Part shown: piece by piece, positions 1 through 64,000 of the stretch | Position numbering within the stretch: position 1 is the stretch's first letter | How the letters are laid out: each line of letters starts with the position of its first letter | Source of the DNA: Candidatus Saccharimonadota bacterium | Lineage (GTDB): Bacteria > Patescibacteriota > Saccharimonadia > CAILAD01 > BJGX01 | Length of the DNA stretch: 64,000 nucleotides | Reading direction: 5' to 3' | NCBI GenBank assembly: GCA_016191105.1 | Contig: JACPPH010000008.1 | Coordinates: forward strand, 2,667 to 66,666 | Translations under genes and position numbers: made by a program | Notes under the pieces: model-generated | The model's input: the letters and a program-made list of their open reading frames with translations, nothing else | What the model was told of the DNA's origin: nothing | Database searches by the model: none

Positions 1-1
1 C

Positions 2-1573
2 AAGCTAGCCGACACTGTTCGAGCCACTCTGGGTCCGAAAGGACGCAACGTAGTGCTCGACAAGAAGTATGGCAGCCCACTGATTACCAACGATGGCGTA
101 ACCATTGCCAAAGAGATCGAGCTCGAAGATGCATTCGAGAACATGGGCGCTCAGATTGTAAAAGAAGTGGCCAGCAAAACCAATGATCAAGCTGGTGACG
201 GCACCACCACTGCCACCGTGTTAGCTCAAGCCATGATTGAAGACGGCATTAAAAACATTGCTGCTGGCGCTAACCCCATGGCTGTCCGCCGCGGCATCGA
301 AAAAGCTGCCGCGGCTGTAGCCGGCGAGCTCAATAAAATTGCTAAGCCAGTAAGAGCGGGCGAGGAAATTGCCAATGTGGCCAGCATTTCGGCCGCCGAC
401 CCAGAAGTTGGCGCTCTGATTGCCGAAGTTATGGAAAAGATTGGCGCCGATGGCATTGTAACCGTTGAAGAAGGCCAAACTATGGGCCTGGACAAAGAAA
501 TTGTGGAAGGCATGCAGTTCGACAAAGGCTATGTTAGCCCATACATGGTAACCGATACCGCTCGTATGGAAGCCGTGGTCGAAAATGCTCCTATTCTAAT
601 TACCGACAAAAAAATTAGCTCGGTTCAGGAGCTGTTGCCACTGCTTGAAAAGCTGGCCGCCGAAGGCAAGAAAGACTTGGTGATTATTGCCGAAGATCTC
701 GAGGGTGAGGCTCTTACTACCTTGGTTCTCAACAAGCTGCGCGGCACCTTCAATGCTGTGGCTATTAAGGCTCCAGCCTTTGGCGATCGGCGCAAAGAAA
801 TGCTAGCCGATATTGCCATTTTGACTGGCGGACAGGTTATCACCGAAGAGGTGGGTCTAAAGCTCGAAGATGCTAGTGTTGAAATGCTGGGTGAAGCCCG
901 CAAAGTAATTGCCGACAAAGACAACACCACAATTGTAGACGGCAAGGGTAGCCAGGGTGCTGTAAAATCTCGCGTGGCCCAGATGAAGACACAGGCCGAG
1001 AATATGACTAGTGAATATGAGCTCGAGAAGTTGCAAGAACGCATTGCCAAACTCGAGAGTGGCGTGGCTGTTATTAAGGTCGGCGCCGCCACCGAGGTTG
1101 AACTCAAAGAAAAGAAGGCTCGCATAGAAGATGCCATTAACTCTACCAAGGCTGCAGTGGCCGAGGGCATTGTGCCTGGTGGTGGCTCGGCGTTAATTAA
1201 GGCCGCCCGAGCGCTCGATAAGCTTCAGCTCGAAGAAGAAGAGCAAGTTGGTGTAAACATTGTACGCGACAGCTTAGAATCGCCCCTTCGCCAAATTGCC
1301 AGCAACGCCGGTGTAACCGACGTAGCGGTGATTTTGGCCACTATTAATGCTGGCGACAAAGCCATTGGCTGGGATTTTGCTCGTAACCGCAAGGCCGACA
1401 TGCTAAAAGCCGGCATTATAGACCCAGTTAAGGTTACTAAGAGCGCGCTTTTGAATGCTGCCAGCGCCGCTGCTATGCTGCTCACCACCGAAGCCGCGGT
1501 GGTTGATCTGCCCGAAAAAGAAGCTCCAGCTATGCCCGGCGGTGGCATGCCCGACATGGGCGGCATGATGTAA
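2..1573 (+). CDS. groL: Chaperonin GroEL (60 kDa), 5' end outside window
   Basis: Translation from frame 2 gives [23 protein letters not shown]...[10 protein letters not shown], and it ends in the GGM-repeat tail [13 protein letters not shown] typical of GroEL. Confidence 0.97.
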
Positions 1574-1595
1574 ATTCAGCCCAGCACGGACAATA

Positions 1596-1628
1596 AAAAG
1601 ACCCTCCAAGTTGCGGGGGTCTTTTTAT
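1596..1628 (+). terminator. Rho-independent terminator after groEL
   Basis: AAAAAGACCC-TCCAAGTTGC-GGGGGTC hairpin followed by a TTTTTAT run. Confidence 0.75.
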
Positions 1629-1742
1629 GTTGACAAAGTTATTGGCATATTGTAATATCTGCTTAAGTTTCTTGGGCTTTTGAGCCCGGGTTGCAAGAAC
1701 CACGACAAAGCAAGCACAGCGACAACAACGAGAGGAAGACCG

Positions 1743-2117
1743 ATGACGATGACTGCAGATCGGCCCACCACCGCTACACCGATTCCGGCGTCAGTCCGAA
1801 GCGAAAAGGATCGTTTCCTGAAGCTTCCTGAGCTACCAGACTCGATCCGGAGCCTCTTGGAGAACAACCACCAGGCAGGCCTGACAGCTGCCCGGGAGTG
1901 GCTGAAGAGCAAGGAAGACGCCAGAAAGCTCGATGCCATCAAGATCATCTGTTGGCTCCTCAAGATCGGCGCAGACCTCAACGACGACGAAGTCGACGAG
2001 GCTGCTGAGCTCGCAGACCTCATGTTGCACGAACCGGTGCCACGAGATCTCGAAAACGTGATTCGTCGCGGAAAGATAGTGCTGGCTGACGTCTTTATCC
2101 GGACTGAGCTCGACTAA
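1743..2117 (+). CDS. Hypothetical protein in a high-GC insert (alternative start 1680)
   Basis: ORF with a GAGGAAG RBS before the ATG at 1743. GC content and codon usage (gac/ctc/gag-rich) are clearly higher than in the flanking genes. Confidence 0.5.
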   Translation: MTMTADRPTTATPIPASVRSEKDRFLKLPELPDSIRSLLENNHQAGLTAAREWLKSKEDARKLDAIKIICWLLKIGADLNDDEVDEAAELADLMLHEPVPRDLENVIRRGKIVLADVFIRTELD

Positions 2118-2140
2118 CACATCATCCGGGGGGACTGGTA

Positions 2141-2170
2141 GCAGGGAGGGGTCTCGGAGCCCCTCCCTGC
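2141..2170 (+). terminator. Perfect GC-rich hairpin (possible terminator)
   Basis: GCAGGGAGGGGTCTCGGAGCCCCTCCCTGC immediately after the ORF stop. Confidence 0.55.
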
Positions 2171-2368
2171 CCCGGCTTGCTTTGTCGAAACAACTTAATA
2201 TATAGTCGTTTATAAATTCTTACTGAATAGTTATTAACCTATCGATGGCTATTCTGTGGGAATCAACCTAGATTCCCCGTACCGCCACTTGGAGGAGCGG
2301 CATGCAACAAGTAGTTATACGGAAGTGCTAAGTCCGATATTCGTCTACTACAAACGGGAGGTGTTTGG

Positions 2369-2842
2369 GTGATCGTAGCCCAGACAACCAAGCTCGAGAA
2401 ACTACTGGCGGAAAGGAGGGACCTCGAGCAGCACAGCGGTTACCGATGGTCGTGCATGCAGCTTCGGCGCTACGGAAGGGCCGAGCTGGGCATGCTCGTG
2501 ATGCACGACGACGACGTTCGTGATCAGATCGTCGGAGAAGAGCATCTCGAGGCCGCGCTCAGGGCGCTGCGCAGGCTCTTGCGCGAACACGACTGGCGAC
2601 AACGGGTGTGTGAGCGCAGAGAGCGTCTGGCGGCCCTGTACAAGCTGAGCAAGAAGGGACAGCAGATCAGGATCTTTCGAGCCAGTCGCTCAGCAGTGAA
2701 TCGCCTCGACGAGGAGCTCAAGAAACTCGAGGCGAGAGAGCAGGCGCGTTTCGAGCACGAGCTGCAAGAAGAGTCCGAGCTGCACAGCAGGCGTCGACGT
2801 CGAGAGCATCGGCGCTACGTCTACCGCCAGTACCGGCGCTAG
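2369..2842 (+). CDS. Hypothetical Arg/Glu-rich protein in a high-GC insert
   Basis: GGAGG RBS, then a GTG start. About 62% GC. The C-terminus is highly basic (RRRREHRRYVYRQYRR). No family recognised. Confidence 0.5.
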   Translation: MIVAQTTKLEKLLAERRDLEQHSGYRWSCMQLRRYGRAELGMLVMHDDDVRDQIVGEEHLEAALRALRRLLREHDWRQRVCERRERLAALYKLSKKGQQIRIFRASRSAVNRLDEELKKLEAREQARFEHELQEESELHSRRRRREHRRYVYRQYRR

Positions 2843-2914
2843 AAGTTCTCCAGCCCTGGCAGCCGACCGTGGCATCGGCAGCCAGTTGTCCCATCCCAAC
2901 AACTGCCACACACT

Positions 2915-2944
2915 GGGGCGGGGTCTCGCAAGAGACCCCGCCCC
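2915..2944 (+). terminator. GC-rich hairpin terminator
   Basis: GGGGCGGGGTCTC-gcaaga-GACCCCGCCCC followed by a T-rich stretch. It lies just upstream of the next gene's promoter. Confidence 0.6.
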
Positions 2945-2973
2945 GTTGCCGTTTCTGCTATAATTCTAAGCAA

Positions 2974-3990
2974 ATGAATAATAACATTTTCAACGCTATT
3001 GATGCCCAGCCGCAGCAGCTGCGTGAAAGCTACAATGAGGGCTTGGAGCCGGCCTTAACACCACAGCTAGGTTCAGGCATTCGTAACATTGTGTTGGCCG
3101 GCATGGGCGGTAGTGCGTTGGCTGGCGGAGTTATAAAAAACTGGCTCGATGAGCGCCTGAGTGTGCCGTTCGAGACAGTGCGCGACTACAAACTGCCAAG
3201 CTACATCGATACTGACAGTCTGGTGATAGTTAGTAGCTACTCTGGCAACACCGAAGAAACACTTAGTGCTTGTGAATTTGCCGATAAAATGAGTGCTCAG
3301 ATTGTAATCATGACCCATGGGGGTACACTGCTGGAACAGGCTCAAAAAGAGGGTAATTGGCTGCTTGAGCTGCCCCAGGCCGAGCAACCGCGATTTGCTG
3401 TTTTGGCTGACTTAAAGGCCATGGCCTGCCTACTGCAAGACCTCGGCCTGGCCGGCAGCATAGATCTGCGCCGCGAACTAATAGAGGTTGCGAACTTTCT
3501 AGACCGGCAAAAAAGCACCTTGAACCTAGATAGCGACAGCAATAACTTGGCGGCCAAGATCGCTGCGCAACTGACCGGCAAACCAGCCCTTATATATGCC
3601 AGCCCGCTAATCAGTAGTACCGCCTACAAATGGAAGATAAACATTAACGAAGACGCCAAACAAATGGCTTTTTGTAACGTGTTTCCAGAACTCGACCATA
3701 ATGAGCTCGAGGGCTGGCTACTGCCCAAAGAAAAGCAGCTCAACTCTGTGCTGTTGCGCTCAAGTTTAGAAACAGCTCAAATGCAAAAACGCATCGATGC
3801 TACCAAAGAGGTGCTAAAGGGTCATGGCTTTGAGCCAATCGAAGTTAAAGCAGTGGGCGAAACCCGGCTGCAGCAATTGCTGTACGTTAATTTGCTAGGG
3901 GACTATGTGAGTGCCTACTTGGCCCAAGCTAATCATGTCGACCCGCTGCCCGTTAAGTTGGTTGAGGAGCTTAAGGCCAAGCTTAAATAG
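2974..3990 (+). CDS. Bifunctional phosphoglucose/phosphomannose isomerase (PGI/PMI family, SIS domain)
   Basis: GMGGSALAG motif, an SIS-domain layout and the overall length fit the archaeal-type PGI/PMI family. Start chosen at MNNNIF after the hairpin, with a TATAAT about 12 nt upstream. Confidence 0.7.
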   Translation: MNNNIFNAIDAQPQQLRESYNEGLEPALTPQLGSGIRNIVLAGMGGSALAGGVIKNWLDERLSVPFETVRDYKLPSYIDTDSLVIVSSYSGNTEETLSACEFADKMSAQIVIMTHGGTLLEQAQKEGNWLLELPQAEQPRFAVLADLKAMACLLQDLGLAGSIDLRRELIEVANFLDRQKSTLNLDSDSNNLAAKIAAQLTGKPALIYASPLISSTAYKWKININEDAKQMAFCNVFPELDHNELEGWLLPKEKQLNSVLLRSSLETAQMQKRIDATKEVLKGHGFEPIEVKAVGETRLQQLLYVNLLGDYVSAYLAQANHVDPLPVKLVEELKAKLK

Positions 3991-4143
3991 TTCGAATTTT
4001 GAACTGTTTTCAGATATAATATGGCTCGTTCTCTAAACTACGATTCAAATTGTCGAAGAAATTTGGATTGAGAGGAGAAACAATGCGAGAATGTAAATTA
4101 CAATTTTGAAATTGTAATAATTATCAAAGCATTGTTACGACGA

Positions 4144-4233
4144 GGAGAGGTCGCATAGTGGCCTAGTGCGCCGCCTTGGAAAGGCGGTATATCCGCAAGG
4201 GTATCGAGGGTTCGAATCCCTCCCTCTCCGCCA
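4144..4233 (+). tRNA. tRNA-Ser (anticodon GGA)
   Basis: 7-bp acceptor stem GGAGAGG/CCTCTCC. Anticodon stem CCGCC/GGCGG with loop TTGGAAA. Long variable arm. T-arm GAGGGTTCGAATCCCTC. CCA is encoded. Confidence 0.85.
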
Positions 4234-4257
4234 TGAGCCTAGATGCTCATTTTTTGT
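4234..4257 (+). terminator. Terminator after tRNA-Ser
   Basis: ATGAGC-ctagat-GCTCAT hairpin followed by TTTTTT. Confidence 0.6.
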
Positions 4258-4269
4258 TACAATGTGCTT

Positions 4270-4767
4270 ATGGCTAAAAAATTGGCTCTAAAACGCTACC
4301 GACCACTAATTGTAATTTTTTTGGTTGTTTTAGCTTTTACGGGCTACAAGATGTTTGCTCGAGCCAGCCTAGAGGTAGCCCCGGCGGTCTTGGATTTTAT
4401 GGGTGCGTTCTTTATTGTGGTGGGAGCTATTAAGGTCTACGAGATCGACTCTTTTGCCAAAACTTTTGCTAAATACGACGAGATTGCCAAACACGCCAAG
4501 CTCTATGCCTACATGTACCCGTTTATAGAAATAAGTATCGGCCTAGCCATGTTATTTAACTTCGAGGTTCTGGTTGTTACTTGGGTGGCGCTGTGCTTAA
4601 TGCTAATTGACAGCGTTGGTTCTTACCAGGGCATTAAGAATCCGGCCGTGCGAACCAGCGCTACACTGGGCACCGTCTTTCGCATTCCACTTACCTGGGT
4701 AACGCTAGGCGAAGATGTATTAATTGCTGGGCTGGCGGTTATTACCTTGTTTTACTACTACCGCTAA
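4270..4767 (+). CDS. Small polytopic membrane protein (DoxX/MauE-like)
   Basis: Four predicted hydrophobic helices. Start taken at MAKKLALKRY, downstream of the terminator. Confidence 0.55.
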   Translation: MAKKLALKRYRPLIVIFLVVLAFTGYKMFARASLEVAPAVLDFMGAFFIVVGAIKVYEIDSFAKTFAKYDEIAKHAKLYAYMYPFIEISIGLAMLFNFEVLVVTWVALCLMLIDSVGSYQGIKNPAVRTSATLGTVFRIPLTWVTLGEDVLIAGLAVITLFYYYR

Positions 4768-5423
4768 CGCTTGGCGACAGCCAAGCCCCATACACTTTTG
4801 GCGCCAGCCTGCTTAAGTACTCGAGCACACTCATTTAGGGTGGCGCCGGTGGTTACAACATCGTCGACAATTACAACTCGGGCACCCGCTACCTGCGGCG
4901 TAATAACCATAAAGTTACCCCTAACAGACTGCAAGCGAGCTTGCCGGCCCAAACCAATCTGGCCGGTATGGGCTACACGAATCATGGTTTTTGTGACCGG
5001 CACAGATGTATTTCGGCCAACCTGCTTGGCCAGCAACAGCGACTGATTGTAGCCACGGCGCCTTTGTGATCGGCCGTCGCTAGGGACAAAGCTCAGCATA
5101 TCAAACCTGCTACCCTCCAAAAGGCTAGCCATACTCGGCGCAAATAGCTCAGCCGCCGAGCGGTCGCCATAGTATTTGAGCCGGTATACAAGCTCGTCGA
5201 CTGGGTTTTGCAGGCGATATGACACTAGAACACCATTTAAGCTAGTTTTAGCCCGACAGCGTTTGCAGGTACGGCCGTCATCATTCAGCTCGTTACAATA
5301 AAAGCAGGCGGGTTTTTTAACGATTAGCTGGGTTTGCGAGCACTCAGAACACAAAAGACTACCCTCAACGTTGCATTTTATACAACAGCTTGGACTTAAT
5401 AATTCGGTGATTTTTTGTAGCAT
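4764..5423 (-). CDS. comFC: ComF family protein (phosphoribosyltransferase-type competence protein)
   Basis: N-terminal Cys-rich zinc-finger region (CCIKCN...CSECS) and a C-terminal PRTase motif VVIVDDVVTTGATL. Start taken at MLQKITELL to avoid a divergent overlap with hsp20. Confidence 0.75.
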   Translation of the reverse strand: MLQKITELLSPSCCIKCNVEGSLLCSECSQTQLIVKKPACFYCNELNDDGRTCKRCRAKTSLNGVLVSYRLQNPVDELVYRLKYYGDRSAAELFAPSMASLLEGSRFDMLSFVPSDGRSQRRRGYNQSLLLAKQVGRNTSVPVTKTMIRVAHTGQIGLGRQARLQSVRGNFMVITPQVAGARVVIVDDVVTTGATLNECARVLKQAGAKSVWGLAVAKR

Positions 5424-5497
5424 GTGGCTTGCATTCAGGTATATTATCTGATTATAATAGGTGGTAATAACCTTGGTGGCAAGGATAAGGAGGATAT

Positions 5498-5941
5498 ATG
5501 GCAAGAAAAAACCAGGTAGACGAAGAAATCCTAGAAGATGAGTTTTTAGACGACGAACAGGCCAAAGAGGCTGGTAACGAAGAATGGATGAACGAAGAAG
5601 AGTTCGAAGGTCAGCTAGCAGTTGACGTTTATCAGACCAAAGACACTATTGTGATTAAGGCTCCAATTGCTGGTGTTAAGCCCGAGGATATCGATGTGGC
5701 TATTTCGGAGGACGTTGTGACTATTCGTGGCGACCGCAAAGAAGAAGTTACGGTCGAAAAAGACAATTATTATGTTCAGGAATGCTTTTGGGGCAGCTTT
5801 AGCCGGTCGGTTATTCTACCTACCAGCACTGTCGCCGAAAAGGCCAATGCCAGCCTCAAAGATGGCGTGCTAACAATCGAGATTCCAAAAGTGGTGCCAG
5901 AAGACAAGGTTAAGAAGATTAAGGTTAAACCAGCCGCTTAA
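5498..5941 (+). CDS. Hsp20/alpha-crystallin family small heat-shock protein
   Basis: Alpha-crystallin domain with the C-terminal LTIEIPK motif. AAGGAGGATAT precedes the ATG. Confidence 0.9.
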   Translation: MARKNQVDEEILEDEFLDDEQAKEAGNEEWMNEEEFEGQLAVDVYQTKDTIVIKAPIAGVKPEDIDVAISEDVVTIRGDRKEEVTVEKDNYYVQECFWGSFSRSVILPTSTVAEKANASLKDGVLTIEIPKVVPEDKVKKIKVKPAA

Positions 5942-5966
5942 ACAGTAATTTGTGTGTGCATTCTCT

Positions 5967-5996
5967 AAAAAAGCCCTTGAGTAAGGGCTTTTTTGA
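5967..5996 (+). terminator. Rho-independent terminator after hsp20
   Basis: AAAAAGCCCTTgagtAAGGGCTTTTTTG. Confidence 0.8.
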
Positions 5997-6031
5997 TTCC
6001 CCAATTCTAAAAATTGTCCCGCCCGTCTATC

Positions 6032-6161
6032 GGCCTATGCTGCGATCAGCAAGTGCAGTAGCAAAATGCACTCTTGTTGCGAGAATCTTGTTACTACATG
6101 ACCGCGCAGCAACAGGAAGGTATTTTGCTGTCTGCACGCTGCTAGAATCGCAGCATAGGCC
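6032..6161. other. Long imperfect ~130-nt hairpin in the intergenic region
   Basis: GGCCTATGCTGCGAT pairs with ATCGCAGCATAGGCC, and the inner arms (CAGCAAGTGCAGTAGCAAAAT / ATTTTGCTGTCTGCACGCTG) are also largely complementary. Confidence 0.5.
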
Positions 6162-6209
6162 AAAGTTTTATCCAACTTTTTCTGATTCTCGAGTGTCGGG
6201 GAGAATTAG

Positions 6210-7541
6210 CTATTTCTTTTGAACCTGCTCGGTCACTTTGGGCTCTACCAGGCGCAATGCAATAGCCGGGTCGTAGCCCAGCTGAACTGTGGCCATGGCT
6301 TCGCGCAAGGCTTCGTCTGAGGCCGCTGCATTGTAACCCTGGTACCAGTCGGTAGCGCTTACTACTTGCCTGGCAAACGGCCCCAGAATAGGGTCGTTGT
6401 ATTGACTCTTAGCTAAATCTGGGCGGCTCGAAACTCGGCCGCTGGCGTTCAAATATTTAGCTAGCTCATTGTAGGAGCTGGCAAAACCCAAAAAGTCCCA
6501 GGCAATATCGGGATTTTTGCTATTGCTCGAAACCAGCTCGGCCACGTATTGACTATAGTTGAGTTGATTTGAGCTATTAAGCTGGGGTAATGGGGCGGTT
6601 TTAAACTTTAAATCTGGGTTGGTGGCCGAAATCATGTTGGCCTGAAACGGGTAATCAATAATCATAGCAGTTTTACCGTTTGCAAAAGCCTGAACACTGC
6701 CGCCCAGAGCATCGCTCCACGAATAGCTGGTTTTGTTTGGATTAGAAAAGCTCGAGTAAAAGGCCAGGGCCTTGGCGCCAGCGTTGTAGTTATTGGAGTC
6801 GACTGAGCCAAATGTTGCTTGGGTAGGCGGCTGGTTGGTCATTTGAGCGCCATTTTGCATCATTAGTACTGAAAGCACATCGGCACTGTTATTAATGGCT
6901 GGGGTACCCAGCGCTACGCCCGATTTGTATAGAGCCGGCCCCTGTTTTTGACTTAATTTGGTGTTGGCATCGAGCAGTTCTTGCCAGCTACTCGGCGGGT
7001 CTTTTAAGCCAGCTTGTTCAAACAGGCTAGGGTTATAAAACAATCCCAAGGTTGGTAGGCTATAGGCTACGCCCCAAACCTTATTGCCCTGCACCAGTTC
7101 GCCGCTAATCAGCGAGGCAAAGTCAGACTTAAACTGTTTAGCTGTAAATACACTTTCTGGCGCCGGGCTAGCATTGGCCTGATAACGCACCAACCAATCA
7201 TTGCGAATTGCAAAAATGTCGGGCAAAGTTCCGGCTTTGGCAGCGGCTGTAAGTTTGGCATCATAGATAGCTGCATCCACCTCTTGAATCTGCACCGTAA
7301 CATTGGGGTGAAGTTTTTGATAGTCGGCCACCACGGCGTCGAAGGCATTCTGGCTATCATAAACTCGCCAGTAAGTAAGAGTAATTGGCGTAGTGGGGTA
7401 CTGAACCGAACCTTTGTAGTCACGATTGTTGGCCACCGGCGGCGGGGGCGACAAAAAAAAGTAATAGACCCACATAAAAACAATCAGACCAATAAATAGT
7501 AGGTAGTAACGCAGTCGTGGACGATGTAGGCGCTTCTTCAT
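6210..7541 (-). CDS. Extracellular solute-binding protein (SBP family 1-like), N-terminal membrane anchor
   Basis: About 440 aa with an N-terminal TM segment. Composition and length are typical of sugar-binding SBPs. No permease or ATPase gene adjacent. Confidence 0.55.
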   Translation of the reverse strand: MKKRLHRPRLRYYLLFIGLIVFMWVYYFFLSPPPPVANNRDYKGSVQYPTTPITLTYWRVYDSQNAFDAVVADYQKLHPNVTVQIQEVDAAIYDAKLTAAAKAGTLPDIFAIRNDWLVRYQANASPAPESVFTAKQFKSDFASLISGELVQGNKVWGVAYSLPTLGLFYNPSLFEQAGLKDPPSSWQELLDANTKLSQKQGPALYKSGVALGTPAINNSADVLSVLMMQNGAQMTNQPPTQATFGSVDSNNYNAGAKALAFYSSFSNPNKTSYSWSDALGGSVQAFANGKTAMIIDYPFQANMISATNPDLKFKTAPLPQLNSSNQLNYSQYVAELVSSNSKNPDIAWDFLGFASSYNELAKYLNASGRVSSRPDLAKSQYNDPILGPFARQVVSATDWYQGYNAAASDEALREAMATVQLGYDPAIALRLVEPKVTEQVQKK

Positions 7542-7775
7542 AAGTTAAGAGCTTGTCTCATAGTTTCATTTTAGCTTAAACCTATGCTTTTTGTCCTTTT
7601 TTGGCTGCAAATCAATTCTGTTTTGTTGGCTTAGAGGTGTCTAGGTTCTCCTTATAAAAACGATTTTCGTACAAAGATTTGCTTGTTTTACTCAAAATAA
7701 CAGATTATAAAGCCGGCTCTTGTTGGGTAGTAAATACTCAGCACTGCCCCCAATTACTCTTTTTTGGCCTTTGGT

Positions 7776-8153
7776 TTAAAAGAAGCTCAGCACAAAGTTG
7801 ACAATTACAAATGCCAAAAGCGCTACGACCAAGCCCACAACTGCGTAGATGATGGTATCTTTGGCACTGCGCAAGCCATTTTCGTCGCCCTGGCTCAATA
7901 CATACTTAAGCCCGCCAATTACAATCATAATCACGGCCGCCGCCCCAATAATTATAAGTAGAGTGTTGGTAACTGCAGCAATTCGGCCCGGCAGAGTGCC
8001 GCCGGGGGCACTCCCCTGAGCACAACTCGCCCCAGCAGATACGCCGCCAGCTATATCGCAGCTGGCTCCTGCATAGGTGATAGCGGGAAAAGCCAAAAGT
8101 GTCGCAAAGGCCATGAGGCCTGCGGCAATGCGGTTTGAGTTAATAAATTTCAC
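7776..8153 (-). CDS. VirB2/TrbC-like pilin-type small membrane protein, paralog 1 (alternative starts 8237 or 8114)
   Basis: Signal-peptide-like N-terminus. Two C-terminal hydrophobic helices separated by the GD(E)...AK loop motif shared with the four neighbouring paralogs (…NTLLIIIGAAAVIMIVIGGLKYVLSQGDENGLRSAKDTIIYAVVGLVVALLAFVIVNFV). Confidence 0.6.
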   Translation of the reverse strand: MKFINSNRIAAGLMAFATLLAFPAITYAGASCDIAGGVSAGASCAQGSAPGGTLPGRIAAVTNTLLIIIGAAAVIMIVIGGLKYVLSQGDENGLRSAKDTIIYAVVGLVVALLAFVIVNFVLSFF

Positions 8154-8172
8154 TTGAGTTGAGAGCTCCTTA

Positions 8173-8538
8173 TTACGAGAACTGCCCAAGCACGAAGTTA
8201 ACAATGGCATAGGCCAGCAAGGCCACCACAATACCAATTATCGAGAAGAGGATGGTATCTTTGGCGCCTTTGACTTGCTTTTCGTCGCCTTGACTAAAAA
8301 TGTAGCGAAAGCCACCCACAATAAGCATAATAACTGCCACCACACCAATTACTATCAAGAGGGTATTGGTAATCTGTGCAACCTGGGTGGTTAGCGGGAC
8401 GCTAGAAAGCGAACCTTGAGCCGAGTTAGCGCCCTGTGAGACATCGGGGTTGGCAGCATGCGCGGCTCCGGCAATTGCTACGCCCAAGCCCGCGCCTACG
8501 GTTGCAGTAGTGATTTTAATTCGCGATGAAAGTGACAT
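8173..8538 (-). CDS. VirB2/TrbC-like pilin-type small membrane protein, paralog 2
   Basis: Same architecture and motif. AAGGAG lies 10 nt before the chosen ATG. Confidence 0.65.
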   Translation of the reverse strand: MSLSSRIKITTATVGAGLGVAIAGAAHAANPDVSQGANSAQGSLSSVPLTTQVAQITNTLLIVIGVVAVIMLIVGGFRYIFSQGDEKQVKGAKDTILFSIIGIVVALLAYAIVNFVLGQFS

Positions 8539-8628
8539 ATGAGTGCTTCTCCTTATTAACATAACAATTATACATTGGTTATTGGTAATTATATCGCCGG
8601 CCGTAAAATAAGTAAAGACCGGGGGTGG

Positions 8629-8934
8629 CTACCTAAAAACACCAATTACAAAATTAACTATCAAGAACGATAGCAGGGCAATTACTAGCCCTACAACTGA
8701 ATAAATTATGGCCTCTTTGGCCTGGCGCAAGCGGTTTTCGTCGCCACCGCTGGTTACATAGGTAAAGCCACCATAAATTATGCCAATCACGGCAGCAGCA
8801 CCAACCAAGAAGAGCAGAGTGTTGGTAACGGTTGAGATTATGTCGCCAAAGCCTTTTTGCGGCAAAGCATTTGGCAATGATGGAGCTGCCGCTAGTATTT
8901 TTGTTGCTAGCTTAAACATATCTGTATTATACAT
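8629..8934 (-). CDS. VirB2/TrbC-like pilin-type small membrane protein, paralog 3
   Basis: 101 aa. Contains TLLFLVGAAAVIGIIYGGFTYVTSGGDENRLRQAKEAIIYSVVGLVIALLSFLIVNFV. Confidence 0.65.
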   Translation of the reverse strand: MYNTDMFKLATKILAAAPSLPNALPQKGFGDIISTVTNTLLFLVGAAAVIGIIYGGFTYVTSGGDENRLRQAKEAIIYSVVGLVIALLSFLIVNFVIGVFR

Positions 8935-8959
8935 TAAATATAGTTAGGCCAAAGCAGTC

Positions 8960-9247
8960 TTAAAAAAATTTACTAAAGATAAAGTTAAGAATACTACCAA
9001 CTGCCATAGCAGCAACAAGCCCGCCCACAGATGCCGCCAAAGCTCTTTTGGCAAAAAGCAAACGCCTTTCGTCGCCACCAGATGTTACATACATAAAGCC
9101 GGCGATTATTATAAAGATAACCGACACCACCCCAACAATAAAAAGCAATATAACTACCGCATTATTTAATAGGCCGGCCACAGCACCCTGCCAATTGCCA
9201 GCGTTGATTTGGTCTTGAATGGGTTGGGTGAAAAGAGTAAAGTTCAT
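8960..9247 (-). CDS. VirB2/TrbC-like pilin-type small membrane protein, paralog 4
   Basis: 95 aa with the same two-helix topology. Its ATG overlaps the upstream stop in an ATGA arrangement. Confidence 0.6.
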   Translation of the reverse strand: MNFTLFTQPIQDQINAGNWQGAVAGLLNNAVVILLFIVGVVSVIFIIIAGFMYVTSGGDERRLLFAKRALAASVGGLVAAMAVGSILNFIFSKFF

Positions 9248-9795
9248 GGGAATAGCCCTGTCAATTTAACAATTGCATAGGCGCTTATTAATAGCCCCAG
9301 ACTAATAGCTACCTGTATGAGGTGTTTTTTGGCATTTGCTATTTGATCGGGACTACCACCCGTAGCAATAATAGTGATTATATACCAAAGTATTAGCACA
9401 ACAGCTACGGCTCCAAAAATACCAACTAAATAGTCTGATATCTGATTAATCACATCGTAAAGACTGCCTTGGTTGCACAGCCAGCCCCTTGTAACTACAC
9501 TACAATCTTGGTTGGCATCGAGCTTACTACGGCCAAAAGTCTTCGAGTTAAGAGGCTCAATTTGCTGGCCTGCAAGACAAGTGACATTGCCAGTCTTTTG
9601 ATCAGTAATTGGTGCTCCTGCATCAGAACCATCGGCATTTACACACTTAAAAAGTTGTTGATTTTGATTAGTTGGCTCGGCACCTTGACCGGTCTGTGGC
9701 TCTGCCGCTAGTGCAACAGTCGTACTTGCTAGACTAAGGGCTAGGGCAATAAGCCCAAGTGCAATAAAAGGTATAGAATTTGTATATCTGCGCAT
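9244..9795 (-). CDS. Secreted Cys-containing protein with a pilin-like C-terminal two-helix module, paralog 5
   Basis: Signal peptide, a ~110-aa extracellular region with 4 Cys, then the shared TM-GGSPD-TM module. ATG taken at 9795; the ORF track starts at a TTG at 9804. Confidence 0.6.
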   Translation of the reverse strand: MRRYTNSIPFIALGLIALALSLASTTVALAAEPQTGQGAEPTNQNQQLFKCVNADGSDAGAPITDQKTGNVTCLAGQQIEPLNSKTFGRSKLDANQDCSVVTRGWLCNQGSLYDVINQISDYLVGIFGAVAVVLILWYIITIIATGGSPDQIANAKKHLIQVAISLGLLISAYAIVKLTGLFP

Positions 9796-9842
9796 TGTAA
9801 ACAAGCTTTATTTTACCCCTGTAATCATATATCATAAGGGCA

Positions 9843-12089
9843 ATGTTAGCAAAAACAAAGTTGTTAGCTCTTTGCTGCTTTGCTCTTGTGTTTGGGGCGG
9901 TACTTTTTTTTGTTACCAACGGCCAGAATGCGAGAGCTGAGCTTCCAAAAACTGGATCTTGCGGGCCCACCACTTTAAGCACTATTGGTGCCTGGAAAAC
10001 CCCTTTTAGTATAGACTGCGAAAATTCAAACCCATCACTTGGCGGTGGCGATGCCAAAGAAGACTGGTTCTACAATCCAGACTTAAGTAATGTTCTGGGT
10101 AACTACATAGTGTTTAGTCGCAAAGACACAGCCGCCGTAATGGTTATACAGGCCACAGGACCAAATGCCTACACTCGTTTTTGTTTTAAGTCTCCGGGTG
10201 ATGTTAAGGATGGTATGGCGTTTAACTACGACAACGGCGGTGGATTTTGTGGCGCTATAGAGAGTTTTGACCCCGCGGGTAGCGACAGCACCAATGCCGG
10301 TACGGGTTTTTGTTCAGTAGTAAACAACAAGGATGGTTGTGATTATTATAGCGGCAATGATGGGCCATGGTCTTCAAGTCCCCCCAGAAAATACAGTGGT
10401 AAGGTTGTGGATCGCTCAGCTGACATCTCCAAAGCCCAACAGAGCGAATCTGGAGATGAATGTAACAACCGAGATCAAGCCGGGGCTTTGAGTTTTGTAT
10501 TGTGTCCATTGCTCAAAAGTATCACTGAGTCGGTCGACAAAATAGTAGGGCCTGGTGGGCAACTGCAAAACTTGCTCAAAGTCGAACCACTAGCGTTTCC
10601 TGGCAGTAGTGGTGGCATTAATTTGCAAGCATCTACGCAGAATATAGTTTACCTGGCCGATGGTTTGTATGTGCTTTTGTTTATTGTACTGCTATTTGCC
10701 AATGCTTTTGCTATTGGCATAGACAACTACACCGTTAAAAAGACTTTGCCACGGCTGATTGCGGCAGTGGTATTAACTCAGTTTGCATATATAATTAGTG
10801 CACTTATGATTGACGCTGGCAACATACTTGGTTCTTTGTTGCCCAACTTAATATCGTCGGTTGGAGGAATTGATTTTACCACAGCTATTAATAATCTACT
10901 AGGCACCGGTAGCCAACCCAATCTAAACGGCTTACTGAGTTCGCTTGGAGCATTCTTCTTGGTGTTAGTAGCAGCAATTGCCATTTTGGTGGTACTGATA
11001 ATTGCCATGGTCTATATGATATTCCGAAATCTGTTTATTTATATACTAGTTATTGCCGCGCCCATAGCCTTTGCTGCCATGGTGCTGCCAGGCACTCAAA
11101 AGTACTTTAAGCTGTGGGGAGCCAACTTTATTAAGCTCATATTAATGTTTCCTATAATAACCTCTATACTGGCGGTGGCTTCGGTGCTTTCGGCTGCATT
11201 GGCGCCAATTAATTCCTTACTGGCCGCCCTAATTCCAGTGGTAGCCATAGCATTGATACCCAAAACCTTTAAGTGGAGTGGCGATATTATGGAATTCACA
11301 GCCGGTGCTGTGGCAGGCTATCTTGGAGGGAAGGCCAGCGCCGGCAGGAAGCAAGTGGGTGAGCAGTCCGATAGGCTAGCCGAATCTAGGCGTAACAAAA
11401 TTGCTACATCCAAATTTGGCGATACTCGGCTCGGGAGGTTTGCTTCTGGATCTGGATTTGGTAGTTTAGCAGGAACTCGCAAAAGCAAAGTAAAGCATGC
11501 TTCGAGAGTCGCTGCTGCCCAGTCTGAGGCCGATAAATATGCCAGCCTTTTGTATAGTCGGGAAAAAGCTAAACACCCAGTAGTCAAGGGCTCCAAAAAC
11601 TACGACAAACAAAAGGAGGCTCGGGAAAAAGCTTTGCTAGATCTTTATGATAATTCTAACAGGGCTACACAGTCTAGTTTATTGAGATTGGCCGGTAAAA
11701 GTGGCGACGACAAAGTGGTGTCTTACGCCAAAGGGAAAGATCCAAAATTTGTAGAAGGTGTAATGAACCAAAGCTGGTCGGACTTCGATGCTGTGCCGCA
11801 ACTCAGACCTGGTTTTGATGCCAAGGATCTTAACCCAGAAAAAATTGCAAACTCATCTGGTGGTTCCCAAAAATCAATTATTGAAAAGCATGGCAGCGAT
11901 CTATCAGCAGCAACATTGACAGGTTTGGTTTCGAACGACAGCATCCGAACCAAGCTTGATCCCGCTGTTATTGATTTGCTTAAAGATATTGCCGCTAACA
12001 CCAATACTACCGGAAAGGCGCCCACGAATATTGACCCTGCCGTTAGAACCAAAGTAAATGCTGCCTTAATGGATAAAAACTTACTGTAG
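9843..12089 (+). CDS. T4SS VirB6/TrbL-like polytopic membrane protein (PrgH/ConG-like), 748 aa
   Basis: Signal peptide, a Cys-rich extracellular N-domain, a central block of about 6 TM helices and a hydrophilic C-terminal domain. First gene of a plus-strand operon with translational coupling. Confidence 0.6.
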   Translation: MLAKTKLLALCCFALVFGAVLFFVTNGQNARAELPKTGSCGPTTLSTIGAWKTPFSIDCENSNPSLGGGDAKEDWFYNPDLSNVLGNYIVFSRKDTAAVMVIQATGPNAYTRFCFKSPGDVKDGMAFNYDNGGGFCGAIESFDPAGSDSTNAGTGFCSVVNNKDGCDYYSGNDGPWSSSPPRKYSGKVVDRSADISKAQQSESGDECNNRDQAGALSFVLCPLLKSITESVDKIVGPGGQLQNLLKVEPLAFPGSSGGINLQASTQNIVYLADGLYVLLFIVLLFANAFAIGIDNYTVKKTLPRLIAAVVLTQFAYIISALMIDAGNILGSLLPNLISSVGGIDFTTAINNLLGTGSQPNLNGLLSSLGAFFLVLVAAIAILVVLIIAMVYMIFRNLFIYILVIAAPIAFAAMVLPGTQKYFKLWGANFIKLILMFPIITSILAVASVLSAALAPINSLLAALIPVVAIALIPKTFKWSGDIMEFTAGAVAGYLGGKASAGRKQVGEQSDRLAESRRNKIATSKFGDTRLGRFASGSGFGSLAGTRKSKVKHASRVAAAQSEADKYASLLYSREKAKHPVVKGSKNYDKQKEAREKALLDLYDNSNRATQSSLLRLAGKSGDDKVVSYAKGKDPKFVEGVMNQSWSDFDAVPQLRPGFDAKDLNPEKIANSSGGSQKSIIEKHGSDLSAATLTGLVSNDSIRTKLDPAVIDLLKDIAANTNTTGKAPTNIDPAVRTKVNAALMDKNLL

Positions 12090-12095
12090 GTAAAA

Positions 12096-13103
12096 ATGGG
12101 ACAATACAAAGTACCACAAAACGTAGAGGCCGAAGATAAAATTCTTGGCCCGCTAACTATAAAGCAATTTATATATGTAATAATTGCGCTTATGTGGGGC
12201 TTTATTGCCATCCGTTTGTTGGCTCCATTCAACCTAATAGTAGGAATTATTTTGGCGCTACCAGTCTCTGGCACACTTTTGGCGCTTGGCCTCATTCAAC
12301 GCGAAGGTGTGAGCTTCGAAAACTACTTTTTGGCCTTTATTCGCTTTAATCTTTACCCGCGCAAACGCCAATGGCAAAAAGACGCCAACCCCGACGTGAT
12401 TAAGAACGAACCCAAAAAAGCCGTTGTGCCAGAACTACACAAAAGTCTTAACCAGGGCCAGCTAAAGCAATTGGCGTTTATTGTGGATACGCGTGGTAAC
12501 TACAAAGACCCCAACTTGCAGCTGCCCGACAGCAGCAATATAGCCACTCAAATGAGCTCGAGAGTGGTTGGCCCACAGGCCGCTCAGGGCGAAATTCCAA
12601 ATGTTCAGCCGCTTATGCCAAGCGCGCCCCAAGCAGCTGCTCAAGTATCGGCTCCGCAGGCTACACCAGCCCAAACGGCCCAAGCACAACCAGGCGTGGC
12701 ACCAATTGCGACTCAGCCTGCACCGCAGCCGCCGGCTGCCACCGCCCAAGACGATGTGCTAGACGAAACTAGCACTCAATCGACCGATGTTGGTACTTTG
12801 TTGCAAAACGTAGAGGTTAATTTGCGCAATCGCACGGTCGCTAAAATGAAACAATCGCTAACTGCGGCACCAAAAACCGCCAAGACTGCGCCCACCCTCA
12901 CTAGTGATAGAGCCAATGCTCAAGTTGCCGCCGCCACAGCAAGCCAAGCTACTGCTGGCGGCACCCTGTCTGGCAATCAAGTTGCCACCGCTTTGGCCAG
13001 ATTGAGCCAGCAAAGTGACCACCTATCGGTGCAGCGCTTGGCGGCTCAGGCCGACAAGGCCATTCCGCTTAGCGAAGGCCAAGTGGTACAAGTTAGAGGT
13101 TAG
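12096..13103 (+). CDS. PrgI/VirB3-like T4SS membrane protein with an Ala/Gln/Pro-rich C-terminal extension
   Basis: N-terminus YKVPQNVEAEDKILGPLTIKQFIYV followed by a TM hairpin and ...ENYFLAFIRFNLYPRKRQW, matching the PrgI family pattern. C-terminal low-complexity tail. Confidence 0.65.
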   Translation: MGQYKVPQNVEAEDKILGPLTIKQFIYVIIALMWGFIAIRLLAPFNLIVGIILALPVSGTLLALGLIQREGVSFENYFLAFIRFNLYPRKRQWQKDANPDVIKNEPKKAVVPELHKSLNQGQLKQLAFIVDTRGNYKDPNLQLPDSSNIATQMSSRVVGPQAAQGEIPNVQPLMPSAPQAAAQVSAPQATPAQTAQAQPGVAPIATQPAPQPPAATAQDDVLDETSTQSTDVGTLLQNVEVNLRNRTVAKMKQSLTAAPKTAKTAPTLTSDRANAQVAAATASQATAGGTLSGNQVATALARLSQQSDHLSVQRLAAQADKAIPLSEGQVVQVRG

Positions 13104-13189
13104 AGCAAATTTTGGCTCGGTTTAAACAAAAACACAAGCTTTATCTCAACTCGAGATTTTGATATCATAATAGATTAGCATTTAAGACT

Positions 13190-14074
13190 ATGGCAAAGAA
13201 TAATCAGCCCCAATTAACCCCCGCCCAAACCGAATACTTTGGTTCGATTACCCCACCCAAAAAAACCAAAAACCAGCGTCAGAGCACCCAGTCGCATTTG
13301 CAGTTTTCGGAGATCAAAGACGGCATAGTAGTAATGCGCGACGGTAGTTTACGCATGGTGGTTATGTGTAGCCCCACTAACTTCGACCTCAAAAGTCCGG
13401 CCGAACGCGATGCCATTGAGTATGCTTATCAGGGCTTTCTAAATGGTTTGCACTTTCCAATTCAAATTGTTATTCAGTCGCGCAAAGTTGATCTCGACAA
13501 CTATCTCGAGAACCTCGAGAACTTGCAGTCTAACCAGCCAAACGGGCTGCTGGCTGGACTTATGGACGACTACATATTCAATATTCGGGCTCTGCTCGAA
13601 GAGGTAAATATTATGGACAAAAAGTTCTATGTGGTTGTGCCATACTATACCCAGGTAGTAAGCAAAGAAAACGTCTTTACTGGCATTAAAAAACTGATTG
13701 CTGGTGAGCAACAGGTTACCCAAACCAGCAAACAATATGATCAGCGCCGGCGCGACCTTATACAGCGTACCAACCTGGTGGCCGGTGGCCTAGCCCAAAT
13801 CGGGATTCGTTCAGTCGTTTTGAACACCCAAGAAATTATTGAGCTGTATTACAACTCCTACAACATCGACGAAGCTCAAAACCAAGCCTTGGGCAGTGTG
13901 GATCAGGTAAATACCCCGGTCGTAATGCGCGAAGGCGGCTTAGCTGAGCCACACGGCAACGAACAACCAGAACCCGAGCCCGAAGACTTGTTTGCCGCCG
14001 AGCAACGGCGAGCCCAGTCTGGTTCGTACGGCAGCCAATCGGCTCACCAAGCCAAGAGCGGAGAGCGCAGGTGA
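13190..14074 (+). CDS. T4SS-associated protein with a VirB4 N-terminal-like region
   Basis: EIKDGIVVMRDGSLRMVVMCSPTNFDLKSPAERDAIEYAYQGFLNGLHFPIQIVIQSRKVDL resembles the extreme N-terminal region of VirB4/TrbE/PrgJ ATPases. Its stop overlaps the VirB4 start codon (ATGA). Confidence 0.5.
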   Translation: MAKNNQPQLTPAQTEYFGSITPPKKTKNQRQSTQSHLQFSEIKDGIVVMRDGSLRMVVMCSPTNFDLKSPAERDAIEYAYQGFLNGLHFPIQIVIQSRKVDLDNYLENLENLQSNQPNGLLAGLMDDYIFNIRALLEEVNIMDKKFYVVVPYYTQVVSKENVFTGIKKLIAGEQQVTQTSKQYDQRRRDLIQRTNLVAGGLAQIGIRSVVLNTQEIIELYYNSYNIDEAQNQALGSVDQVNTPVVMREGGLAEPHGNEQPEPEPEDLFAAEQRRAQSGSYGSQSAHQAKSGERR

Positions 14075-15963
14075 TGGCCAGAAAACCCAAGGTTGACCCG
14101 GCGGTTCAGGCTCAAATTGATCGCCAAACGGCCATGCAGTCTGAAGCTCAAAAAATCTATCGCGAGGGTGTCGTTACTCTGCGCGATATGATTGCGCCAA
14201 GTTCTTTTGAGGTCGAGAGCAGCTACATAAAAATTGGCAAGCGCTATGCCCGCACTCTGTTTATATACGCTTACCCACGTTCGTTATTCACGGGCTGGCT
14301 AAGCCCAATTATTAATCTCGATGAAGTAATTGACATATCAATGTCAATCGAGCCGGTAGAATCAAGGGTGGTACTAGATAATTTGCGCAAGAAAGTTACC
14401 CAAATGGAGGCCACCTATAGCATAAACCAGGAGAAGGGTAAGGTGCGCGACCCCGGGCTAGAGGCTGCCCTACAAGATGCCGAAGAATTGCGCGACAAGC
14501 TGCAGGTGGGCGAAGACCGGTTCTTTCGCCTAGGCTTATATATAACTATTTACGGCAAAGACCTAAAAGAGCTTAATGAAGTTGGCCGGCGCATTGAAAG
14601 CGTGTTTGGTACAGCACTAATTTACACCAAACCCACCACCATTCAGATGGAACAAGGCTTTACCACTACTTTGCCGATGGGCCAAGATCAAATTCAGGTA
14701 CGCCGCAACATGGATACGGGTGCTATTAGCACCAGTTTTCCATTTACCACCGCCAACCTAAGTAACGACGAGGGTATATTGTATGGCATTAACCGCCACA
14801 ACAATGGCTTGGTGTTGTTTGATCGCTTCTCTCTAGAAAATGCCAATATGGTGGTGTTTGCCAAGTCGGGTGCTGGTAAGAGTTTTGCGGTTAAGCTGGA
14901 GTGCTTGCGTTCACTCATGCTGGGGTCCGAAGTAATTGTGATCGACCCCGAAAATGAATACAGGACCTTGTGTGATGCCGTGGGCGGTAGCTTCTTGCAC
15001 CTAAGCCTGGCCAGCTCTACGCGCATTAATCCATTTGATATCCCCACCACAATTGATAGTGAAGAGGCCGATAATGCCCTGCGAGCCAATATAATTATGT
15101 TGCATGGGCTGTTGCGACTAATGACCGGCGAGATGAGCCCAGCCGAAGAAGCCGATCTCGACGTGGCACTGATCAATACCTATGCTCAAAAGGGCATAAC
15201 TAACGACCCCCTAACCCATAAGGCTGAGCCGCCAATTATGCAAGATCTGTATAACACCCTTAATCAGATGGGCGGTAACGGACCTGCCCTGGCGGCTCGC
15301 CTGCGGCGTTACACCGAGGGTACTTTCTCGGGTATTTTTAGTCAGCAGAGCAATGTTGACCTAAGCTCTAACTTCGTGGTGTTTAATATTCGCGATCTCG
15401 AGGACGAGCTCCGACCAATCGGCATGTATATTACATTGAACTATATTTGGAACCGCGTAAAAACCGAGAGGAAGAAGCGCATTTTGGTAGTCGACGAAGC
15501 CTGGCAGCTCATGCAATATCAAGACTCGGCTATGTTTCTATTTAGCATTGCCAAGCGAGCGCGCAAGTATTACTTGGGCTTAACCACCATCTCGCAAGAT
15601 GTTGAAGACTTCTTGAGCACTCGGCTTGGTCGGGCAATTGTGAATAACTCAAGCTTACAGTTACTGCTTAAGCAAAACCCGGCTGCGGTTGATATTGTTA
15701 GCCAGACCTTTAAGCTAACCAGCGAAGAAGCCAAGCTGTTGAGCCAATTTCCGGTTGGCGAGGGCTTATTCTTTGCTGGCTTGAGCCACATTATTTTGCG
15801 AATTCTGGCCTTCCCGGGCGAGGAGCAGCTGATTACCACCAACCCAAAGGATATTTTGGATAGCTTGGAGCAAGCCAAGGCTCAGGTTCAGGGCGCATCG
15901 GCGGGCGCCCAAGCTGCAGAGGCTCAAAATCTGGCACAGCAAAATGCAACTGGAGCAGAATAA
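14071..15963 (+). CDS. virB4: Type IV secretion ATPase VirB4 (TrbE/CagE/PrgJ family)
   Basis: Conserved IAPSSFEVESSYIKIGKRYARTLFIYAYPRSLFTGWLSPIINLD region. Walker A is FAKSGAGKSF and Walker B is ILVVDEAWQL. Confidence 0.9.
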   Translation: MMARKPKVDPAVQAQIDRQTAMQSEAQKIYREGVVTLRDMIAPSSFEVESSYIKIGKRYARTLFIYAYPRSLFTGWLSPIINLDEVIDISMSIEPVESRVVLDNLRKKVTQMEATYSINQEKGKVRDPGLEAALQDAEELRDKLQVGEDRFFRLGLYITIYGKDLKELNEVGRRIESVFGTALIYTKPTTIQMEQGFTTTLPMGQDQIQVRRNMDTGAISTSFPFTTANLSNDEGILYGINRHNNGLVLFDRFSLENANMVVFAKSGAGKSFAVKLECLRSLMLGSEVIVIDPENEYRTLCDAVGGSFLHLSLASSTRINPFDIPTTIDSEEADNALRANIIMLHGLLRLMTGEMSPAEEADLDVALINTYAQKGITNDPLTHKAEPPIMQDLYNTLNQMGGNGPALAARLRRYTEGTFSGIFSQQSNVDLSSNFVVFNIRDLEDELRPIGMYITLNYIWNRVKTERKKRILVVDEAWQLMQYQDSAMFLFSIAKRARKYYLGLTTISQDVEDFLSTRLGRAIVNNSSLQLLLKQNPAAVDIVSQTFKLTSEEAKLLSQFPVGEGLFFAGLSHIILRILAFPGEEQLITTNPKDILDSLEQAKAQVQGASAGAQAAEAQNLAQQNATGAE

Positions 15964-15990
15964 GCAATGAGCTCAAGGGGACTTTAACAG

Positions 15991-18900
15991 ATGGCTCAGG
16001 GTACAATTACGCCACCAGACGACAATATTGATGACAACTTAATACACGACAAGAATCTCAGCAATTCTGAGTGGTCAGATTTTGTTGACAACCACTCCAC
16101 TTCCGATGGCTCTATCCGTGCTACTGGTCGGGAGGATGCTGCCGACCTACCAACTAGCAATCGTAGCCGGGGACCAGCAGTAGATGAATCAGGGCATATT
16201 ACCGCCGCTGATAATGTCGGCCAAAACAGACAGCAAGGTGGTGGTAGCAGTATGGACATGGCAAAAAAAGTCGCCAAACAAGCCGCCGGTGCAGGTGGTG
16301 GTGGCAGCTCTGCCGCAACCAAAGCCCTGGGCGCCGCAAGCAGCGGTAAGGATGGTGATAAGCCCGAGACTGCAAAAGACAAGGCTGCCGATAAAGCAGC
16401 CGACGCTGCCCAGATAGCCGAAGCAGCAGCCACCATTGAGAGCCCAACTGCCTGGCTAACTCTGGCTAAGCAGGCTAAAAAGCACTGGAGAGCCCTGGCG
16501 CTGGTAAGCATAATTGCACTCTTGCCAGTGTTTATATTGATATTCATTGTATTCTATGCCGCCGCTAACCCGTTTGAGTTCATGAAGGCGGCTATTACCA
16601 ATAAGGCCTTAGGGCGATTTGTAGTCCAGTCAGCCGATGCAATAGGCCTGCCAGGCGCAGCTCAAGTAAGAACCGTACTGGAAAGAGCCGGCTTAGTTAT
16701 AAAGATAGAGCACAGTAATACCGCAATAGCAGCACCCAGCCCCACAACCAAGCCAGACCCCGGCAGCATAGATGACATTCTGGCCCGCATAGACTGGAAA
16801 AAAGCACAATGGCAGTATGGAAACGATATTACCTGTAAATACCGTTTTACATTTGCGCCATTTGTAAATTACGATGGTCAAACTATTAACGAAATCGACA
16901 AGGCTTACGACAAAACGACCGGCAAAGAAGTGCCGCCAGACCAGGCTACAGAAGCTGTAAACACTTGTTTTATGAACAGCTACCCAATGTTTAATATGTC
17001 AACCCGTAACCCCGCAGCAAGAAGTGTTAATAAGTTTTCAGATGCCTTTCTGGCCTACTCAACCGACAAAAGTGAGCTCTATAACAAACCACAATCTGAG
17101 GTAAATAAGGCTCTGCTCGAAAAAACCGTTAAACGGATCGAGGAAAAGCAAGACTCGGCTCCCAAGAGTACCGAACAAAAAGTAACAGACTTCTCCAACA
17201 GAGTATATTCTGAGATTCAGCAGGGCAAAGACCCCGAGGCGCTAGATTATGACGCAATTGCGGCCAGTGTTGGATTGACGTTCCCAAACAACGATCAAGA
17301 CCCCCAGCAAGTTACTGATTCTATGTGTACTTATTATCAAGTATTCACTGCCGAGAATAATGTAGTGAAAGGTATATATAGCCGCCGCGATGCGGCAGTT
17401 CGTAACGCCTTAAAGTTTTTGTCGCTAGCTGGTTCTGGTGCCATGTACCAAAACAGCAACAAAGAGATCAATTATACTGCTGCATCTATAGCCAATTGGG
17501 CAGACGGCGCGGGCTATAGCTTATCGGTAGGCAACGGCAACCAGGGCATTCAAGCCAATGCTGAGTCTATCCACAATAGAGCCTACATTATCAAGCCAGA
17601 AGAAGCTATCCGAATCGGATTGGCGCTAAGACCAGCCTGTGCCTATGCCAACTTTGGCTTTCCGGTACCGATTATACAACAAGTTATAAAAAACGTGGGT
17701 CAAACAGCCGTGTTTAATTTGTACAAAACTTTTAGGGCTACTGTTGTGGCTGAGTCTAGCGGGATCTTTGAGATAGGTAACCCAAACAACTTTGGTTTAA
17801 AAGACATACTGATTGGCAGTTTTAGGCTGGCCGGCGCAGCCTCGGTTACAGGTACAGAGGCAGGTCCACAAAATCTTAACCGACAAGCCATGGGCGTGCA
17901 ACAACTTACCTCAGATTACCTGCGTACGGTTGGTGGTCGGTTCTTGACCGAACAAGAACAGGCCGAGCTCGCTGTTAGAGTAGAAGACAATGCACGACAA
18001 AACGAACAAAATAAAAGCTTTTTGGCCAGAATATTCGACACTGCTAGCCCGCGTTCAATTGCAAGCCAGCTGGCCAGCCGAAACACCAGCTGGCGTGATA
18101 CTGCTACTTACATGGCCTCAACAACTGCATCGCTGGTAAATATACCTAAACTTTTTACAGACACATCTAGCCTGGTGGCTTATGTGGCCACAGGCCAAAA
18201 AAATACAGCTTTTGCAGCCAGCGATGATATTGCCAATTACTTCAAGGTAGACCTAGCTGGATTCAGCAGTAATGAACTAAAAAGTACCAATCTTCTAGAC
18301 AATGCCCGCGCAATTGAAAAGCTAAAAAAAGATATTAGCGACCCTAATGACATTCGCACTAAACAAATGCAATATTATGACGCATGCTTTAAGAAAGATA
18401 TTCCAAACCCTATTCTCTTTACCCGTATTCCTGAAGACCCCAAGGATATTAGCAACACCGATCCTGCCATTCAAAAGAAATATCTTTACATAAAAGACGG
18501 TTTTAAAATAGGCGGGGACGGCAATCAGCTTACTTACAATCAAGATGTGGATTCGGACTTTTTTAAGGCCTATACTTGTGAGACTACGATGACCAACAGC
18601 AACCCGCTAAACATGCCAAATATAAATCTAGATTTTGCGAGAAAATATCGTTTGTATGTTTACTACAAATCACAAGTGGAGTTGCTACAAAATTTATCCA
18701 GCGATACAGCCCCGAAAGGGTTTTATGCAGGCTCTAGCAAGGGCGGTGCGGGCAGCGGGCAGCGTAATCCCGGCGGCTTTATTTGGCCTATAGGAGGAAA
18801 GACAGTATTTAGCAGATGTGGCAATGGTCATGGTTACCAAGCTGTAGATATTGCTTATGTTGGCAATCTCAAGCCAGACATATACGCGGTAGCCGATGGC

Positions 18901-19203
18901 GAAGTGGTGCTGGCCGATAACAGCAACAGCAGCTCTGGCTATGGTAACTACCTGATCATTAAGCAGAATGACGGCCTATACACCCTCTACGCCCACAATA
19001 GCGAGGTTACGGTAGCCAAAGGAGACCGTGTGAGCCAAGGTGACGTGGTGGCTATTGGTGGCTCGAGTGGCGATTCGAGCGGCCCCCACCTACACTTCGA
19101 AGTCCGTACCGAAGACATAAATGGCCCCAAGCAAAACCCGGGTGACTACTTGCCAGATACACCAGACGGGCAAAATACTCAAACTTACTGCGAGAGTAAT
19201 TAA
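15991..19203 (+). CDS. Large membrane-anchored cell-wall hydrolase with a C-terminal M23 (LytM) peptidase domain (VirB1/PrgK-like role)
   Basis: One TM segment near residue 175. The C-terminus carries M23 motifs (HGYQAVDIAY...YGNYLIIKQNDGLYTLYAHN...GPHLHFEV). Confidence 0.75.
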   Translation: MAQGTITPPDDNIDDNLIHDKNLSNSEWSDFVDNHSTSDGSIRATGREDAADLPTSNRSRGPAVDESGHITAADNVGQNRQQGGGSSMDMAKKVAKQAAGAGGGGSSAATKALGAASSGKDGDKPETAKDKAADKAADAAQIAEAAATIESPTAWLTLAKQAKKHWRALALVSIIALLPVFILIFIVFYAAANPFEFMKAAITNKALGRFVVQSADAIGLPGAAQVRTVLERAGLVIKIEHSNTAIAAPSPTTKPDPGSIDDILARIDWKKAQWQYGNDITCKYRFTFAPFVNYDGQTINEIDKAYDKTTGKEVPPDQATEAVNTCFMNSYPMFNMSTRNPAARSVNKFSDAFLAYSTDKSELYNKPQSEVNKALLEKTVKRIEEKQDSAPKSTEQKVTDFSNRVYSEIQQGKDPEALDYDAIAASVGLTFPNNDQDPQQVTDSMCTYYQVFTAENNVVKGIYSRRDAAVRNALKFLSLAGSGAMYQNSNKEINYTAASIANWADGAGYSLSVGNGNQGIQANAESIHNRAYIIKPEEAIRIGLALRPACAYANFGFPVPIIQQVIKNVGQTAVFNLYKTFRATVVAESSGIFEIGNPNNFGLKDILIGSFRLAGAASVTGTEAGPQNLNRQAMGVQQLTSDYLRTVGGRFLTEQEQAELAVRVEDNARQNEQNKSFLARIFDTASPRSIASQLASRNTSWRDTATYMASTTASLVNIPKLFTDTSSLVAYVATGQKNTAFAASDDIANYFKVDLAGFSSNELKSTNLLDNARAIEKLKKDISDPNDIRTKQMQYYDACFKKDIPNPILFTRIPEDPKDISNTDPAIQKKYLYIKDGFKIGGDGNQLTYNQDVDSDFFKAYTCETTMTNSNPLNMPNINLDFARKYRLYVYYKSQVELLQNLSSDTAPKGFYAGSSKGGAGSGQRNPGGFIWPIGGKTVFSRCGNGHGYQAVDIAYVGNLKPDIYAVADGEVVLADNSNSSSGYGNYLIIKQNDGLYTLYAHNSEVTVAKGDRVSQGDVVAIGGSSGDSSGPHLHFEVRTEDINGPKQNPGDYLPDTPDGQNTQTYCESN

Positions 19204-20198
19204 TGAACAGGCGGATTACCATTACTATCATAAGCATTGTTGCGGTGCTAGCTCTAGCTGTCATAATAGTTATGCTTATATTAGTAACCCGGCAGCCTAG
19301 CACATTCAGCCTCAATGCTCAGATTGCCGACAGTGGTCGCATCCGCTTCGCTCAAGCTACCGCAAAAGGGCTGGTTTATACTAAATCCAACAACCTGTAT
19401 CTTATTAAAGACGGCACGCCTAGCTTGCTTGGCGCCCTGCCGGAATTTGATAGCTTTCAGGTTAATCAAGATGCAACTTTTGGAGCTGTCAAAAACAATT
19501 CCACTGTTCTAATTTACAACCTGTCCTCCTGGAAAGTTGTAGCTCAGTTTGAAGCTAAGTTCTTCAGCTGGATTGACAGCAATACATACCTGTATGGCAC
19601 TTTTGTTACGCCACCAAAAATTGCTGGTGGTGCCGAAAATTTATCTCAAAATCTTACTGTTAAAGATACCTCGGGTAGGCTTATAAATACCTATACTACA
19701 CCATTCTCGCCGATTGGCTTGCTACTAAGTAGCCCCACCAGCCTATATATATCAGCCAGCGGAAGTAAAGGCCTGCTTGAACTACAAATTTACAGGCTCG
19801 ACAGAACAAACGGCAGCCTGCAGACGATTCAACAGTTGCCAAATTTTAGTTTTAACCAATATAATCAATATGAGGCGGCACTATTACAAACTGGATCCAA
19901 TAGCGGTCCTGTGCAGCCATTCTCAACTAACGGCCTAAAAATCACCTCGCTGTTTCAGCCCTTATCTAACGTAGTTATGGTTAGCAAAGCCAGGCTTCTG
20001 TATGTAACTAGTAGAAATAACGTTGAGCTCCATAGTTTTGACCTAACCAACAATAAAGATCAGCTAATAGGCTATATTTCGATACCTGCTAGCACTGTAG
20101 TAAGTGGGGTGTATGTGATAAATAGTAGAATGTACATTACAGCTCAAAATCAAATCTTCTTCATCGGTTTAGACCCAATAAAGGGCTTGACACAATGA
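19203..20198 (+). CDS. Bitopic membrane protein (N-terminal TM plus a beta-rich periplasmic domain), T4SS operon member
   Basis: MNRRITITIISIVAVLALAVIIVMLILV is the N-terminal TM anchor. Confidence 0.5.
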   Translation: MNRRITITIISIVAVLALAVIIVMLILVTRQPSTFSLNAQIADSGRIRFAQATAKGLVYTKSNNLYLIKDGTPSLLGALPEFDSFQVNQDATFGAVKNNSTVLIYNLSSWKVVAQFEAKFFSWIDSNTYLYGTFVTPPKIAGGAENLSQNLTVKDTSGRLINTYTTPFSPIGLLLSSPTSLYISASGSKGLLELQIYRLDRTNGSLQTIQQLPNFSFNQYNQYEAALLQTGSNSGPVQPFSTNGLKITSLFQPLSNVVMVSKARLLYVTSRNNVELHSFDLTNNKDQLIGYISIPASTVVSGVYVINSRMYITAQNQIFFIGLDPIKGLTQ

Positions 20199-20310
20199 AC
20201 TATAGAGCGGCTGCCGTAGTAGATGATGCTCCGAGGGTAATTGAGGTGGGTTGCGCAAAGCCTGTTGCGCTTTGCGCAGCTACTCTTTTATCCATCCAGA
20301 GGCTCTTGCA

Positions 20311-22725
20311 ATGAGTCTGTTGCAAGCTGTTAGCCCTAAATTCATTAGGCCTATAGTTATGTTGGTTACTATATTATTTGTTTTAGTTTCTCCACTCCAG
20401 GCCGTTGCCGCCGCATCGCCCTCCTGGCGATACGAAGCCGAAAGAGCTAACTGGTGGGACAAAACCGACCTGCCGTGCGGCAAAACCTCAATTAATACGT
20501 CGGGCAGTTCTACGCTACCGGCAGACTTCCCTGAGCCAGCCCGAACAATCCTAACTAATGCCGCCAATACCGCCGGCACCAATGCTAACGTATTAGCCGC
20601 TATCTACATGAACGAACATGGTATAAACGAGTATCGCACCATACCCACCGACCGCAACGCCCTAAACGGCGGCGCGGTAAGCAGTGCGGGGGCGACCGGA
20701 CCGTTCCAAGTTCTCCCCGAACTGTGGAAGAGGGAATGGGGTGATATTAACAATTTCGAGGATGCTGCCAAAGCCGCCGCCCAAAATTGGCTCAAAAACG
20801 CCGCTAAAATAGGCCCTACGCCAGAGATCGGCGACCCCAACAACCCTAAAGAAGGTACGGTTGTCTTTGCATTTAAGACCTATAATCCTGGAAGTCAAAG
20901 TTATATAGAGGCCGGCCTTAAACGCTACCAGTCTTTGGGTGGCAGCACAAACAACGGGCAAACTTCTGGCCCCGCTGCTTTTTTAAACACCAAAGACCAG
21001 TTTAAGCCAGTTGCCCGAGCCGCTAGTGATGCTGGCAAGGTATTCTTTGTAGGCGACTCTATAGGTAGCGCCATTAAAGACAAGCTAAAAGAACAATACC
21101 CCAACATTGAATTTGACACCCTGCCCGGCCGTGGCTTAACTGGTGGGCCTGCTCAGTTTCAGCCCAATGGCATAGATGTGCTTAAGGCTAGTACCGACAA
21201 AATTAAGAACGCCGACACCGTGGTATTAGAGCTTGGCACAAACGCTTACGACGCCGCAAACTTTTCGGCCGATGTCGACAATGCTATTAACATAATCAAA
21301 CAGGCTAAAGACAGCGTGAAAATATACTGGATCGATTTGGCCGCCAATAGTCCGCAGTTTCAAAAGATAAACACCGAGGTCTATGGGCCTATGAATAAGA
21401 CCCTAATTGATAAGTCTAATTCTGGGAATTTTAAGCTAATATCGTGGTTTAAAACTGTGTACCCCGAAGGAGACCCAAGCCAGCCAGCACCTACTCTGGC
21501 CGATTCTAATAAACTGTTCAAAGCCGGCGACAATGTTCACCCGTCCAATCCAGATGGGGTCAATGCCTACGCTAGCCTGGTGGCCAATAACCTCAAAAGT
21601 GGTGGTGGCACCAACAATACCGTCAGCGCGTCGAACAATTGCCCGGCAGCTAATAGTGGTGGCTCGGGTAACTGCATAGACGATGGGGCAATTATGAAGG
21701 TGAATGATGCCACCAAGCTGGGTGAGGCAATTAATAAATACATAGAGCAAAACGGAGGAAAAGATGCACCCTTAAAAACCCTGGGCGCAAAGTTTGTAAG
21801 TGGTGCTATACGGCAAGGCGTGAATCCGTTTCTGATTGTTTCGATCGCGCAAAGAGAATCAAGCTTCGGTAAGGCAGTGCCAGGCAACAATAGTGAGTCG
21901 TACAACTCATTTGGGCTAACCGCCGCAAGCGGACAACCCTCAGTGTCAACCAACGGTAGAAACTGGTATAAATGGCCTAGCTGGGAACTTAGCCTAGATG
22001 GCGGTGGTAGCGAGTTTGATGAGCCCACTTATCTGAAAAAAAATTACCTAGATAAGGGCTTAACAAAGGTTGACCAAATTATGATGAAATATGCACCCCC
22101 AAGTGATGGCAATGATACGGCTGGTTACATCCAGGGCATTAAAGATGGCAACAAGAAAATGGTTGACTTGGCCGGCGATGCCATTAGTTGTGATGGCGGC
22201 GGCCAAGCCGTGCGATCGCTCAAAAATGCTACTGTGGTTAAATCTTTTGACGGCCCGCCTATTAATGTAAGCTCGATCGTAGTTCACTATACCGCTGGCC
22301 AATCTGCAGATGGTGCTAGTTTTGTTAATGCGATTAAGTCCAATAAAAGCTGCGGGCCTCAAGGCTGCTCGGTTCAGGTGTGGATTTCAGACCAAGGCCA
22401 GGTTTATCAGTTGGTAGACCCACTCAACACCTTTACTGAAAATGTTAATGACTTTAACAAGCACTCCATAGGCATAGAGATCGACGGCGCAGATGAAAAC
22501 GAGGTTATGAATAATAGTGTTCAGTTTGGAGCCGTAATCACGACAATCAAAGACTTGATGGAGATATTTAACATTAAGAATGAAATGGTTTGTGCCGAGC
22601 CCAACAGTAAGGGTATATTTGGTCATATGGAAGCCAACGATTGCATGAATCCGGTTCCGGGGCAAGGCCATCGCGACCCAGGAGCAAATTATATGGCAAA
22701 AATTAGACAGGCCTTAGGACAATGA
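20311..22725 (+). CDS. Multidomain peptidoglycan hydrolase (lysozyme-like + SGNH/GDSL hydrolase + SLT-like + Amidase_2/PGRP domains); ORF begins at 20251
   Basis: GDSIGS block of SGNH hydrolases. IAQRESSFG lytic-transglycosylase-like motif. C-terminal IVVHYTAG...SIGIEI Amidase_2 signature. Signal or TM N-terminus. AGAGG RBS before the ATG at 20311. Confidence 0.7.
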   Translation: MSLLQAVSPKFIRPIVMLVTILFVLVSPLQAVAAASPSWRYEAERANWWDKTDLPCGKTSINTSGSSTLPADFPEPARTILTNAANTAGTNANVLAAIYMNEHGINEYRTIPTDRNALNGGAVSSAGATGPFQVLPELWKREWGDINNFEDAAKAAAQNWLKNAAKIGPTPEIGDPNNPKEGTVVFAFKTYNPGSQSYIEAGLKRYQSLGGSTNNGQTSGPAAFLNTKDQFKPVARAASDAGKVFFVGDSIGSAIKDKLKEQYPNIEFDTLPGRGLTGGPAQFQPNGIDVLKASTDKIKNADTVVLELGTNAYDAANFSADVDNAINIIKQAKDSVKIYWIDLAANSPQFQKINTEVYGPMNKTLIDKSNSGNFKLISWFKTVYPEGDPSQPAPTLADSNKLFKAGDNVHPSNPDGVNAYASLVANNLKSGGGTNNTVSASNNCPAANSGGSGNCIDDGAIMKVNDATKLGEAINKYIEQNGGKDAPLKTLGAKFVSGAIRQGVNPFLIVSIAQRESSFGKAVPGNNSESYNSFGLTAASGQPSVSTNGRNWYKWPSWELSLDGGGSEFDEPTYLKKNYLDKGLTKVDQIMMKYAPPSDGNDTAGYIQGIKDGNKKMVDLAGDAISCDGGGQAVRSLKNATVVKSFDGPPINVSSIVVHYTAGQSADGASFVNAIKSNKSCGPQGCSVQVWISDQGQVYQLVDPLNTFTENVNDFNKHSIGIEIDGADENEVMNNSVQFGAVITTIKDLMEIFNIKNEMVCAEPNSKGIFGHMEANDCMNPVPGQGHRDPGANYMAKIRQALGQ

Positions 22726-23744
22726 GATCCAGACGCTTATTATTGCTAGTATTGGCGGCTCTAGTTATATTTATTGCTTTGGTAGCGTTAATCATAACGA
22801 TGCTAAGTAGGCCGTCAGTCAAAACAACCCAGCTGTTTGATACTGGTTCTTACTACCACATGGTAACCAACAACGGTGTGGTTACTTTTATCGACAACAA
22901 CAGTAATATCCAACGCTACAATGAAAGCTTGGCCAAAAAAGAGTTTATTGGCAGCGTAGCTATTGAGTACAAGCCGAAGCTGGCTGAAACAGGAGAATAC
23001 ATAGCCACCACAAAACCCAGCGGCCAAGCCTCCACTACCATAAGTAGACTGGATGTCTACAACGGCAATAGCTTGGATGGAAAAACAATCGTACCTTACA
23101 ACTATGTTAAGTGGGGGTTTGGCAACCAGCTACTTGGACTTTTGCCGCCCAACCGAGCTAGCCAGGGAGAAGGAGGGCCTTTCGAATCAACCATATATAG
23201 CGGCCAGCTCAACATAATAAATGCGGCTCAGCCAGGCCAAGCCTTAACTGCTTCGGATAGCAATATCCGGTTCGAAACAATTGCCTATGCCAACCAAGAC
23301 AAGCTAATAACTACCTCTACACAGACAGATGGCAGCATTACCCTAACCACCCTTGACGCCCGTAGCTGGCAACCTCTCGGGCAACAACGCCTGCCAAGTT
23401 TGGTTGAATATTACCAGGCAAAGCAGTTTTTCTTGTACCGCGAAAACAATAACTCCAACTTAGTGGTTTCTATGAACGCCGGCCAGCAGTTTACCACCAA
23501 GCTTCAAACTTCACCGTTTCTGGCTTACCCATTAGGAGGTAAGAGGCTAGCCGCTATAATAAAAAACAACGACCAAGCAAAATTAGTAGTATATAATTAC
23601 GAAGCCAACAAAACCACCAAGGAGATGGTATTGCCAGATTATGTATTCAAACCCAACCAGCTTGTTACTACAGATAAAAATGTATATATTTCTACAAAAG
23701 GTGGAATTTATATGGTAGAAAACTTTTTGGACGGCTTAAAATGA
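22722..23744 (+). CDS. Bitopic membrane protein (beta-propeller-like extracytoplasmic domain), T4SS operon member
   Basis: N-terminal TM MRSRRLLLLVLAALVIFIALVALIITML. Start overlaps the upstream stop (ATGA). Confidence 0.5.
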   Translation: MRSRRLLLLVLAALVIFIALVALIITMLSRPSVKTTQLFDTGSYYHMVTNNGVVTFIDNNSNIQRYNESLAKKEFIGSVAIEYKPKLAETGEYIATTKPSGQASTTISRLDVYNGNSLDGKTIVPYNYVKWGFGNQLLGLLPPNRASQGEGGPFESTIYSGQLNIINAAQPGQALTASDSNIRFETIAYANQDKLITTSTQTDGSITLTTLDARSWQPLGQQRLPSLVEYYQAKQFFLYRENNNSNLVVSMNAGQQFTTKLQTSPFLAYPLGGKRLAAIIKNNDQAKLVVYNYEANKTTKEMVLPDYVFKPNQLVTTDKNVYISTKGGIYMVENFLDGLK

Positions 23745-24355
23745 GAAGGTGGCTGATTGTGCTGGGCATACTGCTAACTATAGCTGTGGCGGGCGGGGCT
23801 TTGGCAGTTTATAGCTTTAACCGATCTGGCAAGTTTCGGGTGGTTGGCGGCTCTCCAAGCAACAAAAGCACCAATGTGCCGCCAGAGAACACGATTACAC
23901 TTGTGTTCTCTCAAGACCTCGACACCAACCAAGCCCAAACCTTTTTACAAACATCGCCCAGCCAGCTATTTGTAATGGAGTTGCAAAAAAATAAGTTAGT
24001 GCTAACACCGGCCAAGCCTTTGCAAGAAAAATCTCAATATTTGATTTCAATAAACAATATACGATCGACTCAGGGCCAGCAGACCAGCACTAGTATTTTA
24101 TTTACAACTGGAGTTAATAATTCGCCAAGAGCACAATTTATTAGGCTTTTACCATTCAGTGGCAGTGACTTTAATATATTCTATAACGAAAATTTAGACG
24201 GGTTCACGGTTCAAATATCGACCAAGTCGATGGACCAAGCCAAAGCCCAGGCTCTGCAGTACTTTCGAGACAACAATGTAGACCCTAACAAGCAAAGAAT
24301 TGATTTTCAGCAGCTGAGATACCTGCAGGGCAAAGGTGCTCCACCGCCCAACTAA
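23741..24355 (+). CDS. Bitopic membrane protein with an Ig-like (SbsA/Big-type) domain
   Basis: N-terminal TM, then VVGGSPSNKSTNVPPENTITLVFSQDLD, typical of the start of a bacterial Ig-like domain. ATGA coupling with the upstream gene. Confidence 0.45.
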   Translation: MRRWLIVLGILLTIAVAGGALAVYSFNRSGKFRVVGGSPSNKSTNVPPENTITLVFSQDLDTNQAQTFLQTSPSQLFVMELQKNKLVLTPAKPLQEKSQYLISINNIRSTQGQQTSTSILFTTGVNNSPRAQFIRLLPFSGSDFNIFYNENLDGFTVQISTKSMDQAKAQALQYFRDNNVDPNKQRIDFQQLRYLQGKGAPPPN

Positions 24356-24368
24356 TCACAAACTAAAC

Positions 24369-24641
24369 TTATCTAATTAATACTCTTATACTTTTTAGCT
24401 GCTGGTCGGAGCACAATATTTGACCCGTTTTAAGCACTATCTCGGCAGTATGTAGCCTGATTTCGCTGGCAGCCACCGAGCTTTCTACGGCCAGGGTCGC
24501 TGTTTGGTGCTGCAAACGAACAACCCTAGCGCTAACCCCTGTAATATCTAGGGTAGCTTTTTTTATGGCCTCCATAGCGGTTAGTTGGTTGGAGCCGATT
24601 GAGCTAGAGCGCCTTTGCAAGATATCTTTAATACCTTCCAT
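24369..24641 (-). CDS. DUF721/DciA-like small protein
   Basis: 90-aa protein immediately downstream of recF, the usual position of the DUF721 gene (yaaB / dciA-like). Assignment rests on position and size only. Confidence 0.45.
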   Translation of the reverse strand: MEGIKDILQRRSSSIGSNQLTAMEAIKKATLDITGVSARVVRLQHQTATLAVESSVAASEIRLHTAEIVLKTGQILCSDQQLKSIRVLIR

Positions 24642-24643
24642 TA

Positions 24644-25717
24644 TTAGGTTTTTGCGCCGCTTAGATCAATTAGCTGATAGTCTTTGAGCTCAGTTTGAGG
24701 GGCTTCGGTGGTGGTTATGAAGGTTTGATGGGAATTAATAGCTTTTATTAAATGCTTACGCCGACTGGCGTCGAGTTCGCTAAATACATCGTCTAGCAAT
24801 AATATCGGCTCCTTTTGTAGCTGCTCCTCCATGTATTCCAGCTCCGCCAGCTTAAGTGCGAGTAGTAGTGAGCGCATCTCGCCTCTGGAGGCGGCTACTT
24901 GTCGCTTTTTTTCGATTAACTTTAGTTCAAAGTCGTCACGGTGTGGCCCCACCAAGGTATGGGCTGCAGCTTGATCACGTATGTGACTGTTGGCGTATTG
25001 GCTCAGGGTATTTGCTGCTGGGTCCAGGTTTGGCAGATAGAATGTTTTTGGCCGCCGGGATTCTTTGTCGGCTAAAATAATGTATTTAGATTGCACTGTT
25101 TTAACTATGCTAGTTAAGAATTTTAGGCGGGTCTGGGTTATATACTCGGCGGGCTCGACCAACTGAACGTCGTACACAAACAGGTGGTCGGCTATGCTTT
25201 GCTTAGCTTGGTGTCTAGCCTGCATAAGCAGGCTGTTGCGTTGGGTTATTAGTTTTTTGTAATTACGCAGCTGCTCCAGATAAATATTATCCGTCTGCGA
25301 CAGCACTACGTCGAGATACTTACGCCGTTGGCTTGGTGGGCCGGTCAATAGATTCATGTCGTTAGGCTCAAATAGTACGGCCGGGCTCAAACCTACCACC
25401 GAGCTTAGCGGCCTACGCTTGCCATTTAGCTTGGCTAGCTTATGAACTGTTGGTTTGTCACTTAAGAGAGTGGTGTAGTGCATATCAATCCGATCCTTGT
25501 CGTATTGAGCCTGTAAGCTATAATACGGTTTTGTATACTGTATTAGCTCGGCATCTGAACCACGAAATGACTTAGTGGTAGCTAGCACAAAAATAGATTC
25601 TATCAAGTTGGTTTTACCAACCGCATTGGGCCCAGCAATAACAATTAGATTACTATCAAATTCTATAGTCAGGCTAGTGTAAGAACGAAAATATTGAAGA
25701 CTTAAGGCTTTGAGCAT
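24644..25717 (-). CDS. recF: DNA replication and repair protein RecF
   Basis: N-terminal Walker A GPNAVGKTNLIESI, an SMC-like layout and its position after dnaN. Confidence 0.92.
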   Translation of the reverse strand: MLKALSLQYFRSYTSLTIEFDSNLIVIAGPNAVGKTNLIESIFVLATTKSFRGSDAELIQYTKPYYSLQAQYDKDRIDMHYTTLLSDKPTVHKLAKLNGKRRPLSSVVGLSPAVLFEPNDMNLLTGPPSQRRKYLDVVLSQTDNIYLEQLRNYKKLITQRNSLLMQARHQAKQSIADHLFVYDVQLVEPAEYITQTRLKFLTSIVKTVQSKYIILADKESRRPKTFYLPNLDPAANTLSQYANSHIRDQAAAHTLVGPHRDDFELKLIEKKRQVAASRGEMRSLLLALKLAELEYMEEQLQKEPILLLDDVFSELDASRRKHLIKAINSHQTFITTTEAPQTELKDYQLIDLSGAKT

Positions 25718-25719
25718 AC

Positions 25720-26820
25720 TTAGCTGCGTAAGGGCATAATTATATGCAAGAGTTGGTTGGATTTTTGAGTTGGTCTTACTAGAACAGGGTCGAGCTTGGT
25801 ATTAAATTCTAGACTTACCTGGTCACTGTTTAGGGTTTGAATCACATCTAGTAAGTATTTGGCATTGAGTGATATTTCTAAATTGTTGCCCGTGGTCTTA
25901 CAATCTACTGTAGCATCGTTGGTGCCAACATGGGCTGCCGTAGTGTGTAGTTTAAGCTTGTCTCGGGACACATTAAGCTGAATGGTATGTGCAGCACCTT
26001 GAGCAAATATGGAGGCTAGCTTAACATTACTTAACAGCTGTTGCCGGTTCACTTGGACTTTGGTTTTACTACTGGTTGGAATAATCTTGGTGTAGTCTGG
26101 ATATTTGCCCTCAATAAGTTGGCTGGTAATTACAGTATCATCAAAGCTAAAGGCCAGCTCTGTCTCGCCAATCTGGAGTTCTACCTCGCCCTCCTGGTCG
26201 TCTGCCCCAGCAGACCGCTGTACCTCTTGAGCAGTGCGTAAGGGGACTATCAGGCCTTGCTCATAACGATTATCTAATCCAATTTTATTTTCTGCTAATC
26301 TATAGCTGTCAGTGGCCGCTAACGTCAGGGCTCCCTTAGTAAACAACATATAAACTCCTGCTAGTACAGGCCTTGATTCGTCTAGACTAGCCGCTACCGT
26401 TACAGTGCTTAAAGCACCTGTGAGCTGTTTAGCTGGTATTTTTAATGTGGTTTTAGGAGCTATCTTGGGTATCTGTGGAAACTCACTAGCTGCTATGCCA
26501 TTCAAACTAGAGTTTATGCTGTCTGTTTGTATAACCAAATTGTCTTTGTTGCTGCTAAGTTGTATTTTACCAGGGGGTAGCTGGCTAACCAGTTCACCAA
26601 AAAGGCGAGCGGGTACACTGAGCTTACCTTCTTTTTCTACCTTGGCACCAATTGTTTGGCTAATAGCTATTTCTAGATTGGTTGCTTGCAGTTCCACACC
26701 CTGCTTAGTAGCATTTATTAAGATATTAGATAGAACAGGTAAACTAGTCCGCGTTGCTATTGCCCGGCTAAGTATAGTTAAAGCATTTTGCATATTTTCT
26801 TGTAAGACCGAAAACTTCAT
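25720..26820 (-). CDS. dnaN: DNA polymerase III beta sliding clamp
   Basis: 366 aa with MKFSVLQENMQNALTILSRAI..., directly downstream of dnaA. Confidence 0.93.
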   Translation of the reverse strand: MKFSVLQENMQNALTILSRAIATRTSLPVLSNILINATKQGVELQATNLEIAISQTIGAKVEKEGKLSVPARLFGELVSQLPPGKIQLSSNKDNLVIQTDSINSSLNGIAASEFPQIPKIAPKTTLKIPAKQLTGALSTVTVAASLDESRPVLAGVYMLFTKGALTLAATDSYRLAENKIGLDNRYEQGLIVPLRTAQEVQRSAGADDQEGEVELQIGETELAFSFDDTVITSQLIEGKYPDYTKIIPTSSKTKVQVNRQQLLSNVKLASIFAQGAAHTIQLNVSRDKLKLHTTAAHVGTNDATVDCKTTGNNLEISLNAKYLLDVIQTLNSDQVSLEFNTKLDPVLVRPTQKSNQLLHIIMPLRS

Positions 26821-27117
26821 TATTCAAACCTCCTCTTACTAATTACTGTTGTATTAGATATATATAGGTAGCAGCAGTATAGGGTGGTGTGGATAGTATG
26901 TATAACACTAGTTTTGGCTTTTATATAAGTATTTATTAAATACTTATATAATGTAAAACTTGCGCATTTAGGGTGTATAAAAAAAACAAAAGCACTTAGT
27001 TCTACACAATTACCAAAAATCTTAAATGTCAATATGTGTTTAAATTGTGTAGAAAGCTTAATCATGTAAACAGACTGTACACAACTTATCAACATAGTTA
27101 TCCACAAATCTAACATG
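26821..27117. other. Predicted oriC segment (dnaA-dnaN intergenic): DnaA boxes plus an AT-rich unwinding element
   Basis: Perfect TTATCCACA at 27098-27106. CTATCCACA (rc) at 26888-26896. Further 2-mismatch boxes at 27000-27008 and 27044-27052. AT-rich tract at 26920-26960. Confidence 0.7.
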
Positions 27118-28482
27118 CTATTTTTTGGCCATCTCTTCGGCCAACTTATTAATGTCGCCCCCTAATTGAGTGTCTTGGGTTAGAGCGGCTTGTATTTTTT
27201 TAACCCCGTGCATAATAGTAGTGTGATCTTTCTTACCGAGAGAACTAGCAATCTTAGGAAAGCTCATACCAAGCTTACTGCGCATAATGTACATAGCTAC
27301 TTGTCTTGGTACGACAACATCTTTGTCTCGTTTGGTGCTAACTATGTCTTTAAAACTAATATCAAAGTAATCCGCACACAGCTCCAGTACTACCTTGGGC
27401 TTGATTTTCTTGGGCTGATTGTTGGTGTGTTCACCCAGCAACTGCTTAGCTAACTCTAAATCTACCGGCCTGTTATGAGCCAGACTGTAAGCACCCAACT
27501 TTATAAGTGCACCCTCAAGCTCGCGAATATTACGTTCTACAATTTGAGCAATAAACTCGGCAACATCGGGTGAGAGATTAATTTTTTGCGCCTGGGCCTT
27601 ATTAAGCAGAATGGCCACCCTGGTTTCGTAGTCGGGCGGTTGAATATCGGCCACCATGCCCCATTCAAACCGACTGCGCAGACGATCCTCAAGAGTCGGG
27701 ATCTCCTTGGGCGGACGATCGCTGCACAAGACAATTTGCTTGCCGCGCTGGTGCAGGGCGTTGAAAGTGTGAAAAAATTCCTCTTTGGTTTTTTCGGCAC
27801 TGGCTATAAACTGCATATCATCGACCAATAAAACATCAACCGAGCGATACTTGTTGGTAAACTTCTCGCCTTTTCGAATAGCTCCCACGAAGCTATTTAT
27901 GAACTCCTCGCTAGTGACATATAGAGTTTGAGTGCTGGGATCACGCTTAATTATCTCGGTCGATATAGCCGACATTAGATGGGTTTTACCAACACCAGCC
28001 GGCCCATATATAAAAAGCGGATTGTAGGCATCGCCAGGCCGCTCAACCACCAGCTGGGCGGCCGAAAAAGCCAGCCGATTGCTAGCACCTACAATGAAAT
28101 TATCAAAACTATAGCGCTGCAACGGCCTTTGAAACGAGGATCTCTTTATAGACCTGAGCTCAGAAGCAATAGGCGAGCTAGACGATTTAGGTTCAATGGT
28201 TTGTGTAGACCCTGGCTTTTGTGAGCCCTGCTTTGAGCGAGTGGTATAAGTCAGTTCTTTGACAGAGCTGTCGGCATTTTGCAAAGCTGCTAGTATTTGT
28301 TCATGATACTTACGAGCTATCCAGTCGCGGTTAAATATATTGGGCACAAATACCACAGCCACACCATTTTTAATAGAATCTAGGCGGGTGCCCTTGAGCC
28401 ATGTACCATAATTAGCCTGAGACAAAACCACCTCAAGCTCTCCTAGCACCGACTTCCAAACCGTAGCATAGGTGTTATCCAC
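27118..28482 (-). CDS. dnaA: Chromosomal replication initiator DnaA
   Basis: AAA+ Walker A GPAGVGKTHL, Walker B LLVDDMQF and the C-terminal DnaA-box-binding helix-turn-helix. Confidence 0.96.
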   Translation of the reverse strand: MDNTYATVWKSVLGELEVVLSQANYGTWLKGTRLDSIKNGVAVVFVPNIFNRDWIARKYHEQILAALQNADSSVKELTYTTRSKQGSQKPGSTQTIEPKSSSSPIASELRSIKRSSFQRPLQRYSFDNFIVGASNRLAFSAAQLVVERPGDAYNPLFIYGPAGVGKTHLMSAISTEIIKRDPSTQTLYVTSEEFINSFVGAIRKGEKFTNKYRSVDVLLVDDMQFIASAEKTKEEFFHTFNALHQRGKQIVLCSDRPPKEIPTLEDRLRSRFEWGMVADIQPPDYETRVAILLNKAQAQKINLSPDVAEFIAQIVERNIRELEGALIKLGAYSLAHNRPVDLELAKQLLGEHTNNQPKKIKPKVVLELCADYFDISFKDIVSTKRDKDVVVPRQVAMYIMRSKLGMSFPKIASSLGKKDHTTIMHGVKKIQAALTQDTQLGGDINKLAEEMAKK

Positions 28483-28644
28483 AACTCACCCCCTAAACAC
28501 GCATTATTACTTAACTATATATAACAATCATATGGTTTTCCACAGTTTTTTGCAAAAAAAGCTCTGAGTACCCTAAAAGGGGTGGATAACTTAGGACTTA
28601 TACCGATTGATTTACTAGGTAATATCAGGTACAATATTGAGATT
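28483..28644. promoter_or_regulatory. dnaA upstream region carrying additional DnaA boxes (second oriC segment / dnaA autoregulation)
   Basis: TTTTCCACA at 28535-28543 and TTATCCACC (rc) at 28582-28590, both one mismatch from the consensus. Confidence 0.55.
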
Positions 28645-28779
28645 ATGAAACAGACATACCAACCTAAAAAACGCTATCGCAGTCGCGTACACGGCTTCAT
28701 GAAGCGCATGAGCACACGAGCTGGCCAAGCCGTTATTAAGCGGCGCCGAGCTAAAGGTCGAAAACGAGTTACGGCCTAA
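28645..28779 (+). CDS. rpmH: 50S ribosomal protein L34
   Basis: [44 protein letters not shown]. The longer ORF starting at GTG 28582 was rejected. Confidence 0.92.
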
Positions 28780-29126
28780 TGCTAAAACGAGCCTTTCGAT
28801 TGCGCCGAGCAAACGATCTAAACAAGGTTTACAAGTTTGGCAAAAAAAGCTCTGCCCCGAATCTCTACATAAAAGCCCGTCACACCAACCTGCCCGTTAG
28901 TCGACTAGCCGTAGTGGTAACAAAAAAAGTAAGCAAAAAGGCCACATTGCGCAACCGTATGAAACGACAAATGAGCGAGGTAGTGCGCACCAATTGGCAA
29001 CAGATTAAGCCTGGTTTTGATATCATAGTTATGATCACAGCCGACACAACCAAACAAAAGCCCAGTCAAACCAAGGCCGAAGCCTTAGAAGCTCTAAAAA
29101 AACTGGCTATAATAGACAAGTCATGA
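28779..29126 (+). CDS. rnpA: Ribonuclease P protein component
   Basis: Basic ~115-aa protein immediately after rpmH. Its ATG overlaps the rpmH stop. Confidence 0.85.
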   Translation: MLKRAFRLRRANDLNKVYKFGKKSSAPNLYIKARHTNLPVSRLAVVVTKKVSKKATLRNRMKRQMSEVVRTNWQQIKPGFDIIVMITADTTKQKPSQTKAEALEALKKLAIIDKS

Positions 29127-29377
29127 AGAAAACTATAGTTTATATCATAAATATTTACCAAAAAACTCTCTCACCCGATCATAGCTGGCGAGCCAGCCGT
29201 TACCCACACGGCTTTTGTCGCCATTATCCAAGCTGCAGTGAGTATACCAAACGGGCCGTAGAAAACCACGGGGTGTTAAAAGGCTTGTGCTTAGCTGTTG
29301 TTAGAGTTGTAAGCTGTAATCCATTTGCCCAACCCAAGATTGATTTGAGCTGCGAAAAGGTTCTTAAGAATGGGTAA
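29123..29377 (+). CDS. yidD: Membrane protein insertion efficiency factor YidD
   Basis: 84 aa. Conserved YQKTLSP...CRHYPSCSEY motif. Confidence 0.85.
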   Translation: MKKTIVYIINIYQKTLSPDHSWRASRYPHGFCRHYPSCSEYTKRAVENHGVLKGLCLAVVRVVSCNPFAQPKIDLSCEKVLKNG

Positions 29378-30206
29378 TATCTTAAACGCCATATTAATAC
29401 AGCCGCTGCTAAACCTGCTGATATTCATTTATGCCGTTCTGCCGGGTCACGACTTCGGCATTGCCGTAATAATTATGACGGTTTTGATCCGTTTGGCACT
29501 ATGGCCGCTGGCTAGTAAGCAGCTACATAGCCAAAAGAAGCTTCAGGCTCTGCAGCCCGAGATAGCAGCATTGCGCAAGAAGGCGGGCGGCGATAAGCAG
29601 AAAGAAAACCAAATGCTCATGGAGCTCTACAAGGAAAAAGAAATCAACCCTTTTAGCGCCTGTTTGCCAGTATTGTTACAGTTCCCGTTTCTTATTGCTC
29701 TATATTTTGTGTTTAACCAGGCTACGAACGACATAGCCAAGACCATATCTAACCTATATGGTCCGGTTCAGAACATGCCCTGGATTAAGGATATCGCCGC
29801 TAGCCCCAACCTCTTTAAACCGAGCTTGCTGGGCATTGTTTCAATGGCCGCACCTAGCATTGCTTTGGCGATCTTTGCCGGAGTAACTCAATTTATTCAG
29901 GTTAAGATGATCTCGCCCAAAGCTGCCGACACCAAGGGCGACCCCCAGGCTCAAGCTACGGCTATGATGAACTATCTGTTTCCGGCAATTACAGTATTTA
30001 TAGCCTGGCGGCTGCCCGCAGCCCTACCGCTTTACTGGTCGGTTACCAATATTGTTACTATTATTCAGCAGAAAATGATTATGAGCCAAGAAGTTGAAAA
30101 AATGGAAGAAGTTAAGGTGGTTAAAAAAACTGGCATTTCAAATGTTATCAAACAGCTTCCAGCCCGGACTAAACCTGCCAAAGCTAAAAAGAGTCAGAAA
30201 AAATGA
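29370..30206 (+). CDS. yidC: Membrane protein insertase YidC/Oxa1 (short form)
   Basis: 278 aa and 5 TM. Conserved positions in the rnpA-yidD-yidC-jag order. Confidence 0.88.
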   Translation: MGNILNAILIQPLLNLLIFIYAVLPGHDFGIAVIIMTVLIRLALWPLASKQLHSQKKLQALQPEIAALRKKAGGDKQKENQMLMELYKEKEINPFSACLPVLLQFPFLIALYFVFNQATNDIAKTISNLYGPVQNMPWIKDIAASPNLFKPSLLGIVSMAAPSIALAIFAGVTQFIQVKMISPKAADTKGDPQAQATAMMNYLFPAITVFIAWRLPAALPLYWSVTNIVTIIQQKMIMSQEVEKMEEVKVVKKTGISNVIKQLPARTKPAKAKKSQKK

Positions 30207-30655
30207 GCCAGCTGAGTGTAGCCCAAGCCAAACTCCAAGAACTGCTAAGGCTACTAAATATTGAGGCCACGGTTGAAGTTGACGACGATGAGGAGCACCC
30301 CACATTAATGATTGATAGTGCCGATCAAGCGCTTTTAATAGGCCGCAACGGCGATAACCTGCGAGCGCTGCAGCATGTTCTGAATGTATTATTGCGGCGC
30401 GAGGGCACTCCAGAGGGCTTTGTGGCTATCGATGTGGCTGGTTACAAAAAAGAACGCACCGAAAAGCTCAAAGCCATGGCTCAAGCCGCCCTCGAAGAAG
30501 CCGTTAAGGGCAACAAAACAGTTCGTCTTAAGCCTATGAATGCTTATGAACGCCGGCAAGTACACATGTACCTGGCCGACAGCGCCGAAGTAGTTACCGA
30601 GAGTGAGGGCCAAGAGCCACACCGCATTGTGGTTGTCAAAAAAAGACTCTACTAA
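30203..30655 (+). CDS. jag: Jag/KhpB RNA-binding protein (KH + R3H domains)
   Basis: R3H motif region (ERRQVHMYLAD) and its position after yidC. Confidence 0.8.
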   Translation: MSQLSVAQAKLQELLRLLNIEATVEVDDDEEHPTLMIDSADQALLIGRNGDNLRALQHVLNVLLRREGTPEGFVAIDVAGYKKERTEKLKAMAQAALEEAVKGNKTVRLKPMNAYERRQVHMYLADSAEVVTESEGQEPHRIVVVKKRLY

Positions 30656-30675
30656 ACGGTCTAAAAGCCTGAACA

Positions 30676-32046
30676 ATGGCCAACGAAATCACAGATGCCA
30701 CAATCGTAGCAATTGCCACGCCCCCAGGCCGGGCGGCAATTGGCATAGTTAGAATTTCGGGCCCAAAGACCGCGATGGTTCTTAAGAGAATTTGGGTTAC
30801 AAAAGGCCAAAAGCTCGAGCCCAACAAACTAACAGTCGGCTGGGTTGTGGACGGTAGCACCAAAATAGACCAGGCCATGACGGCTTATATGCTCGCACCC
30901 AATTCTTATACCGGCGAGGACATGGCCGAAATTCATTGTCATGGCTCGCAGATAATTTTAAACACCATACTTCAATTGTTAATAAAAAACGGGGCCAAGC
31001 CAGCCGAAGCCGGGGAGTTTACCAGGCGAGCTTTTTTAAACGGCAAGCTCGACTTAGTACAGGCCGAGGCCGTGGCCGATCTAATAGAGGGCGAGAGTAG
31101 CCAGCTAGCTAAATTGGCCGCTTTTCAGTTGGCTGGCGGATTGTCGGGGGAAGTTAACGGTATAAAAGAGGTTTTATTGGGTCTGGCTGCAGTCACTGCT
31201 GCCAATCTCGACTTTAGCGAAGAGGATTTAGAGGCTTCGACTTATTCAGACCAGCTCGAGCAGATAAGTGGCCTGCTTAAAACAACTCATCACTTGCTTG
31301 ATTCGGCACGATCGCTATCGCTAATTCGCAATGGCTTTCGCGTGGCCTTAATAGGGCTACCAAATGCCGGTAAGTCCACGCTTTTAAATGTTCTAGTAGG
31401 TTATGAACGGGCGATTGTAACCGACGTAGCTGGTACCACCCGTGATACCATAACCGAAACCATTGCTTACAAGAATCTAAGCTTTCACTTTACCGATACT
31501 GCAGGGCTAGCCGAAACCGACGACGTGGTCGAAAAGCTTGGGGTGCAGCGCAGCCAAGAGGCGATCAAAAGCTCGGATCTGATTCTTGTTTTGGTTGCGC
31601 CTGGTAAAGAAGAAGCGACAAAAAAGTATCTTGAGCGAGAGGATCTTCTCGACAAACTTGATACAGATAACAGTCTCATTCTCCATACCAAGTGGGATTC
31701 GAACTCTCATCCAAACAATGTAAGCCTAGGTAAGATTCCTTCGATAAATATCTCGGCTAAGACCAAAAAAGGGCTCAAAGAGCTGTTAGATGCTATCTAC
31801 AAAAAAGCCGCTGCTGGGCATGACCCAAATGCCGTTTTGCTGCTTACCAATCGGCAGGTATCGGTTGTAGCCGATCTGTACCAGAAGCTCAAGGAGATTC
31901 AAACAGTATTAAAACAAGGCTTACCGGGTGACATTTTGCAAGTTGAGTATCAGCGAGCACTGCGGATCATTGGCACGCTCACCGGCGACCATGTAACCGA
32001 GGAGGTTATAAGCGGCATCTTCAGCCGCTTTTGCATAGGCAAATAG
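30676..32046 (+). CDS. mnmE: tRNA modification GTPase MnmE (TrmE)
   Basis: G-domain motifs GLPNAGKSTLLN and DTAG. C-terminal CIGK motif. Confidence 0.93.
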   Translation: MANEITDATIVAIATPPGRAAIGIVRISGPKTAMVLKRIWVTKGQKLEPNKLTVGWVVDGSTKIDQAMTAYMLAPNSYTGEDMAEIHCHGSQIILNTILQLLIKNGAKPAEAGEFTRRAFLNGKLDLVQAEAVADLIEGESSQLAKLAAFQLAGGLSGEVNGIKEVLLGLAAVTAANLDFSEEDLEASTYSDQLEQISGLLKTTHHLLDSARSLSLIRNGFRVALIGLPNAGKSTLLNVLVGYERAIVTDVAGTTRDTITETIAYKNLSFHFTDTAGLAETDDVVEKLGVQRSQEAIKSSDLILVLVAPGKEEATKKYLEREDLLDKLDTDNSLILHTKWDSNSHPNNVSLGKIPSINISAKTKKGLKELLDAIYKKAAAGHDPNAVLLLTNRQVSVVADLYQKLKEIQTVLKQGLPGDILQVEYQRALRIIGTLTGDHVTEEVISGIFSRFCIGK

Positions 32047-32067
32047 TAGTTCTGGTATTATAGAGAC

Positions 32068-32670
32068 ATGATCACACTCGAAGAAGCTAATAAAAAAGCT
32101 GAGGCTTTGCAAAAAGATGGCCGGGCTTTACTGGATCAGTATGACACTCTAAGCCTTCTGGCAAGACTTGGCGACATTCATGTTGATGGAAGCTTTGCTT
32201 ATGGGCTTATGGTAAAACCAGACATCGATTTTCATATTTATTCTAGCTTTCCAGACATTCGGAAGGTTTCAGAAGTTTCTCAAAAACTCCTTGAAACCCC
32301 AGAGCTAGTTAGAATATTGGTGTCCAACAAACAAGATTATTTAGAGCCCGAAACAGGGCACCCAAAAGGCATTTACTTAGGATTTCGGATATTCTACAAA
32401 GGCCAGGCCTGGAATTTTGATGTGTGGGTTGTGAAGCCGGAGAACAAAGTTGATTCCGAAATGTTTGAGTTCGGCTGGCACAAAAAACTTACTAAAGAAC
32501 AGCGCGACTCAATCTTACTTTTAAAATACAACCTTAAGGATCAAGGTCGATACCCTGGGCTGGACGAAGGTATGTATGCCTCCGCCGACATCTACCGAGC
32601 CGTGATGAAGGATGGTGTGCGGACGATCGAAGAGCTAGATGAGTGGCGCAAGACCCACCCTTATTGTTAG
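32068..32670 (+). CDS. Nucleotidyltransferase-fold protein (minimal Pol-beta-type NTase)
   Basis: GS...D.D signature in DGSFAYGLMVKPDIDFHIY. Confidence 0.5.
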   Translation: MITLEEANKKAEALQKDGRALLDQYDTLSLLARLGDIHVDGSFAYGLMVKPDIDFHIYSSFPDIRKVSEVSQKLLETPELVRILVSNKQDYLEPETGHPKGIYLGFRIFYKGQAWNFDVWVVKPENKVDSEMFEFGWHKKLTKEQRDSILLLKYNLKDQGRYPGLDEGMYASADIYRAVMKDGVRTIEELDEWRKTHPYC

Positions 32671-32677
32671 TAGATAT

Positions 32678-33082
32678 ATGACAAAACAAGAGATTGTAGC
32701 TAGCGTTCAAAAACTGACCCCCCCCGGCTCATATGTGCTTTTTGGGAGCTGCTCGCTGGCGGCACTTAATCTACGTGAGGCCAACGACATTGATATGCTT
32801 GTTAGCGAGGACTTGTTCGAAGAGCTCAAGTCAAGCGGCTGGAAGCAAATCTACAAAGGCCCAAAAGACGAACCGGTTACATATGATGCATTTGAAGCTC
32901 ATTCAAGCTGGGGCTTTAGTCCATATAGCCCAACCTTAGGGCACCTGTTGTCTTCGGCAGTAGTGATTGAGGCTGTTCCGTTCGCGGCCCTAGAAGAGGT
33001 GCGCAAATGGAAGCAGGGCAGGCTAAGCACAAAAGACATTCGCGATATCAAGCTAATCGACAATTACTTAGCTAGTCAGTAA
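32678..33082 (+). CDS. Nucleotidyltransferase-fold protein, second copy (ORF begins at 32639)
   Basis: LFGSCSLAALNLREANDIDMLV again fits GS...D.D. Start taken at MTKQEIV. Confidence 0.45.
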   Translation: MTKQEIVASVQKLTPPGSYVLFGSCSLAALNLREANDIDMLVSEDLFEELKSSGWKQIYKGPKDEPVTYDAFEAHSSWGFSPYSPTLGHLLSSAVVIEAVPFAALEEVRKWKQGRLSTKDIRDIKLIDNYLASQ

Positions 33083-33215
33083 TTGGAAAGTCGAGCGAGG
33101 ATTTATAGTAAGTATTTATGGTGTCAGTCTTAATTACTTTGCCGCTTAGGTCTTGGATGTCGCGATAAAAGACTGTTTGGCTAGGTTTGGTGGTGTCGGA
33201 GCTGCCACTTACACA
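33069..33215 (-). pseudogene. Truncated paralogous 3' fragment of the VanW-like gene
   Basis: Minus-strand translation gives VSGSSDTTKPSQTVFYRDIQDLSGKVIKTDTINTYYKSSLDFPITD*, about 80% identical to the C-terminus of the 33363-35087 gene. The reading frame breaks with stops immediately upstream. Confidence 0.7.
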
Positions 33216-33362
33216 GCTCCTGGCTTTGGGCGTCTACTTTCGTCGGCCATCTCAATAGATGGGGCGCCTATCTTCCTAAACGAGATACGCAAATGGAGAG
33301 CTAGGTGCGGAGCTACCAAGTGCTACAGGCGTTAAAATTAATCGACCACTATCTTGCCAGAA

Positions 33363-35087
33363 CTAGTTTGCTACTGGAAAATCGAGCGACGACTTATAGC
33401 TGGTATTTACTGTGTCGGTCTTAATAACCTTGCCAGCCAGATCCAAAACATCACGATAAAAGACCGTTTGGCTAGGTTTGGTGGTGTCGGAGTTGCCACT
33501 TACGAAGAACGGACCACGGATAGCCCCTGTCTTAGTCTTGGTGCCATAAAAACTAAACTTTAGAGTGGTGCCGGTCATAGTGGTTTGAATTAGTATATAG
33601 CTGCCGGTATCATTGCGAAACTTCATGTCGACTTGCGGGTAATAAACGGTTGCGTCTACACCTGGCACACCATAAGGCTCGGTGTAGTAGCTAATTGCAA
33701 AGGCGTGGCTAACGCGCTGCACAATAGGCAAACCGGCCAGTAGCGCCGCGCGGTAAGCCGTGCTCGACACTTGGCATAAACCGCCGCCATACTGGAACTC
33801 TTCGCGGTTGCCTAAAATAACTAAACTGGGCAAGTAACCAGTTTCGGGGCCGACTTCGCCTAGGTATTCTCCAAACGAAAAGACCTGGCCAGGCTTGAGC
33901 AATATACCGTTAAAACGAGCCGCGCCCACCCGAATATTTTGCATACGGTTGGCTGATGAACCAGGAAAATAACTTACCCCCTCGCTAATCAACTCCTTTA
34001 TGCCCAACTGATCAATGGTATCGCTGCTAACAGCGGCTTTTTGTACCGATACTGCTAGCTGCACCGGTTGGCTTTGGCCAGTTTTGAGAGCCTCTAAAAC
34101 GGCATCAGTCGAAGCGGCCACATCGAGTTTGCGCCCATCACGACTTTGTACAAACACGCTGGCTTTGCCCCCCTCGATTGTGAGCTGGGCATCTTGGGGC
34201 TCCTGGTTAACTTGAGCGGCTATACTGCCCACAAAGCCTGCGATCTGGTTTTTGTCGAAACCAACACCCGCCTGTCCCAATTGGCGATTGTAAAAGTTAT
34301 TTAACAAACTGGAAGAATAAGGTTTAATAGGCGAGCTAACATTGAGCCAACCGATTAAGGTATTGGCATCTATTGAAAAACTCTTACCAGCTGCACTGAG
34401 CACTAACGGCTTTTGCAGGTATGGCTCAACCAGCTTTGATTCATCTCCGAGCTGACTAGAGCTAAGTTGCGGTTGAAGCGTAGTAGTGTCTAGAACAATA
34501 TCCTTTTTGAGCTGACCAAGTTGACTCTGCAGTTGTAGTGCAGCTAGTCCTAAACCCAACCGCTTACCTGGTTGAGCTGGGTTTACCGCCAGCTCACCAC
34601 CATTGAGCATAAAGCTGGCATTGCTTACTGGCTGGGCGGTCTCATTGGCCAAACTGCTAAGCGCGGTGGCGGCTTGTGGGCTCAAACTTACAGAGCTCAC
34701 CGTTTTATCTGAGCCAAATACAAGCAAGCCAAGCTGATCAAATATTTGGGTAAATGGGTTGCCAATCCGCCCCAAGCTATAAAGATCATCAACCAGTTTA
34801 GCGGAATCATTGCGGCCAATCAGGTCGTTGGCATAATAATTACGGCTGTTGGAGCCTACGGCAACAGTTACCGCCGTACTCTGGTAGGCAGCTACCTGAC
34901 CATCTAGCAACTTAATAGCTTCTTTTTTGGTTAAACCGCCTAAGTAAATGCCGTCGCCATAAACGCCTGGGAATACTCGATTGGCATAGGCCAAGCGCAG
35001 GGCATATAGCAGCGTTAAAGCACCGGCTGCAGCAATTACTGCTCCGATTCCCAATTTAAACCAGATAGATGTTTTTTCTTTGGCCAT
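33363..35087 (-). CDS. VanW-family protein (ORF extends to 35156)
   Basis: GGGLCQVSSTAYRAALLAG matches the VanW-domain signature. N-terminal TM anchor. Start taken at MAKEKTSIWFKLG. Confidence 0.7.
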   Translation of the reverse strand: MAKEKTSIWFKLGIGAVIAAAGALTLLYALRLAYANRVFPGVYGDGIYLGGLTKKEAIKLLDGQVAAYQSTAVTVAVGSNSRNYYANDLIGRNDSAKLVDDLYSLGRIGNPFTQIFDQLGLLVFGSDKTVSSVSLSPQAATALSSLANETAQPVSNASFMLNGGELAVNPAQPGKRLGLGLAALQLQSQLGQLKKDIVLDTTTLQPQLSSSQLGDESKLVEPYLQKPLVLSAAGKSFSIDANTLIGWLNVSSPIKPYSSSLLNNFYNRQLGQAGVGFDKNQIAGFVGSIAAQVNQEPQDAQLTIEGGKASVFVQSRDGRKLDVAASTDAVLEALKTGQSQPVQLAVSVQKAAVSSDTIDQLGIKELISEGVSYFPGSSANRMQNIRVGAARFNGILLKPGQVFSFGEYLGEVGPETGYLPSLVILGNREEFQYGGGLCQVSSTAYRAALLAGLPIVQRVSHAFAISYYTEPYGVPGVDATVYYPQVDMKFRNDTGSYILIQTTMTGTTLKFSFYGTKTKTGAIRGPFFVSGNSDTTKPSQTVFYRDVLDLAGKVIKTDTVNTSYKSSLDFPVAN

Positions 35088-35167
35088 GGCCCCGTCTTGC
35101 CTCGATAAGCTTGCACAAGTTCCTAACATATTATGTACCTTTTTGCTATCTGGCACAAGCTAAGAAA

Positions 35168-36205
35168 TTACTTAAGATCATTGAGCAGCTCCACACCCTC
35201 TTTAACGAGTTGGCTTTTCGATTTAGGACACACCAAAACGCCATGTGGGCTATCTATAACCACCATTTCATCTAGGCCAAGCGCCATAATTGGCTTATCG
35301 CCGGCAATCACCAAGCTGTCGCTGCAGTCTTTTTGGCAAACTTGGCCGCGAACGACGTTAGAGCCACCATTTTTAAGCAGTTCGTGTAAATCGTTAAAAC
35401 TACCAATATCTGTCCAGTCAAAAGTTCCCGGCACTACCAATGGCTTGTCGAGCTTTTCGATTAGAGCAGTGTCAATGGCCTCGTTGGCCAATCCTAAATA
35501 CAGCTTGTGCAGGGTAGCTTTGCTCTTCTGGCCAGCCAAGCTGCCATAGATTCTATATAGATTTGGCGCAAAGTATTTAAAACTACTTAAGAAAACCTCA
35601 ATCGGTGCCGCAAATAAGCCCAGATTCCACAGGTATTGTTTGGACTTAACATACTTTTTAGCTGTTGGTAAATCTGGTTTTTCAACAAATTTCTCAACAA
35701 AGTAAGCTGGCCGACCGTGCTCAGACACTGCCTCCTTGCCAAGCTTAATGTATCCAAAGCCGGTCGATGGGTAATCGGGCTGAAGGCCGATGAGGGCTAT
35801 TTTTTGGAGTTCTTGTGAGGCCAAAACCGCAGCCTTCACCGACTCTTTAAATGATTTATTGTCGGTTATGTGGTGATCGGCATGTAAAAAAATAATTACT
35901 TCGTTTGGATTGTGCTTTTTAGACAACTGCGATAAAGCCAGCAAAATACATGATGCCGTGCCGCGCCGGCCAGGCTCAATTAGTATGTGTGAGGCCGGGA
36001 GTGTGGGTAGCTGCTTCTTGATTTCGTTGGCATGAGACTTTTCGGTAACTATGTAGATATCTTTGGTAAGGGTCGAGGCGCGTTTGTAAGTATTTTGTAT
36101 TAGTGAGTTATTATCTACTAGGTTTAGTAGGTGTTTGGGGTAGTTTGGTTGAGATAGGGGCCAAAGTCGTGTACCCTGGCCACCAGCAAAAATTACAATT
36201 ATCAT
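35168..36205 (-). CDS. manC: Mannose-1-phosphate guanylyltransferase (ORF extends to 36226 from a TTG)
   Basis: N-terminal IFAGGQGTRLWPLS nucleotidyltransferase motif and overall ManC/CpsB similarity. A TATAAT 8 nt before the ATG suggests a leaderless transcript. Confidence 0.85.
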   Translation of the reverse strand: MIIVIFAGGQGTRLWPLSQPNYPKHLLNLVDNNSLIQNTYKRASTLTKDIYIVTEKSHANEIKKQLPTLPASHILIEPGRRGTASCILLALSQLSKKHNPNEVIIFLHADHHITDNKSFKESVKAAVLASQELQKIALIGLQPDYPSTGFGYIKLGKEAVSEHGRPAYFVEKFVEKPDLPTAKKYVKSKQYLWNLGLFAAPIEVFLSSFKYFAPNLYRIYGSLAGQKSKATLHKLYLGLANEAIDTALIEKLDKPLVVPGTFDWTDIGSFNDLHELLKNGGSNVVRGQVCQKDCSDSLVIAGDKPIMALGLDEMVVIDSPHGVLVCPKSKSQLVKEGVELLNDLK

Positions 36206-36299
36206 TGGCTTATTATAGCAAATCAATCTCCAGGTTTAGGTCACTTTATATTATCTAGACGGTTATGTTAAAATATAACCCTAAGGGGGACTATTCGCT

Positions 36300-36824
36300 A
36301 TGAAGAGAAACAAAAAGAAAAAAGTTTGGCTAATCGTATTTTGCTTGGGAGCGTTATTGTTGATTTTGCTGGGTCTTGGCTATTGGCAACGCCAACAGGT
36401 TAAAAACCTTGCAAGCAAAATAATTCCTGGTCTTAAACGAAGCGATGCCCCTGTTCAGGTCGACGGTAAACCACAAACCGAAGCCAAAGATCTTGCTGGC
36501 AGCCAAAAGGCTGCCGAAAAAGCCTCTAAGCCAGGAGTGATTAACCCGCAGATAACCACTATCGATCAAAATGCTACAACTGTTATGGTAAGGGCAATGG
36601 TTAACAACGCCACAACTGGCACCTGCACACTCAAACTACAAAAAACTGGCCAAGCAGACATAACCCAAACTGCACCCATAGCTCGGGTAACTAGCTATTA
36701 TGCCTGCCAAGGCTTTAATGTGCCAAAGAGCCAGATTCCTATAAACGGGGAATGGACGGTGACCGTATTATTTGCTAACGACCAAGGTAATGGTCAATCG
36801 GGGGACATTATAAATGTCAACTAA
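36300..36824 (+). CDS. Hypothetical secreted/anchored protein
   Basis: N-terminal TM or signal segment (KKKKVWLIVFCLGALLLILLGLGYW). No family recognised. Confidence 0.45.
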   Translation: MKRNKKKKVWLIVFCLGALLLILLGLGYWQRQQVKNLASKIIPGLKRSDAPVQVDGKPQTEAKDLAGSQKAAEKASKPGVINPQITTIDQNATTVMVRAMVNNATTGTCTLKLQKTGQADITQTAPIARVTSYYACQGFNVPKSQIPINGEWTVTVLFANDQGNGQSGDIINVN

Positions 36825-38955
36825 GAAGAAATTATTCAACATCTTAGCGGCTGGTTGGCTGGTGGTTTCTGTACTAATTAGCTACACCTCTTTTTCGGCA
36901 GCCATCCCTAAGCCGGCCAAGGCGGCCGAGGCATCAGCGTGGGATGCCGGCCGGATTATTGATGACGGCAAGTTTACCGACAAAAACAGCATGTCGGCAC
37001 AAGATATTCAAAACTTTCTAAACTCCAAGGTGCCAACTTGTGACACCTGGCATGCTAGTGGAATATCGGGTGAATCACCACCCTGGACATGCCTTAAGGA
37101 CTATAGCGAGAACGGTAAGTCTGCGGCGCAAATTATATGGGAGGCGGCGCAAAGCTATACAATTAACCCCCAGGTATTACTTGCAACACTGCAAAAAGAG
37201 ACCGGGCTAGTTACTGACACTTGGCCGTATAGGTGGCAATACCGCACCGCTATGGGCTTTGCCTGCCCTGACAATGGTAGTTGCGATCCAGCTTTTTACG
37301 GCTTTACCAATCAGGTTACACAAGCCGCCCGGCACTTTAGAAACTTTTTCGACAACAATCCAAACTGGTATGTGCCCTTTACTCCTGGTGTGCGCTTCAT
37401 TCAGTACAATCCCAATAGTGGCTGTGGCGGTAGTAACGTAAACATTCAAAACCGAGCTACGGCCGCCCTTTACTCATATACGCCGTATCAACCAAATGCT
37501 GCTGCAATGGCAAATTTATATGGTACTGGTGATGGCTGTAGCGCCTATGGCAATCGCAATTTTTGGCGGACCTTTGTAGACTGGTTTGGTTCAACGCGCG
37601 ACGATCCATATAGAGCAGCTTTTGCCGGCCAGTCCGGGTATCCCATTTTAAGTCCAGGCCAGTCTGCCCCTGCTTGGATGCAGTTTAAAAATGTTGGTAC
37701 GCTACCTTGGTACGGAGACAATTCAGTTGGTACTGCCGGGCCGGGTGTTAGCCCTGTCCATCTGGCTACCTCCAAACCGATTAATAGAGGTAGTCAGTTC
37801 AGCTCGACCTGGGCTGGTGGCAACCGCGATCGTCCAGCACTCAACTTCGCAGCCGTTTATGAGGCAGATGGGGTTACGCTGGCTCCAGATCAGAATATTG
37901 CTCAAGTAGGTCAGATAGCCAAATTTAGTTTTACATTCACTGCCAGCCCTACCCAGGGATCTGGTACATTTGCCGAGAACTTTAATCCGGTGGCTGAGGG
38001 GAGTCCTTATGTTTTTAATGATGTTGGTGCCTTCTTGAATGTGTCTGTTAGGGAGGGCTATAAACTTAGTTTTGCTGGTCAATCTGGTTACCCTACTATG
38101 TTGCCAGGTCAAAGCCAAACCGAGTTCATAAAGTACAAGAACGAAGGTGCTGCAAGTTGGTACGATGATACCGCTTTGGGTTCTGCCCCAGCTGGCACCA
38201 AGCCTGTCCACTTGTCTACCGCAAACCCTATCAACCGTTCGAGTCAGTTCGGTTATGCCTGGGCTGGCGGTAATCGCGACCGTCCAGCACTCAACTTCAC
38301 AGCTGTTTATGAGGCAGATGGGGTTACGCTGGCCGATAATCAACACGTTGTTCAGACTGGCCAAGTCGCTAAGTTTAATATCACATTTACTACACCGCTA
38401 GGAACAACCCCAGGGGTATATGGCGAAAGGTTTTTACCGGTGCTAGAGGGGGCAGGACCATTTAACGATATTGGCACATTCTTAAATGTGACTGTTCAAA
38501 CGCCAACCTACTCCCAGTCTTTTGCAGGCCAATCCATCTACCCAACTATTAAGCGCGGTAATTCTTTTACTGGCTTTGTAAATTACAAAAACACTGGCAA
38601 CATGCCCTGGTACGACGATGCTTCGGTTGGCAGTGGCCCGGCTGGTAGCAAACCAGTGCACCTGGCCACAGCTAGCCCCATAAACCGATCGAGCATATTT
38701 GGCAACACCTGGGCTGGCGGCAACCGCGACCGTCCGGCTACCACCTTTGCTGCGGTTTACGAAGCCGATGGCTCCACTCTGGCTGCCGATCAGCATGTGG
38801 TACAGCCTGGCCAGATAGCTAAGTTTAACATTCCGTTTACAACCTCGGGCTCAACACCACTGGGCACCTTCCGTGAAAAGTTCCAAGCTATAGTTGAGGG
38901 CGGGGCAACCATGAATGACATTGGTGCATTCTTGGATGTTACTGTAACCCCTTAG
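36814..38955 (+). CDS. Secreted protein: lysozyme-like N-terminal domain plus three ~150-aa tandem repeats
   Basis: Signal peptide. The INPQVLLATLQKETGL motif suggests a lysozyme-like/SLT fold. Three repeats begin FAGQSGYP... and end ...FLNV(S/T)V, with near-identical DNA stretches at about 37815 and 38265. Confidence 0.55.
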   Translation: MSTKKKLFNILAAGWLVVSVLISYTSFSAAIPKPAKAAEASAWDAGRIIDDGKFTDKNSMSAQDIQNFLNSKVPTCDTWHASGISGESPPWTCLKDYSENGKSAAQIIWEAAQSYTINPQVLLATLQKETGLVTDTWPYRWQYRTAMGFACPDNGSCDPAFYGFTNQVTQAARHFRNFFDNNPNWYVPFTPGVRFIQYNPNSGCGGSNVNIQNRATAALYSYTPYQPNAAAMANLYGTGDGCSAYGNRNFWRTFVDWFGSTRDDPYRAAFAGQSGYPILSPGQSAPAWMQFKNVGTLPWYGDNSVGTAGPGVSPVHLATSKPINRGSQFSSTWAGGNRDRPALNFAAVYEADGVTLAPDQNIAQVGQIAKFSFTFTASPTQGSGTFAENFNPVAEGSPYVFNDVGAFLNVSVREGYKLSFAGQSGYPTMLPGQSQTEFIKYKNEGAASWYDDTALGSAPAGTKPVHLSTANPINRSSQFGYAWAGGNRDRPALNFTAVYEADGVTLADNQHVVQTGQVAKFNITFTTPLGTTPGVYGERFLPVLEGAGPFNDIGTFLNVTVQTPTYSQSFAGQSIYPTIKRGNSFTGFVNYKNTGNMPWYDDASVGSGPAGSKPVHLATASPINRSSIFGNTWAGGNRDRPATTFAAVYEADGSTLAADQHVVQPGQIAKFNIPFTTSGSTPLGTFREKFQAIVEGGATMNDIGAFLDVTVTP
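37621..38952 (+). repeat. Three tandem ~450-bp intragenic coding repeats
   Basis: Repeat units start near 37621, 38071 and 38521. A conserved WAGGNRDRPALNF...AVYEADGVTLA block is nearly identical at the DNA level between units 1 and 2. Confidence 0.7.
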
Positions 38956-38979
38956 ATCGCAGCTTCTGCTAAAATATAA

Positions 38980-39930
<951 letters not shown>

Positions 39931-39933
39931 GCT

Positions 39934-40758
39934 ATGAACGAGATAGCAATAAAGCCCCGAAAACGACTGGCAATTAACATTAAAGAGCTGTTTGCCTATC
40001 ACGAGCTATTTTTTTACTTTGCCTGGCGCGATGTAAAAGTTCGTTATAAGCAAACTGCCATTGGCATTAGTTGGGCAGTTTTGCAACCATTTGTGCAAAT
40101 GGTGGTTTTTACACTGTTTTTTAACAAGGCTGCCGGTATAACCTCGGGCAACTCGGCTGTGCCATACGCCATTTTTAGTTTTACGGGGTTACTTTTCTGG
40201 AACTTCTTCTCGTCGGCACTGACCCGCGCTAGCAACAGCCTGGTAGATAACCAGGCAGTGGTAACCAAGGTGTATTTCCCAAGGTTAATCTTGCCGCTTT
40301 CCTCTACACTTATTGGTCTAATTGATTTTTGTTTCGCCTTTGTTATTTTTGTTGGATTACTGGTGTATTTTAAATTCCCGCCAACTTGGCAGGCCGTGGC
40401 ATTATTAATACCAGCTCTGCTGATAACGTTCATAGCGGCATCGGGTGTTGGTATGTATTTGGCAGCCGTGAATGTAAAATACCGTGATGTTAAACAGGCT
40501 GTTCCATTTCTGGTTCAAGTGGGGCTGTTTGTAACACCAGTTATTTATCCGGTGACTGCAATTCCACAAAAATATCAGTGGATTCTATATCTAAACCCCA
40601 TGACGGGAGTTATTAACATGATGCGCTCGAGTTTTTTACACACAACACCTATTAATTGGCCGCTAACATGGCTTTCTATTGGTGTGGCCGGACTGTCCTT
40701 TGTAGTTGGTTTAATTTACTTTAAATTTAAAGAAAAAGAATTTGCGGACATAATATGA
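39934..40758 (+). CDS. wzm: ABC-2 type polysaccharide export permease (Wzm/TagG/KpsM family)
   Basis: About 6 TM in an ABC-2 arrangement. Immediately upstream of the Wzt-type ATPase and overlapping it. Confidence 0.8.
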   Translation: MNEIAIKPRKRLAINIKELFAYHELFFYFAWRDVKVRYKQTAIGISWAVLQPFVQMVVFTLFFNKAAGITSGNSAVPYAIFSFTGLLFWNFFSSALTRASNSLVDNQAVVTKVYFPRLILPLSSTLIGLIDFCFAFVIFVGLLVYFKFPPTWQAVALLIPALLITFIAASGVGMYLAAVNVKYRDVKQAVPFLVQVGLFVTPVIYPVTAIPQKYQWILYLNPMTGVINMMRSSFLHTTPINWPLTWLSIGVAGLSFVVGLIYFKFKEKEFADII

Positions 40759-42008
40759 GCAAGGCCGTAATTGAAATCAAAAATCTATCAAAGGCTTATC
40801 TTATAAGCCATGAGGCCAAGGCAGCGCCAGGAACAGTTACTTTTCGCGATGCTTTAGCAGGCGTGGTAAAAAAACCGATCGAACTTATTACTGGTCACAA
40901 GCTCAAAAAAGAAAAGTTTTGGGCTTTAAAAGAAATTGACTTAAATATTGAACAAGGCGACGTTATTGGCTTGATTGGCAAGAATGGTTCGGGGAAATCC
41001 ACTTTGCTCAAGGTGCTTTCTAGAATAGTTGAGCCTACTGACGGAGAGATTATTATGCGCGGTAAATCGGCCAGTCTTTTAGAGGTTGGTACTGGGTTTC
41101 ACCCCGAGCTCACAGGACGCGAGAATATCTACTTTAACGGCTCTATCTTGGGTATGAAAAAGAAAGAAATCGATGCCAAGTTCGATGAGATTGTGGCTTT
41201 TTCTGGTGTTGAAAAGTTTTTAGATACCCCGGTTAAGTTTTACAGTTCGGGCATGTATGTGCGTTTAGCCTTTGCGGTTGCTGCCCACTTGGAGCCAGAC
41301 ATTTTAATAGTTGACGAGGTTCTGGCGGTAGGCGACGCTGAATTTCAACGTAAAAGCTTGGGGAAAATGCGTGACGTAACTAGAAACAAACAACGCACGG
41401 TTATATTTGTTAGTCATAACATGGACTCCATAAGGAGCATTTGCAGTAAATGTATTTGGCTTAGCGGCGGCAAGATTATGGAGGTGGGGGAAACCTCAAA
41501 GGTTGTTGAAAGCTACTCCCAGTCTTCTAGCTCTTTGGCTTCTATCCCCGTAAAAGAGCGTAAGGACAGAAGCGGAAATGGGCACGCTAGATTTACCGAC
41601 ATAATAACTGAAAGCACTGTTGAAAAAGACCGCAGCATAAGGTGCTTTTTAAAGATTAATAATAAAACCAAAAATATGTATGACAATTTCAAGTTATCCA
41701 TAGATATAAATGACCACGAGGGTAATCAAGTAAGCAATCTAACTAACTATAGCGTGGGCGAAAAATTAGTCCTTAAACCTGGCAAAAACGAGTTTACATT
41801 AAATATTGAAGATGTTAACTTGTCACCGGGGGGCTATAGTTTAACAGCATTTATTGCTTCCGATCAATTCAACTCGGAAATATTTGACTGGGTAGAATCT
41901 GCATCTAGATTTGAGATAGCTGAATATGACTTTTACAACACAGGGGTTCCCCCCGTTGTCAAATCAAGGGAAGTCCTTCTGAACTTTAAATATAATGACA
42001 AGAAATAA
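40755..42008 (+). CDS. wzt: ABC polysaccharide export ATP-binding protein (Wzt/TagH family) with a C-terminal carbohydrate-binding domain
   Basis: Walker A GKNGSGKSTLLK, signature YSSGMYVRLAFA and Walker B ILIVDEVLAVGD, plus an extra ~160-aa C-terminal beta domain. Confidence 0.88.
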   Translation: MSKAVIEIKNLSKAYLISHEAKAAPGTVTFRDALAGVVKKPIELITGHKLKKEKFWALKEIDLNIEQGDVIGLIGKNGSGKSTLLKVLSRIVEPTDGEIIMRGKSASLLEVGTGFHPELTGRENIYFNGSILGMKKKEIDAKFDEIVAFSGVEKFLDTPVKFYSSGMYVRLAFAVAAHLEPDILIVDEVLAVGDAEFQRKSLGKMRDVTRNKQRTVIFVSHNMDSIRSICSKCIWLSGGKIMEVGETSKVVESYSQSSSSLASIPVKERKDRSGNGHARFTDIITESTVEKDRSIRCFLKINNKTKNMYDNFKLSIDINDHEGNQVSNLTNYSVGEKLVLKPGKNEFTLNIEDVNLSPGGYSLTAFIASDQFNSEIFDWVESASRFEIAEYDFYNTGVPPVVKSREVLLNFKYNDKK

Positions 42009-42882
42009 CTACTACAACATCAAAAAGGTCATTCCTAGTCGAGTAAAACGCTCCTTAAAAAAAATTCACAGCAAGGGAATTGATTTTAATAAAGAAAGAA
42101 AGAGAATTAAATATGATAATCCAACAGTTCTAACAGACCACTTTGGCATTAGGTTTATTCAGTATCCTTGGGATCTAACAAGTACTGATGATGCTATATC
42201 TCATGATTTTTACAAACCGGAGTTTATGGCCTATGATAAACTACTAAAAAAAAATGACGTTGTTATTGATTTAGGGGCAAATGTTGGTCTGCACAGTGTT
42301 TATATTGCTAAATTGCTAAAAGGAACTGGGCACATATATTCATTTGAGCCGGTTCCAGATACATATCGATTGATGCTTGAGACTCTCAGTTTAAATAGGG
42401 TCGATAATGTAAGTCCCTATATGGTTGCGATGGGTAATAAGCCGGGTAAAACCAAAATGAATATTTTTGATCAAAAATATTCGGCTTGGAATACATTTGG
42501 TAAACCGCAGTTTGGTGATCACAAGCCTACAAAATCGATCTTTGTTGAAACCCAAAAGTTAGACGGTTTTGCTAAACAAACCAAGATCAATAAAATTGAC
42601 TTCTTAAAAATTGATGTTGAAGGTTTTGAAAAACAAGTTCTGCAGGGCGCAGCTTTATTATTAAAAAACAATAAGATAAGTATTTTATCCTTTGAGGTTT
42701 CAGAAATACCCTTGAAGGGGGCAAATTCCAGTGCACGAGAGATCTTTAAGATACTTGAAGATTTTGGGTACAATAGTTATCGTTATAATCCTGAAAAAAA
42801 TAAGTTCACAGGTCCTTATAGTGACTCGAGTGAATTTTATGAAAATTACTACGCTTCTAAAAAGAACCTAACCTTAATATGA
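41995..42882 (+). CDS. FkbM-family methyltransferase
   Basis: VIDLGANVGLHSVYIA SAM-binding motif typical of the FkbM family. Confidence 0.7.
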   Translation: MTRNNYYNIKKVIPSRVKRSLKKIHSKGIDFNKERKRIKYDNPTVLTDHFGIRFIQYPWDLTSTDDAISHDFYKPEFMAYDKLLKKNDVVIDLGANVGLHSVYIAKLLKGTGHIYSFEPVPDTYRLMLETLSLNRVDNVSPYMVAMGNKPGKTKMNIFDQKYSAWNTFGKPQFGDHKPTKSIFVETQKLDGFAKQTKINKIDFLKIDVEGFEKQVLQGAALLLKNNKISILSFEVSEIPLKGANSSAREIFKILEDFGYNSYRYNPEKNKFTGPYSDSSEFYENYYASKKNLTLI

Positions 42883-44459
42883 GAAAGAACCACAGTGAAG
42901 TTCCGGTAGTTTTATTTGTATTTAGTCGCGAGAAGCAGCTGGCAGAAGCACTAGAATGTCTAAAAGCCAACAATATCCCCATGCTCTACGTGTTTGCTGA
43001 CGGGCCAAGAAACACGGCCGATCAGCCAGGTGTAGAAAAGGTTAGAAAGCTGATAAATGACATTAATTGGACAACCGTAAAAAAAGTTTATGCTAAAAAC
43101 AACATGGGCCTGAGTGAGTCAATACAAAGAGGCTTAAACACGGTCTTTAAGAAATACGATAAAGCTATAATTCTCGAAGACGATGTTTGTGTGGCCCCCG
43201 GCTTTTTTGAATATATGAAACAGGCACTTAATAGATATGCCCAAGATAAGAGAATAGCGGGCGTTACAGGTCTAAGATATCCGTTTGACAGAAGAAATAT
43301 GGATAGCCTAAATAAAGATGTGTTTTTGGCGCCGCGTTTTTCGTCTTGGGGGTGGGCAACATGGAAGGACCGCTGGGAAAACTTGGATTTTAACCGCGAG
43401 TCATTACTCCAAAAAACAGAAAACAAGAACCCAGAGGTGCTATTACGCGGTGGTAGTGATTTGCTTGTGTCGTACCGGGCTGTGCAAGACGGTTCATTAA
43501 GCGGTTGTTGGGACTTTTACTACTATTTAAACATGGTTATAAACAATCAGTATTTTGTATGGCCAAAATATAACATGGTGGTTAACACCGACATTGCAGG
43601 CGGCAGCCACCCTTCGCAGGAAAAACCTAGCTGGACCTTAACGTGGGAAAAATCAGATAAAAAATCGTTTATTATGCCAAAGAGCCTAACAATAAATGAT
43701 AATATAATAGATGATTTTCTAGTGTTTTTTGATGAATTTCCAACTAATCAGAGGGTTAATATGAAGTCGCAACTAAAAAAAGTATTTAACAAACTTGGCT
43801 ACAAAATTGAACGGGTGCCTAAAGAATCCGGTAGTAGCAAGGATCCATCTGAATACACAACCACAGACGGCCCTATAGAGGTGCCTTGCCAAAAAGAATC
43901 TTACTTTTATGCCTTAAACCGCTTTGTAAAAGAGGGCGATAAAGTGCTCGATGTCGGCATGGGAATTGGATATGGCATGAATCTTCTTTCAATTAGCGCT
44001 AAAGAGGTTTATGCTGTTGACGTAGATGAGAAAGCTGTGGATTATTGCACCAAGCATGTGCTAGGTAAGAATCCTAAAGTTAAAGAACTAAAAAAGTACG
44101 ATGGCTACCACCTACCGTATAAAGATAATTTTTTCGATGTTGTTACATGCGTAGATGTTGTTGAGCATGTGGAAGATTACGACAAATTTATTGATGAGTT
44201 ATTGCGGGTATCTAAAAGAGTCGTATTCTTTGCCACACCAAATCGACGCCCCGAATACACCAACCCAGACGGCACCCCAAAAAATTATTGGCATTTGCGC
44301 GAATGGTCGTTCGAGGAGCTGGATAAGATCGTAAGAAGCCACACCAAAAAAATAACCTGGGCATTTTTGGACGGACCCTGGGAGGGGCCATTTAAAACAG
44401 TAAAGACGGTTGGCGAAGACACTCTAGTATTAATGCCCGCATTAGTTAAGAAGGACTGA
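42879..44459 (+). CDS. Bifunctional glycosyltransferase (GT-A fold) / class I SAM-dependent methyltransferase
   Basis: N-terminal GT-like domain with an EDD motif (AIILEDDVCV). C-terminal VLDVGMGIGYGMNLL...DVVTCVDVVEHVEDY methyltransferase motifs. Confidence 0.65.
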   Translation: MRKNHSEVPVVLFVFSREKQLAEALECLKANNIPMLYVFADGPRNTADQPGVEKVRKLINDINWTTVKKVYAKNNMGLSESIQRGLNTVFKKYDKAIILEDDVCVAPGFFEYMKQALNRYAQDKRIAGVTGLRYPFDRRNMDSLNKDVFLAPRFSSWGWATWKDRWENLDFNRESLLQKTENKNPEVLLRGGSDLLVSYRAVQDGSLSGCWDFYYYLNMVINNQYFVWPKYNMVVNTDIAGGSHPSQEKPSWTLTWEKSDKKSFIMPKSLTINDNIIDDFLVFFDEFPTNQRVNMKSQLKKVFNKLGYKIERVPKESGSSKDPSEYTTTDGPIEVPCQKESYFYALNRFVKEGDKVLDVGMGIGYGMNLLSISAKEVYAVDVDEKAVDYCTKHVLGKNPKVKELKKYDGYHLPYKDNFFDVVTCVDVVEHVEDYDKFIDELLRVSKRVVFFATPNRRPEYTNPDGTPKNYWHLREWSFEELDKIVRSHTKKITWAFLDGPWEGPFKTVKTVGEDTLVLMPALVKKD

Positions 44460-44465
44460 TTTTGT

Positions 44466-45284
44466 ATGAGGGGGGTGATAAAAAATGTTGCTAATAAATA
44501 TGGCTATGAGATACGCCGACTAGACAGGGAAGAGACAAAAGGCTCGTCTCACTTGGGGGAAGATTTAAAAATAAAGAGATATCTAAAGACATTTCCCTCC
44601 ATTAATCAGTATTTTGTCGATATCGGTGCAAGTAATGGACTGGAGATGTCAAATTCATATAGCTTTTATAAATCTGGCTGGTCAGGATTGGCGGTTGAGT
44701 GTGATCCTGCAAAGTTTCACATACTAGCTCAGTCTTTAAAGGACTACGATGTTAGTTTAGCCAAGACGTTTGTTACCCCTTTGAATGTTTTACCACTTTT
44801 GAAGAGTTTTAAAGTGCCAAAAAAGTTTGGTGTTTTAAGTCTAGATATAGATGGCTATGACTATTTTGTGTTGTCAAAGACTCTTGAAGAATTTAGACCC
44901 CAACTAATAATAGCCGAAATTAATGAAAAGATTCCTCCGACCCTGGACTTCTCTGTTAAGTATTCAGAAGATTATTTTTGGGCCGGCGATCATTTTTATG
45001 GCCAAAGCATTTCTATGCTACATAAGCTAGCAAAGAATAATAGGTACAAGCTAGCAGAGGTCTATTACAACAATGCCATATATGTAACTTCGGAATCGCA
45101 GGCAAAGGGTTTGGATCCCCGAGAAGCCTATATGAAGGGCTATCTTAAAAAAGCTGATCGAAAAGAGAAGTTTCCGTGGAATAATGAGTTTGACCCTGTA
45201 TACGATCTACCCCCTAAAGAGCAACATAAGTTTTTTAAGGACCTATATTCTGATAAAACTAACTTTATACTGAACAAAGCCTAA
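44466..45284 (+). CDS. FkbM-family methyltransferase
   Basis: FVDIGASNGLE SAM-binding motif. Confidence 0.6.
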   Translation: MRGVIKNVANKYGYEIRRLDREETKGSSHLGEDLKIKRYLKTFPSINQYFVDIGASNGLEMSNSYSFYKSGWSGLAVECDPAKFHILAQSLKDYDVSLAKTFVTPLNVLPLLKSFKVPKKFGVLSLDIDGYDYFVLSKTLEEFRPQLIIAEINEKIPPTLDFSVKYSEDYFWAGDHFYGQSISMLHKLAKNNRYKLAEVYYNNAIYVTSESQAKGLDPREAYMKGYLKKADRKEKFPWNNEFDPVYDLPPKEQHKFFKDLYSDKTNFILNKA

Positions 45285-45285
45285 A

Positions 45286-46140
45286 ATGCTGGGTCAACTC
45301 AAGCACCACATAAAAAAACGCCTTTTCACCGATGTAGACGAGAGTATACAAAAAAATATCCAAAAGTTTGTAAGAAGTATCGATAGGGAAAAGATACGTC
45401 AAGCTAAACGACCGGCCGACTTTGAAGGCTCTATAGAGATAGTGATACCATGTTACAATCATGGCCACTTTCTACCGCGAGCACTCAAAAGTATTCGGAA
45501 CCAAACATACAAAAAAGCACTAACTGTAACAGTTGTTAATGACAACTCTCAAGACAGCTCATTTGAAGTGATGGAGCGACTACAGTTAGAAAACAAAACC
45601 AAAAATATCGATCTCAATCTGATTAATAACGATTCAGGTAGTAATCTAAAGCAATTCGGCGCCCTCAACTTGGCAATTCAGGGCTCCAAAAATAAACTAT
45701 TTATTACTCTAAATGCCGACGATATATTAACGACAGATTGTTTAGAGCTGATTGTAGAAACCTACAAAAACAACCCCAGCATATATATGTTGGGCGGCAG
45801 CAGTTTGTGGTTTAAAGAGGGCGAGAAACTACCTGCGCACCATGCGATCCGGTCTCAGAATCTTGCTTTAACTAAATACGGCCCCAAAGATGCTCTACAG
45901 TTTAATCATCTTAACAGTATCAACATGAGCCAGTCGTCTTGTTCATTCTTTCGCGTGGCTTGGGAATTAGTGGGTGGTTATTTCCCCCCAGAAAAGCGCG
46001 TTTGTTCTTTCGATGATCGAGATTTTCAAATGCGGGTTAGCTCGGTACTGCCAGTAGGGGTATACCAAGATTATCCAATGGTATATTACAGCTCTGACAC
46101 CTCAGTAAGCCGTACAGTTGAAGGGCACTATGATACTTAA
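45286..46140 (+). CDS. Family 2 glycosyltransferase
   Basis: IVIPCYNHGHFLPRALKSIRNQTY...VVNDNSQD GT2 N-terminal signature. Confidence 0.78.
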   Translation: MLGQLKHHIKKRLFTDVDESIQKNIQKFVRSIDREKIRQAKRPADFEGSIEIVIPCYNHGHFLPRALKSIRNQTYKKALTVTVVNDNSQDSSFEVMERLQLENKTKNIDLNLINNDSGSNLKQFGALNLAIQGSKNKLFITLNADDILTTDCLELIVETYKNNPSIYMLGGSSLWFKEGEKLPAHHAIRSQNLALTKYGPKDALQFNHLNSINMSQSSCSFFRVAWELVGGYFPPEKRVCSFDDRDFQMRVSSVLPVGVYQDYPMVYYSSDTSVSRTVEGHYDT

Positions 46141-47278
46141 GCGACTACTTAGGCTAAAAAATCGCCCAAGAAATCCTCAAAAAAGGATAATTGGCTACAA
46201 TCAATATCTAAAAAGTAACTATGACAAGCGAGTGTTAGTAAGCTACTTAGTGCCGCCGGTTTTGGACGAGCTAGAGAGCAGGCCCACGCCGCTTTTTTCG
46301 AACAACGGGGCGGGGCGCACAATTCCCAAGGTTCTAAACCAACTTGGCTATGTGGTTGATGTGATTAATTGGGACGACACCGGTCCGATTGAGGGCGAAT
46401 ATGACATAGTAATTTATCATGGCGGCAAAAACTTTGCCAACATAGAAAAATTAAAATCTGCCGACAACAAACTGGTATATTATTCCACTGGGAGCTACTG
46501 GAAGTATCACAATAGCCAAGAGGAAAGACGAGCCGAGTACTTTAAGCAACGACACAACATGGAATATAAGTTGGATCGCAAAATAGCCGATTCCGAAGAG
46601 CTGGCCAACAAAAATGCCGATGCTATCATAGTGCTCGGTAACCGCGATGCCGCTAAGACATACTCGGGCTTTAAAGATGTTTACAATCTAGAGGGCGCCT
46701 CCATGTCAATAAAAAATCCGCGTAAAATACTAGAGACAAAAAGTGGAAAACTTGGCTTTTTGTTTATGGCGGGACCAGGCAACCTACACAAAGGGCTAGA
46801 TATTATACTCGATGCCTGGCAAAAGCTGCCGAATAATTTTGAGTTACACATTATTACATATCTTGATGGCGAGTTTACGAGTATCTACAAAGACGTATTG
46901 TATAATACGCCAAACATACATACCCATGGCTATGTTCTACAAAGGAGCAGCGAGTATTACGAGGCAATAAAAGATTGTCAGTTCAGCATACTTATGTCGT
47001 GTAGTGAGGGTAGCCCAGGGTCAGCTATAGAATCCTTGCACCAAGGGCTCATACCGGTCCTTAGTAAAGAGAGCCACGTTGATGTGGACGGCCACGGCTA
47101 CACACTAAAAGACGATAGAGTAGAAACACTAGTCGACCTGCTTAACACGATTAACAAGCTAACGTCTCGAGAAATTAAGAGTAAACAGGAAAAAACTAGG
47201 CTCTGGGCAGAAAAAAAGTTTACTATTAAGCATTACGAAGACCGCCTTAAAGAAATAATCGAGGAAGTAACCAAATGA
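46118..47278 (+). CDS. Glycosyltransferase (GT-B fold, group 1-like)
   Basis: A C-terminal Rossmann half with an E-rich motif region. Weaker conservation than the neighbouring GT4 genes. Confidence 0.55.
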   Translation: MKGTMILKRLLRLKNRPRNPQKRIIGYNQYLKSNYDKRVLVSYLVPPVLDELESRPTPLFSNNGAGRTIPKVLNQLGYVVDVINWDDTGPIEGEYDIVIYHGGKNFANIEKLKSADNKLVYYSTGSYWKYHNSQEERRAEYFKQRHNMEYKLDRKIADSEELANKNADAIIVLGNRDAAKTYSGFKDVYNLEGASMSIKNPRKILETKSGKLGFLFMAGPGNLHKGLDIILDAWQKLPNNFELHIITYLDGEFTSIYKDVLYNTPNIHTHGYVLQRSSEYYEAIKDCQFSILMSCSEGSPGSAIESLHQGLIPVLSKESHVDVDGHGYTLKDDRVETLVDLLNTINKLTSREIKSKQEKTRLWAEKKFTIKHYEDRLKEIIEEVTK

Positions 47279-48405
47279 GAATCGGCATCTCCTTGCTGGA
47301 TTTTCAGCCAAATAAATCGGGCGGCATTGAAACCTATTGTCGAGACCTTATCTCGGGGCTCGAAACGATTGATCAAAAAAACGAATACTATGTATTGTTA
47401 AACCTCCACAACGCCAAGACAATCAAGGTGGGGGCAAAAAACTTTTACATTGTTTATGCCGACAAAAGATCGTTTGCTCGAAAAGTTTTGGGCAAGTTGG
47501 GTAAACGCGTCTCAAACGAAGAACTTATGAGTCGTTTTGTAGAAAACCTAGGTCTTGATTTGCTTCACTTTCCACTGCAAACTGTTCAGCCATACTTATT
47601 AGGTACTTCTGTGAAAAAAATAGTCAGCATTATGGATATTCAGCAAGAATACTTTCCTGAGTTTTTTGATAAAAAGGATCTAGCTTTTCGAAGAAAAGCC
47701 TATAAGCAGTCTTGTGATTCAGCCGTCGCAGTAATTAGTATTTCTGAATTCACCAAGCAATGCTTGGTACAAAAACTCTCGATTGCTCAAAGAAAGATTA
47801 TTACCGTTCATCTAAACTACAACGCCAGTCTGCTCGATAAAAAATCTATAAAAAGGTCAACCGACAAACCTTATTTTTACTACCCGGCCGCCACATGGCC
47901 GCACAAGAATCACCTACGCTTACTCCAGGCCTTCTCGGAATTTTCAAAAGAATATCCCAACTACCAGCTGGTCTTAACCGGAATAAAAAAGCAAAAAGGA
48001 GATGAGGTTCAGAAATATATAAACAAAAATAACCTTGGCAAAGTTATTAAGTCTTTAGGCTACGTAGACAATGATGAGCTACCGGGTCTTTACCAAAATG
48101 CCTTCGGCCTTATTTTCCCCTCACTCTTCGAGGGGTTTGGTATACCGGTAGTAGATGCTATGGTGTGTGGCTGCCCAGTGATCTGCTCAAACACCACCTC
48201 GCTACCCGAGGTGGGTGGAAATGCAGTTCTGTACTGTAATCCGCAATCTATAAAAGACATTGCATTAAAAATGACCAAACTAGCCGAAAACGAAAAACTA
48301 AGAGCTAACTTGATAAAAAGGGGTAGGGTTCAGGCTAAAAAATTTACCAAAGAAAAAATGGTTAAGAATACCTTGAAAGTCTATGAGAAGGTTGCGAGAA
48401 TGTAA
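47275..48405 (+). CDS. Family 4 glycosyltransferase (group 1)
   Basis: EGFGIPVVDAMVCGCPVICSNTTSLPEVGG (EX7E motif region). Confidence 0.8.
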   Translation: MRIGISLLDFQPNKSGGIETYCRDLISGLETIDQKNEYYVLLNLHNAKTIKVGAKNFYIVYADKRSFARKVLGKLGKRVSNEELMSRFVENLGLDLLHFPLQTVQPYLLGTSVKKIVSIMDIQQEYFPEFFDKKDLAFRRKAYKQSCDSAVAVISISEFTKQCLVQKLSIAQRKIITVHLNYNASLLDKKSIKRSTDKPYFYYPAATWPHKNHLRLLQAFSEFSKEYPNYQLVLTGIKKQKGDEVQKYINKNNLGKVIKSLGYVDNDELPGLYQNAFGLIFPSLFEGFGIPVVDAMVCGCPVICSNTTSLPEVGGNAVLYCNPQSIKDIALKMTKLAENEKLRANLIKRGRVQAKKFTKEKMVKNTLKVYEKVARM

Positions 48406-48407
48406 CG

Positions 48408-49322
48408 ATGGCAAAATCCAAACACCCAAGCGTATTCGTAGTTACACCAATCTTCAATCGCAAAGAACACACCCTGGCGTTTCTAAAAACACTTTTTGAA
48501 AACGACTACCCCAACTTTACAATGGTTATTGTAGACGATGGTTCGACCGACGGCAGTTCTGAGGCCATTAAGGCTAAATTCCCTAAAACTACCATACTAA
48601 AAGGCACGGGCAGTCTGTATTGGACAGGCTGTACAAATCTTGGTGTTGACTATGCTTTAAAACACGGCGCGGACTACATAATAACCGTGAATAACGATGT
48701 TGAGTTAAGATCAAGCTGGATATCAGAGCTGGTTGAGTGTGCCCAAAAGAACCCCAAGGCCTTAGTTGGCTCACTAATTTACTTTATGAACGACCGAAAA
48801 AGGGTTTGGTACTTTGGTGCTGATTTTAACTATGAAACTGGTGAGCTTTATCATAAAGAGGATGAGCCAAAGAGCAAGCGGCCAATAGAGTCTAAGTGGC
48901 TCACCGGCATGGGCGTGTTAATACCGGCCGGTGCTTTTAAAGATGTAGGCCATTACGATATCGAAAAGTTCCCGCAGTATTTTGCCGATGCCGACTTCTC
49001 ACTTCGAGCCGCCAAAAAAGGTTATAAACTTTTGGTAACACCCAAGGCTGTTCTATACAATGACAGTAAGTCTGACAGTGGCGGAAAACTTATGGCTCAG
49101 TATAAGCTCAGAGCTGTGCCAAAATTACTCTTTACCCCATATTTTAGTGATAGCATAAAAGTTCGCAAAGAGTTCTATAGGCGATATTTTGGTGAAGATT
49201 ACAAAAAAATATATAGACACTACTATAGACATCGTTGGGCACAATTTTATGGCCCCTATGTAAGGCACTGCGTTAGACTTAAGTTGGTTAGAATAGCGAA
49301 ATGGCTGGGAGTAAAAAAATGA
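48408..49322 (+). CDS. Family 2 glycosyltransferase
   Basis: VVTPIFNRKEHTLAFL...MVIVDDGSTDGS GT2 signature. Confidence 0.8.
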   Translation: MAKSKHPSVFVVTPIFNRKEHTLAFLKTLFENDYPNFTMVIVDDGSTDGSSEAIKAKFPKTTILKGTGSLYWTGCTNLGVDYALKHGADYIITVNNDVELRSSWISELVECAQKNPKALVGSLIYFMNDRKRVWYFGADFNYETGELYHKEDEPKSKRPIESKWLTGMGVLIPAGAFKDVGHYDIEKFPQYFADADFSLRAAKKGYKLLVTPKAVLYNDSKSDSGGKLMAQYKLRAVPKLLFTPYFSDSIKVRKEFYRRYFGEDYKKIYRHYYRHRWAQFYGPYVRHCVRLKLVRIAKWLGVKK

Positions 49323-50521
49323 AAATAGGCATAGATTTAAGACCGCTTAGTCTAGGCAACAAATATCGTGGCATTGGAATGTATATTAGTCGTTTGGTAC
49401 ATCAATTGTCGGCTATTGATCATACTAACGACTATGTTTTATTTGTGAATGATAAAGATATTATCGAACCGCTTGGTCTCGACCCGAAGTTTAAATTTAC
49501 GACAGTTATCGCCCCCAACAACTACATGCAAAACATTAAATATTTAAGGGCTTTTGTGGTTAAGACGCCGAAACTTAACATATCAAAAAGCAATATCGAT
49601 GTGTTCTTCCAAACCGATGTTTCATTTAGAATCCAGGCCGGCTCAATACCAGTAGTGGCTGTGCTATACGACTTAATCCCATTGCTCTACAAAGACAAAT
49701 ACTTAAAGCCTGAACTGTCAGGATTTAGGCCGGGTAGCTTGTTGGAATATTATAGAAGACTAAGACTTAGAAAGCTGTATTTCAAGAACTTAGAATACTA
49801 TTACAAAGCCACTAAGATAGTAAGTATTTCTAATGCATCTAAAAGGGACTTAATAAAGTTTGACGGTCGTATTAAGCCCACCAAGGTGTCAACCATATAT
49901 CTAGCTGCTGACTCGCTGCCTAAACAAGATCCTGCCACAAAGACGCTTCTAAAAAAAGCCAACGTTGCCAAAAAGTTTTTGCTATATGTCGGCGGGGCCG
50001 ACTACAGAAAGGGTGTCAACACAGTTATACCCGAGCTTAATAAACTCTTAACAGAAAATGACCTTAATTTACTTCTTGTGGGCAACGAGTTTGTGCATAC
50101 GGAGCTTAAAGAAACAAGAGCAGTTCTCGGTAATATCAAAAAACTAACAAATCCAAATAGCGTTAAACGCATTGGGTTTGTTAGTGATGCACAGCTAAAC
50201 TGGCTTTACCACCACGCCGAAGCCTTTCTGTTTCCAAGCCAGTACGAGGGTTTTGGCCTGCCAATATTAGAAGCTATGCAGGCTGGCTGTCCGGTAATTG
50301 CTTACAACAACTCCTCAATACCAGAGGTGGCGGGTAGCGCCACAATTCTGGCCGAAAACAATAAGGAGTTTGTGGATGGCGTAACGAGAGTATTGAAAGA
50401 CGCTGCGTTTCGCCGCCAGTTAATTGCCCAAGGCCACGAGCAAGTTAAAAAGTTTAGCTGGCAAAATACAGCCCGCCAGACCCTCCAAGTACTTGAATCT
50501 GTCGGTAGGCATCGGTCATAA
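49319..50521 (+). CDS. Family 4 glycosyltransferase (ORF begins at 49301)
   Basis: EGFGLPILEAMQAGCPVIAYNNSSIPEVAGSA. GGGAG RBS before the ATG at 49319. Confidence 0.8.
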   Translation: MKIGIDLRPLSLGNKYRGIGMYISRLVHQLSAIDHTNDYVLFVNDKDIIEPLGLDPKFKFTTVIAPNNYMQNIKYLRAFVVKTPKLNISKSNIDVFFQTDVSFRIQAGSIPVVAVLYDLIPLLYKDKYLKPELSGFRPGSLLEYYRRLRLRKLYFKNLEYYYKATKIVSISNASKRDLIKFDGRIKPTKVSTIYLAADSLPKQDPATKTLLKKANVAKKFLLYVGGADYRKGVNTVIPELNKLLTENDLNLLLVGNEFVHTELKETRAVLGNIKKLTNPNSVKRIGFVSDAQLNWLYHHAEAFLFPSQYEGFGLPILEAMQAGCPVIAYNNSSIPEVAGSATILAENNKEFVDGVTRVLKDAAFRRQLIAQGHEQVKKFSWQNTARQTLQVLESVGRHRS

Positions 50522-50531
50522 TGGGTGAGCT

Positions 50532-51683
50532 ATGAAAATATTTTTTGAGGCAACCCCAACTTTTAACAACAAGCGAGTGCCTGCAGCAGGCATAGCACAC
50601 TACATTTTTCATATTTACCAAGGCATGAAGCAGTATGACAAGGCTAACGACTATATTGTTTTTGGCCTCTACTTCTTAACTCGATCAACCGAGTTCAAAG
50701 AGCTCTACCCAAAAGACACACGCTTTAAGTTAATAAGGTACGTGCCAGCTAAGATTTTTAATCTCGCCAATCGTCGGGCTATTTTACCCCCTATAGAGCT
50801 TATGACTGCGGCTAAAGCCGATGTATACTTATTTACTCACTTTCGCCGCTTTCCAACGCTGTCAGGTGCTAAGACAGCAACAATTATTTACGATACAGGC
50901 TATCATTATTACCCCGAGACAATTAACAAAAAAAATCTTAAATATCTTGAGCGCCGCGTACCCCAAACAGTCAAAAAATCTGACCTTATAATCACTATTT
51001 CCGAAGCCGCCAAGCAAGACATTGTAAAGATATATGGTGCCAATCCAGAAAAGGTGGTAGTTGCGACATGCGGCATAGATACCAACAAGTTTAAGCCGGG
51101 TAAATTGAGTGAGTCGGTGCGCAAAAAATATGGGCTTCCTGCTAAGTACTTGTTATTCGTAGGAAGCATTGAGCCTCGTAAAAACATTGAACGCTTGGTG
51201 CAAGCCTATAATTCATTGCCGGCAAAACTGCAAAAAGAATATGCGCTTGTGTTGGCTGGCGGCAAGGGCTGGAACGACGAAGGCATTCATAATGCTATTA
51301 AGTCGGTTAAAGAGCCCGGCAGGGTAGTGGTGACTGGCTATGTCGATGAGGATGACATAGAGCAACTATACCGGGGCGCTACACTCTATACCTTTCCAAG
51401 TCTTTATGAGGGCTTTGGCATGTCTATACTTGAAGCCATGGCCTGTGACGTGCCGGTGTTAACAGCTAACAACTCGTCGCTGCCAGAAGTTGGTGGCGAT
51501 GCGGCGCTGTATGCCAATGAGAAAGATGTAAAAGACATTGCTAGCAAGATTGAGTTTGCTCTAACGCATCAAAAAGAAATGCAGGCTCTTGTGCAAAAGG
51601 GTAGAGAGCAGATTAAAAAATTCAGTTGGGACAAATCAGCACAAGTGATAGTTGATAGCTTGAACAAACTCTCCAAGCGGTAG
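50532..51683 (+). CDS. Family 4 glycosyltransferase
   Basis: EGFGMSILEAMACDVPVLTANNSSLPEVGGDA. Confidence 0.8.
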   Translation: MKIFFEATPTFNNKRVPAAGIAHYIFHIYQGMKQYDKANDYIVFGLYFLTRSTEFKELYPKDTRFKLIRYVPAKIFNLANRRAILPPIELMTAAKADVYLFTHFRRFPTLSGAKTATIIYDTGYHYYPETINKKNLKYLERRVPQTVKKSDLIITISEAAKQDIVKIYGANPEKVVVATCGIDTNKFKPGKLSESVRKKYGLPAKYLLFVGSIEPRKNIERLVQAYNSLPAKLQKEYALVLAGGKGWNDEGIHNAIKSVKEPGRVVVTGYVDEDDIEQLYRGATLYTFPSLYEGFGMSILEAMACDVPVLTANNSSLPEVGGDAALYANEKDVKDIASKIEFALTHQKEMQALVQKGREQIKKFSWDKSAQVIVDSLNKLSKR

Positions 51684-51695
51684 TTTCAACTAAAG

Positions 51696-52700
51696 CTATT
51701 TGACCGCCTTGCCAATAATTTTGCTTTCAGTTTGCTGTAAGTCTGAGTTAACCATCATCTTAACTAACTCTTCAAAACCGACTTTTGGTTTCCAGCCAAG
51801 CTTTTTCTTTGCTTTTTCAGGGCTGCCAATTAGCAGCTCAACTTCGGCCGGCCGCATAAAGCGCGGATCTTGCTTAACATATGGTTTCCAATTGTTAATA
51901 CCAACCTCTTTGAAGGCTACTGTGAGGAACTCTTTTATCGAATGGGTTTCTCCGGTTGCCAGGACGTAATCATCTGGCTTTTTCTGCTGCATCATGAGCC
52001 ACATACCTTCAACGTAATCTCCTGCAAAACCCCAATCTCGCTTTGAGTCTAAATTCCCAAGTGTTATTTCCTTTTGCAGGCCAAGCTTTATTCTTGCAAC
52101 CGAGTTAGTTATTTTGCGGGTTACAAACTCTAGCCCACGACGTGGCGACTCATGGTTAAAGAGTATGCCGCAGCTGGCATGTAGATTGTAGCTTTCTCTG
52201 TAATTTATAGTCATGTAGTGGGCATAAGCTTTCGCGACGCCATAAGGGCTGCGAGGGTGGAAGGGCGTCTCTTCGGTTTGGGGCACTTCGCGAACTTTGC
52301 CAAACAGCTCACTTGTTGATGCCTGATAATAACGAATTTTTCCTTTGCCACCATCCACTATTCTGATGGCCTCTAATAGACGAAGGGCTCCTAGTCCTGT
52401 AATATTTCCGGTCACCTCGGGCTGTTTAAAAGAAAATGCTACAAAACTAATTGCGCCCAGATTGTACACTTCGTCTGGTTGGCAGTATTCAACCGCCGAA
52501 ACTAAAGAGCTCATATCTCCCAGATCCCCCTCGAGTAGCTCAATCTCAGGCAATAGCTCCTCTATCATGGCTTGCTTGGGGTTATTCTGGCCCCGGATTA
52601 GACCGTATACCTTGTAGCCCTTTTTTACTAGCAACTCAGCCAAGTAGGTTCCATCCTGACCAGTAATGCCCGTGATTAGTGCTCGTTTTGCTTGTGCCAT
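51696..52700 (-). CDS. gmd: GDP-mannose 4,6-dehydratase
   Basis: ALITGITGQDGTYLAELLVKKGYKVYG and full-length Gmd similarity. Confidence 0.93.
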   Translation of the reverse strand: MAQAKRALITGITGQDGTYLAELLVKKGYKVYGLIRGQNNPKQAMIEELLPEIELLEGDLGDMSSLVSAVEYCQPDEVYNLGAISFVAFSFKQPEVTGNITGLGALRLLEAIRIVDGGKGKIRYYQASTSELFGKVREVPQTEETPFHPRSPYGVAKAYAHYMTINYRESYNLHASCGILFNHESPRRGLEFVTRKITNSVARIKLGLQKEITLGNLDSKRDWGFAGDYVEGMWLMMQQKKPDDYVLATGETHSIKEFLTVAFKEVGINNWKPYVKQDPRFMRPAEVELLIGSPEKAKKKLGWKPKVGFEELVKMMVNSDLQQTESKIIGKAVK

Positions 52701-52754
52701 TTTGAATCCTCCATTATTGAAAAACTGTAAGCTAAGATATAATTATACTATCAC

Positions 52755-53861
52755 ATGAACAGCAGCAAACCAGTTAAAGTTGAATTTATATGCGGCTCGT
52801 ATCCGCCAATTAAAGATGGGGTGGGCTATTATATGCAACGGCTTAGCCAGCATCTAAAAGTAGACCACAAGATAATAACCTCTGTAGGTGCAGAGAAAAC
52901 GGCTATTACCGAACCGTTTGTAGGTAATTGGCGACAGGGCGTGGCCAAGAAAATAGCTATGCAGGTAAAAAAGGACCAGGCAAACCTTATCCACATGCAG
53001 TATTCATCGGTTAAATTTGGCCGCACCTTGGGCTCAACTCTGATACCCAAAGAGGTGTCCAAGCAGCTTAAACTGCCAGTTGTTGTTACTTCACATGAGT
53101 ATCACGATGCCAGTTGGCTTGGCCGAAAGCGAGTTGAGGTTTTAATAAAACCAGTTGAGGATGTAATAGTTTCTAACCAAGCTGATTACAAGGTGCTTTC
53201 AAGACGATTTCCACGCAAGAATTTCTATGTAGTGCCAATTGGCAGCAATATTGAGGTGGCTAAGTTTAGCGATGGCCAGCTAAATGACTTAAAATCTAAG
53301 TATAATCCTGGCCACAAAAAGTTAATTCTTACCTGGGGCCTGCTCGATCAGAACAAAGGGGTAGATAAGTTAGTCGAGGCCGTGTCCAGGGTTGGCTCAA
53401 GCGCTAAGCTATTAATTTCGTCTGGCTACAATCCAAAAGACCAATATCATAAAGAACTAAACAAGCAAATTGCTCATACCAGTGCCGATATTGATTGGCT
53501 GGGGTACTTGAGCGATAGCGAGATCTCGGGGTTGCTTCAGATATGCGATATTGTGGCCCTGCCCTTTAACCAGCCAGTTAGTTTGCGACGGGGCAGTGTA
53601 CTGGCCGCTCTAGCTCATGGCAAGCCAGTGATTACAACCGGCCCTAGCCAAGACAAATTACTTCAAGACAGAAAAAACTGTTACTTATTGGCCAATAACA
53701 AGCCTTACACAATTGAGCTAGCTATTAACGATTTGTTGAATGACCCAAAATTGTCTAAACTATTAGCAAGCGGTGCCCATGAGCTGGCGGCGCATTTTGA
53801 CTGGAACAATATAGCCAAGCTACATGAATCAATTTATAAACAAATTTTATCTCGACGCTAG
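52755..53861 (+). CDS. Family 4 glycosyltransferase
   Basis: GT-B group 1 architecture with an N-terminal GSYPPIKDGVG motif. Confidence 0.7.
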   Translation: MNSSKPVKVEFICGSYPPIKDGVGYYMQRLSQHLKVDHKIITSVGAEKTAITEPFVGNWRQGVAKKIAMQVKKDQANLIHMQYSSVKFGRTLGSTLIPKEVSKQLKLPVVVTSHEYHDASWLGRKRVEVLIKPVEDVIVSNQADYKVLSRRFPRKNFYVVPIGSNIEVAKFSDGQLNDLKSKYNPGHKKLILTWGLLDQNKGVDKLVEAVSRVGSSAKLLISSGYNPKDQYHKELNKQIAHTSADIDWLGYLSDSEISGLLQICDIVALPFNQPVSLRRGSVLAALAHGKPVITTGPSQDKLLQDRKNCYLLANNKPYTIELAINDLLNDPKLSKLLASGAHELAAHFDWNNIAKLHESIYKQILSRR

Positions 53862-55137
53862 GAAACACCCCGATAAGTACTTGTTAGCGCTGTTAGCATT
53901 TCTTTTGCCATTTGAGCGCATACCATCATTTTCATTTGCTGGGGTTACTCTAAGACCTAGCTTGTTTATTGGCGGTTTAATCATTTTGCGGGCAATTTGG
54001 TTCGTTATGAAATTCAAAAAGTTTAAGCCAAATAGTCTGATGGTGCCACTAGCGCTGTTTGTGCTTTGGCTGTTTATTTTAATCCCAGGCTCTATCAACC
54101 ATATGCGGGCCACCCAAGTGTTTATATTTACTCTATACACCTCTGCGCTGGCAGTGTCGGTTGGCATTATCTACCAAAAACAGTACCTAGCTGCAATAAT
54201 AAAAGGCTTGTTTGCGGGTGCAGCCGCGACATCGCTGTTTGCTATCTTTCAATATTTTGGTGATCTCTATGGCCTGCCCCAAACGGTTACTGGGTTGGCT
54301 ACCCGCTACAAATGGAACCTGTTTGGCTATGCCAGACCTCAAGCAACGGCGTTAGAGCCGCTCTATTTTGCTTCTTATCTGTTGCTGCCCATAGCAGTAG
54401 TTGTTTCGATATTGCTGTTTGGCAGTTATAAAAAATCGCGATTACTTTGGGGTTTGCTGTTTTTGTTTTCCTTGCCATTATTTCTAACTGTGTCGCGCGG
54501 TGGGCTACTTGGGTATATCGGATTGGCACTAACCCTCGTGGTTATATATGCATGCATGCCAAAACACCGTTCTGGTAAGATCTGGCCAACCCTTGCTATT
54601 ATGTTGGGTGCCTATTTGTGCTCGATCTTAATAATTACTGTTTTTCACAAGCCCATAGAAGACACCCAGAGCAAAAATACTGGTTCTGGCTCATATGTAA
54701 GCCATGTTACTGATATCAACGAGAACTCCGACTCACGGGCCATGAGCCGCGCACTTGCGATAGATTTAATAAAGAAATACCCGATTATGGGAATTGGGCC
54801 AGGTCAATTTGGACCCGCTACAAATAATAACCAACAAGCCTACTTTGGTTGGCCAATTGTCAACAATGAGCCGCTAGAGCTTCTGGCCGAAACCGGAGTG
54901 GTGGGATTTGCACTGTTGCTGAGTTTTTTTGGAGCCCTGGTTTGGGCGGCAGTGCGAATATTGCAAACTAAAAAGTGGCAGCCCGAACACATAGTGGTGT
55001 TGGCTTTGTTGGGTTACCTGACAGCCCAAGCTATTCAATATCAGACATTCTCAACTCTCTACGTAATTCAGCTCTGGTTTGCGGTAGGGTTGCTGCTGGG
55101 TGTTGTTGGGTTTAAAGCCAAAACCAACGAAAAATAA
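53824..55137 (+). CDS. O-antigen ligase/polymerase-like polytopic membrane protein (Wzy/WaaL family)
   Basis: About 10-12 TM with a large loop before the last helices, typical of the O-antigen ligase domain family. Confidence 0.6.
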   Translation: MNQFINKFYLDARKHPDKYLLALLAFLLPFERIPSFSFAGVTLRPSLFIGGLIILRAIWFVMKFKKFKPNSLMVPLALFVLWLFILIPGSINHMRATQVFIFTLYTSALAVSVGIIYQKQYLAAIIKGLFAGAAATSLFAIFQYFGDLYGLPQTVTGLATRYKWNLFGYARPQATALEPLYFASYLLLPIAVVVSILLFGSYKKSRLLWGLLFLFSLPLFLTVSRGGLLGYIGLALTLVVIYACMPKHRSGKIWPTLAIMLGAYLCSILIITVFHKPIEDTQSKNTGSGSYVSHVTDINENSDSRAMSRALAIDLIKKYPIMGIGPGQFGPATNNNQQAYFGWPIVNNEPLELLAETGVVGFALLLSFFGALVWAAVRILQTKKWQPEHIVVLALLGYLTAQAIQYQTFSTLYVIQLWFAVGLLLGVVGFKAKTNEK

Positions 55138-55146
55138 TTGCGGGTT

Positions 55147-55179
55147 AGTGGCGATCCTAATGAGCTTAGGATCGCCACT
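55147..55179. terminator. Bidirectional terminator, perfect 14-bp stem
   Basis: AGTGGCGATCCTAA-tgagc-TTAGGATCGCCACT lies between two convergent genes. Confidence 0.7.
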
Positions 55180-55198
55180 TCACCCTCCTGTGAGCTAG

Positions 55199-56299
55199 CT
55201 AGCGGCCGAGCCAGTTGTCGGGGGCGTAGGCCCAACCGAGGTAGGGATTGCTCAGATACCCCACCACCGGGTGTTGCCGTACAGGCAGCCGATCTCCATC
55301 GAATCCTTGAGTAGAGATTGCCTGGCCATTGCCTAACGAAACACCATTGTGACCGTAGCCGCCTGCGCCGCTATAGAACACAATCGCGCCAGGTGGGGGA
55401 TTGGTGTCGGTGCGGATTCGACCAGCATTTAGCTGGGCGTAGTAGTTGGCCATGGCGCTGGCATACTGTCGACCCGCTCCTCGTCCGCCCAGCGCAACTT
55501 CTACGAACATCTCGCAGATTCCCGACCAAGGTCGGGCGAACTCATTGCTCCAGGTTGGGTCTGGCGAATTCTTCTCGGCCGTGGCCCAGTCAACGGCACG
55601 TTGTTCACGGCCGCCGATAGTTGGCGCGCAGCTGGTTGCAGCTCGAACTCCACCTGCCGAATCCCACATGATCGAGCCACCCTGGAAGTCTTGACGAGTG
55701 CCCGCGCAGTAGCCGTACTCATCGCTGATTGGCCACTGTAGGTAACCACCGGCATCACCATTGGCGTAGTACCAGCTCAAGAAGCCGCTGCGCACCCCCT
55801 GAACCCGCTTGACTGCATCGCCACGGGCGATTACTGCATAGCCCATGGAACCGCCATTGAAGTCCTGAGCCCAGCCGGTGTTGTTGCCCCAGCGGTGAGA
55901 TTCCATGACCGGATAGCCAATCTCAGCTGAGCCTTTGGTTCTGGCGTAGGCCCATAATTCACCCACAACGTTGTAGGCGGTGCCACTGCAGCTTGGCTGT
56001 ACGATGGCATTTTCGCCATAGCCTGGGCTTGAAAAGCGCTGCATGCAAGCTGAGCCCCAGCGCTCGACAGCTGCCACGGGCGAGCCCATGACCGAGCCGC
56101 CCTTTACGTTGTAGGCATCTACAAAGGCTTGGGGATTGCTGGCACCTGTTCCGGCCACCAAGGGTTGGATTGTGGTGCTGCTAGGTGTTGGAGTGGGCGA
56201 AATGCCCACCGGCGTTGGCACAGCGCAAGCGGCTGCAATCATACCGAATGTCAATGTAAAGAGTGGCCCAAATAGGGCCACCCTCCGTGCGATACTCAT
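55199..56299 (-). CDS. Secreted LGFP-repeat protein with a C-terminal CHAP/NlpC-P60-like cysteine peptidase domain (high-GC, actinobacterial-type)
   Basis: Signal peptide. About four LGFP-like repeats (IGYP..E..WG...G..QDF.GG...). C-terminal Cys...His module (WSGICEMF...GGYGHNGVSLG). Local GC is far above the window average. Confidence 0.7.
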   Translation of the reverse strand: MSIARRVALFGPLFTLTFGMIAAACAVPTPVGISPTPTPSSTTIQPLVAGTGASNPQAFVDAYNVKGGSVMGSPVAAVERWGSACMQRFSSPGYGENAIVQPSCSGTAYNVVGELWAYARTKGSAEIGYPVMESHRWGNNTGWAQDFNGGSMGYAVIARGDAVKRVQGVRSGFLSWYYANGDAGGYLQWPISDEYGYCAGTRQDFQGGSIMWDSAGGVRAATSCAPTIGGREQRAVDWATAEKNSPDPTWSNEFARPWSGICEMFVEVALGGRGAGRQYASAMANYYAQLNAGRIRTDTNPPPGAIVFYSGAGGYGHNGVSLGNGQAISTQGFDGDRLPVRQHPVVGYLSNPYLGWAYAPDNWLGR

Positions 56300-56523
56300 T
56301 ATTCACCCTCCTGTTGTAGTACTCCAACAAGTATCGGTATTTACAATATCGCAAGCCCAACGCTAGTTGCAAGCATGGAGCGGCATCATGCCACTACATG
56401 CTTGATCATAGGGTATAATAGTTGGCGTGTGATATTGTTGGAACTAGTAGTGATGTTTCTTACTAAAAGGGTCTGGATAAATATTTATGAAATACAAGCT
56501 AAGTAATAGCAACCTTTAACGCC

Positions 56524-57654
56524 ATGCGAATACTTATAGATGCCCGATGGATCAAGCAAACTGGTATTGGCCGCTATATTGAGCAAACCGTCGAGCAAAT
56601 TCTACAACTCGATAAGTCCAACCGCTATATTTTACTTGTTCGGCCACAAGACCGTGCAAAACTTAAACTACAAGCACCCAATCTAGAATACCTAGAATCC
56701 AACGAGCCGTGGTTTACCTTTCGAGAGCAGACGACTTTTTTACGTCGTATTAACTTGGCCAAGCCAGACTTAGTGCACTTTACTAACTTTGATTTCCCAA
56801 TTCTCTATCGCGGCCCTTTCGTAATAACTATTCACGACCTCACACTATTGGAATTCAAAAATGTTAATCGGAGCAAAATGCTGCCGGCCTACTACCATGT
56901 TAAAGACGCCGTTATGCGCACTGTTTTGCGCAAAGGCATAGAAAAATCTCAAAAAGTACTGGTACCAACCAACTATGTTAAACAAGGCCTACTTAAGCGC
57001 TACAAATCGTCGGCTCGCAAAATTGTAGTTACCCATGAAGCTGCCGATGCACCCTACCCAAACCCGCGCGTTAATCTAGCCAAGTTTGGTATCGATAAGC
57101 CCTTCTTGTTTTATGTAGGCAATGCTTATCCGCACAAAAACTTAGAGCGCTTGATAATTGCTTTTGGAAAACTAGTTAATAGCTATCGGCTCGACTATCA
57201 ACTTGTAATCGCCGGTCGTAAAGATGCTTTTCACAAGCGGCTAGAGGATGAGGTTGCGCAGGCTAATTTGCAACACCGGGTAATCTTTACCAACTATGTT
57301 GATGATGCTGAGCTGGCCGGCCTGTACAAGAAGGCGGCCCTATATGTGTTTCCGTCACTATCGGAGGGGTTTGGTCTGCCACCACTCGAGGCTTTGGGCT
57401 ATGGCTTGCCAGTAGCCAGCAGCAAGGCCACCTGCTTACCCGAGATATTGGGCAATGCGGCCGCCTACTTTAACCCTAAGAGCCCCAACGACATGGCCAA
57501 GGTTATTTCGAGCCTTTTAGCCGACACAAAGCAACAGCAAGAACTGGTAAAAAAAGGCAAGCAACAATTTAATAAATTTAGTTGGCGGCAAACTGCCCAA
57601 GAAACGCTGGCTGTTTACGAGAGCGTGGAGCGCAAACTCAAGAAGCAGACTTAG
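56524..57654 (+). CDS. Family 4 glycosyltransferase
   Basis: EGFGLPPLEALGYGLPVASSKATCLPEILGNAAAYFNP. Confidence 0.8.
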   Translation: MRILIDARWIKQTGIGRYIEQTVEQILQLDKSNRYILLVRPQDRAKLKLQAPNLEYLESNEPWFTFREQTTFLRRINLAKPDLVHFTNFDFPILYRGPFVITIHDLTLLEFKNVNRSKMLPAYYHVKDAVMRTVLRKGIEKSQKVLVPTNYVKQGLLKRYKSSARKIVVTHEAADAPYPNPRVNLAKFGIDKPFLFYVGNAYPHKNLERLIIAFGKLVNSYRLDYQLVIAGRKDAFHKRLEDEVAQANLQHRVIFTNYVDDAELAGLYKKAALYVFPSLSEGFGLPPLEALGYGLPVASSKATCLPEILGNAAAYFNPKSPNDMAKVISSLLADTKQQQELVKKGKQQFNKFSWRQTAQETLAVYESVERKLKKQT

Positions 57655-58681
57655 AATTAGCTACTAGGTCTTTTACGGACTGCCACATTTCGGGCCGGCC
57701 GTTCTCTTTTAGCCAATACCACCATTCTGCTCCCCATAAGTCAAAGTTTTTAATTTGGCTCTGTCGCCCATAGGCTATGTTTTCGCTAAACTGTCGCGGG
57801 CTCATGGTCTTACTGGCTTCGTTAAAGCTGAGATACTCGTTGCCAACGGGCCCCCAGGCCTCGGCCTGAAGTTCGTGTATTTTAATCTGTTGGCCGGTTA
57901 AAAACTGAATCCAGGCTGCTTTTAGCCAGTTGTAGTTGCCATCTTGCGGATAGCGATAGTAGCCATCGAATAGGCTGCTCCAAACATATCGATACAATGA
58001 AATGCCGAATACATCGGCAAACGGGCCTTTTAGGGGAAAGCCAAATTGGTCGCTCTGAGTAAGTACAATGGGCCGGGTCTTATCTAAGCCGCGAACCAGC
58101 TCCACCTCTCGCTTTAGCTGGCTATTGGTTAAGTTTGCGCCCGGGCAGTTGCCAAAGCTTTTTAGTAGGAACTCATTTTCGACCTGCCAAGCCTCGATAG
58201 TGGGATTGTCTTTGTAGCGGTTTACCACTGCGGCTAGGTAGGGGTCGATTTGCGTTTGAACTTGAGCCGGATCATTCTTGTTGAGCCAACTAGGGTAATA
58301 GCACTCGGGTGAGCGTATTAGCTTCTGGCCAATGTTGAGCGTGACTTTGGCGCCACGTTTTTTGGCCTGTTCGACCATCCAGTCGGTTTGTGAGAAATCA
58401 AACTGGCCCTGGGTAGGTTCAGTGCGATCCCAATAAGCCGCAATCCGCAAGTTTTTAAAATTTAAATCATCGAGTAGAGCCGAGTAGTTGGCTTGCCAGT
58501 CCACGCCGTAGCGTTCGGCCTGGGGTTGGCTAAAACTTACACCAATTACCTCGGGCTTGTTGAGGTTAACCGCCCAATACCAATACATTAGTACAATACT
58601 AATTATGGCCAGAGCATAAACAGCTCCAACCAGAATTATGAATAGGGTTTTGGCCCAATTTTTGAGCTTAGAGACTAACAT
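57638..58681 (-). CDS. Membrane-anchored glycoside hydrolase (TIM-barrel, GH5/GH113-like; candidate mannanase)
   Basis: N-terminal TM. YWDRTEPTQGQFDF...GAKVTL and IEAWQVENEF (NE catalytic-acid-like) motifs typical of clan GH-A enzymes. Confidence 0.55.
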   Translation of the reverse strand: MLVSKLKNWAKTLFIILVGAVYALAIISIVLMYWYWAVNLNKPEVIGVSFSQPQAERYGVDWQANYSALLDDLNFKNLRIAAYWDRTEPTQGQFDFSQTDWMVEQAKKRGAKVTLNIGQKLIRSPECYYPSWLNKNDPAQVQTQIDPYLAAVVNRYKDNPTIEAWQVENEFLLKSFGNCPGANLTNSQLKREVELVRGLDKTRPIVLTQSDQFGFPLKGPFADVFGISLYRYVWSSLFDGYYRYPQDGNYNWLKAAWIQFLTGQQIKIHELQAEAWGPVGNEYLSFNEASKTMSPRQFSENIAYGRQSQIKNFDLWGAEWWYWLKENGRPEMWQSVKDLVANSKSAS

Positions 58682-59124
58682 GCGCGCTATTATACTCTAA
58701 ACCTGTCTAGTGTCTCTAGTCTGTTAAGTGAAAGACAGGCTGTTGAGTGCCGGTCGTTAGTTTTTGTAAGGAAGCATATCTATCGATACGCAGACGAGCA
58801 AAACTGGCGAATGATGCCAACAGTATTTTATTGAGGCTGGAGTAGAAACGCTAGATAGGCTACATGATTGCAGGGTAAAAACATAAGCACTGTTCCCGCA
58901 CTTTTGAAATCGACTGCATTGTTACACCGAAGTGAGCGAGAATGATTTTGTTTGAACGAAGACTAGCCAAAAGCTAATTAGAGTGAGAAAAAATCATTCG
59001 CAGCCGCTTTCTGTGTGCAATGAAGTATTGATTAAAGTGTTGGAGCAGTACTAACATATAACGGCAAACGCCCCGATCCTTTTTGGAGATCGGAGCGTTG
59101 AAACCGTACTTCTGTTGAACAAGC

Positions 59125-60228
59125 TCAGGCGGCGACCTTCACCCGGCCACGAATGAGCTTCTTGATGGACTTGGCGGACTTGCGACGAGCCGCATCGTTG
59201 TGCACCACCACCTCCAGGGCATCGGTGAACGCCAGTAGCTGCAGCGAAAGATCGCTATAGCCTTCGTCGAAAGGTTCCCACGAGACAGCCTGGCGAAGTT
59301 CGTTGAACACCTGGGACGTTCTGAACTCCGGGAAGTCGCGGATCAGGGTAACCAACCCACTGGCCGCACACATCTGGCGCTCAGCCAGGTAGGCGCTAAT
59401 GACCAGGCCGATGTCTTCATCTGCCACAACTCCGTGCCTGCTGTGCTGCTTGGCAAACTGCCCGGCATTGCACAGTGGGTTGAAGATAGCGGCGCCTACA
59501 AGGCTGCGAACCGCCGCACTTGCATCTGACGTGCCCTCAGCTTCGAGCAGACGATCGAAGAGTTCGTCGACATGCACCTGAACAGCTCGTGCCAGCAGGA
59601 TCATGTCGGCGGCAGAACCGGCGGCCTTTTCGTTGAACTCCCATTGGGCGTCGAACCGCCGGATGGCCGCCGACCACCGCCATCGCATTGCGCTCGGGTT
59701 GTCGCGCGGTGGCTTGTGCCGATCGCGCAGGGCTGCGGAAGCACCGACCTTTGCCGATGCTTGCAGCAAGCGCTCACGAATAGCCGGCGCATAGCGTAGC
59801 GACATCCCGGCCAGTACGGCAAGCATGTCGGCGCGCTTGGCCACGTCGTCTTTGACGGCATACCAGTTAACGCCCAGGAGCTCGCTGTAACTACGCAAGA
59901 TCTCGGCGTCGCCGCTGAGCTCAGACGACCGCTTTCGAATACTTTCGTCGGCGTTTTCGGCACCACGCAGCCAGGCGTCGAAGGTGGTGGGGTGGAACCC
60001 GGCCTCTTTCCAGACCTCGTTGTGGCGCATATAGATGATCTGGCCGATCCGGTACTGATAATCCGGATTAGTGGCGGCCACGATCACATTCGCCTTGGTG
60101 TTGCGCCACCTGTCACGCGGTTCTTTCTGGTACTGCAGTGTGCGGTAGGTGAACTTGCCGTGTCCCAGCTTGCGCCAGGGGAGACTGTTGTCGGAGTGTT
60201 TACGCACACTCCACTTAAATAGAGCCAT
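59125..60228 (-). CDS. Hypothetical protein (high GC), adjacent to tRNA-Asn
   Basis: 367-aa ORF with no recognisable motifs. Clearly higher GC than its surroundings. Confidence 0.5.
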   Translation of the reverse strand: MALFKWSVRKHSDNSLPWRKLGHGKFTYRTLQYQKEPRDRWRNTKANVIVAATNPDYQYRIGQIIYMRHNEVWKEAGFHPTTFDAWLRGAENADESIRKRSSELSGDAEILRSYSELLGVNWYAVKDDVAKRADMLAVLAGMSLRYAPAIRERLLQASAKVGASAALRDRHKPPRDNPSAMRWRWSAAIRRFDAQWEFNEKAAGSAADMILLARAVQVHVDELFDRLLEAEGTSDASAAVRSLVGAAIFNPLCNAGQFAKQHSRHGVVADEDIGLVISAYLAERQMCAASGLVTLIRDFPEFRTSQVFNELRQAVSWEPFDEGYSDLSLQLLAFTDALEVVVHNDAARRKSAKSIKKLIRGRVKVAA

Positions 60229-60292
60229 GTCTCCTCCCGGAGCTAGTTGTGATTTGTACGGTTTAGCGCAAGTATTTTAACATAACTCCACC

Positions 60293-60322
60293 TTGACTTC
60301 AAGGGCCCCATATCTGTATAAT
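60293..60322 (+). promoter_or_regulatory. Sigma-70-like promoter upstream of the tRNA-Asn locus
   Basis: TTGACT, an 18-nt spacer, then TATAAT. Confidence 0.6.
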
Positions 60323-60340
60323 CGGTGGGTATTACGCCAT

Positions 60341-60381
60341 TCCGGAGTAGCTCTTCGCTGTACAGCGAAGGTAGAGCAATT
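60341..60381 (+). other. tRNA-Asn-derived 5' pseudo-fragment containing a palindromic hairpin
   Basis: TCCGGAGTAGCTC, then TTCGCTGTACAGCGAAGG, then TAGAGCAATT. This matches the tRNA-Asn 5' end with the D-loop replaced by a CGCTGTACAGCG palindrome. Confidence 0.55.
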
Positions 60382-60398
60382 TCAGAATAAGCAGTTTA

Positions 60399-60473
60399 TC
60401 CGGAGTAGCTCAATGGTAGAGCAATTCGCTGTTAACGAAAAGGTTGCCGGTTCGAATCCGGCCTCCGGAGCCA
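60399..60473 (+). tRNA. tRNA-Asn (anticodon GTT)
   Basis: Acceptor TCCGGAG/CTCCGGA. D-arm GCTCAATGGTAGAGC. Anticodon loop CTGTTAA. T-arm GCCGGTTCGAATCCGGC. CCA is encoded. Confidence 0.85.
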
Positions 60474-60480
60474 TGAAAAG

Positions 60481-60508
60481 CGCCCGAGTTTTGCCTCGGG
60501 CTTTTTTC
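60481..60508 (+). terminator. Terminator after tRNA-Asn
   Basis: GCCCGAG-ttttgc-CTCGGGC followed by TTTTTTC. Confidence 0.7.
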
Positions 60509-60598
60509 ATGATGTTCTGAAGTGTCAGAATCGAACCGTAGGTTCGGCGTAGCGATAAAGCGCACAGAAGCTTGCTTCGAGCACTTTTGAGCGGAGAA

Positions 60599-60676
60599 GT
60601 CCGCTGTACAGCGGACGCTATCCGGCCTCCGGAGCCAAAGTACTTATGCTTAAAGAAGCCGTCAGGGCTTCTTTTT
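60599..60676 (+). repeat. Cassette-boundary repeat R1: palindrome, tRNA-Asn 3'-end copy, conserved core and hairpin
   Basis: GTCCGCTGTACAGCGGAC hairpin, then ATCCGGCCTCCGGAGCCA (identical to the tRNA-Asn 3' terminus), then AAGTACTTATGCTTAAAGAAGCC..GGCTTCTTTTT. Confidence 0.65.
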
Positions 60677-60691
60677 GATATGATGTAGGAC

Positions 60692-61891
60692 ATGAGTAAT
60701 GAAGATGTAAGTAAACCTAAAGATTCTGATTCTAGTTTTAATTCAGAATTAACCGATAGCCTTGCTAAAATTCGCGCGACAAATAATGAGATAGAAAAGC
60801 AAGGTAATGGATTTGAATTACAATCTCCTCAGGAATTTCGTGATGACTTTTCGGCTTTGGCACAATATGCCACCGATTTTGTTGGTATAGAAACAATGCA
60901 GTTTGAAGTTACCCAAGCCACTATACCCATTTTTAATGCCCTAAAAGCGGCAAAAGTTAATGGTGCAAAAACTCGTTTTGTTTATGACCGTGTAGCTCGA
61001 GAACATGTTCGCAGTGGCAATGACCAAGCTTGGAGTAAATATGGGAAAACAGTATACAAAGGTAATAAATCAGAGCTACAACAAGCTATTAATTCTCGAG
61101 AACAACAAATAGCCGAGTTAGAAGAACTTGGAATAACACACTCCTCTTTTAGAGACCGTGGTGAAAATGAAAGAGGTAGCCATAACCATATCAAGCTAGC
61201 GATTGTTGATGATGTGGCTTGGTTTGGGACAATGAATTTGCGACAAGTAGATTTTGAGATGAGCAACTTTATGATAAAAGTTACTAACCCTAAATTAGTT
61301 GAGGTGTTAAAAGAAATTTTCTTAAAAACTGAGCCGTCATCGGCAATTGCAGATGAAGTTTTTGTAGGTGAAGAGCATGGATTGTATAAAGATACACAAC
61401 TACTAGTTGATGGTGGAGAAAAAGGTGAATCAGTAATTTATGACAAGGCTTTAGAAATGGCTAAAAGCCTGGGACCAGAAGATGAGTTTATAATGATAAA
61501 CCAGTGGCCGCCAGCTAAGACGATGTTTGGTGAGATTGCAGATGTCCTACAAGAAAAGATAGAGGCTGGTAGTACCGGTTTGTTTTTACTAAGCCCAAAA
61601 GAATATTATCACCCTCTTTCTAAAAAGCTTGGGACAGCTTTTCAAGTATGGCTAAATCAAGAGTCAAAAAAATCTCCAAACTTTAACTTTAAAAATTTAG
61701 TACGACCGACTCATGCTAAGGCTTTTGTTATTAAACGAGCAGATGGTGATATAGAAGTATTGTTTGGGTCTCATAACTTTGCCGAACGGACTGTAAACAA
61801 CGGTACAAAAGAATTGGCAATGTGGAGCAAAGACCCTGAAATAGTTGGACAGATTATGGCTTTTCTTGAAAAAGTGCAGGCTGAGAAATAG
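60692..61891 (+). CDS. Phospholipase D-family (two HKD-like motifs) protein, possible nuclease/phosphodiesterase
   Basis: HIKLAIVDD matches HxKxxxxD, with a second degenerate HAKAFVIK...GSHNF motif. Confidence 0.6.
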   Translation: MSNEDVSKPKDSDSSFNSELTDSLAKIRATNNEIEKQGNGFELQSPQEFRDDFSALAQYATDFVGIETMQFEVTQATIPIFNALKAAKVNGAKTRFVYDRVAREHVRSGNDQAWSKYGKTVYKGNKSELQQAINSREQQIAELEELGITHSSFRDRGENERGSHNHIKLAIVDDVAWFGTMNLRQVDFEMSNFMIKVTNPKLVEVLKEIFLKTEPSSAIADEVFVGEEHGLYKDTQLLVDGGEKGESVIYDKALEMAKSLGPEDEFIMINQWPPAKTMFGEIADVLQEKIEAGSTGLFLLSPKEYYHPLSKKLGTAFQVWLNQESKKSPNFNFKNLVRPTHAKAFVIKRADGDIEVLFGSHNFAERTVNNGTKELAMWSKDPEIVGQIMAFLEKVQAEK

Positions 61892-61893
61892 TG

Positions 61894-61964
61894 GTTCTAA
61901 CTTCCTTCACCACCCGGAGCCAAAGTACTTATGTTTAAGACCCGATTGGGTCTTTTGTTATAAT
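61894..61964 (+). repeat. Cassette-boundary repeat R2
   Basis: GTTCTAACTTC...CGGAGCCAAAGTACTTATGTTTAAGACCCGATTGGGTCTTTTG...TATAAT. The TATAAT lies 7 nt before the next ATG. Confidence 0.65.
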
Positions 61965-61971
61965 TGACTGA

Positions 61972-62424
61972 ATGTTGACTAACACACCAGGCACTGATTG
62001 TTTTTATCGGGTTTCTATTAAGGCCCTGATTTTGAATGAAAAAAATCAGGTACTGCTTATGAAAGAGAAAGATAAGGGATGGGATTTGCCGGGCGGAGGC
62101 TTAGAATGGGACGAAAGCCCTACAGTTGCTTTGGGGCGTGAAATAGAAGAAGAGATAGGTTGCAAGAGTAAGATAAGCAGTCATCCATGGGTGGTGGTGC
62201 CATGGACCAATGTAGATACAGATTATCATTTGTTGAGTATTATTTATTTTGCAAAAATTAACCCAAACGGGGTAAAACCAAACGGTAAAACAACCGATGT
62301 TAAATTTTTTGATATCGATGAGTATGTAGAAATTTTGAATCTTGAAGAAGAAGAGATGTGGCAGACGAATATTGACTACATTTCTGCAGTGAAATCATTA
62401 CCGTCCGTAAGACAGGTTGATTAA
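61972..62424 (+). CDS. NUDIX hydrolase
   Basis: Nudix box GGGLEWDESPTVALGREIEEEIG. Confidence 0.8.
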   Translation: MLTNTPGTDCFYRVSIKALILNEKNQVLLMKEKDKGWDLPGGGLEWDESPTVALGREIEEEIGCKSKISSHPWVVVPWTNVDTDYHLLSIIYFAKINPNGVKPNGKTTDVKFFDIDEYVEILNLEEEEMWQTNIDYISAVKSLPSVRQVD

Positions 62425-62467
62425 ATAGGTATTCAATATTAGAAGTAAGCTTTGTTATACTTGAATT

Positions 62468-63517
62468 ATGCCAGAAGAGCTAAAAAATAACACCGAAGCA
62501 TCTAAGGGCCAACCAAGTCAGCTTGGTAAGGAGTTGAGTGACATTGTGGATGGAAACAATAAAGTTAGAGAGGCTGAGACACAAATCATTATCTCTGGTA
62601 CTCAAGCATATCAAACTGCCGAGAAAGGTAGACCCGAGCTAGAAGACCCAGCAACAGGTATCGTTGAACTGCATTATACTAACAGTTCAGGTTCAGAGAT
62701 AACACTAATTGGCACACATCATGTTAGTGATATGGCTGACCCGGAAGTACAATATCTTGGTGACAAGCTACAGTCTATTTCAGACAAGTCTTCAAAAGTA
62801 CTTATACTCGAAAGTCAGTACGGAGAAGAAGGAGGCATTCCAGATAATCCGGAAGATGCTTTTGGAGAATTTGCATACATGGCGGCTGTTGGGAAGCAAG
62901 CAGGGATTGAAGTTATTCCGGGCGAGCCAGACCCTCATGATACCGCTAAAAAAATACTTGTTGAACGCCCAGGCATTACAAGAGATGAGGTAGCCTTACA
63001 TTATGGCCTGAAAACATTGGTAGGTGTTTTTCGGGATTCTCCTACAGCCTCGCTTGATGCGGTTGCTCCGTACTTACACCATAGCGTTGGCGTAGCAGGC
63101 GACAAGTCAGAGGGAGGTTGGGTTGAAAAAAGCACGACACGAGATGAAGTTGTTAGGATGTCTGAACAGGAAAAGGCGATAATTGTAAAAGAGATGCCTG
63201 CAATCGTAGATAAGCTTAACGCCGAATTTGAAAAAATTAAGCCAGGTGAAAGGCTATTGCAACTTGAGCCAGATGGGAAGCTAACTTTATTATATGACCT
63301 GAACAAACCCCCTGTACTATGGGACCCTTCCCCTGAACAATCTGGAGGCCAGCCTAATGTGATAACTGAGATTTCACGAATGGATATGCTAATGCGAGAT
63401 AGACATACATTCGAGCTGACGGTTCACGCAATCAAACGGGGAAAAGAGCCAATTGTTGCGGTAGGAAGTTCTCATGTCAGCACATTAAAGCCTGCTTTTG
63501 ACGCTGCTTATAGTTAA
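62468..63517 (+). CDS. TraB/GumN-family protein
   Basis: ITLIGTHHVSD (GTxHV) and C-terminal VAVGSSHVS motifs typical of the TraB/PrgY/GumN family. Confidence 0.55.
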   Translation: MPEELKNNTEASKGQPSQLGKELSDIVDGNNKVREAETQIIISGTQAYQTAEKGRPELEDPATGIVELHYTNSSGSEITLIGTHHVSDMADPEVQYLGDKLQSISDKSSKVLILESQYGEEGGIPDNPEDAFGEFAYMAAVGKQAGIEVIPGEPDPHDTAKKILVERPGITRDEVALHYGLKTLVGVFRDSPTASLDAVAPYLHHSVGVAGDKSEGGWVEKSTTRDEVVRMSEQEKAIIVKEMPAIVDKLNAEFEKIKPGERLLQLEPDGKLTLLYDLNKPPVLWDPSPEQSGGQPNVITEISRMDMLMRDRHTFELTVHAIKRGKEPIVAVGSSHVSTLKPAFDAAYS

Positions 63518-63537
63518 GTAAGCTCAGCGAAAAGCTA

Positions 63538-63600
63538 GTTCTAACTTCAGTTACTACACGGAGCCAAAGTACTTATGCTTAAGACCCGAGGGTTTATAAT
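63538..63600 (+). repeat. Cassette-boundary repeat R3
   Basis: GTTCTAACTTC...CGGAGCCAAAGTACTTATGCTTAAGACCCGAGGGTTTATAAT, homologous to R2 over about 60 nt. Confidence 0.65.
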
Positions 63601-63804
63601 GTGAACATGAAAGCTATCGAGCACAAAGTAAAACATCAATATTAGCCTACGGATAATAGTTGTAGTCCAACAGCCTTAAGTATTCCTTTGAGCTATTACG
63701 GCAAAACATTTTCAGTTTGCTTAGCCTTCTCAAAAGACTTATTGAATTGTTTTTTATCTCCCCCCGTAATATTTATCGTTATCTTATAATGATATACTAA
63801 ATTT

Positions 63805-63990
63805 ATGGATACTAAGACCAAAAACGAGATTTTGGAAAAGGCGAAAGCTTGGATGCGAGATGAGCTTGCTGAAGCTCATAAACAAAACACACTAAAACTA
63901 AAAAATGTAGATGAGTTTAATATCAATCCCTTTTTATGGTCATACCTAGCAAATTATTTAGAGGGCAATCAAAACTACAAAAGTTTAGCT
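63805..63990 (+). CDS. Hypothetical protein, 3' end outside window
   Basis: ATG preceded by TATAAT at 63786-63791. Translation MDTKTKNEILEKAKAWMRDELAEAHK... is open to the window end. Confidence 0.45.
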
Positions 63991-64000
63991 AAAGCGCTTA

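Follow-up and report, generated by a model that had tools for sequence, protein, structure and literature searches.

We describe here a gene cluster occupying positions 7776–24355 of a 64,000-nucleotide stretch of DNA (the whole stretch is referred to as the window). The cluster is very probably a type IV secretion system (T4SS) of Saccharibacteria that is inherited vertically and fixed on the chromosome, belongs to the Patescibacteria VirB4 clade, derives from monoderm MPF-FATA conjugation machinery and serves contact-dependent exchange with the host. Its gene content, protein families, membrane topology, synteny and conservation, as well as the absence of conjugation genes, can be read directly from the window and its relatives. 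The system is already known, having been described in 2020–2025, and the window holds an ordinary further example, the value of which is that it is clean and well delimited. It is the only T4SS reported as essential for the growth of its owner, is conserved throughout Saccharibacteria, and is a leading candidate for the means by which these ultrasmall epibionts feed on their hosts or manipulate them.

The preliminary description had proposed a minus-strand pilin unit and a divergent plus-strand T4SS operon beside dnaA-dnaN-recF. The ORF calls, which returned the genes at the same coordinates, and the Pfam matches bear this layout out: the minus strand carries five VirB2/TrbC-type pilin genes, while the plus strand encodes, in order, a VirB6-like protein, PrgI/VirB3, a TrsD-like protein, VirB4, an M23 hydrolase, a second hydrolase and three N-anchored bitopic proteins, one of them lying between the hydrolases (TM, transmembrane segment):

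7776–8237, minus strand: pilin paralogue 1, VirB2/TrbC-like (PF18895, E 2e-11), with a signal-like segment and a two-TM hairpin
8173–8562, minus strand: pilin paralogue 2 (PF18895, E 3e-12; TrbC, E 2e-6; each passing its gathering score)
8629–8934, minus strand: pilin paralogue 3 (PF18895, E 3e-12), its core 66% identical to that of paralogue 1
8960–9247, minus strand: pilin paralogue 4 (PF18895, E 6e-6, a score equal to the gathering cut-off)
9244–9804, minus strand: pilin paralogue 5 (PF18895, E 2e-13; NCBIfam Mbov_0395 pilin-like family, E 3e-7)
9843–12089, plus strand: extended VirB6-like polytopic membrane protein (TrbL/VirB6, E 0.007; CD3337/EF1877, E 1e-5; both sub-threshold)
12096–13103, plus strand: PrgI/VirB3-like protein with two TMs (PF12666, E 1.4e-15, above the gathering score)
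13190–14074, plus strand: TrsD-like protein, a putative free-standing VirB4 N-terminal domain (NCBIfam VirB4_plasma, model positions 92–233, E 4e-5; TrsD, E 1e-3)
14071–15963, plus strand: VirB4-type ATPase (NCBIfam conju_CD1110, 382.8 bits where the cut-off is 325; PDB 4ag5, 5e-52)
15991–19203, plus strand: giant bitopic wall hydrolase of 1070 aa with a C-terminal M23 domain (PF01551, E 1e-24; HxH and YAH motifs present)
19203–20198, plus strand: N-anchored bitopic protein, lineage-specific (TM 9–27)
20249–20281, plus strand: terminator- or attenuator-like hairpin, a 13-bp stem with a T-run behind it (folding energy −45.6 kcal/mol, z −2.66)
20311–22725 (mechanical ORF start 20251), plus strand: second wall hydrolase (C-terminal Amidase_2, E 5e-15)
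22722–23744, plus strand: N-anchored bitopic protein, fold unassigned, lineage-specific (TM 7–25)
23741–24355, plus strand: N-anchored bitopic protein with Big_5, an Ig-like domain (PF13205, E 3e-10; TM 5–23)
24369–28482, minus strand: DciA-like gene, recF, dnaN and dnaA (Pfam matches; context, not part of the machine)

Only 13 bp separate the end of the cluster from the DciA-like gene. DnaA boxes form two clusters, 26888–27106 (boxes at 26888, 27086 and 27098) and 28475–28589 (boxes at 28475, 28536 and 28581), which make a probable oriC. The plus-strand unit had been called a translationally coupled operon, and this holds in part: four of its eight gene junctions overlap, but there are longer gaps of 86 nt upstream of the TrsD-like gene and of about 112 nt upstream of the second hydrolase gene, the latter containing the hairpin that divides the unit into two halves. 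The VirB6-like and TrsD-like genes have a common upstream motif, ACAAGCTTTAT-N17-ATATCATAA; it is not conserved in the related loci, the window shows no enrichment of the 11-mer, and no regulatory site is claimed.

To compare the cluster with its relatives, we used the loci of 80 GTDB Saccharimonadia species, most of them titled Saccharibacteria or Saccharimonadia. The arrangement of a minus-strand pilin array, plus-strand VirB6-PrgI-TrsD-VirB4 genes and minus-strand recF-dnaN-dnaA is kept across these loci, and the proposed synteny check returned the same site and order. Even in distant Saccharimonadia the cluster lies between hsp20/ComF-like/tRNA-Ser and recF-dnaN-dnaA, with the replication block at most 10 kb away in 45 of the 53 species loci that have enough downstream sequence. 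The identity of VirB4 to the 80 species is 60–85%, and its median in the same loci (64%) exceeds those of DnaA (45%), DnaN (36.5%) and RecF (33%), thus indicating purifying selection at the level of a core gene. The conserved site, a base composition equal to that of the flanks and the lack of mobile-element hallmarks support the view, put forward earlier for this DNA, of a chromosomally fixed apparatus rather than a conjugative element (ICE), a conclusion that has also been published (PMC10633639; PMC12102498).

All five small minus-strand ORFs reach the Pfam gathering score of PF18895 T4SS_pilin (E 2e-13 to 6e-6), and three of them additionally give weak TrbC/VirB2 matches. Every one has a signal-like N-terminus and then, at its end, a two-TM hairpin with a common loop motif, as expected from their description as VirB2/TrbC-like pilins; pairwise identity over the core is 27–66%. 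Paralogue 2 is the best conserved among the loci compared, with identity up to 81%. Paralogue 5 bears a Cys-containing insert of about 90 aa that separates the signal peptide from the pilin core, and its start is likely the ATG at 9795. The start of paralogue 1 is probably internal, near 8114–8153, because the ORF overlaps the next gene.

The VirB6-like protein at the head of the plus-strand unit has one N-terminal TM and five TMs clustered at 275–476 (six in total), a Cys-rich N-terminal ectodomain and a hydrophilic tail of 270 aa. Its assignment is supported by the sub-threshold TrbL and CD3337/EF1877 matches, by this topology and by its conserved position, since a positional orthologue is present in 44 of the 46 loci with upstream sequence. 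PrgI/VirB3, identified through PF12666, occurs in all 46 such loci; its tail of about 240 aa is rich in Ala, Gln and Pro, and its median length in the relatives is 322 aa.

The ORF preceding VirB4 had been called VirB4-N-like. It gave no match in the Pfam scan; the VirB4_plasma and TrsD matches (the latter obtained also for 27 of its 47 homologues), together with an AlphaFold model of medium confidence (pLDDT 61), support its relationship to the VirB4 N-terminal domain. When the model was compared with the PDB by Foldseek, the 14 best matches were all TrwK/VirB4, four of them passing E 0.001 (best 1.8e-4), and nothing else fell below E 0.6. Profile–profile comparison by hhalign between the TrsD-like and VirB4 families, both built from the fetched loci and shallow (Neff 2–3), gave no match. 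The gene is found in 78 of the 80 related loci.

The VirB4 ATPase, as named before, scores above the CD1110-family cut-off and matches PDB 4ag5. The alignment to conju_CD1110 begins at model position 167, and the database version of the protein begins at 14074. It is 100% identical to an NCBI protein labelled 'Candidatus Saccharibacteria bacterium', which identifies the source as a Saccharibacterium. All 8000 scored candidates in the homologue search were significant; among the 120 matches listed, identities were 77–100% and the names were those of Saccharibacteria, Patescibacteria or uncultured bacteria.

The giant hydrolase takes the PrgK/VirB1 position and consists of a disordered cytoplasmic head, a TM at 169–187, an ectodomain of about 750 aa without assigned type, and the C-terminal M23 peptidase that had been recognized from the start; its positional equivalents, 790–1276 aa in length, are present in 41 of 43 loci. 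The second hydrolase was rightly described as multidomain. It comprises an N-terminal anchor, a possible SGNH/GDSL domain (Lipase_GDSL, E 0.02), a glucosaminidase/SLT-like domain (glucosaminidase, E 1e-3; both matches sub-threshold) and Amidase_2; PDB sequence searches with the protein and with its middle segment gave no match. In the relatives, the C-terminal domain of the giant hydrolase varies between M23, M15/VanY, M74 and amidase, and the positional equivalents of the second hydrolase contain lysozyme, GDSL, CHAP, NlpC/P60 or M23 domains. Hydrolase domains are thus swapped between lineages.

The three bitopic proteins had been placed at the VirB8 position. Each does have one N-terminal TM, but none matches a VirB8 family in the Pfam and NCBIfam scans and no VirB8-like (NTF2) component was found in the cluster, so that the label is positional only. 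The protein at 19203–20198 has about four full-length homologues (nine matches at E ≤ 0.001) among 1.84 billion representatives. Its single-sequence structure prediction is all-beta and in Foldseek matches only beta-propellers; the ectodomain is probably propeller-like, the model being usable at its pLDDT of 50 for the secondary-structure class and local propeller-like matches only. The protein at 22722–23744 gave no match in the Pfam and NCBIfam scans, and among the 80 loci it has a homologue in the closest relative only. The Big_5 protein at 23741–24355 has a counterpart in the Ig-like/PEGA-domain protein SEML1_0005. An iterative HMM search with all three proteins against the 1751 ORFs of the 80 loci recovered the closest relative and a few Big_5 proteins only.

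SEML1_0005 belongs to the cluster SEML1_0004–0019 of Southlakia epibionticum ML1, which corresponds nearly gene for gene to that of the window and occupies the same chromosomal site. Epibiotic growth requires this cluster according to Tn-seq, which scored nearly all of its genes as essential (Wang et al. 2023, Cell; PMC10633639). Both clusters follow the order tRNA-Ser, ComF-like PRTase, Hsp20 and pilin array, then VirB6-like, PrgI of about 300 aa, a TrsD-like protein of 294 aa and VirB4; a giant bitopic hydrolase, some 1100 aa long, comes next, with the second multi-hydrolase, the exported Ig-like protein and recF-dnaN-dnaA behind it. Neither cluster contains a coupling protein or a relaxase. 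They differ in the number of pilins (six in S. epibionticum, five in the window) and VirB6-like proteins (two and one), and in the non-essential NTF2-like SEML1_0012, which lies between the VirB6-like genes of S. epibionticum and has no counterpart at that position in the window. The hydrolases differ as well: an M15-type DD-peptidase and a protein with lysozyme (twice) and cysteine protease in S. epibionticum, M23 and possible SGNH/glucosaminidase/Amidase_2 in the window. On its pilin side the window has two further genes, one for a sugar-binding protein and one MauE-like, and it also has two additional bitopic proteins.

Relaxase-less, pilin-bearing, dnaA-proximal T4SS of Patescibacteria were catalogued by Quinonero-Coronel et al. 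2025 (PMC12102498). With these and with the TM7x locus (McLean et al. 2020, PMC7427843) the window has in common a VirB4 of the Patescibacteria clade, a TrsD homologue, PrgI/VirB3 and VirB6, a nearby array of VirB2-like pilins (2–11 genes in the published loci), the absence of a relaxase, and a dnaA/dnaN/rnpA neighbourhood. The cluster groups with this clade by the identity of its VirB4, the upstream TrsD-like gene, PrgI with the VirB6-like gene, the divergent pilin array, the absence of a relaxase and coupling protein in the cluster, and the chromosomal, dnaA-proximal location. It shows no essential difference from the published systems and adds one more member. These publications do not spell out the swapping of hydrolase domains, the higher conservation of VirB4 than of DnaA, or the non-CPR loci with pilins.

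The monoderm MPF-FATA systems (PrgH-PrgI-PrgJ-PrgK-PrgL of pCF10, the CD1110-type CTn of C. difficile, TrsD of pGO1) have the same order of VirB6-like, VirB3-like, VirB4 and wall hydrolase genes, in agreement with the PrgH-I-J-K-L-type gene order noted at the outset. Likeness extends to the VirB4 score above the CD1110 cut-off, the TrsD-type protein and the lack of outer-membrane core components. Unlike these systems, the cluster lacks a coupling protein, a relaxase and an oriT as well as a recognisable VirB8/NTF2 protein, is fixed in its chromosomal location, and possesses VirB2-like pilins, which have been described as absent from classical Gram-positive systems (PMC12102498, PMC12857230).

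A pilin-VirB6-PrgI-TrsD-VirB4-M23 module of the same order is carried by the 898-kb replicon of Pontibacillus sp. ALD_SL1 (NZ_CP062975.1). Two VirB2-like pilins are encoded there (one annotated as Mbov_0395 family), followed by a protein of 779 aa with eight TMs, a PrgI-like protein of 116 aa with two TMs, and a TrsD-like protein of 274 aa that shows 32% identity (E 8e-31). The VirB4 belongs to the CD1110 family (37% identity), and the M23 protein is 1050 aa long. In contrast to the window, its pilin genes run in the same direction as the operon, the PrgI-like protein is short, a T4CP-like fragment is present at a distance of about 7 kb, and the host is a free-living member of Bacillota. Mycoplasma ICEs are linked to the window as well, its largest pilin and its TrsD-like protein matching models of the ICE families Mbov_0395 (pilin-like) and Mbov_0397 (VirB4).

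How the machine assembles a pilus, what it carries and which way can be put forward as an inferred mechanism only. PrgI/VirB3, the TrsD-like VirB4 N-domain and the VirB4 ATPase would form the motor at the cytoplasmic face, seated on a membrane channel made by the VirB6-like protein. The five VirB2-like pilins, exported by Sec and with two TMs each, would be pulled out of the membrane to polymerise as a pilus or tube on the surface, and the two large membrane-anchored hydrolases (M23; SGNH/glucosaminidase/amidase) may open the cell's own or the host's peptidoglycan. The three anchored ectodomain proteins may be lineage-specific surface or scaffold parts. The machine would mediate contact-dependent exchange with a host bacterium rather than plasmid or ICE transfer, possibly as effector export or as import of host macromolecules.

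A ComB/Ced-like import of nucleic acid or other macromolecules, in which host DNA, RNA or other cytoplasmic material enters via the pilus or tube, is a functional variant of the same structure that we hold possible but less likely than not. Saccharibacteria lack nucleotide synthesis, ComEC is dispensable in S. epibionticum, and the T4SS has been proposed as the source of nucleotides (PMC11665869); a 2026 preprint reports host RNA acquisition and tubular structures, possibly T4SS pili, at the parasite–host interface. The many wall hydrolases also fit the breaching of a host wall. VirB4 gives weak NCBIfam matches to the archaeal DNA importers CedB/CedD, but these lie far below the cut-offs and reflect generic P-loop similarity, and the cluster contains no recognisable DNA- or RNA-binding or processing component.

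For TM7x, McLean et al. 2020 (PMC7427843) likened 4–6 small signal-peptide proteins flanked by T4SS genes to ptx/ptl, which would make the cluster a Ptl-like toxin exporter and its five small Sec-signal proteins the secreted cargo, as is pertussis toxin. Like the cluster, Bordetella pertussis Ptl and Brucella VirB are indeed non-conjugative and have no coupling protein of the VirD4 type. However, these are diderm systems with VirB7–VirB10 core complexes, homologues of which were not found here, Sec carries their substrates across the inner membrane, and their sequence relationship to the window is limited to VirB4. The five proteins score as T4SS pilins and have the hairpin and loop motif of VirB2/TrbC, the reported similarity to pertussis toxin S1 is only 11%, and later work re-annotated the array as VirB2-like pilins, so that we regard this reading as very improbable.

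The preliminary description had found no VirD4, relaxase or integrase in the window, and the family scans agree: no scanned ORF of the 64 kb matched any of them, nor did the adjoining 9.5 kb on the right and 2.4 kb on the left of the window, and tblastn with an actinobacterial T4CP as the probe found nothing in the window or the 80 loci. The absence of a relaxase and coupling ATPase therefore stands for the locus, the window and about 12 kb of flanks, but is not claimable for the genome, and in many Patescibacteria VirD4-like genes lie far from virB4 (PMC12102498). Boundaries of the attL/attR type, named beforehand as refuting, are likewise missing, there being no att-like flanking repeats and no repetition of the tRNA end. 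A decayed or cryptic ICE with its integrase, relaxase and coupling protein just outside the examined region is suggested by the CD1110 family, named for conjugative transposons, by a tRNA-Ser gene 3.5 kb to the left, and by plasmid-collection relatives (the closest 30–39% identical) that include an Embleya conjugative module with a T4CP and a replication-relaxation protein beside VirB4; it is very improbable and was rejected on the grounds of synteny and of the hallmark genes and att repeats missing from the 64 kb and its flanks, given that the position and housekeeping neighbours are the same in species that share only about 45% identity in DnaA, the tRNA-Ser is itself part of the synteny with S. 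epibionticum, VirB4 is better conserved than the replication proteins, and the GC content does not deviate.

Returning to the fixed Saccharibacteria T4SS, we tentatively suggest, as an idea we hold less probable than not, that it joins a conserved VirB6-PrgI-TrsD-VirB4 motor to a fast-swapping host-interface cassette, and that the pilus-bearing monoderm T4SS is an older or exchanged module rather than a Patescibacteria invention from borrowed diderm pilins. The cassette would take in the pilins, the second hydrolase, the lineage-specific anchored ectodomain proteins and, from the giant hydrolase, its C-terminal domain; the module would be one that Bacillota (Pontibacillus) and Mycoplasma ICEs also have. 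If this is true, the combination of cassette parts would be matched to the chemistry of the host wall, thereby setting the host range. The swapping of hydrolases, the conservation of VirB4 above that of DnaA and the pilin-bearing look-alike in Bacillota could guide studies of host range or origin.

The ORF map and the family scans confirmed nearly item for item the gene list that the preliminary description had given for the locus at 7776-24355, where a minus-strand pilin array stands divergently to a plus-strand unit:

7776-9804, minus strand: five small pilin-type genes
from ATG 9843, plus strand, first gene of the unit: VirB6-like polytopic protein, 748 aa, six TMs, conserved position; sub-threshold TrbL match (E 0.007) and CD3337/EF1877 match (E 1e-5)
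after the VirB6-like gene, plus strand: PrgI/VirB3 (E 1e-15), with a long Ala/Gln/Pro-rich tail
13190-14074, plus strand: TrsD-like soluble protein, 294 aa, matching NCBIfam VirB4_plasma and TrsD
directly after the TrsD-like gene, plus strand: VirB4, aligned to the CD1110 model from position 167
after VirB4, plus strand: bitopic protein, 1070 aa, with an M23 peptidase at its end
19203-20198, plus strand: bitopic protein, 331 aa, single N-terminal TM
plus strand: second hydrolase, ~800 aa, Amidase_2, with weaker glucosaminidase/SLT and GDSL signals
22722-23744, plus strand: bitopic protein, 340 aa, single N-terminal TM
last gene of the unit, plus strand: bitopic Ig-like protein, 204 aa, Big_5, single N-terminal TM

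All five minus-strand ORFs reached the gathering score of the Pfam family T4SS_pilin (PF18895), and three of them also gave weak TrbC/VirB2 matches. Every pilin has a signal-like N-terminal segment and a two-TM hairpin at the C-terminus, whose loop carries the motif S-x-G-D-E common to the paralogues (T-G-G-S in one). The pairwise identity of the pilin cores is 27-66%, and the paralogue closest to the divergent promoter region bears an extra Cys-containing insert of ~90 aa. The likely start of this paralogue (9795) and the ATG that opens the plus-strand unit are only ~47 bp apart.

The ORF preceding VirB4 had been described as VirB4-N-like. A Pfam scan of this ORF gave no match; in NCBIfam, it matched an 894-residue VirB4 model of Mycoplasma ICEs over positions 92-233 (E 4e-5) as well as TrsD (E 1e-3). 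The VirB4 gene aligned to the same Mycoplasma model from position 282; taken as a pair, the two genes are thus collinear with a VirB4 of full length. Among 47 homologues of the TrsD-like protein, TrsD was matched by 27 and the VirB4_plasma model by 21. An AlphaFold model built on the alignment of 47 sequences (pLDDT 61, core 70-86) was searched against the PDB, where the 14 best matches were all TrwK/VirB4 of R388 (best E 1.8e-4), with no other match below E 0.6. A profile-profile comparison of the TrsD-like and VirB4 families, with shallow profiles, gave no match. On the strength of the NCBIfam alignments and the fold matches we accept the earlier description; in the literature this component is named the TrsD homologue.

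The three bitopic proteins said to occupy the VirB8 position do have one N-terminal TM each, but the family scans revealed no similarity to VirB8, PrgL or TraM, and the VirB8 label is positional only. For the protein encoded at 19203-20198, about four full-length homologues (nine matches with E <= 0.001) were found among 1.84 billion representative proteins; its single-sequence model, of low confidence, is all-beta, with local matches to beta-propellers only. A homologue of the 22722-23744 product was detectable in the closest relative only. In Southlakia epibionticum, the sole NTF2-like protein of the cluster, SEML1_0012, is non-essential, and its gene is flanked by those of two VirB6-like proteins (PMC10633639); the window has no gene at this position.

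The plus-strand unit had been regarded as a translationally coupled operon. This is only partly right: of its eight junctions, four are overlaps of 1-4 nt and two are gaps of 6 and 27 nt, but 86 nt precede the TrsD-like gene and ~112 nt precede the second hydrolase, the latter gap holding a strong hairpin with a T-run (20249-20281). The unit may be interrupted or attenuated at this hairpin, and transcription may yield two or three separate mRNAs. The hairpin falls within the beginning of the second hydrolase ORF as mechanically called, and translation of this ORF probably starts at the ATG at 20311 instead. Two copies of ACAAGCTTTAT-N17-ATATCATAA (9801-9837 and 13134-13170) lie directly ahead of the start codons of the VirB6-like and TrsD-like genes. 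The motif showed no conservation in related loci, and the 11-mer was not enriched; the two copies represent a promoter-like element specific to the lineage, or else a chance occurrence.

At its other end, the cluster stops 13 bp short of a convergent DciA-like gene, beyond which lie recF, dnaN and dnaA. Clusters of DnaA boxes occur on either side of dnaA, and together with the adjoining replication genes they justify the term 'origin-proximal'. The box clusters lie in the AT-rich dnaA-dnaN spacer (26821-27117) and upstream of dnaA (28475-28589); a 98-aa ORF at 26820-27116 is probably part of oriC and not a gene.

The VirB4 protein shares 100% identity with a protein of an NCBI Saccharibacteria MAG; for the other 119 cluster representatives among the matches listed, identity is 77-86%. 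The synteny comparison with Saccharimonadia, comprising 80 loci (one genome per species), showed that the arrangement is kept: pilins on the minus strand, VirB6-PrgI-TrsD-VirB4 on the plus strand and then recF-dnaN-dnaA on the minus strand. TrsD was found in 78 of the 80 loci; where enough upstream sequence was available, PrgI was present in 46/46 and VirB6 in 44/46, and the replication block was found in 45 of 53 loci with sufficient downstream sequence. On the pilin side, Hsp20 and a ComF-like PRTase recur. Median identity across the 80 loci was higher for VirB4 (64%) than for DnaA (45%), DnaN (36.5%) and RecF (33%); such a pattern is characteristic of a core function passed on by vertical inheritance. 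In the closest GTDB relative (L001 5561-15055, VirB4 85% identical), the TrsD-VirB4 pair keeps its place but has the opposite orientation to the remaining cluster, with intact ORFs and no flanking inverted repeats; the inversion could be real or a co-assembly artefact.

Downstream of VirB4, as far as recF (loci L002-L076 of the comparison set), the sequences diverge rapidly and the architecture is kept: a single protein of 790-1276 aa, whose TM lies around residue 100-180, comes first, and two to five N-anchored proteins stand between it and recF. In 42 sequences of this giant protein, the C-terminal domain is VanY/M15 in nine cases, M23 in eight, M74 in two and amidase in one, with about half undetected. 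Among the proteins that follow, phage-tail lysozyme was found in 34/58, and glucosaminidase, M23, C39-like, NlpC/P60, GDSL, CHAP, SLT and amidase domains also occur. The catalytic domains after VirB4 are swapped between lineages, the window equivalent being 15991-22725.

The preliminary description had further proposed a chromosomally fixed apparatus, noting that VirD4, relaxase and integrase were missing. Scans of every ORF of at least 90 aa in the rest of the window yielded no coupling protein, relaxase or integrase, only housekeeping genes, polysaccharide biosynthesis or no match. An actinobacterial T4CP probe found nothing in the window or in the 80 related loci; in the loci from Firmicutes and Actinobacteria used for comparison, the same probe does detect T4CP genes. 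The flanks were equally free of the three genes, with a restriction-modification pair and housekeeping genes in the 9.5 kb past the right end and groES and a hypothetical gene in the 2.4 kb past the left end. Neither att-like repeats nor a repeat of the nearby tRNA-Ser end were found, and the GC content of the cluster is in line with that of its flanks. We therefore rejected the mobile-element reading; these data and the conserved synteny support a fixed locus.

Such a system has already been described, and the window is one more instance of it. McLean et al. 2020 (PMC7427843) reported a conserved Saccharibacteria T4SS region that encodes homologues of VirB4, VirB6 and VirB2, a member of the PrgI family and, in an array, small proteins with signal peptides. 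In S. epibionticum, SEML1_0006-0019 were essential for epibiotic growth by Tn-seq, and the system was found to be Gram-positive-like in composition, with unusual pilins and without coupling and relaxase proteins (Wang et al. 2023, PMC10633639); the gene order in the tables of that work agrees with that of the window from tRNA-Ser to dnaA. A survey of 2,474 Patescibacteria virB4 genes (Quinonero-Coronel et al. 2025, PMC12102498) indicated MPF-FATA ancestry, TrsD, PrgI, VirB6 and VirB2 arrays of 2-11 genes, scarce VirB8 and relaxases, and dnaA/dnaN/rnpA close by. A 2025 review treats the Patescibacteria systems as a new T4SS subgroup.

The cluster encodes monoderm inner-membrane T4SS translocon parts (VirB6-like, VirB3-like and split VirB4), pilin subunits and anchored wall hydrolases, and we hold this identity to be highly probable. 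By analogy with established T4SS biology, VirB4 would energise pilin extraction and polymerisation as well as substrate passage, VirB3 and the VirB4 N-domain would tether VirB4 to the channel, and the hydrolases would open the peptidoglycan. Genomic context and literature suggest that the machine works at the epibiont-host interface, with no role in conjugation. Both effector delivery and nucleic-acid import have been proposed in the literature. Given this identity, export of effectors, or adhesion and contact, takes most of the weight that import of host material leaves; import is a possible but rather unlikely function, and conjugation a very improbable one. The T4SS itself is biologically important.

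Outside the phylum, the best VirB4 matches in the plasmid collection are 30-39% identical. An Embleya plasmid (L084 8122-18438) carries VirB6-like, PrgI, VirB4, T4CP, a replication-relaxation protein (relaxase-like) and NlpC/P60; this true conjugative module shows the parts missing from the window cluster. The actinobacterial relatives, Embleya and Miltoncostaea (L087 7090-13953), have the VirB6-PrgI-(TrsD)-VirB4 core. The 898-kb replicon NZ_CP062975.1 of Pontibacillus sp. ALD_SL1, a free-living member of Bacillota, bears a module in the window's gene order (L085 7062-17054): two VirB2-like pilins, an 8-TM protein, a short PrgI-like protein, a TrsD-like protein (E 8e-31), a CD1110-family VirB4 and a 1050-aa M23 protein. 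NCBIfam families derived from proteins of Mycoplasma ICEs are likewise matched by the largest pilin and the TrsD-like protein of the window. Monoderm T4SS modules with pilins are therefore not confined to Patescibacteria, which bears on the published suggestion that Patescibacteria pilins were co-opted from diderm systems.

Elsewhere in the window, a 174-aa ORF with a weak RodZ-like match (36300-36824) precedes a 713-aa ORF (36814-38955) that has no Pfam or NCBIfam match. A large surface-polysaccharide cluster follows (38983-58681), encoding epimerases, a Wzm/Wzt-type ABC exporter, FkbM methyltransferases, many GT2/GT4 glycosyltransferases, a Wzy-like ligase and GDP-mannose dehydratase; its low GC at 41-50 kb (0.38-0.41) suggests a variable or exchanged segment. 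Directly past the right end (L081 11338-13308), an EcoO109I-type restriction enzyme and a cytosine methyltransferase with a MerR domain adjoin the low-GC region after tRNA-Asn (60399-60473), which holds PLD-like, NUDIX and uncharacterised genes; the pair and this region may form a small defence islet.

What the first reader, a model, noticed from the sequence alone, without database searches (positions are those of the whole stretch)
7776..9804. Five tandem, translationally coupled paralogs of a VirB2-like two-helix pilin module
All five minus-strand ORFs share a C-terminal helix-loop-helix unit: a hydrophobic helix, then (S/T)(Q/G)GD(E)xxxxxAK, then a second hydrophobic helix ending IVNFV. 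N-terminal regions vary from about 30 aa to a ~110-aa Cys-containing ectodomain. This looks like a diversified pilin/adhesin repertoire for the adjacent T4SS, for example major and minor pilins or host-range variants.
Basis: seen in the sequence. Interest (0 to 1): 0.55.

Follow-up and report, generated by a model that had tools for sequence, protein, structure and literature searches.

The report
Saccharibacterial type IV secretion pilin array
Five neighbouring small genes encode diverged copies of a VirB2-like pilin beside the type IV secretion genes of a Saccharibacteria (TM7) genome; the arrangement is real but was already described for this bacterial group, where the matching gene array is essential for growth on the host bacterium.

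Summary
Five minus-strand genes (7776-9795) share a C-terminal helix, charged loop, helix module. All five reach the gathering score of Pfam PF18895 (T4SS_pilin), and one also passes PF04956 (TrbC/VirB2). They are transcribed divergently from a monoderm-type T4SS operon: VirB6-like, PrgI/VirB3, TraC-like, VirB4 and two cell-wall hydrolases. The locus lies next to recF-dnaN-dnaA in a Saccharibacteria genome.

The array matches the SEML1_0014-0019 pilin array of Ca. Southlakia epibionticum in architecture and flanking genes. Each of those genes scored essential in Tn-seq (Wang 2023). A 2025 survey catalogued 441 such arrays of 2-11 pilin genes in Patescibacteria. The finding is therefore a further example of a published kind.

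Two stated details are overstated:
- Only P5/P4 overlap (ATGA). The other gaps are 25, 90 and 19 nt.
- The exact IVNFV ending occurs in three of the five.

Modest additions from this work:
- Related arrays have 3-7 copies with a recurring polarity. A long, fast-diverging first gene with a Cys pair comes first, then short genes without signal peptides, then conserved distal genes with Shine-Dalgarno sites and signal peptides.
- The first two gene types are fused in several relatives.
- 37 of 91 P5 homologues carry 2-4 pilin modules in one polypeptide.

Together these favour co-assembling, specialised subunits over interchangeable variants. No pilus has been demonstrated.

The parts
9244..9795 (-). 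P5: first gene of the array, 183 aa. Sec-type signal peptide (about residues 1-30), an ectodomain of about 80 aa with 4 Cys, then the pilin module (residues about 113-180).
   Evidence: PF18895 at 50.7 bits. Gene call of 183 aa on the source contig. The Cys pair C98/C107 (DCSVVTRGWLC) is invariant in homologues, while the rest of the ectodomain has no relatives beyond two close ones. NCBI names it hypothetical protein HYX70_03900.
8960..9247 (-). P4: 95-aa pilin paralogue with no signal peptide. Its ATG overlaps the P5 stop codon (ATGA).
   Evidence: PF18895 at 26.6 bits, exactly the gathering score; PF04956 at 19.8 bits. BLASTP to P3 gives 7e-16. Orthologues are fused to the P5-type gene in L003, L005 and L062 and in P0124-P0126.
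8629..8934 (-). P3: 101-aa pilin paralogue with a short N-terminus and no clear signal peptide.
   Evidence: PF18895 at 47.1 bits; PF04956 at 24.4 bits. Hydropathy analysis.
8173..8538 (-). P2: 121-aa pilin paralogue. AAGGAG lies 9 nt before the ATG, and the signal peptide ends AHA|AN. It is the most conserved paralogue and a candidate major pilin.
   Evidence: PF18895 at 46.8 bits and PF04956 at 28.2 bits, above the 27.9 gathering score. 77% identical in L002. AF2 model with pLDDT of 90 or more across the hairpin: H49-80, loop 81-85, H86-120. 425 homologues, some named 'pilin' by NCBI; this protein is HYX70_03885.
7776..8153 (-). P1: 125-aa pilin paralogue with a GTG start 12 nt after AAGGAG. 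The signal peptide ends TYA|GA, and the mature N-terminus carries a Cys pair (C32, C44).
   Evidence: PF18895 at 44.2 bits. Gene call of 125 aa. 56% identical to P2, E = 2e-33.
8588..8616 (-). Promoter-like site (TTTACT-17-TATAAT, 10 of 12 matches) in the 90-nt P3-P2 gap. It may be an internal promoter for P2-P1.
   Evidence: Best consensus match in 7400-10100. This is a consensus match only; function is not shown.
9796..9842 (.). 47-nt divergent intergenic region between the P5 start and the VirB6-like start.
   Evidence: Read from the sequence. A 9-of-12 promoter-like match on the minus strand at 9852-9824 overlaps the start of the VirB6-like gene.
9843..12089 (+). Extended VirB6/TrbL-like polytopic membrane protein (748 aa), the presumed assembly platform for the pilins.
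   Evidence: Precomputed PF19590 TrbL_3. Weak PF04610 TrbL match (E = 0.007) and NF046089 CD3337/EF1877 match (E = 1e-5).
12096..13103 (+). PrgI family (VirB3-like) protein, 335 aa.
   Evidence: PF12666 at 58 bits.
13190..14074 (+). TraC-like protein, 294 aa.
   Evidence: Precomputed PF26593. No hit in my own hmmscan.
14071..15963 (+). VirB4-family ATPase, 630 aa.
   Evidence: PF19044 P-loop_TraG at 93 bits, plus AAA_10 and CagE_TrbE_VirB. 85-60% identical to Saccharibacteria genomes in GTDB representatives.
15991..19203 (+). 1070-aa protein with a C-terminal M23 peptidase domain (cell-wall hydrolase, VirB1-like role).
   Evidence: PF01551 at 86.6 bits.
19203..24355 (+). Remainder of the operon: a 331-aa ORF, an 824-aa protein with Amidase_2, a 340-aa ORF and a 204-aa Big_5 protein.
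   Evidence: PF01510 at 56.4 bits and PF13205 at 41 bits. The two unnamed ORFs have no Pfam hit.

Best explanation
The five genes are the VirB2-like pilin array of the chromosomal, origin-proximal type IV secretion system that is conserved across Saccharibacteria (TM7). By gene order and flanking genes it corresponds to the essential SEML1_0014-0019 array of Ca. Southlakia epibionticum.

What is shown here: family membership, adjacency to the T4SS, conservation of the array and its flanking gene order across Saccharibacteria, and the two-helix hairpin prediction.

Inferred mechanism, by analogy with VirB2/TraA and the recent PrgF work:
- Each protein inserts into the cytoplasmic membrane as a two-helix hairpin, with the short charged loop (S-x-G-D-E...A-K) in the cytoplasm and both termini outside. 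P1, P2 and P5 would insert through Sec signal peptides. The short P3 and P4 would insert without one.
- Subunits are then extracted by the VirB4/VirB6-like machine and stacked on the VirB6-like platform. This forms a pilus or conduit across the cell wall towards the host bacterium, with the charged loops lining the lumen.

My further inference is that the paralogues are specialised, co-assembling subunits rather than alternatives:
- P2 and P1 are the abundant shaft subunits. They are conserved, led by Shine-Dalgarno sites, possibly have their own promoter, and carry signal peptides.
- P5 and P4 act as a 1:1 pair. They are translationally coupled here and fused in relatives. The fast-evolving, disulfide-bearing ectodomain of P5 would be exposed as a tip or surface contact element.
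- P3 is another low-abundance subunit.
For: Family and fold:
- All five proteins reach the PF18895 gathering score, and P2 also passes PF04956. NCBIfam NF045849, a pilin-like conjugal transfer protein family, gives sub-threshold hits to all five.
- The AF2 model of P2 is a confident helix-loop-helix with a 5-residue loop.

Context:
- The array is divergent from a VirB6-like/PrgI/TraC-like/VirB4/hydrolase operon.
- recF-dnaN-dnaA, yidC and mnmE lie immediately beyond it.
- No coupling protein or relaxase was found among the ORFs scanned.

Taxon and conservation:
- VirB4 is 60-85% identical to 80 Saccharibacteria loci.
- Loci whose flank includes the whole array carry 3-7 tandem pilin genes in the same divergent position.
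- The order P5-P4-P3-P2-P1 is collinear in L002 and L004, and in L005 apart from a P5-P4 fusion.

Literature:
- Tables S1 and S2 list SEML1_0014-0019; the rows read give PF18895 for 0014-0016 and the name 'pilin' for 0019. Each of the six is classed GD/ES/ES. They lie divergent from VirB6-like SEML1_0013 and are followed by Hsp20, ComFC and tRNA-Ser. The window has the same three genes in the same order.
- 441 VirB2 arrays of 2-11 genes have been reported in CPR genomes (PMC12102498).

Specialisation of the paralogues:
- AAGGAG occurs only before P2 and P1, and mostly before distal genes in related arrays.
- The best promoter-like match of the region lies in the P3-P2 gap.
- P2 is 77% identical in L002, against 33% for P5.
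- P5-type and P4-type modules are fused in L003, L005 and L062 and in P0124-P0126.
- 37 of 91 P5 homologues have 2-4 modules in one polypeptide.
Against: - No pilus or any structure made by these proteins has been seen in any Saccharibacterium, and the function of the T4SS is stated to be completely unknown (PMC11665869).
- Foldseek against the PDB gave no significant match and no conjugative pilin among the top 50. A profile search of PDB sequences found none either. Fold-level membership therefore rests on a generic hairpin.
- P4 sits exactly at the Pfam threshold.
- Signal-peptide and topology calls are my own heuristic, not a trained predictor.
- The promoter and Shine-Dalgarno arguments for 'major' versus 'minor' subunits rest on consensus matches only.
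- Essentiality of each gene in the Tn-seq could partly reflect polar effects and the few insertion sites in such small genes (11-15 per gene).
- All envelope-exposed T4SS parts evolve fast in this locus, so the divergence of P5 is not specific evidence for host recognition.
Confidence: 0.8

Rival explanations
1. The paralogues are interchangeable alternatives. Each can build a homopolymeric pilus, and the repertoire gives antigenic variation or a host-strain range, as proposed for the VirB2 paralogue families of Anaplasma and Bartonella.
For: - This is the reading offered in the literature for CPR arrays (PMC12102498).
- Copy number varies from 3 to 7 among related genomes, mostly through duplication of the P1/P2 type.
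- Paralogues are highly diverged (22-61% in the module), and P5 has almost no recognisable relatives outside its module.
Against: - In S. epibionticum every one of the six array genes scored essential, which argues against redundancy.
- Array architecture is conserved across distant genomes: a long first gene, short genes without signal peptides, then distal genes with Shine-Dalgarno sites and signal peptides.
- Different module types are covalently fused in many relatives, which forces co-assembly.
- No long near-identical DNA repeats or silent-cassette signature exist. The longest shared stretch is 77 nt at 65-70% identity.
- The distal paralogues are among the better-conserved proteins of the locus.
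Confidence: 0.2
2. The proteins are VirB2-family members but do not form an extracellular pilus. They stay in or near the membrane as subunits of the translocation channel, or of a short stalk spanning the thin cell wall.
For: - No filament has been attributed to this T4SS.
- Monoderm T4SSs were long thought to lack pili.
- The related NCBIfam family is called only 'pilin-like'.
- Saccharibacteria attach directly to the host surface, so a long pilus may be unnecessary (inference).
Against: - PrgF, from the same broad class of monoderm systems, now has labelling evidence for extrusion from the membrane.
- Sec signal peptides and an 80-aa disulfide-bearing ectodomain on P5 imply exposure outside the cell.
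- The distinction between a short conduit and a pilus is one of length, not of mechanism.
Confidence: 0.3
3. They are unrelated small two-TM membrane proteins, such as holin-like proteins or transporter accessory subunits, that resemble pilins only through hydrophobic composition.
For: - Weak sub-threshold hits to many unrelated membrane families appear in the same scan.
- Some databases name homologues 'magnesium-transporting ATPase' or 'cytochrome oxidase subunit'.
- The PDB fold search is non-specific.
Against: - The curated PF18895 threshold is reached by all five, with E-values down to 2e-13, and every other family is below its cutoff except TrbC/VirB2 itself.
- A conserved charged-loop motif is shared by all copies.
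- The genes are physically linked to VirB6/VirB3/VirB4 genes in dozens of genomes.
- The odd database names are automatic labels for short hydrophobic proteins.
Confidence: 0.02

Closest known systems
SEML1_0014-0019 pilin array of Candidatus Southlakia epibionticum ML1 (Wang et al., Cell 2023, PMC10633639)
   Same: - Same class of organism (Saccharibacteria).
- Same Pfam family, PF18895.
- Same position: divergent from the VirB6-like gene of an origin-proximal T4SS cluster with PrgI, VirB4 and cell-wall hydrolases.
- Same downstream neighbours: Hsp20, ComFC and tRNA-Ser.
- Similar size pattern, including one protein of about 185 aa and one of about 100 aa.
   Different: - Five genes here against six there.
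- The window has an extra solute-binding-protein gene (6210-7541) between the array and Hsp20.
- The window has no additional non-essential outlying pilin like SEML1_0024.
- Sequences could not be compared directly because the Se proteins were not retrievable with these tools.
- Essentiality is known only for Se.
VirB2 arrays of Patescibacteria (Quinonero-Coronel et al., Microb Genom 2025, PMC12102498)
   Same: This locus fits their description: 2-11 tandem VirB2-like genes near virB4, found with PF04956 and PF18895, abundant in Saccharimonadia, highly diverged within an array, in a relaxase-less T4SS near dnaA.
   Different: Within-array identity here reaches 56% (P1 against P2), slightly above their stated maximum of 54%. 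That paper's main text contains none of the terms 'signal peptide', 'minor pilin' or 'heteropolymer', and its only uses of 'fusion/fused' concern VirB3-VirB4. The array polarity and pilin-pilin fusions seen here therefore appear not to be described there.
VirB2/TrbC/TraA conjugative pilins of diderm T4SSs (Pfam PF04956; T-pilus, F-pilus, R388 pilus)
   Same: Small size, two hydrophobic helices joined by a short charged loop, N-terminal signal peptide in three of five copies, genetic linkage to VirB3, VirB4 and VirB6 homologues, and sequence-profile similarity (P2 passes PF04956; P3 and P4 give sub-threshold hits).
   Different: - The host is a monoderm with no outer-membrane core complex and no VirB5 tip protein detected.
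- There are five paralogues rather than one gene.
- Two paralogues lack signal peptides.
- One carries an 80-aa Cys-containing ectodomain.
- Relatives have 2-4 modules fused in a single chain.
- No coupling protein or relaxase is nearby.
PrgF(B2) of Enterococcus faecalis pCF10 and the VirB2-like proteins of Gram-positive conjugative plasmids (ter Beek et al., bioRxiv 2025, 10.64898/2025.12.18.695078)
   Same: A VirB2-like two-TM protein with a charged loop (acidic residues plus a basic residue), in a monoderm T4SS of the same broad class (the MPF-FATA-related clade described in PMC12102498). It is proposed to polymerise on a VirB6-like pentamer.
   Different: PrgF is a single gene in a DNA-conjugation system with a relaxase and a coupling protein. 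Here there are five paralogues in a chromosomal system without those components. Direct sequence relatedness to PrgF was not tested.
Tandem virB2 paralogue families of Anaplasma phagocytophilum and Bartonella
   Same: Several diverged VirB2 copies in tandem beside an effector-type T4SS. They are cited as the precedent for CPR arrays.
   Different: Those are diderm intracellular pathogens of animals, where variation is interpreted as immune evasion. Here the conserved array architecture, the fusions and the per-gene essentiality in Se point to non-redundant subunits.
Mbov_0395 family pilin-like conjugal transfer protein (NCBIfam NF045849) of Mycoplasma and Firmicutes ICEs
   Same: All five proteins match the model over the whole two-helix module (E from 4.5e-10 to 4.5e-4). 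tblastn of P2 hits a gene with this annotation on a Pontibacillus plasmid.
   Different: All scores (19.8-39.1 bits) are below the curated cutoff of 40, so the proteins are not members of that equivalog. Those systems are single-copy and belong to mobile elements.

Membership tests
Pfam PF18895 T4SS_pilin | Whole-protein HMM score at or above the gathering threshold (26.6 bits) | tested here: met
   P1 44.2, P2 46.8, P3 47.1, P4 26.6 (exactly at threshold) and P5 50.7 bits. Precomputed hits on the source contig agree, with P4 marked weak.
Pfam PF04956 TrbC/VirB2 pilin | Whole-protein HMM score at or above the gathering threshold (27.9 bits) | tested here: inconclusive
   P2 scores 28.2 and passes. 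P3 (24.4) and P4 (19.8) are below threshold with E-values from 3e-5 to 9e-4. P1 and P5 give no hit. Many P2 homologues carry both PF18895 and PF04956 in precomputed annotation.
VirB2-like conjugative or T4SS pilin (functional class) | Small protein with two hydrophobic helices joined by a short charged loop | tested here: met
   Hydropathy analysis finds two C-terminal hydrophobic segments in all five. The alignment shows a conserved loop of the form S/T-x-G-D-E-x5-A-K. The AF2 model of P2 has H49-80, loop 81-85 and H86-120, with block-mean pLDDT of 88-97.
VirB2-like conjugative or T4SS pilin (functional class) | Cleavable N-terminal signal peptide preceding the mature pilin | tested here: inconclusive
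   The heuristic analysis gives a basic n-region, a hydrophobic h-region and an AxA-type site for P1 (TYA|GA), P2 (AHA|AN) and P5 (ALA|AE). P3 and P4 lack a convincing signal peptide. No trained predictor was available.
VirB2-like conjugative or T4SS pilin (functional class) | Encoded next to VirB3, VirB4 and VirB6 homologues | tested here: met
   VirB6-like, PrgI, TraC-like and VirB4 genes start 47 nt from P5 on the opposite strand. The same linkage holds in related Saccharibacteria loci.
VirB2-like conjugative or T4SS pilin (functional class) | Fold similarity to solved pilins of conjugative pili | tested here: inconclusive
   Foldseek of the P2 model against the PDB gave no match with E of 0.001 or better. 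The top hits are generic helical hairpins and include no T4SS pilin. A profile search of PDB sequences found only chance matches. A two-helix hairpin is too simple for this test to discriminate.
VirB2-like conjugative or T4SS pilin (functional class) | Polymerises into an extracellular filament, often with bound phospholipid, with the loop lining the lumen | not testable with these tools
   This needs microscopy or biochemistry. No multimer prediction was available.
NCBIfam NF045849 Mbov_0395 family pilin-like conjugal transfer protein | Score at or above the curated cutoff (40 bits) | tested here: not met
   Scores are 29.7, 39.1, 37.1, 19.8 and 29.9 bits. The proteins are related to this equivalog but are not members of it.
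Saccharibacterial essential T4SS pilin array (SEML1_0014-0019 type) | Tandem PF18895 genes divergent from the VirB6-like gene of the origin-proximal T4SS, with conserved flanking genes | tested here: met
   The arrangement is shown. dnaA, dnaN and recF lie at 24644-28482. Hsp20, ComFC-like and tRNA-Ser flank the array as in Se.
Saccharibacterial essential T4SS pilin array (SEML1_0014-0019 type) | Genes required for epibiotic growth | not testable with these tools
   This is known only for S. epibionticum by Tn-seq.

The most novel reading that the evidence does not exclude
The Saccharibacterial T4SS may build a heteropolymeric VirB2-type filament from several obligatorily co-assembling pilin species. 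This would resemble the major and minor pilin logic of type IV pili rather than the single-pilin rule of conjugative pili.

In this reading the P5-type/P4-type pair is translationally coupled here, fused into one four-TM chain in some relatives, and expanded to 2-4 concatenated modules in others. It would form a fixed-stoichiometry initiating or tip unit. Its hypervariable, disulfide-stabilised ectodomain would contact the host bacterium, taking the place of the missing VirB5. P2 and P1 would form the shaft.

Concatenated VirB2 modules are topologically compatible with this, because both termini of a VirB2 subunit lie on the outer face of the pilus.
Probability: 0.3. Interest if true: 0.65.

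Novelty: already known. Interest (0 to 1): 0.3.

Why it matters
Saccharibacteria and other Patescibacteria are ultrasmall epibionts that cannot make nucleotides, amino acids or lipids. Their T4SS is conserved across the class, is essential in the one species tested, and lacks the DNA-transfer components. What it moves, and in which direction, is an open question. The pilin array is the part of the machine most likely to touch the host cell.

This window adds another clean example but not a new phenomenon. Three things here could help the field:
- The array has a recurring internal order.
- Its first two gene types are repeatedly fused.
- Multi-module 'poly-pilins' are common among homologues of the first gene.

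Together these give a testable prediction that the paralogues co-assemble in fixed ratios rather than acting as alternatives.

Tried and rejected
1. Structural confirmation of the VirB2 fold. The AF2 model of P2 was confident for the hairpin, but Foldseek against the PDB returned only non-significant generic helical hairpins. A profile search of PDB sequences returned chance hits to MacB and cannabinoid-receptor TM helices. This neither supports nor contradicts membership.
2. The P5 ectodomain. The word-index search found only the protein itself. The exhaustive HMMER search found only two relatives that cover part of it. The AF2 model was of low confidence (pLDDT 65.7, with a small beta-rich region at about 49-81), so I did not run a fold search on it. 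No function can be assigned beyond the conserved Cys pair.
3. Silent-cassette or gene-conversion model, in the style of pilE/pilS. Rejected: all five genes are intact ORFs with their own starts, and DNA similarity between copies is at most 70% over 77 nt.
4. Mobile-element origin (ICE or plasmid). Rejected: the locus lies between housekeeping genes next to dnaA/dnaN/recF, no integrase, relaxase or coupling protein was found among the ORFs scanned, and it is syntenic across the class. tblastn of P2 against 72,556 plasmids gave only two weak partial hits.
5. The idea that pilins evolve uniquely fast. Rejected: VirB6-like, PrgI, the M23 protein and the amidase protein diverge as fast or faster, and P2 is the second most conserved protein of the locus in L002.
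6. The apparent exception in L002, where the pilins seemed to lie downstream of VirB4. It is explained by an inversion of the TraC-like/VirB4 pair. The array is still divergent from VirB6-like/PrgI.


Full report
**1. The observation**

The region 7776-9804 holds five consecutive minus-strand ORFs. I refined the gene limits using ribosome-binding sites read from the sequence, an independent gene call on the metagenomic contig that carries the identical sequence, and translation.

| Gene | Coordinates | Length | Note |
|---|---|---|---|
| P5 | 9244-9795 | 183 aa | ATG start |
| P4 | 8960-9247 | 95 aa | |
| P3 | 8629-8934 | 101 aa | |
| P2 | 8173-8538 | 121 aa | ATG 9 nt after AAGGAG |
| P1 | 7776-8153 | 125 aa | GTG 12 nt after AAGGAG |

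- The five proteins align over a C-terminal module of about 75 residues: a hydrophobic helix, a short charged loop, and a second hydrophobic helix.
- The similarity is far beyond chance. BLASTP E-values are 2e-33 to 5e-13 among P1-P4, and 1e-4 to 1e-6 for P5 against P1, P3 and P4.
- An HMM built without P5 scores P5 at 20.6 bits, against at most 8.9 bits for 1000 composition-preserving shuffles of its module.

Two details in the finding are overstated.
- The exact IVNFV ending is present in P1-P3 only. P4 has ILNFI and P5 has IVKLT, and the P5 loop (TGGSPDQIANAK) lacks the Asp-Glu.
- Only P5 and P4 overlap (ATGA). The other junctions are 25, 90 and 19 nt.
- The 90-nt P3-P2 gap holds the best sigma-70-like match of the region, TTTACT-17-TATAAT.

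**2. What the proteins are**

- All five reach the gathering score of Pfam PF18895 (T4SS_pilin), with P4 exactly at 26.6 bits. P2 also passes PF04956 (TrbC/VirB2). No other family comes near its cutoff.
- NCBIfam's Mbov_0395 'pilin-like conjugal transfer protein' model matches all five, but below its cutoff.
- Hydropathy analysis shows Sec-type signal peptides on P1, P2 and P5 and none on P3 and P4. P5 has an extracellular extension of about 80 aa with four cysteines, and P1 has a Cys pair at its mature N-terminus.
- The AlphaFold2 model of P2, built from 74 homologues, is a confident hairpin: H49-80, a five-residue loop, and H86-120.
- That shape is too generic for Foldseek. No PDB match was significant and no conjugative pilin appeared among the top hits. 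A sequence-profile search of the PDB was also empty.
- Membership therefore rests on the curated HMMs, the topology and the genomic context, not on a fold match.

**3. Surroundings**

- Forty-seven nucleotides from the P5 start, on the other strand, begins an operon. It encodes:
  - an extended VirB6/TrbL-like protein (748 aa);
  - PrgI (VirB3-like);
  - a TraC-like protein;
  - a VirB4 ATPase;
  - a 1070-aa M23 peptidase protein;
  - an 824-aa Amidase_2 protein;
  - a Big_5 protein;
  - two ORFs with no Pfam hit.
- This is a monoderm-type T4SS.
- Directly beyond the operon lie recF, dnaN and dnaA, then yidC and mnmE, so the system is chromosomal and close to the origin of replication.
- On the other side of the array lie a solute-binding protein, Hsp20, a ComFC-like protein and tRNA-Ser.
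- No coupling protein, relaxase or integrase was found among the ORFs scanned. The rest of the window is housekeeping and surface-polysaccharide genes.

**4. Organism and conservation**

- The VirB4 protein is 60-85% identical to Saccharibacteria (TM7) genomes. At least 550 candidate stretches in the species-representative collection encode a relative.
- P2 and P5 are identical to NCBI 'hypothetical proteins' HYX70_03885 and HYX70_03900 of a Candidatus Saccharibacteria MAG.
- I built an HMM from the five modules and iterated it over all six-frame ORFs of the 80 related loci. Loci whose flank includes the whole array carry 3-7 tandem pilin genes, divergent from the VirB6-like gene. The window has exactly five and no outlying copy.
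- The one apparent exception, L002, is explained by an inversion of the TraC-like/VirB4 pair.

**5. Prior knowledge**

- Wang et al. [quoted passage not shown] Southlakia epibionticum.
- Their tables list SEML1_0014-0019 as six small tandem genes of 132, 185, 103, 126, 127 and 138 aa. The rows I read give PF18895 for 0014-0016 and the name 'pilin' for 0019; reviews call the cluster six VirB2-like pilins.
- Each of the six is classed growth-defective and then essential. The array lies divergent from the VirB6-like SEML1_0013 and is followed by Hsp20, ComFC and tRNA-Ser. That flanking gene order matches the window.
- Quinonero-Coronel et al. 2025 (PMC12102498) catalogued 441 VirB2 arrays of 2-11 genes in 383 Patescibacteria assemblies, concentrated in Saccharimonadia and Microgenomatia. 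They suggested adaptation to different host strains.
- A 2025 review repeats this and speculates about a pilus conduit (PMC12857230).
- A 2025 preprint gives genetic and labelling evidence that PrgF, a VirB2-like protein of the Gram-positive plasmid pCF10, forms a pilus on the VirB6-like PrgH.

**6. What this analysis adds**

- **The array has a recurring polarity**.
  - The promoter-proximal gene is long, lacks a Shine-Dalgarno site and is the most diverged.
  - One or two short paralogues of about 90-100 aa without signal peptides follow.
  - The distal genes are P1/P2-like, about 120-140 aa with signal peptides, often preceded by AAGGAG, and the best conserved.
  - Copy-number differences arise mostly from duplication of this distal type.
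- **The P5 type and the P4 type are linked.**
  - They are separate but overlapping genes here.
  - They form a single ORF with two modules in L003, L005 and L062 and in proteins P0124-P0126. Further two-module ORFs occur in L033 and L077.
  - 37 of 91 cluster representatives homologous to P5 carry two to four pilin modules in one chain.
  - The P5 type also keeps an invariant Cys pair (C98 and C107) just before its first helix, while the rest of its ectodomain has essentially no relatives.
- **Fast divergence is not peculiar to the pilins.** In L002, the closest locus:

| Protein | Identity in L002 |
|---|---|
| VirB4 | 85% |
| P2 | 77% |
| TraC-like | 66% |
| P3 | 57% |
| M23 protein | 48% |
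| P1 | 46% |
| P4 | 45% |
| PrgI | 42% |
| VirB6-like | 40% |
| P5 | 33% |

- **DNA similarity between copies is low.** It reaches at most 70% over 77 nt, so there is no sign of recent gene conversion or silent cassettes.

**7. Mechanism**

- What is shown: family membership, adjacency to the T4SS, conservation of the array, and the hairpin prediction.
- Inferred by analogy with VirB2/TraA and PrgF:
  - Each protein inserts as a two-TM hairpin with the charged loop in the cytoplasm.
  - The VirB4/VirB6-like machine extracts the subunits.
  - The subunits polymerise into a pilus or cell-wall-spanning conduit whose lumen is lined by the loops.
- My own inference, at lower confidence (about 0.4):
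  - The paralogues are specialised and co-assemble.
  - P2 and P1 are the abundant shaft subunits.
  - P5 and P4 form a 1:1 initiating or tip unit that exposes the variable ectodomain.
- Supporting this inference are the per-gene essentiality in S. epibionticum, the conserved order and the fusions.
- Against it are the possibility of polar effects in the Tn-seq and the purely consensus-level promoter and RBS evidence.
- Rival readings remain open: interchangeable host-range or antigenic variants (about 0.2), and a membrane-embedded channel without a true pilus (about 0.3; this rival overlaps the main model rather than excluding it). The holin or unrelated-protein reading is excluded (0.02).

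**8. Verdict**

- The kind of system is already described in the literature, so the novelty of the finding as stated is low.
- The residual interest lies in the unresolved function of the Saccharibacterial T4SS, and in the fused or concatenated pilin modules, which give a concrete and testable hint of a heteropolymeric VirB2-type filament.

Noticed in passing
L003 5554-6273(-), L005 3161-3802(-), L062 3712-4488(-), L033 3038-3778(-), L077 3894-4571(-); proteins P0124-P0126, P0130, P0149 and others: Single ORFs carry two pilin modules with no stop codon between them. In addition, 37 of 91 P5 homologues in the representative library have 2-4 tandem PF18895-like modules in one polypeptide (up to 450 aa with four modules, and one 640-aa protein with three). 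The main text of the CPR T4SS survey has no mention of pilin-pilin fusions.
   Followed up: partly
window 9454-9504 (P5 residues 98-107) and the homologues in alignment A3: An invariant Cys pair (DCSVVTRGWLC) lies immediately N-terminal of the first helix of the P5-type pilin. It is conserved even where the remainder of the ectodomain is unalignable, which suggests a structural disulfide at the base of the ectodomain.
   Followed up: partly
window 24644-32046: recF, dnaN and dnaA on the minus strand, then yidC and mnmE on the plus strand. The T4SS locus abuts the probable replication origin, as reported for other CPR genomes.
   Followed up: partly
window 4144-5941: tRNA-Ser(GGA), a MauE/DoxX-like membrane protein, a ComFC-like protein (double zinc ribbon plus phosphoribosyltransferase domain) and Hsp20. 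The tRNA-Ser, ComFC and Hsp20 genes lie in the same order beside the pilin array as in S. epibionticum. A solute-binding-protein gene (6210-7541) is inserted here between Hsp20 and the array.
   Followed up: partly
L002 9096-15055: In L002, the locus with the highest VirB4 identity, the TraC-like/VirB4 gene pair is inverted relative to VirB6-like/PrgI and the hydrolase genes. This is a local rearrangement inside an otherwise conserved T4SS cluster.
   Followed up: no
L033 114-641(+), L042 815-1198(+), L061 947-1396(+), L062 1053-1553(+), L077 429-833(+): Several gut and rumen Saccharibacteria carry one extra P2-like pilin gene on the opposite strand, about 1.3-1.5 kb beyond the array. It may be equivalent to the non-essential outlying pilin SEML1_0024 of S. 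epibionticum. The window has none.
   Followed up: no
window 38983-57654: A large surface-polysaccharide cluster: epimerase, ABC-2/Wzt exporter, several GT4 glycosyltransferases, a methyltransferase-GT fusion and a Wzy_C ligase-like protein. It has lower G+C (0.38-0.44) than the rest of the window (0.45-0.53), which may indicate horizontal acquisition.
   Followed up: no
window 36814-38955 (+): A 713-aa ORF with no Pfam match at E of 0.1 or better. It lies between a nucleotidyltransferase gene and the polysaccharide cluster.
   Followed up: no
window 9796-9852: Only 47 nt separate the divergent start codons of P5 and the VirB6-like gene. The promoters of both transcription units must therefore overlap each other or the neighbouring coding sequence. 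A 9-of-12 promoter-like match for the pilin strand lies at 9852-9824.
   Followed up: no

Follow-up and report, generated by a model that had tools for sequence, protein, structure and literature searches.

Architecture of the T4SS locus

The window, i.e. the whole 64-kb stretch of DNA analysed here from a Candidatus Saccharibacteria (TM7) genome, contains a type IV secretion system (T4SS) operon in the order VirB6, PrgI, split VirB4, A, X1, B, X2 and Big_5, with tight or overlapping gene junctions throughout, from VirB6 to Big_5 (Table 1). VirB4 is split over two ORFs and, together with the TrbL/VirB6-like and PrgI genes, lies directly 5' of A; the T4SS operon setting that had been assigned to the two large hydrolases A and B was thus confirmed, both ORFs being found where the original prediction had placed them. 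X1 and X2 are distant paralogues, X1 matching no known family. The genes recF, dnaN and dnaA adjoin the operon, and therefore the locus lies next to the origin of the chromosome, which is also its place in S. epibionticum. The window ORFs examined revealed neither a relaxase nor a coupling protein. The better-supported start of B is the ATG at 20311, in agreement with the NCBI call, the N-termini of homologues and an AGAGG motif 8 nt upstream; the residue numbers of B are counted from the TTG at 20251.

Table 1. Genes and predicted protein features of the T4SS locus
Feature	Position	Strand	Remarks
VirB6/TrbL-like	9843-12089	+	T4SS core (9843..15963) upstream of A, same operon
PrgI/VirB3-like	12096-13103	+	T4SS core, same operon
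VirB4 N-terminal ORF	13190-14074	+	T4SS core, same operon
VirB4 ATPase	14071-15963	+	T4SS core, same operon
ORF A, 1070 aa	15991..19203	+	NCBI name 'M23 family metallopeptidase'
A, single TM helix, about aa 168-192	16492..16566	+	Kyte-Doolittle scan
A, scaffold, aa 195-930	16573..18780	+	own family, confined to the slot just after virB4
A, Peptidase_M23, aa 951-1044	18841..19122	+	Pfam
X1, 331 aa	19203..20198	+	N-terminal TM helix; start overlaps stop of A
ORF B, 804 aa from ATG 20311 (824 aa from TTG 20251)	20311..22725	+	predicted four-module peptidoglycan hydrolase, Sec-exported
B, predicted Sec signal peptide	20311..20409	+	MSLLQAVSPKFIRPIVMLVTILFVLVSPLQAVA/A; reading of sequence
B module 1, SLT/MltB-like lytic transglycosylase or muramidase	20413..20955	+	E122, G150-P-F-Q153, Y211-N-P-G
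B module 2, SGNH hydrolase, OatA-C/PatB branch	21022..21606	+	GDS270, GTN331, D427-x-x-H430
B module 3, GH73-like N-acetylglucosaminidase fold	21670..22194	+	E536 in QRESSFG, Y614 in KYAPP
B module 4, Amidase_2 (N-acetylmuramoyl-L-alanine amidase)	22264..22683	+	H679, E743, H792, D809, family-invariant
X2, 340 aa	22722..23744	+	N-terminal TM helix; start overlaps stop of B by 4 nt
Big_5 (bacterial Ig-like) exported protein	23741..24355	+	last gene of operon
recF, dnaN, dnaA	24644..28482	-	adjoin T4SS locus

Domain composition of A and B

ORF A consists, from the N- to the C-terminus, of a cytoplasmic low-complexity region, one TM helix, an extracytoplasmic scaffold of ~740 aa and the M23 domain, and the single helix predicts a bitopic anchor in the N-in/C-out orientation. 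The scaffold was not matched by any Pfam, NCBIfam or PDB family; its own profile recruited 40 of the 66 ORFs in the slot after virB4 (slot A), no slot-B ORFs and no decoys, and the family has been seen in the post-virB4 slot only. The Peptidase_M23 match (E 1.3e-24, 86.6 bits against a Pfam cut-off of 28.7) is far beyond chance. The original prediction of a canonical C-terminal M23 domain thus held for the domain and failed for its site, in which Tyr949 replaces the first zinc-binding His of the HxxxD motif (stretch GHGYQAVD), with D953, H1002, H1033 and H1035, four of the five catalytic residues, being kept.

Because the first zinc-binding His is missing, A may be inactive or regulatory. One tentative reading, which we consider rather unlikely, is that of a non-catalytic LytM-type domain, such as those of PrgK, EnvC, NlpD and ActS, that would position or control B or its amidase without cutting cross-links. 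It is favoured by the displacement of the same His in the related loci L002 and L083, by the further decay in L010 (D for His and HIE for HxH), L017 (YLY) and L065 (N), by the NCBIfam top matches NlpD and the amidase activator ActS, all far below cut-off, by Foldseek matches that include EnvC and DipM, and by the LytM domain of PrgK, which is degenerate, metal-free and down-regulates the active domain (PMC11323569). However, besides the four residues retained, H947, a flexible-loop residue two positions before Tyr949, might still bind zinc, the geometry of this loop being uncertain as modelled at low confidence, and the orthologues P0008/L001 and P0161 have the canonical HxxxD. Moreover, the known LytM activators work on Amidase_3 enzymes, not on Amidase_2. 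In PDB and PHROG, the domain is matched best by phage virion or tail proteins (e.g., 9m7n Gp16; 9k2v, cyanophage A4 internal protein).

The signal peptide of B has no lipobox Cys, and no targeting domain was recognisable in the protein. The AF2 model of full-length B was poor (pLDDT 50), and three of the modules (transglycosylase, SGNH, GH73) are below Pfam thresholds in the single sequence and rest on family profiles, while Amidase_2 was detected directly at residues 672-811 (E 5e-15, 56.4 bits, cut-off 26), far beyond chance. In module 1, SLT_2/SLT was matched by 10/16 relatives and the profile hit MltB/SltB structures at 2e-6; Lipase_GDSL_2 was matched by 16/19 relatives in module 2, and PF01832 by 15/18 in module 3, whose family profile matches LytB, AtlA, AtlE and FlgJ. 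The catalytic residues are conserved in all four modules, including E122 of the transglycosylase, S270, N331 and H430 of the SGNH domain and the invariant H679, E743, H792 and D809 of the amidase. Accordingly, four of the five original module calls were right over both proteins, namely M23, the N-terminal lysozyme-like (transglycosylase) segment with GPFQV, which is SLT/MltB-like, SGNH/GDSL and Amidase_2/PGRP; the IAQRESSFG segment, previously read as SLT-like, belongs to the GH73-like domain, an SLT identity being rejected for module 3. The enzyme modules form an unusual combination.

The nearest solved relatives of the SGNH module are O-acetyltransferases and not the Ape1 esterase: its profile matched the C-terminal domain of OatA (6wn9) at 2.6e-11 and PatB (8tlb) at 2e-7, Foldseek on this part of the model gave 6vjp with a target TM of 0.82, and 4k3u, which we take to be an Ape1-type entry, reached an E of 0.42 only. 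OatA-C and PatB, the best matches in sequence and fold, have catalytic Ser, Asn and His blocks in common with module 2, and the module could be an OatA-C/PatB-like peptidoglycan O-acetyltransferase, modifying rather than de-acetylating the polymer. This is improbable, since these enzymes depend on an acetyl donor in the membrane, either a domain or a partner, whereas no AT3/MBOAT partner is fused to B, adjoins it or occurs in the operon, and since the module is located between glycan-cleaving domains. SGNH transferases without a donor behave as esterases. Thus, the module is most probably an O-acetyl-peptidoglycan esterase, with a putative chemistry that would be Ape-like in function and not in the closest sequence.

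Conserved slots and the possible role of the pair

The census of about 80 related loci revealed that both slots are conserved and their catalytic modules are swapped. The order VirB4, ~1000-aa protein, hydrolase, Ig-like proteins and recF is shared by L001, L002, L083/L084 and about 80 metagenome loci. Slot A was found to carry M23 (8), VanY (6), NlpC/P60 (3) or M74 (1), and slot B mostly Phage_lysozyme2 (27 of 39), as well as GH73, M23, CHAP, C39_2 and Amidase_2/3. The module swapping between relatives is free and rapid: the VirB4 of the window and that of L001 are 85% identical, yet the C-terminal module of B is Amidase_2 in the former and an M15-like domain in the latter.

A and B are probably the dedicated wall-cutting components, of the VirB1/PrgK/CwlT/TraG type, of a chromosomal, origin-proximal Saccharibacteria T4SS. 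A would be held in the epibiont membrane by its one TM helix, the scaffold carrying the M23 endopeptidase-fold domain outside the cell, and the Sec-exported B would combine transglycosylase/muramidase, glucosaminidase-like and MurNAc-L-Ala amidase activities with the SGNH module, which may clear O-acetyl groups because these would block glycan cleavage. We infer that both proteins would be active and would depend on the T4SS, opening the peptidoglycan locally for the channel or a VirB2-like pilus to cross the epibiont's own wall, and that the opening may extend to the host wall at the contact site.

The original prediction held that such a set of activities was more than needed for a local channel and so fitted attack on a partner wall. 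This argument fails, since multi-domain hydrolases are routine in monoderm T4SSs, as exemplified by PrgK (PMC11323569), TraG-type VirB1 proteins (PMC12102498) and SEML1_0006 of S. epibionticum. Attack on the host wall by A and B is plausible but unproven, and its hint comes instead from the rapid swapping and the phage-tail-lysin-type domains at the slots. In its full form, for which we see a minor chance, the pair would act from outside on the wall of the Actinobacteria host at the attachment site, in the manner of phage-tail lysins, making an opening for the T4SS pilus, for effectors or for the uptake of nutrients, with the modules exchanged to suit the chemistry of the host's peptidoglycan and with host O-acetylation stripped by the SGNH domain. 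The module variety at both slots, even among close relatives, the nearest M23 relatives in phage virions and tails, the essentiality of the T4SS for epibiotic growth in S. epibionticum and the scaffold of A, long enough that it could span the epibiont's own wall, are consistent with this. However, bacterial autolysins in general often shuffle modules, B is a Sec substrate without a recognised targeting domain, and the literature searched has no link of Saccharibacteria to peptidoglycan O-acetylation. That A and B are ordinary growth or division autolysins, which happen to neighbour the T4SS genes near the origin, is very unlikely. It is favoured by the chromosomal setting by dnaA-dnaN-recF, by the lack of a relaxase or coupling protein among the ORFs examined, and by the few hydrolases of reduced genomes, which might do double duty. 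However, about 80 loci keep the two slots linked to virB4, the genes overlapping or following closely on one another, the scaffold family is confined to one of these slots, and this slot matches that of prgK, which we take to follow prgJ (virB4) in pCF10-type operons.

Comparison with known systems

PrgK is membrane-anchored, and hydrolases of its type typically have an N-terminal TM anchor like that of A. Like A, this Enterococcus faecalis pCF10 protein is T4SS-encoded, with several extracellular modules and a LytM/M23 domain with a degenerate site; it unites LytM, SLT and CHAP in one protein, SLT alone being active in vitro (PMC11323569), whereas in the window two separate proteins carry the modules, and the A scaffold of unknown fold and the SGNH, GH73 and Amidase_2 modules of B are absent from PrgK. 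TraG of pIP501 and CwlT of ICEBs1, needed for monoderm conjugation, also combine a glycan-cleaving and a peptidase domain, SLT and CHAP in TraG-type VirB1 proteins (PMC12102498). They are, however, much smaller than A and B, use CHAP or NlpC/P60 in place of M23 or Amidase_2, and belong to plasmid- or ICE-borne DNA-transfer systems, unlike the window with no relaxase or coupling protein detected among the ORFs examined. The phage tail or virion-associated lysins share with A a long non-catalytic N-terminal part and a terminal M23, the likeness being limited to the M23 domain, while A, a membrane protein, is encoded on the chromosome within a T4SS operon.

The closest counterpart is found in the cultivated relative S. 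epibionticum, whose locus is alike in its pilin array, VirB6, PrgI, split VirB4, ~1100-aa protein with a C-terminal peptidase, multi-module lysozyme-type protein, Ig-like proteins and recF-dnaN-dnaA, and in whose T4SS a relaxase or coupling protein has likewise not been recognised. SEML1_0007 (1113 aa) ends in a Hedgehog/DD-peptidase (M15B) fold in contrast to the M23 of A, and SEML1_0006 has three modules, GH73, phage-tail lysozyme and Cys protease (PMC10633639), against transglycosylase, SGNH, GH73 and Amidase_2 in B; the X1/X2 paralogues are inserted in the clade of the window, unlike in S. epibionticum. The scaffold homology of SEML1_0007 to A is suggested by the VanY-bearing slot-A proteins that the scaffold profile recruited. 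Both SEML1 proteins have been named probable VirB1 substitutes (PMC12102498) and are essential for epibiotic growth by Tn-seq (Wang et al. 2023, PMC10633639 Tables S1/S2), an essentiality that holds for syntenic genes with other catalytic modules. Thus, paired hydrolases after virB4 are already known, and essential, in this relative.

The operon and its chromosomal setting

The plus-strand genes from VirB6 through Big_5, the Ig-like protein of the last gene, form a single closely packed operon, in which two hydrolase ORFs, A and B, are situated as had been described from the sequence, each followed by the gene for a family-less membrane protein, X1 and X2, respectively. Database entries 100% identical to A and to B bear the NCBI name Candidatus Saccharibacteria. 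Both A and B have the location of the VirB1/PrgK/CwlT-type hydrolases: their genes lie by virB4 within a T4SS operon, and the products carry predicted extracytoplasmic peptidoglycan-hydrolase domains. The ATG at 20311 is the better start for B, since the NCBI length, the N-termini of the homologues and the AGAGG 8 nt upstream all agree; the residue numbers of B are counted from 20251. The genes recF, dnaN and dnaA lie downstream of Big_5 on the opposite strand and adjoin the operon, so that the T4SS locus is chromosomal and origin-proximal. A mobile conjugative element was considered and rejected: every complete locus has dnaA-dnaN-recF beside it, and the ORFs scanned included neither a relaxase nor a coupling protein.

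Features of the T4SS locus and its surroundings (nt of the window) and the parts of proteins A and B (aa)
Feature	Position	Strand	Remark
Five small tandem ORFs	7776-9804	-	divergent from the VirB6 operon
VirB6/TrbL-like	9843-12089	+	operon
PrgI/VirB3-like	12096-13103	+	operon
VirB4 N-terminal ORF	13190-14074	+	operon
VirB4 ATPase	14071-15963	+	operon
ORF A, 1070 aa	15991-19203	+	ORF call
A, N-terminus	aa 1-165		low complexity
A, single TM helix	about aa 168-192
A, scaffold	~740 aa		between TM helix and M23
A, Peptidase_M23	aa 951-1044		PF01551
X1	19203-20198	+	between A and B
ORF B	20251-22725	+	mechanical ORF call; 804 aa from ATG start 20311
B, module 1	aa ~55-235		SLT/MltB-like (GH23/GH103)
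B, module 2	aa ~258-452		SGNH
B, module 3	aa ~474-648		GH73-like
B, module 4	aa 672-811		Amidase_2
X2	22722-23744	+	after B
Big_5 Ig-like protein	23741-24355	+	after X2
VanW + PG_binding_4 protein, 597 aa	33363-35156	-	outside the T4SS operon
713-aa ORF	36814-38955		no Pfam match at E <= 1e-4
Low-GC block	~39900-55100		38-41% GC vs ~47% elsewhere

The N-terminal part of VirB4 is encoded by an ORF of its own with a 4-nt overlap with the ATPase ORF, and the split is kept in essentially all of the ~80 related loci, corresponding to SEML1_0009/0008 in S. epibionticum. In the closest relatives of the window (L001, 6476-9243; L002, 6504-9298; L083, 2827-5615), this two-gene module has the opposite orientation to the other operon genes, while it is not inverted in the window (13190-15963) or in most metagenome loci; inverted repeats flanking the module were sought and none was convincing. 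The five tandem ORFs have similar hydrophobic C-terminal halves and look like a candidate VirB2-like pilin array, as reported for S. epibionticum. Outside the operon, the VanW protein is also cell-wall-associated, and the low-GC block encodes a polysaccharide-type cluster with a Wzt-like ABC ATPase, GT4 glycosyltransferases, a glycosyltransferase-methyltransferase fusion and a Wzy_C/O-antigen-ligase-like protein.

Domains of proteins A and B

The sole Pfam match in A is Peptidase_M23 (E 1.3e-24, 86.6 bits against the cut-off of 28.7); the last 165 residues were modelled by AF2 with a confident core (pLDDT 76-96), and Foldseek matched the model to LytM, lysostaphin and EnvC structures (E 1e-8), as well as to DipM. 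The original prediction of a canonical M23/LytM domain thus stands for the family and the fold, as well as for H1033-L-H1035 (HxH) and the catalytic H1002, which are invariant in the alignment. It does not hold for HxxxD, where Tyr949 (GHGYQAVD; codon TAC) stands in the column of the first zinc-binding His in the alignment with solved M23 enzymes and orthologues, and the Asp (D953) is kept. Another His, H947, lies two residues before Tyr949, in a loop of low AF2 confidence, and might stand in for the missing ligand. The canonical His is present in the orthologues P0008 (of L001) and P0161, the loop of L002 and L083 is non-canonical in a different way, and the motifs are damaged in 5 of the 17 M23 domains of the related loci. 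A regulatory instead of catalytic M23 domain, to which the replaced His would point and the retained HxH and H1002 would not, is possible, if rather unlikely. A second paralogue of the scaffold with M23 is encoded several genes downstream of the first in some related loci (L017, 18390-21326; L045, 17795-20764; L071, 9917-12874), with HxH reading YLY in L017.

The scaffold of A has no Pfam, NCBIfam or PDB relative, and a profile built from 46 scaffold sequences found no meaningful PDB relative either. The word-indexed homologue searches gave few relatives (6 for B, 5 + 3 for A), hence no deep alignment of the scaffold, and a genome-contig scan with A gave only two loci.

In B itself, only Amidase_2 exceeds the Pfam thresholds; phmmer of B against PDB sequences gave no match, so that domain-level profiles were needed, and in the full-length AF2 model from a 6-sequence alignment (pLDDT 50) the SGNH part alone was usable. 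The exhaustive profile search with B gave 1358 relatives and resolved the protein into four independently shuffled modules, preceded by a predicted typical Sec signal peptide with no lipobox. Module 1 corresponds to the segment noted earlier as lysozyme-like: SLT_2 and SLT are matched by 10 of 16 relatives, with no Pfam match for the window segment alone, the family profile matches the MltB/SltB structures at 2e-6 to 8e-5, and E122, the expected catalytic Glu ahead of the G-x-x-Q motif, is invariant together with G150, F152 and Q153, with P151 nearly so; the sequence of this module does not distinguish between transglycosylase and muramidase chemistry. The expected SGNH/GDSL hydrolase was recovered as module 2, for which Lipase_GDSL_2 (16.6 bits vs 32.9) and Lipase_GDSL (15.6 vs 23.6) stay below the thresholds in B, while 16 of 19 relatives match Lipase_GDSL_2, and G268-D-S270 (block I), G329-T-N331 (block III) and H430 (block V, DxxH) do not vary among 19 sequences. 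Its family profile has two peptidoglycan O-acetyl enzymes, OatA-C (2.6e-11) and PatB (2e-7), as the best solved relatives, and the OatA/PatB-type fold was independently supported by the Foldseek match of the modelled part to 6vjp (target TM 0.82).

The segment IAQRESSFG, read earlier as SLT-like, belongs instead to a GH73-like module 3: PF01832 is below threshold in B (20.8 bits vs 30.2) and is matched by 15 of 18 relatives, the family profile matches LytB, AtlA, AtlE and FlgJ, and the catalytic Glu of (A/S)xxES type (E536) and Y614 of the YA motif are invariant. Module 4 bears out the Amidase_2/PGRP assignment (PF01510, 56.4 bits vs 26), with H679, E743, H792 and D809 invariant in 14 family members, of which H679, H792 and D809 would be the zinc ligands by motif analogy; its profile matches the amidase structures 6srt (5e-12), XlyA, AmpD and AmiD. 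Of the evidence that was to speak against hydrolase activity, i.e., missing catalytic residues or non-hydrolase folds, the missing first zinc His of A was encountered, while in B the residues are present and the folds are of hydrolase type.

The SGNH module of B probably removes the O-acetyl groups of MurNAc. It is 6-O-acetylation that blocks lytic transglycosylases and lysozymes, and the esterase reading is based on this block on the glycan-cutting enzymes together with the operon, in which no acetyl-donor partner was found. The closest solved relatives of the module are transferases, and a literature search on Saccharibacteria and peptidoglycan O-acetylation found no papers.

The two hydrolase slots in related loci

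The order A, X1, B, X2, Big_5, recF is kept in the loci of the close relatives (L001, L002, L083/L084). With VirB4 as the query, 80 metagenome loci were obtained, and a near-universal layout was found among those long enough: VirB6, PrgI, VirB4-N, VirB4, the first hydrolase position (slot A, ORF of 860-1290 aa), the second one (slot B, 375-840 aa), small ORFs, and recF. According to the Pfam census, the 46 slot-A proteins carry Peptidase_M23 (8), VanY (6), NlpC/P60 (3), Peptidase_M74 (1) or, replacing the peptidase, the nuclease/phosphatase domain Exo_endo_phos (2); the remainder have no Pfam match, and about half have no recognisable catalytic domain. The domains of the 39 slot-B proteins are Phage_lysozyme2 (27), Glucosaminidase (7), Peptidase_M23 (6), Peptidase_C39_2 and CHAP (5 each), Amidase_3 (3), Amidase_2, Lipase_GDSL_2, Peptidase_C70 and NlpC/P60 (2 each), VanY and SLT_2 (1 each).

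The iterative profile search seeded by the scaffold of A alone picked up 40 of the 66 slot-A ORFs but none from slot B, the remaining recruits being only orthologues or paralogues of A (in the window, A alone), with no match among the reversed decoys. Therefore, slot A holds one conserved scaffold family whose C-terminal enzyme can be exchanged, and slot B a multi-hydrolase that recombines freely. The swapping of modules is rapid: the window and L001 share 85% identity in VirB4, but at the end of B an M15-like domain in L001 takes the place of the Amidase_2 in the window, and the B-family members P0013 and P0014 end in Peptidase_M15_4/VanY-type domains.

Distant paralogy links the membrane proteins X1 and X2 (hhalign probability 96%, E 1e-9); an N-terminal TM helix is present in both, and their genes start inside the stop codon regions of A and B, respectively. 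They were detected in the clade of the window only (L001, L002, L083/L084) and are without a match in Pfam, NCBIfam and PHROG and, for X2, in the PDB; possible roles with respect to the hydrolases are those of partner, adaptor or protection factor.

Function and known systems

A and B are likely to be the wall-opening parts of the Saccharibacteria T4SS. A would be held at the membrane and present its M23 domain outside, while B would be secreted, its modules 1 and 3 attacking the glycan strands, module 4 cutting the stem-peptide amide bonds, and the SGNH module probably taking off the MurNAc O-acetyl groups. The rapid exchange of modules speaks to some extent for a cutting of the host wall by these proteins, as does the likeness to phage tail lysins of both the commonest slot-B domain and the nearest M23 relatives of A. 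An unlikely further reading is an outward-acting, phage-tail-lysin-like kit for host-wall entry, composed of the conserved membrane-anchored scaffold A with an exchangeable peptidase, the secreted B with modules matched to the host peptidoglycan, including an O-acetyl-peptidoglycan esterase disarming the host O-acetylation, and X1/X2, each coupled to one hydrolase gene, as dedicated partners or self-protection.

The likely wall-opening role matters, as the T4SS of Saccharibacteria is the first one shown to be essential for the survival of its owner, and the wall-cutting proteins are its parts most likely in contact with the host. Since the slots are fixed while even close relatives differ in the catalytic modules that they have exchanged, with an SGNH domain of O-acetyl-peptidoglycan type added in one lineage, the question of own wall versus host wall becomes testable, and S. 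epibionticum, which is naturally transformable, is a tractable system for the questions on modules.

In S. epibionticum, SEML1_0007 (1113 aa, with a C-terminal Hedgehog/DD-peptidase fold) and SEML1_0006 (two lysozyme-like domains and a Cys protease; GH73 and phage tail lysozyme by Pfam) are encoded between virB4 (SEML1_0008) and recF, and both are essential for epibiotic growth (Wang et al. 2023, PMC10633639); they are syntenic with A and B of the window. PrgK, the T4SS hydrolase of pCF10, combines LytM, SLT and CHAP in one protein that binds PrgL, with a degenerate, metal-free LytM site and with SLT, a muramidase, as the only active domain (PMC11323569). Multi-module PrgK with its degenerate LytM site can be set beside the M23 domain of A with Tyr949 in place of the first zinc His. 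The original interpretation, that such a repertoire fits attack on a partner or host wall, is partly retained: two peptidoglycan-hydrolase proteins are indeed encoded in a T4SS operon, whereas the argument that the activities exceed the needs of a local channel fails, given PrgK and SEML1_0006. Precedents thus exist for two T4SS hydrolases, for multi-module proteins and even for a degenerate M23, and the A/B system is of a known kind, such components being expected in a system that has been described. The four-module architecture of B, which includes an SGNH domain of OatA/PatB type, represents a variant of it. In the literature searched, no earlier description was found of the scaffold-plus-cassette organisation of slot A, nor of X1 and X2 as paralogues on either side of B.
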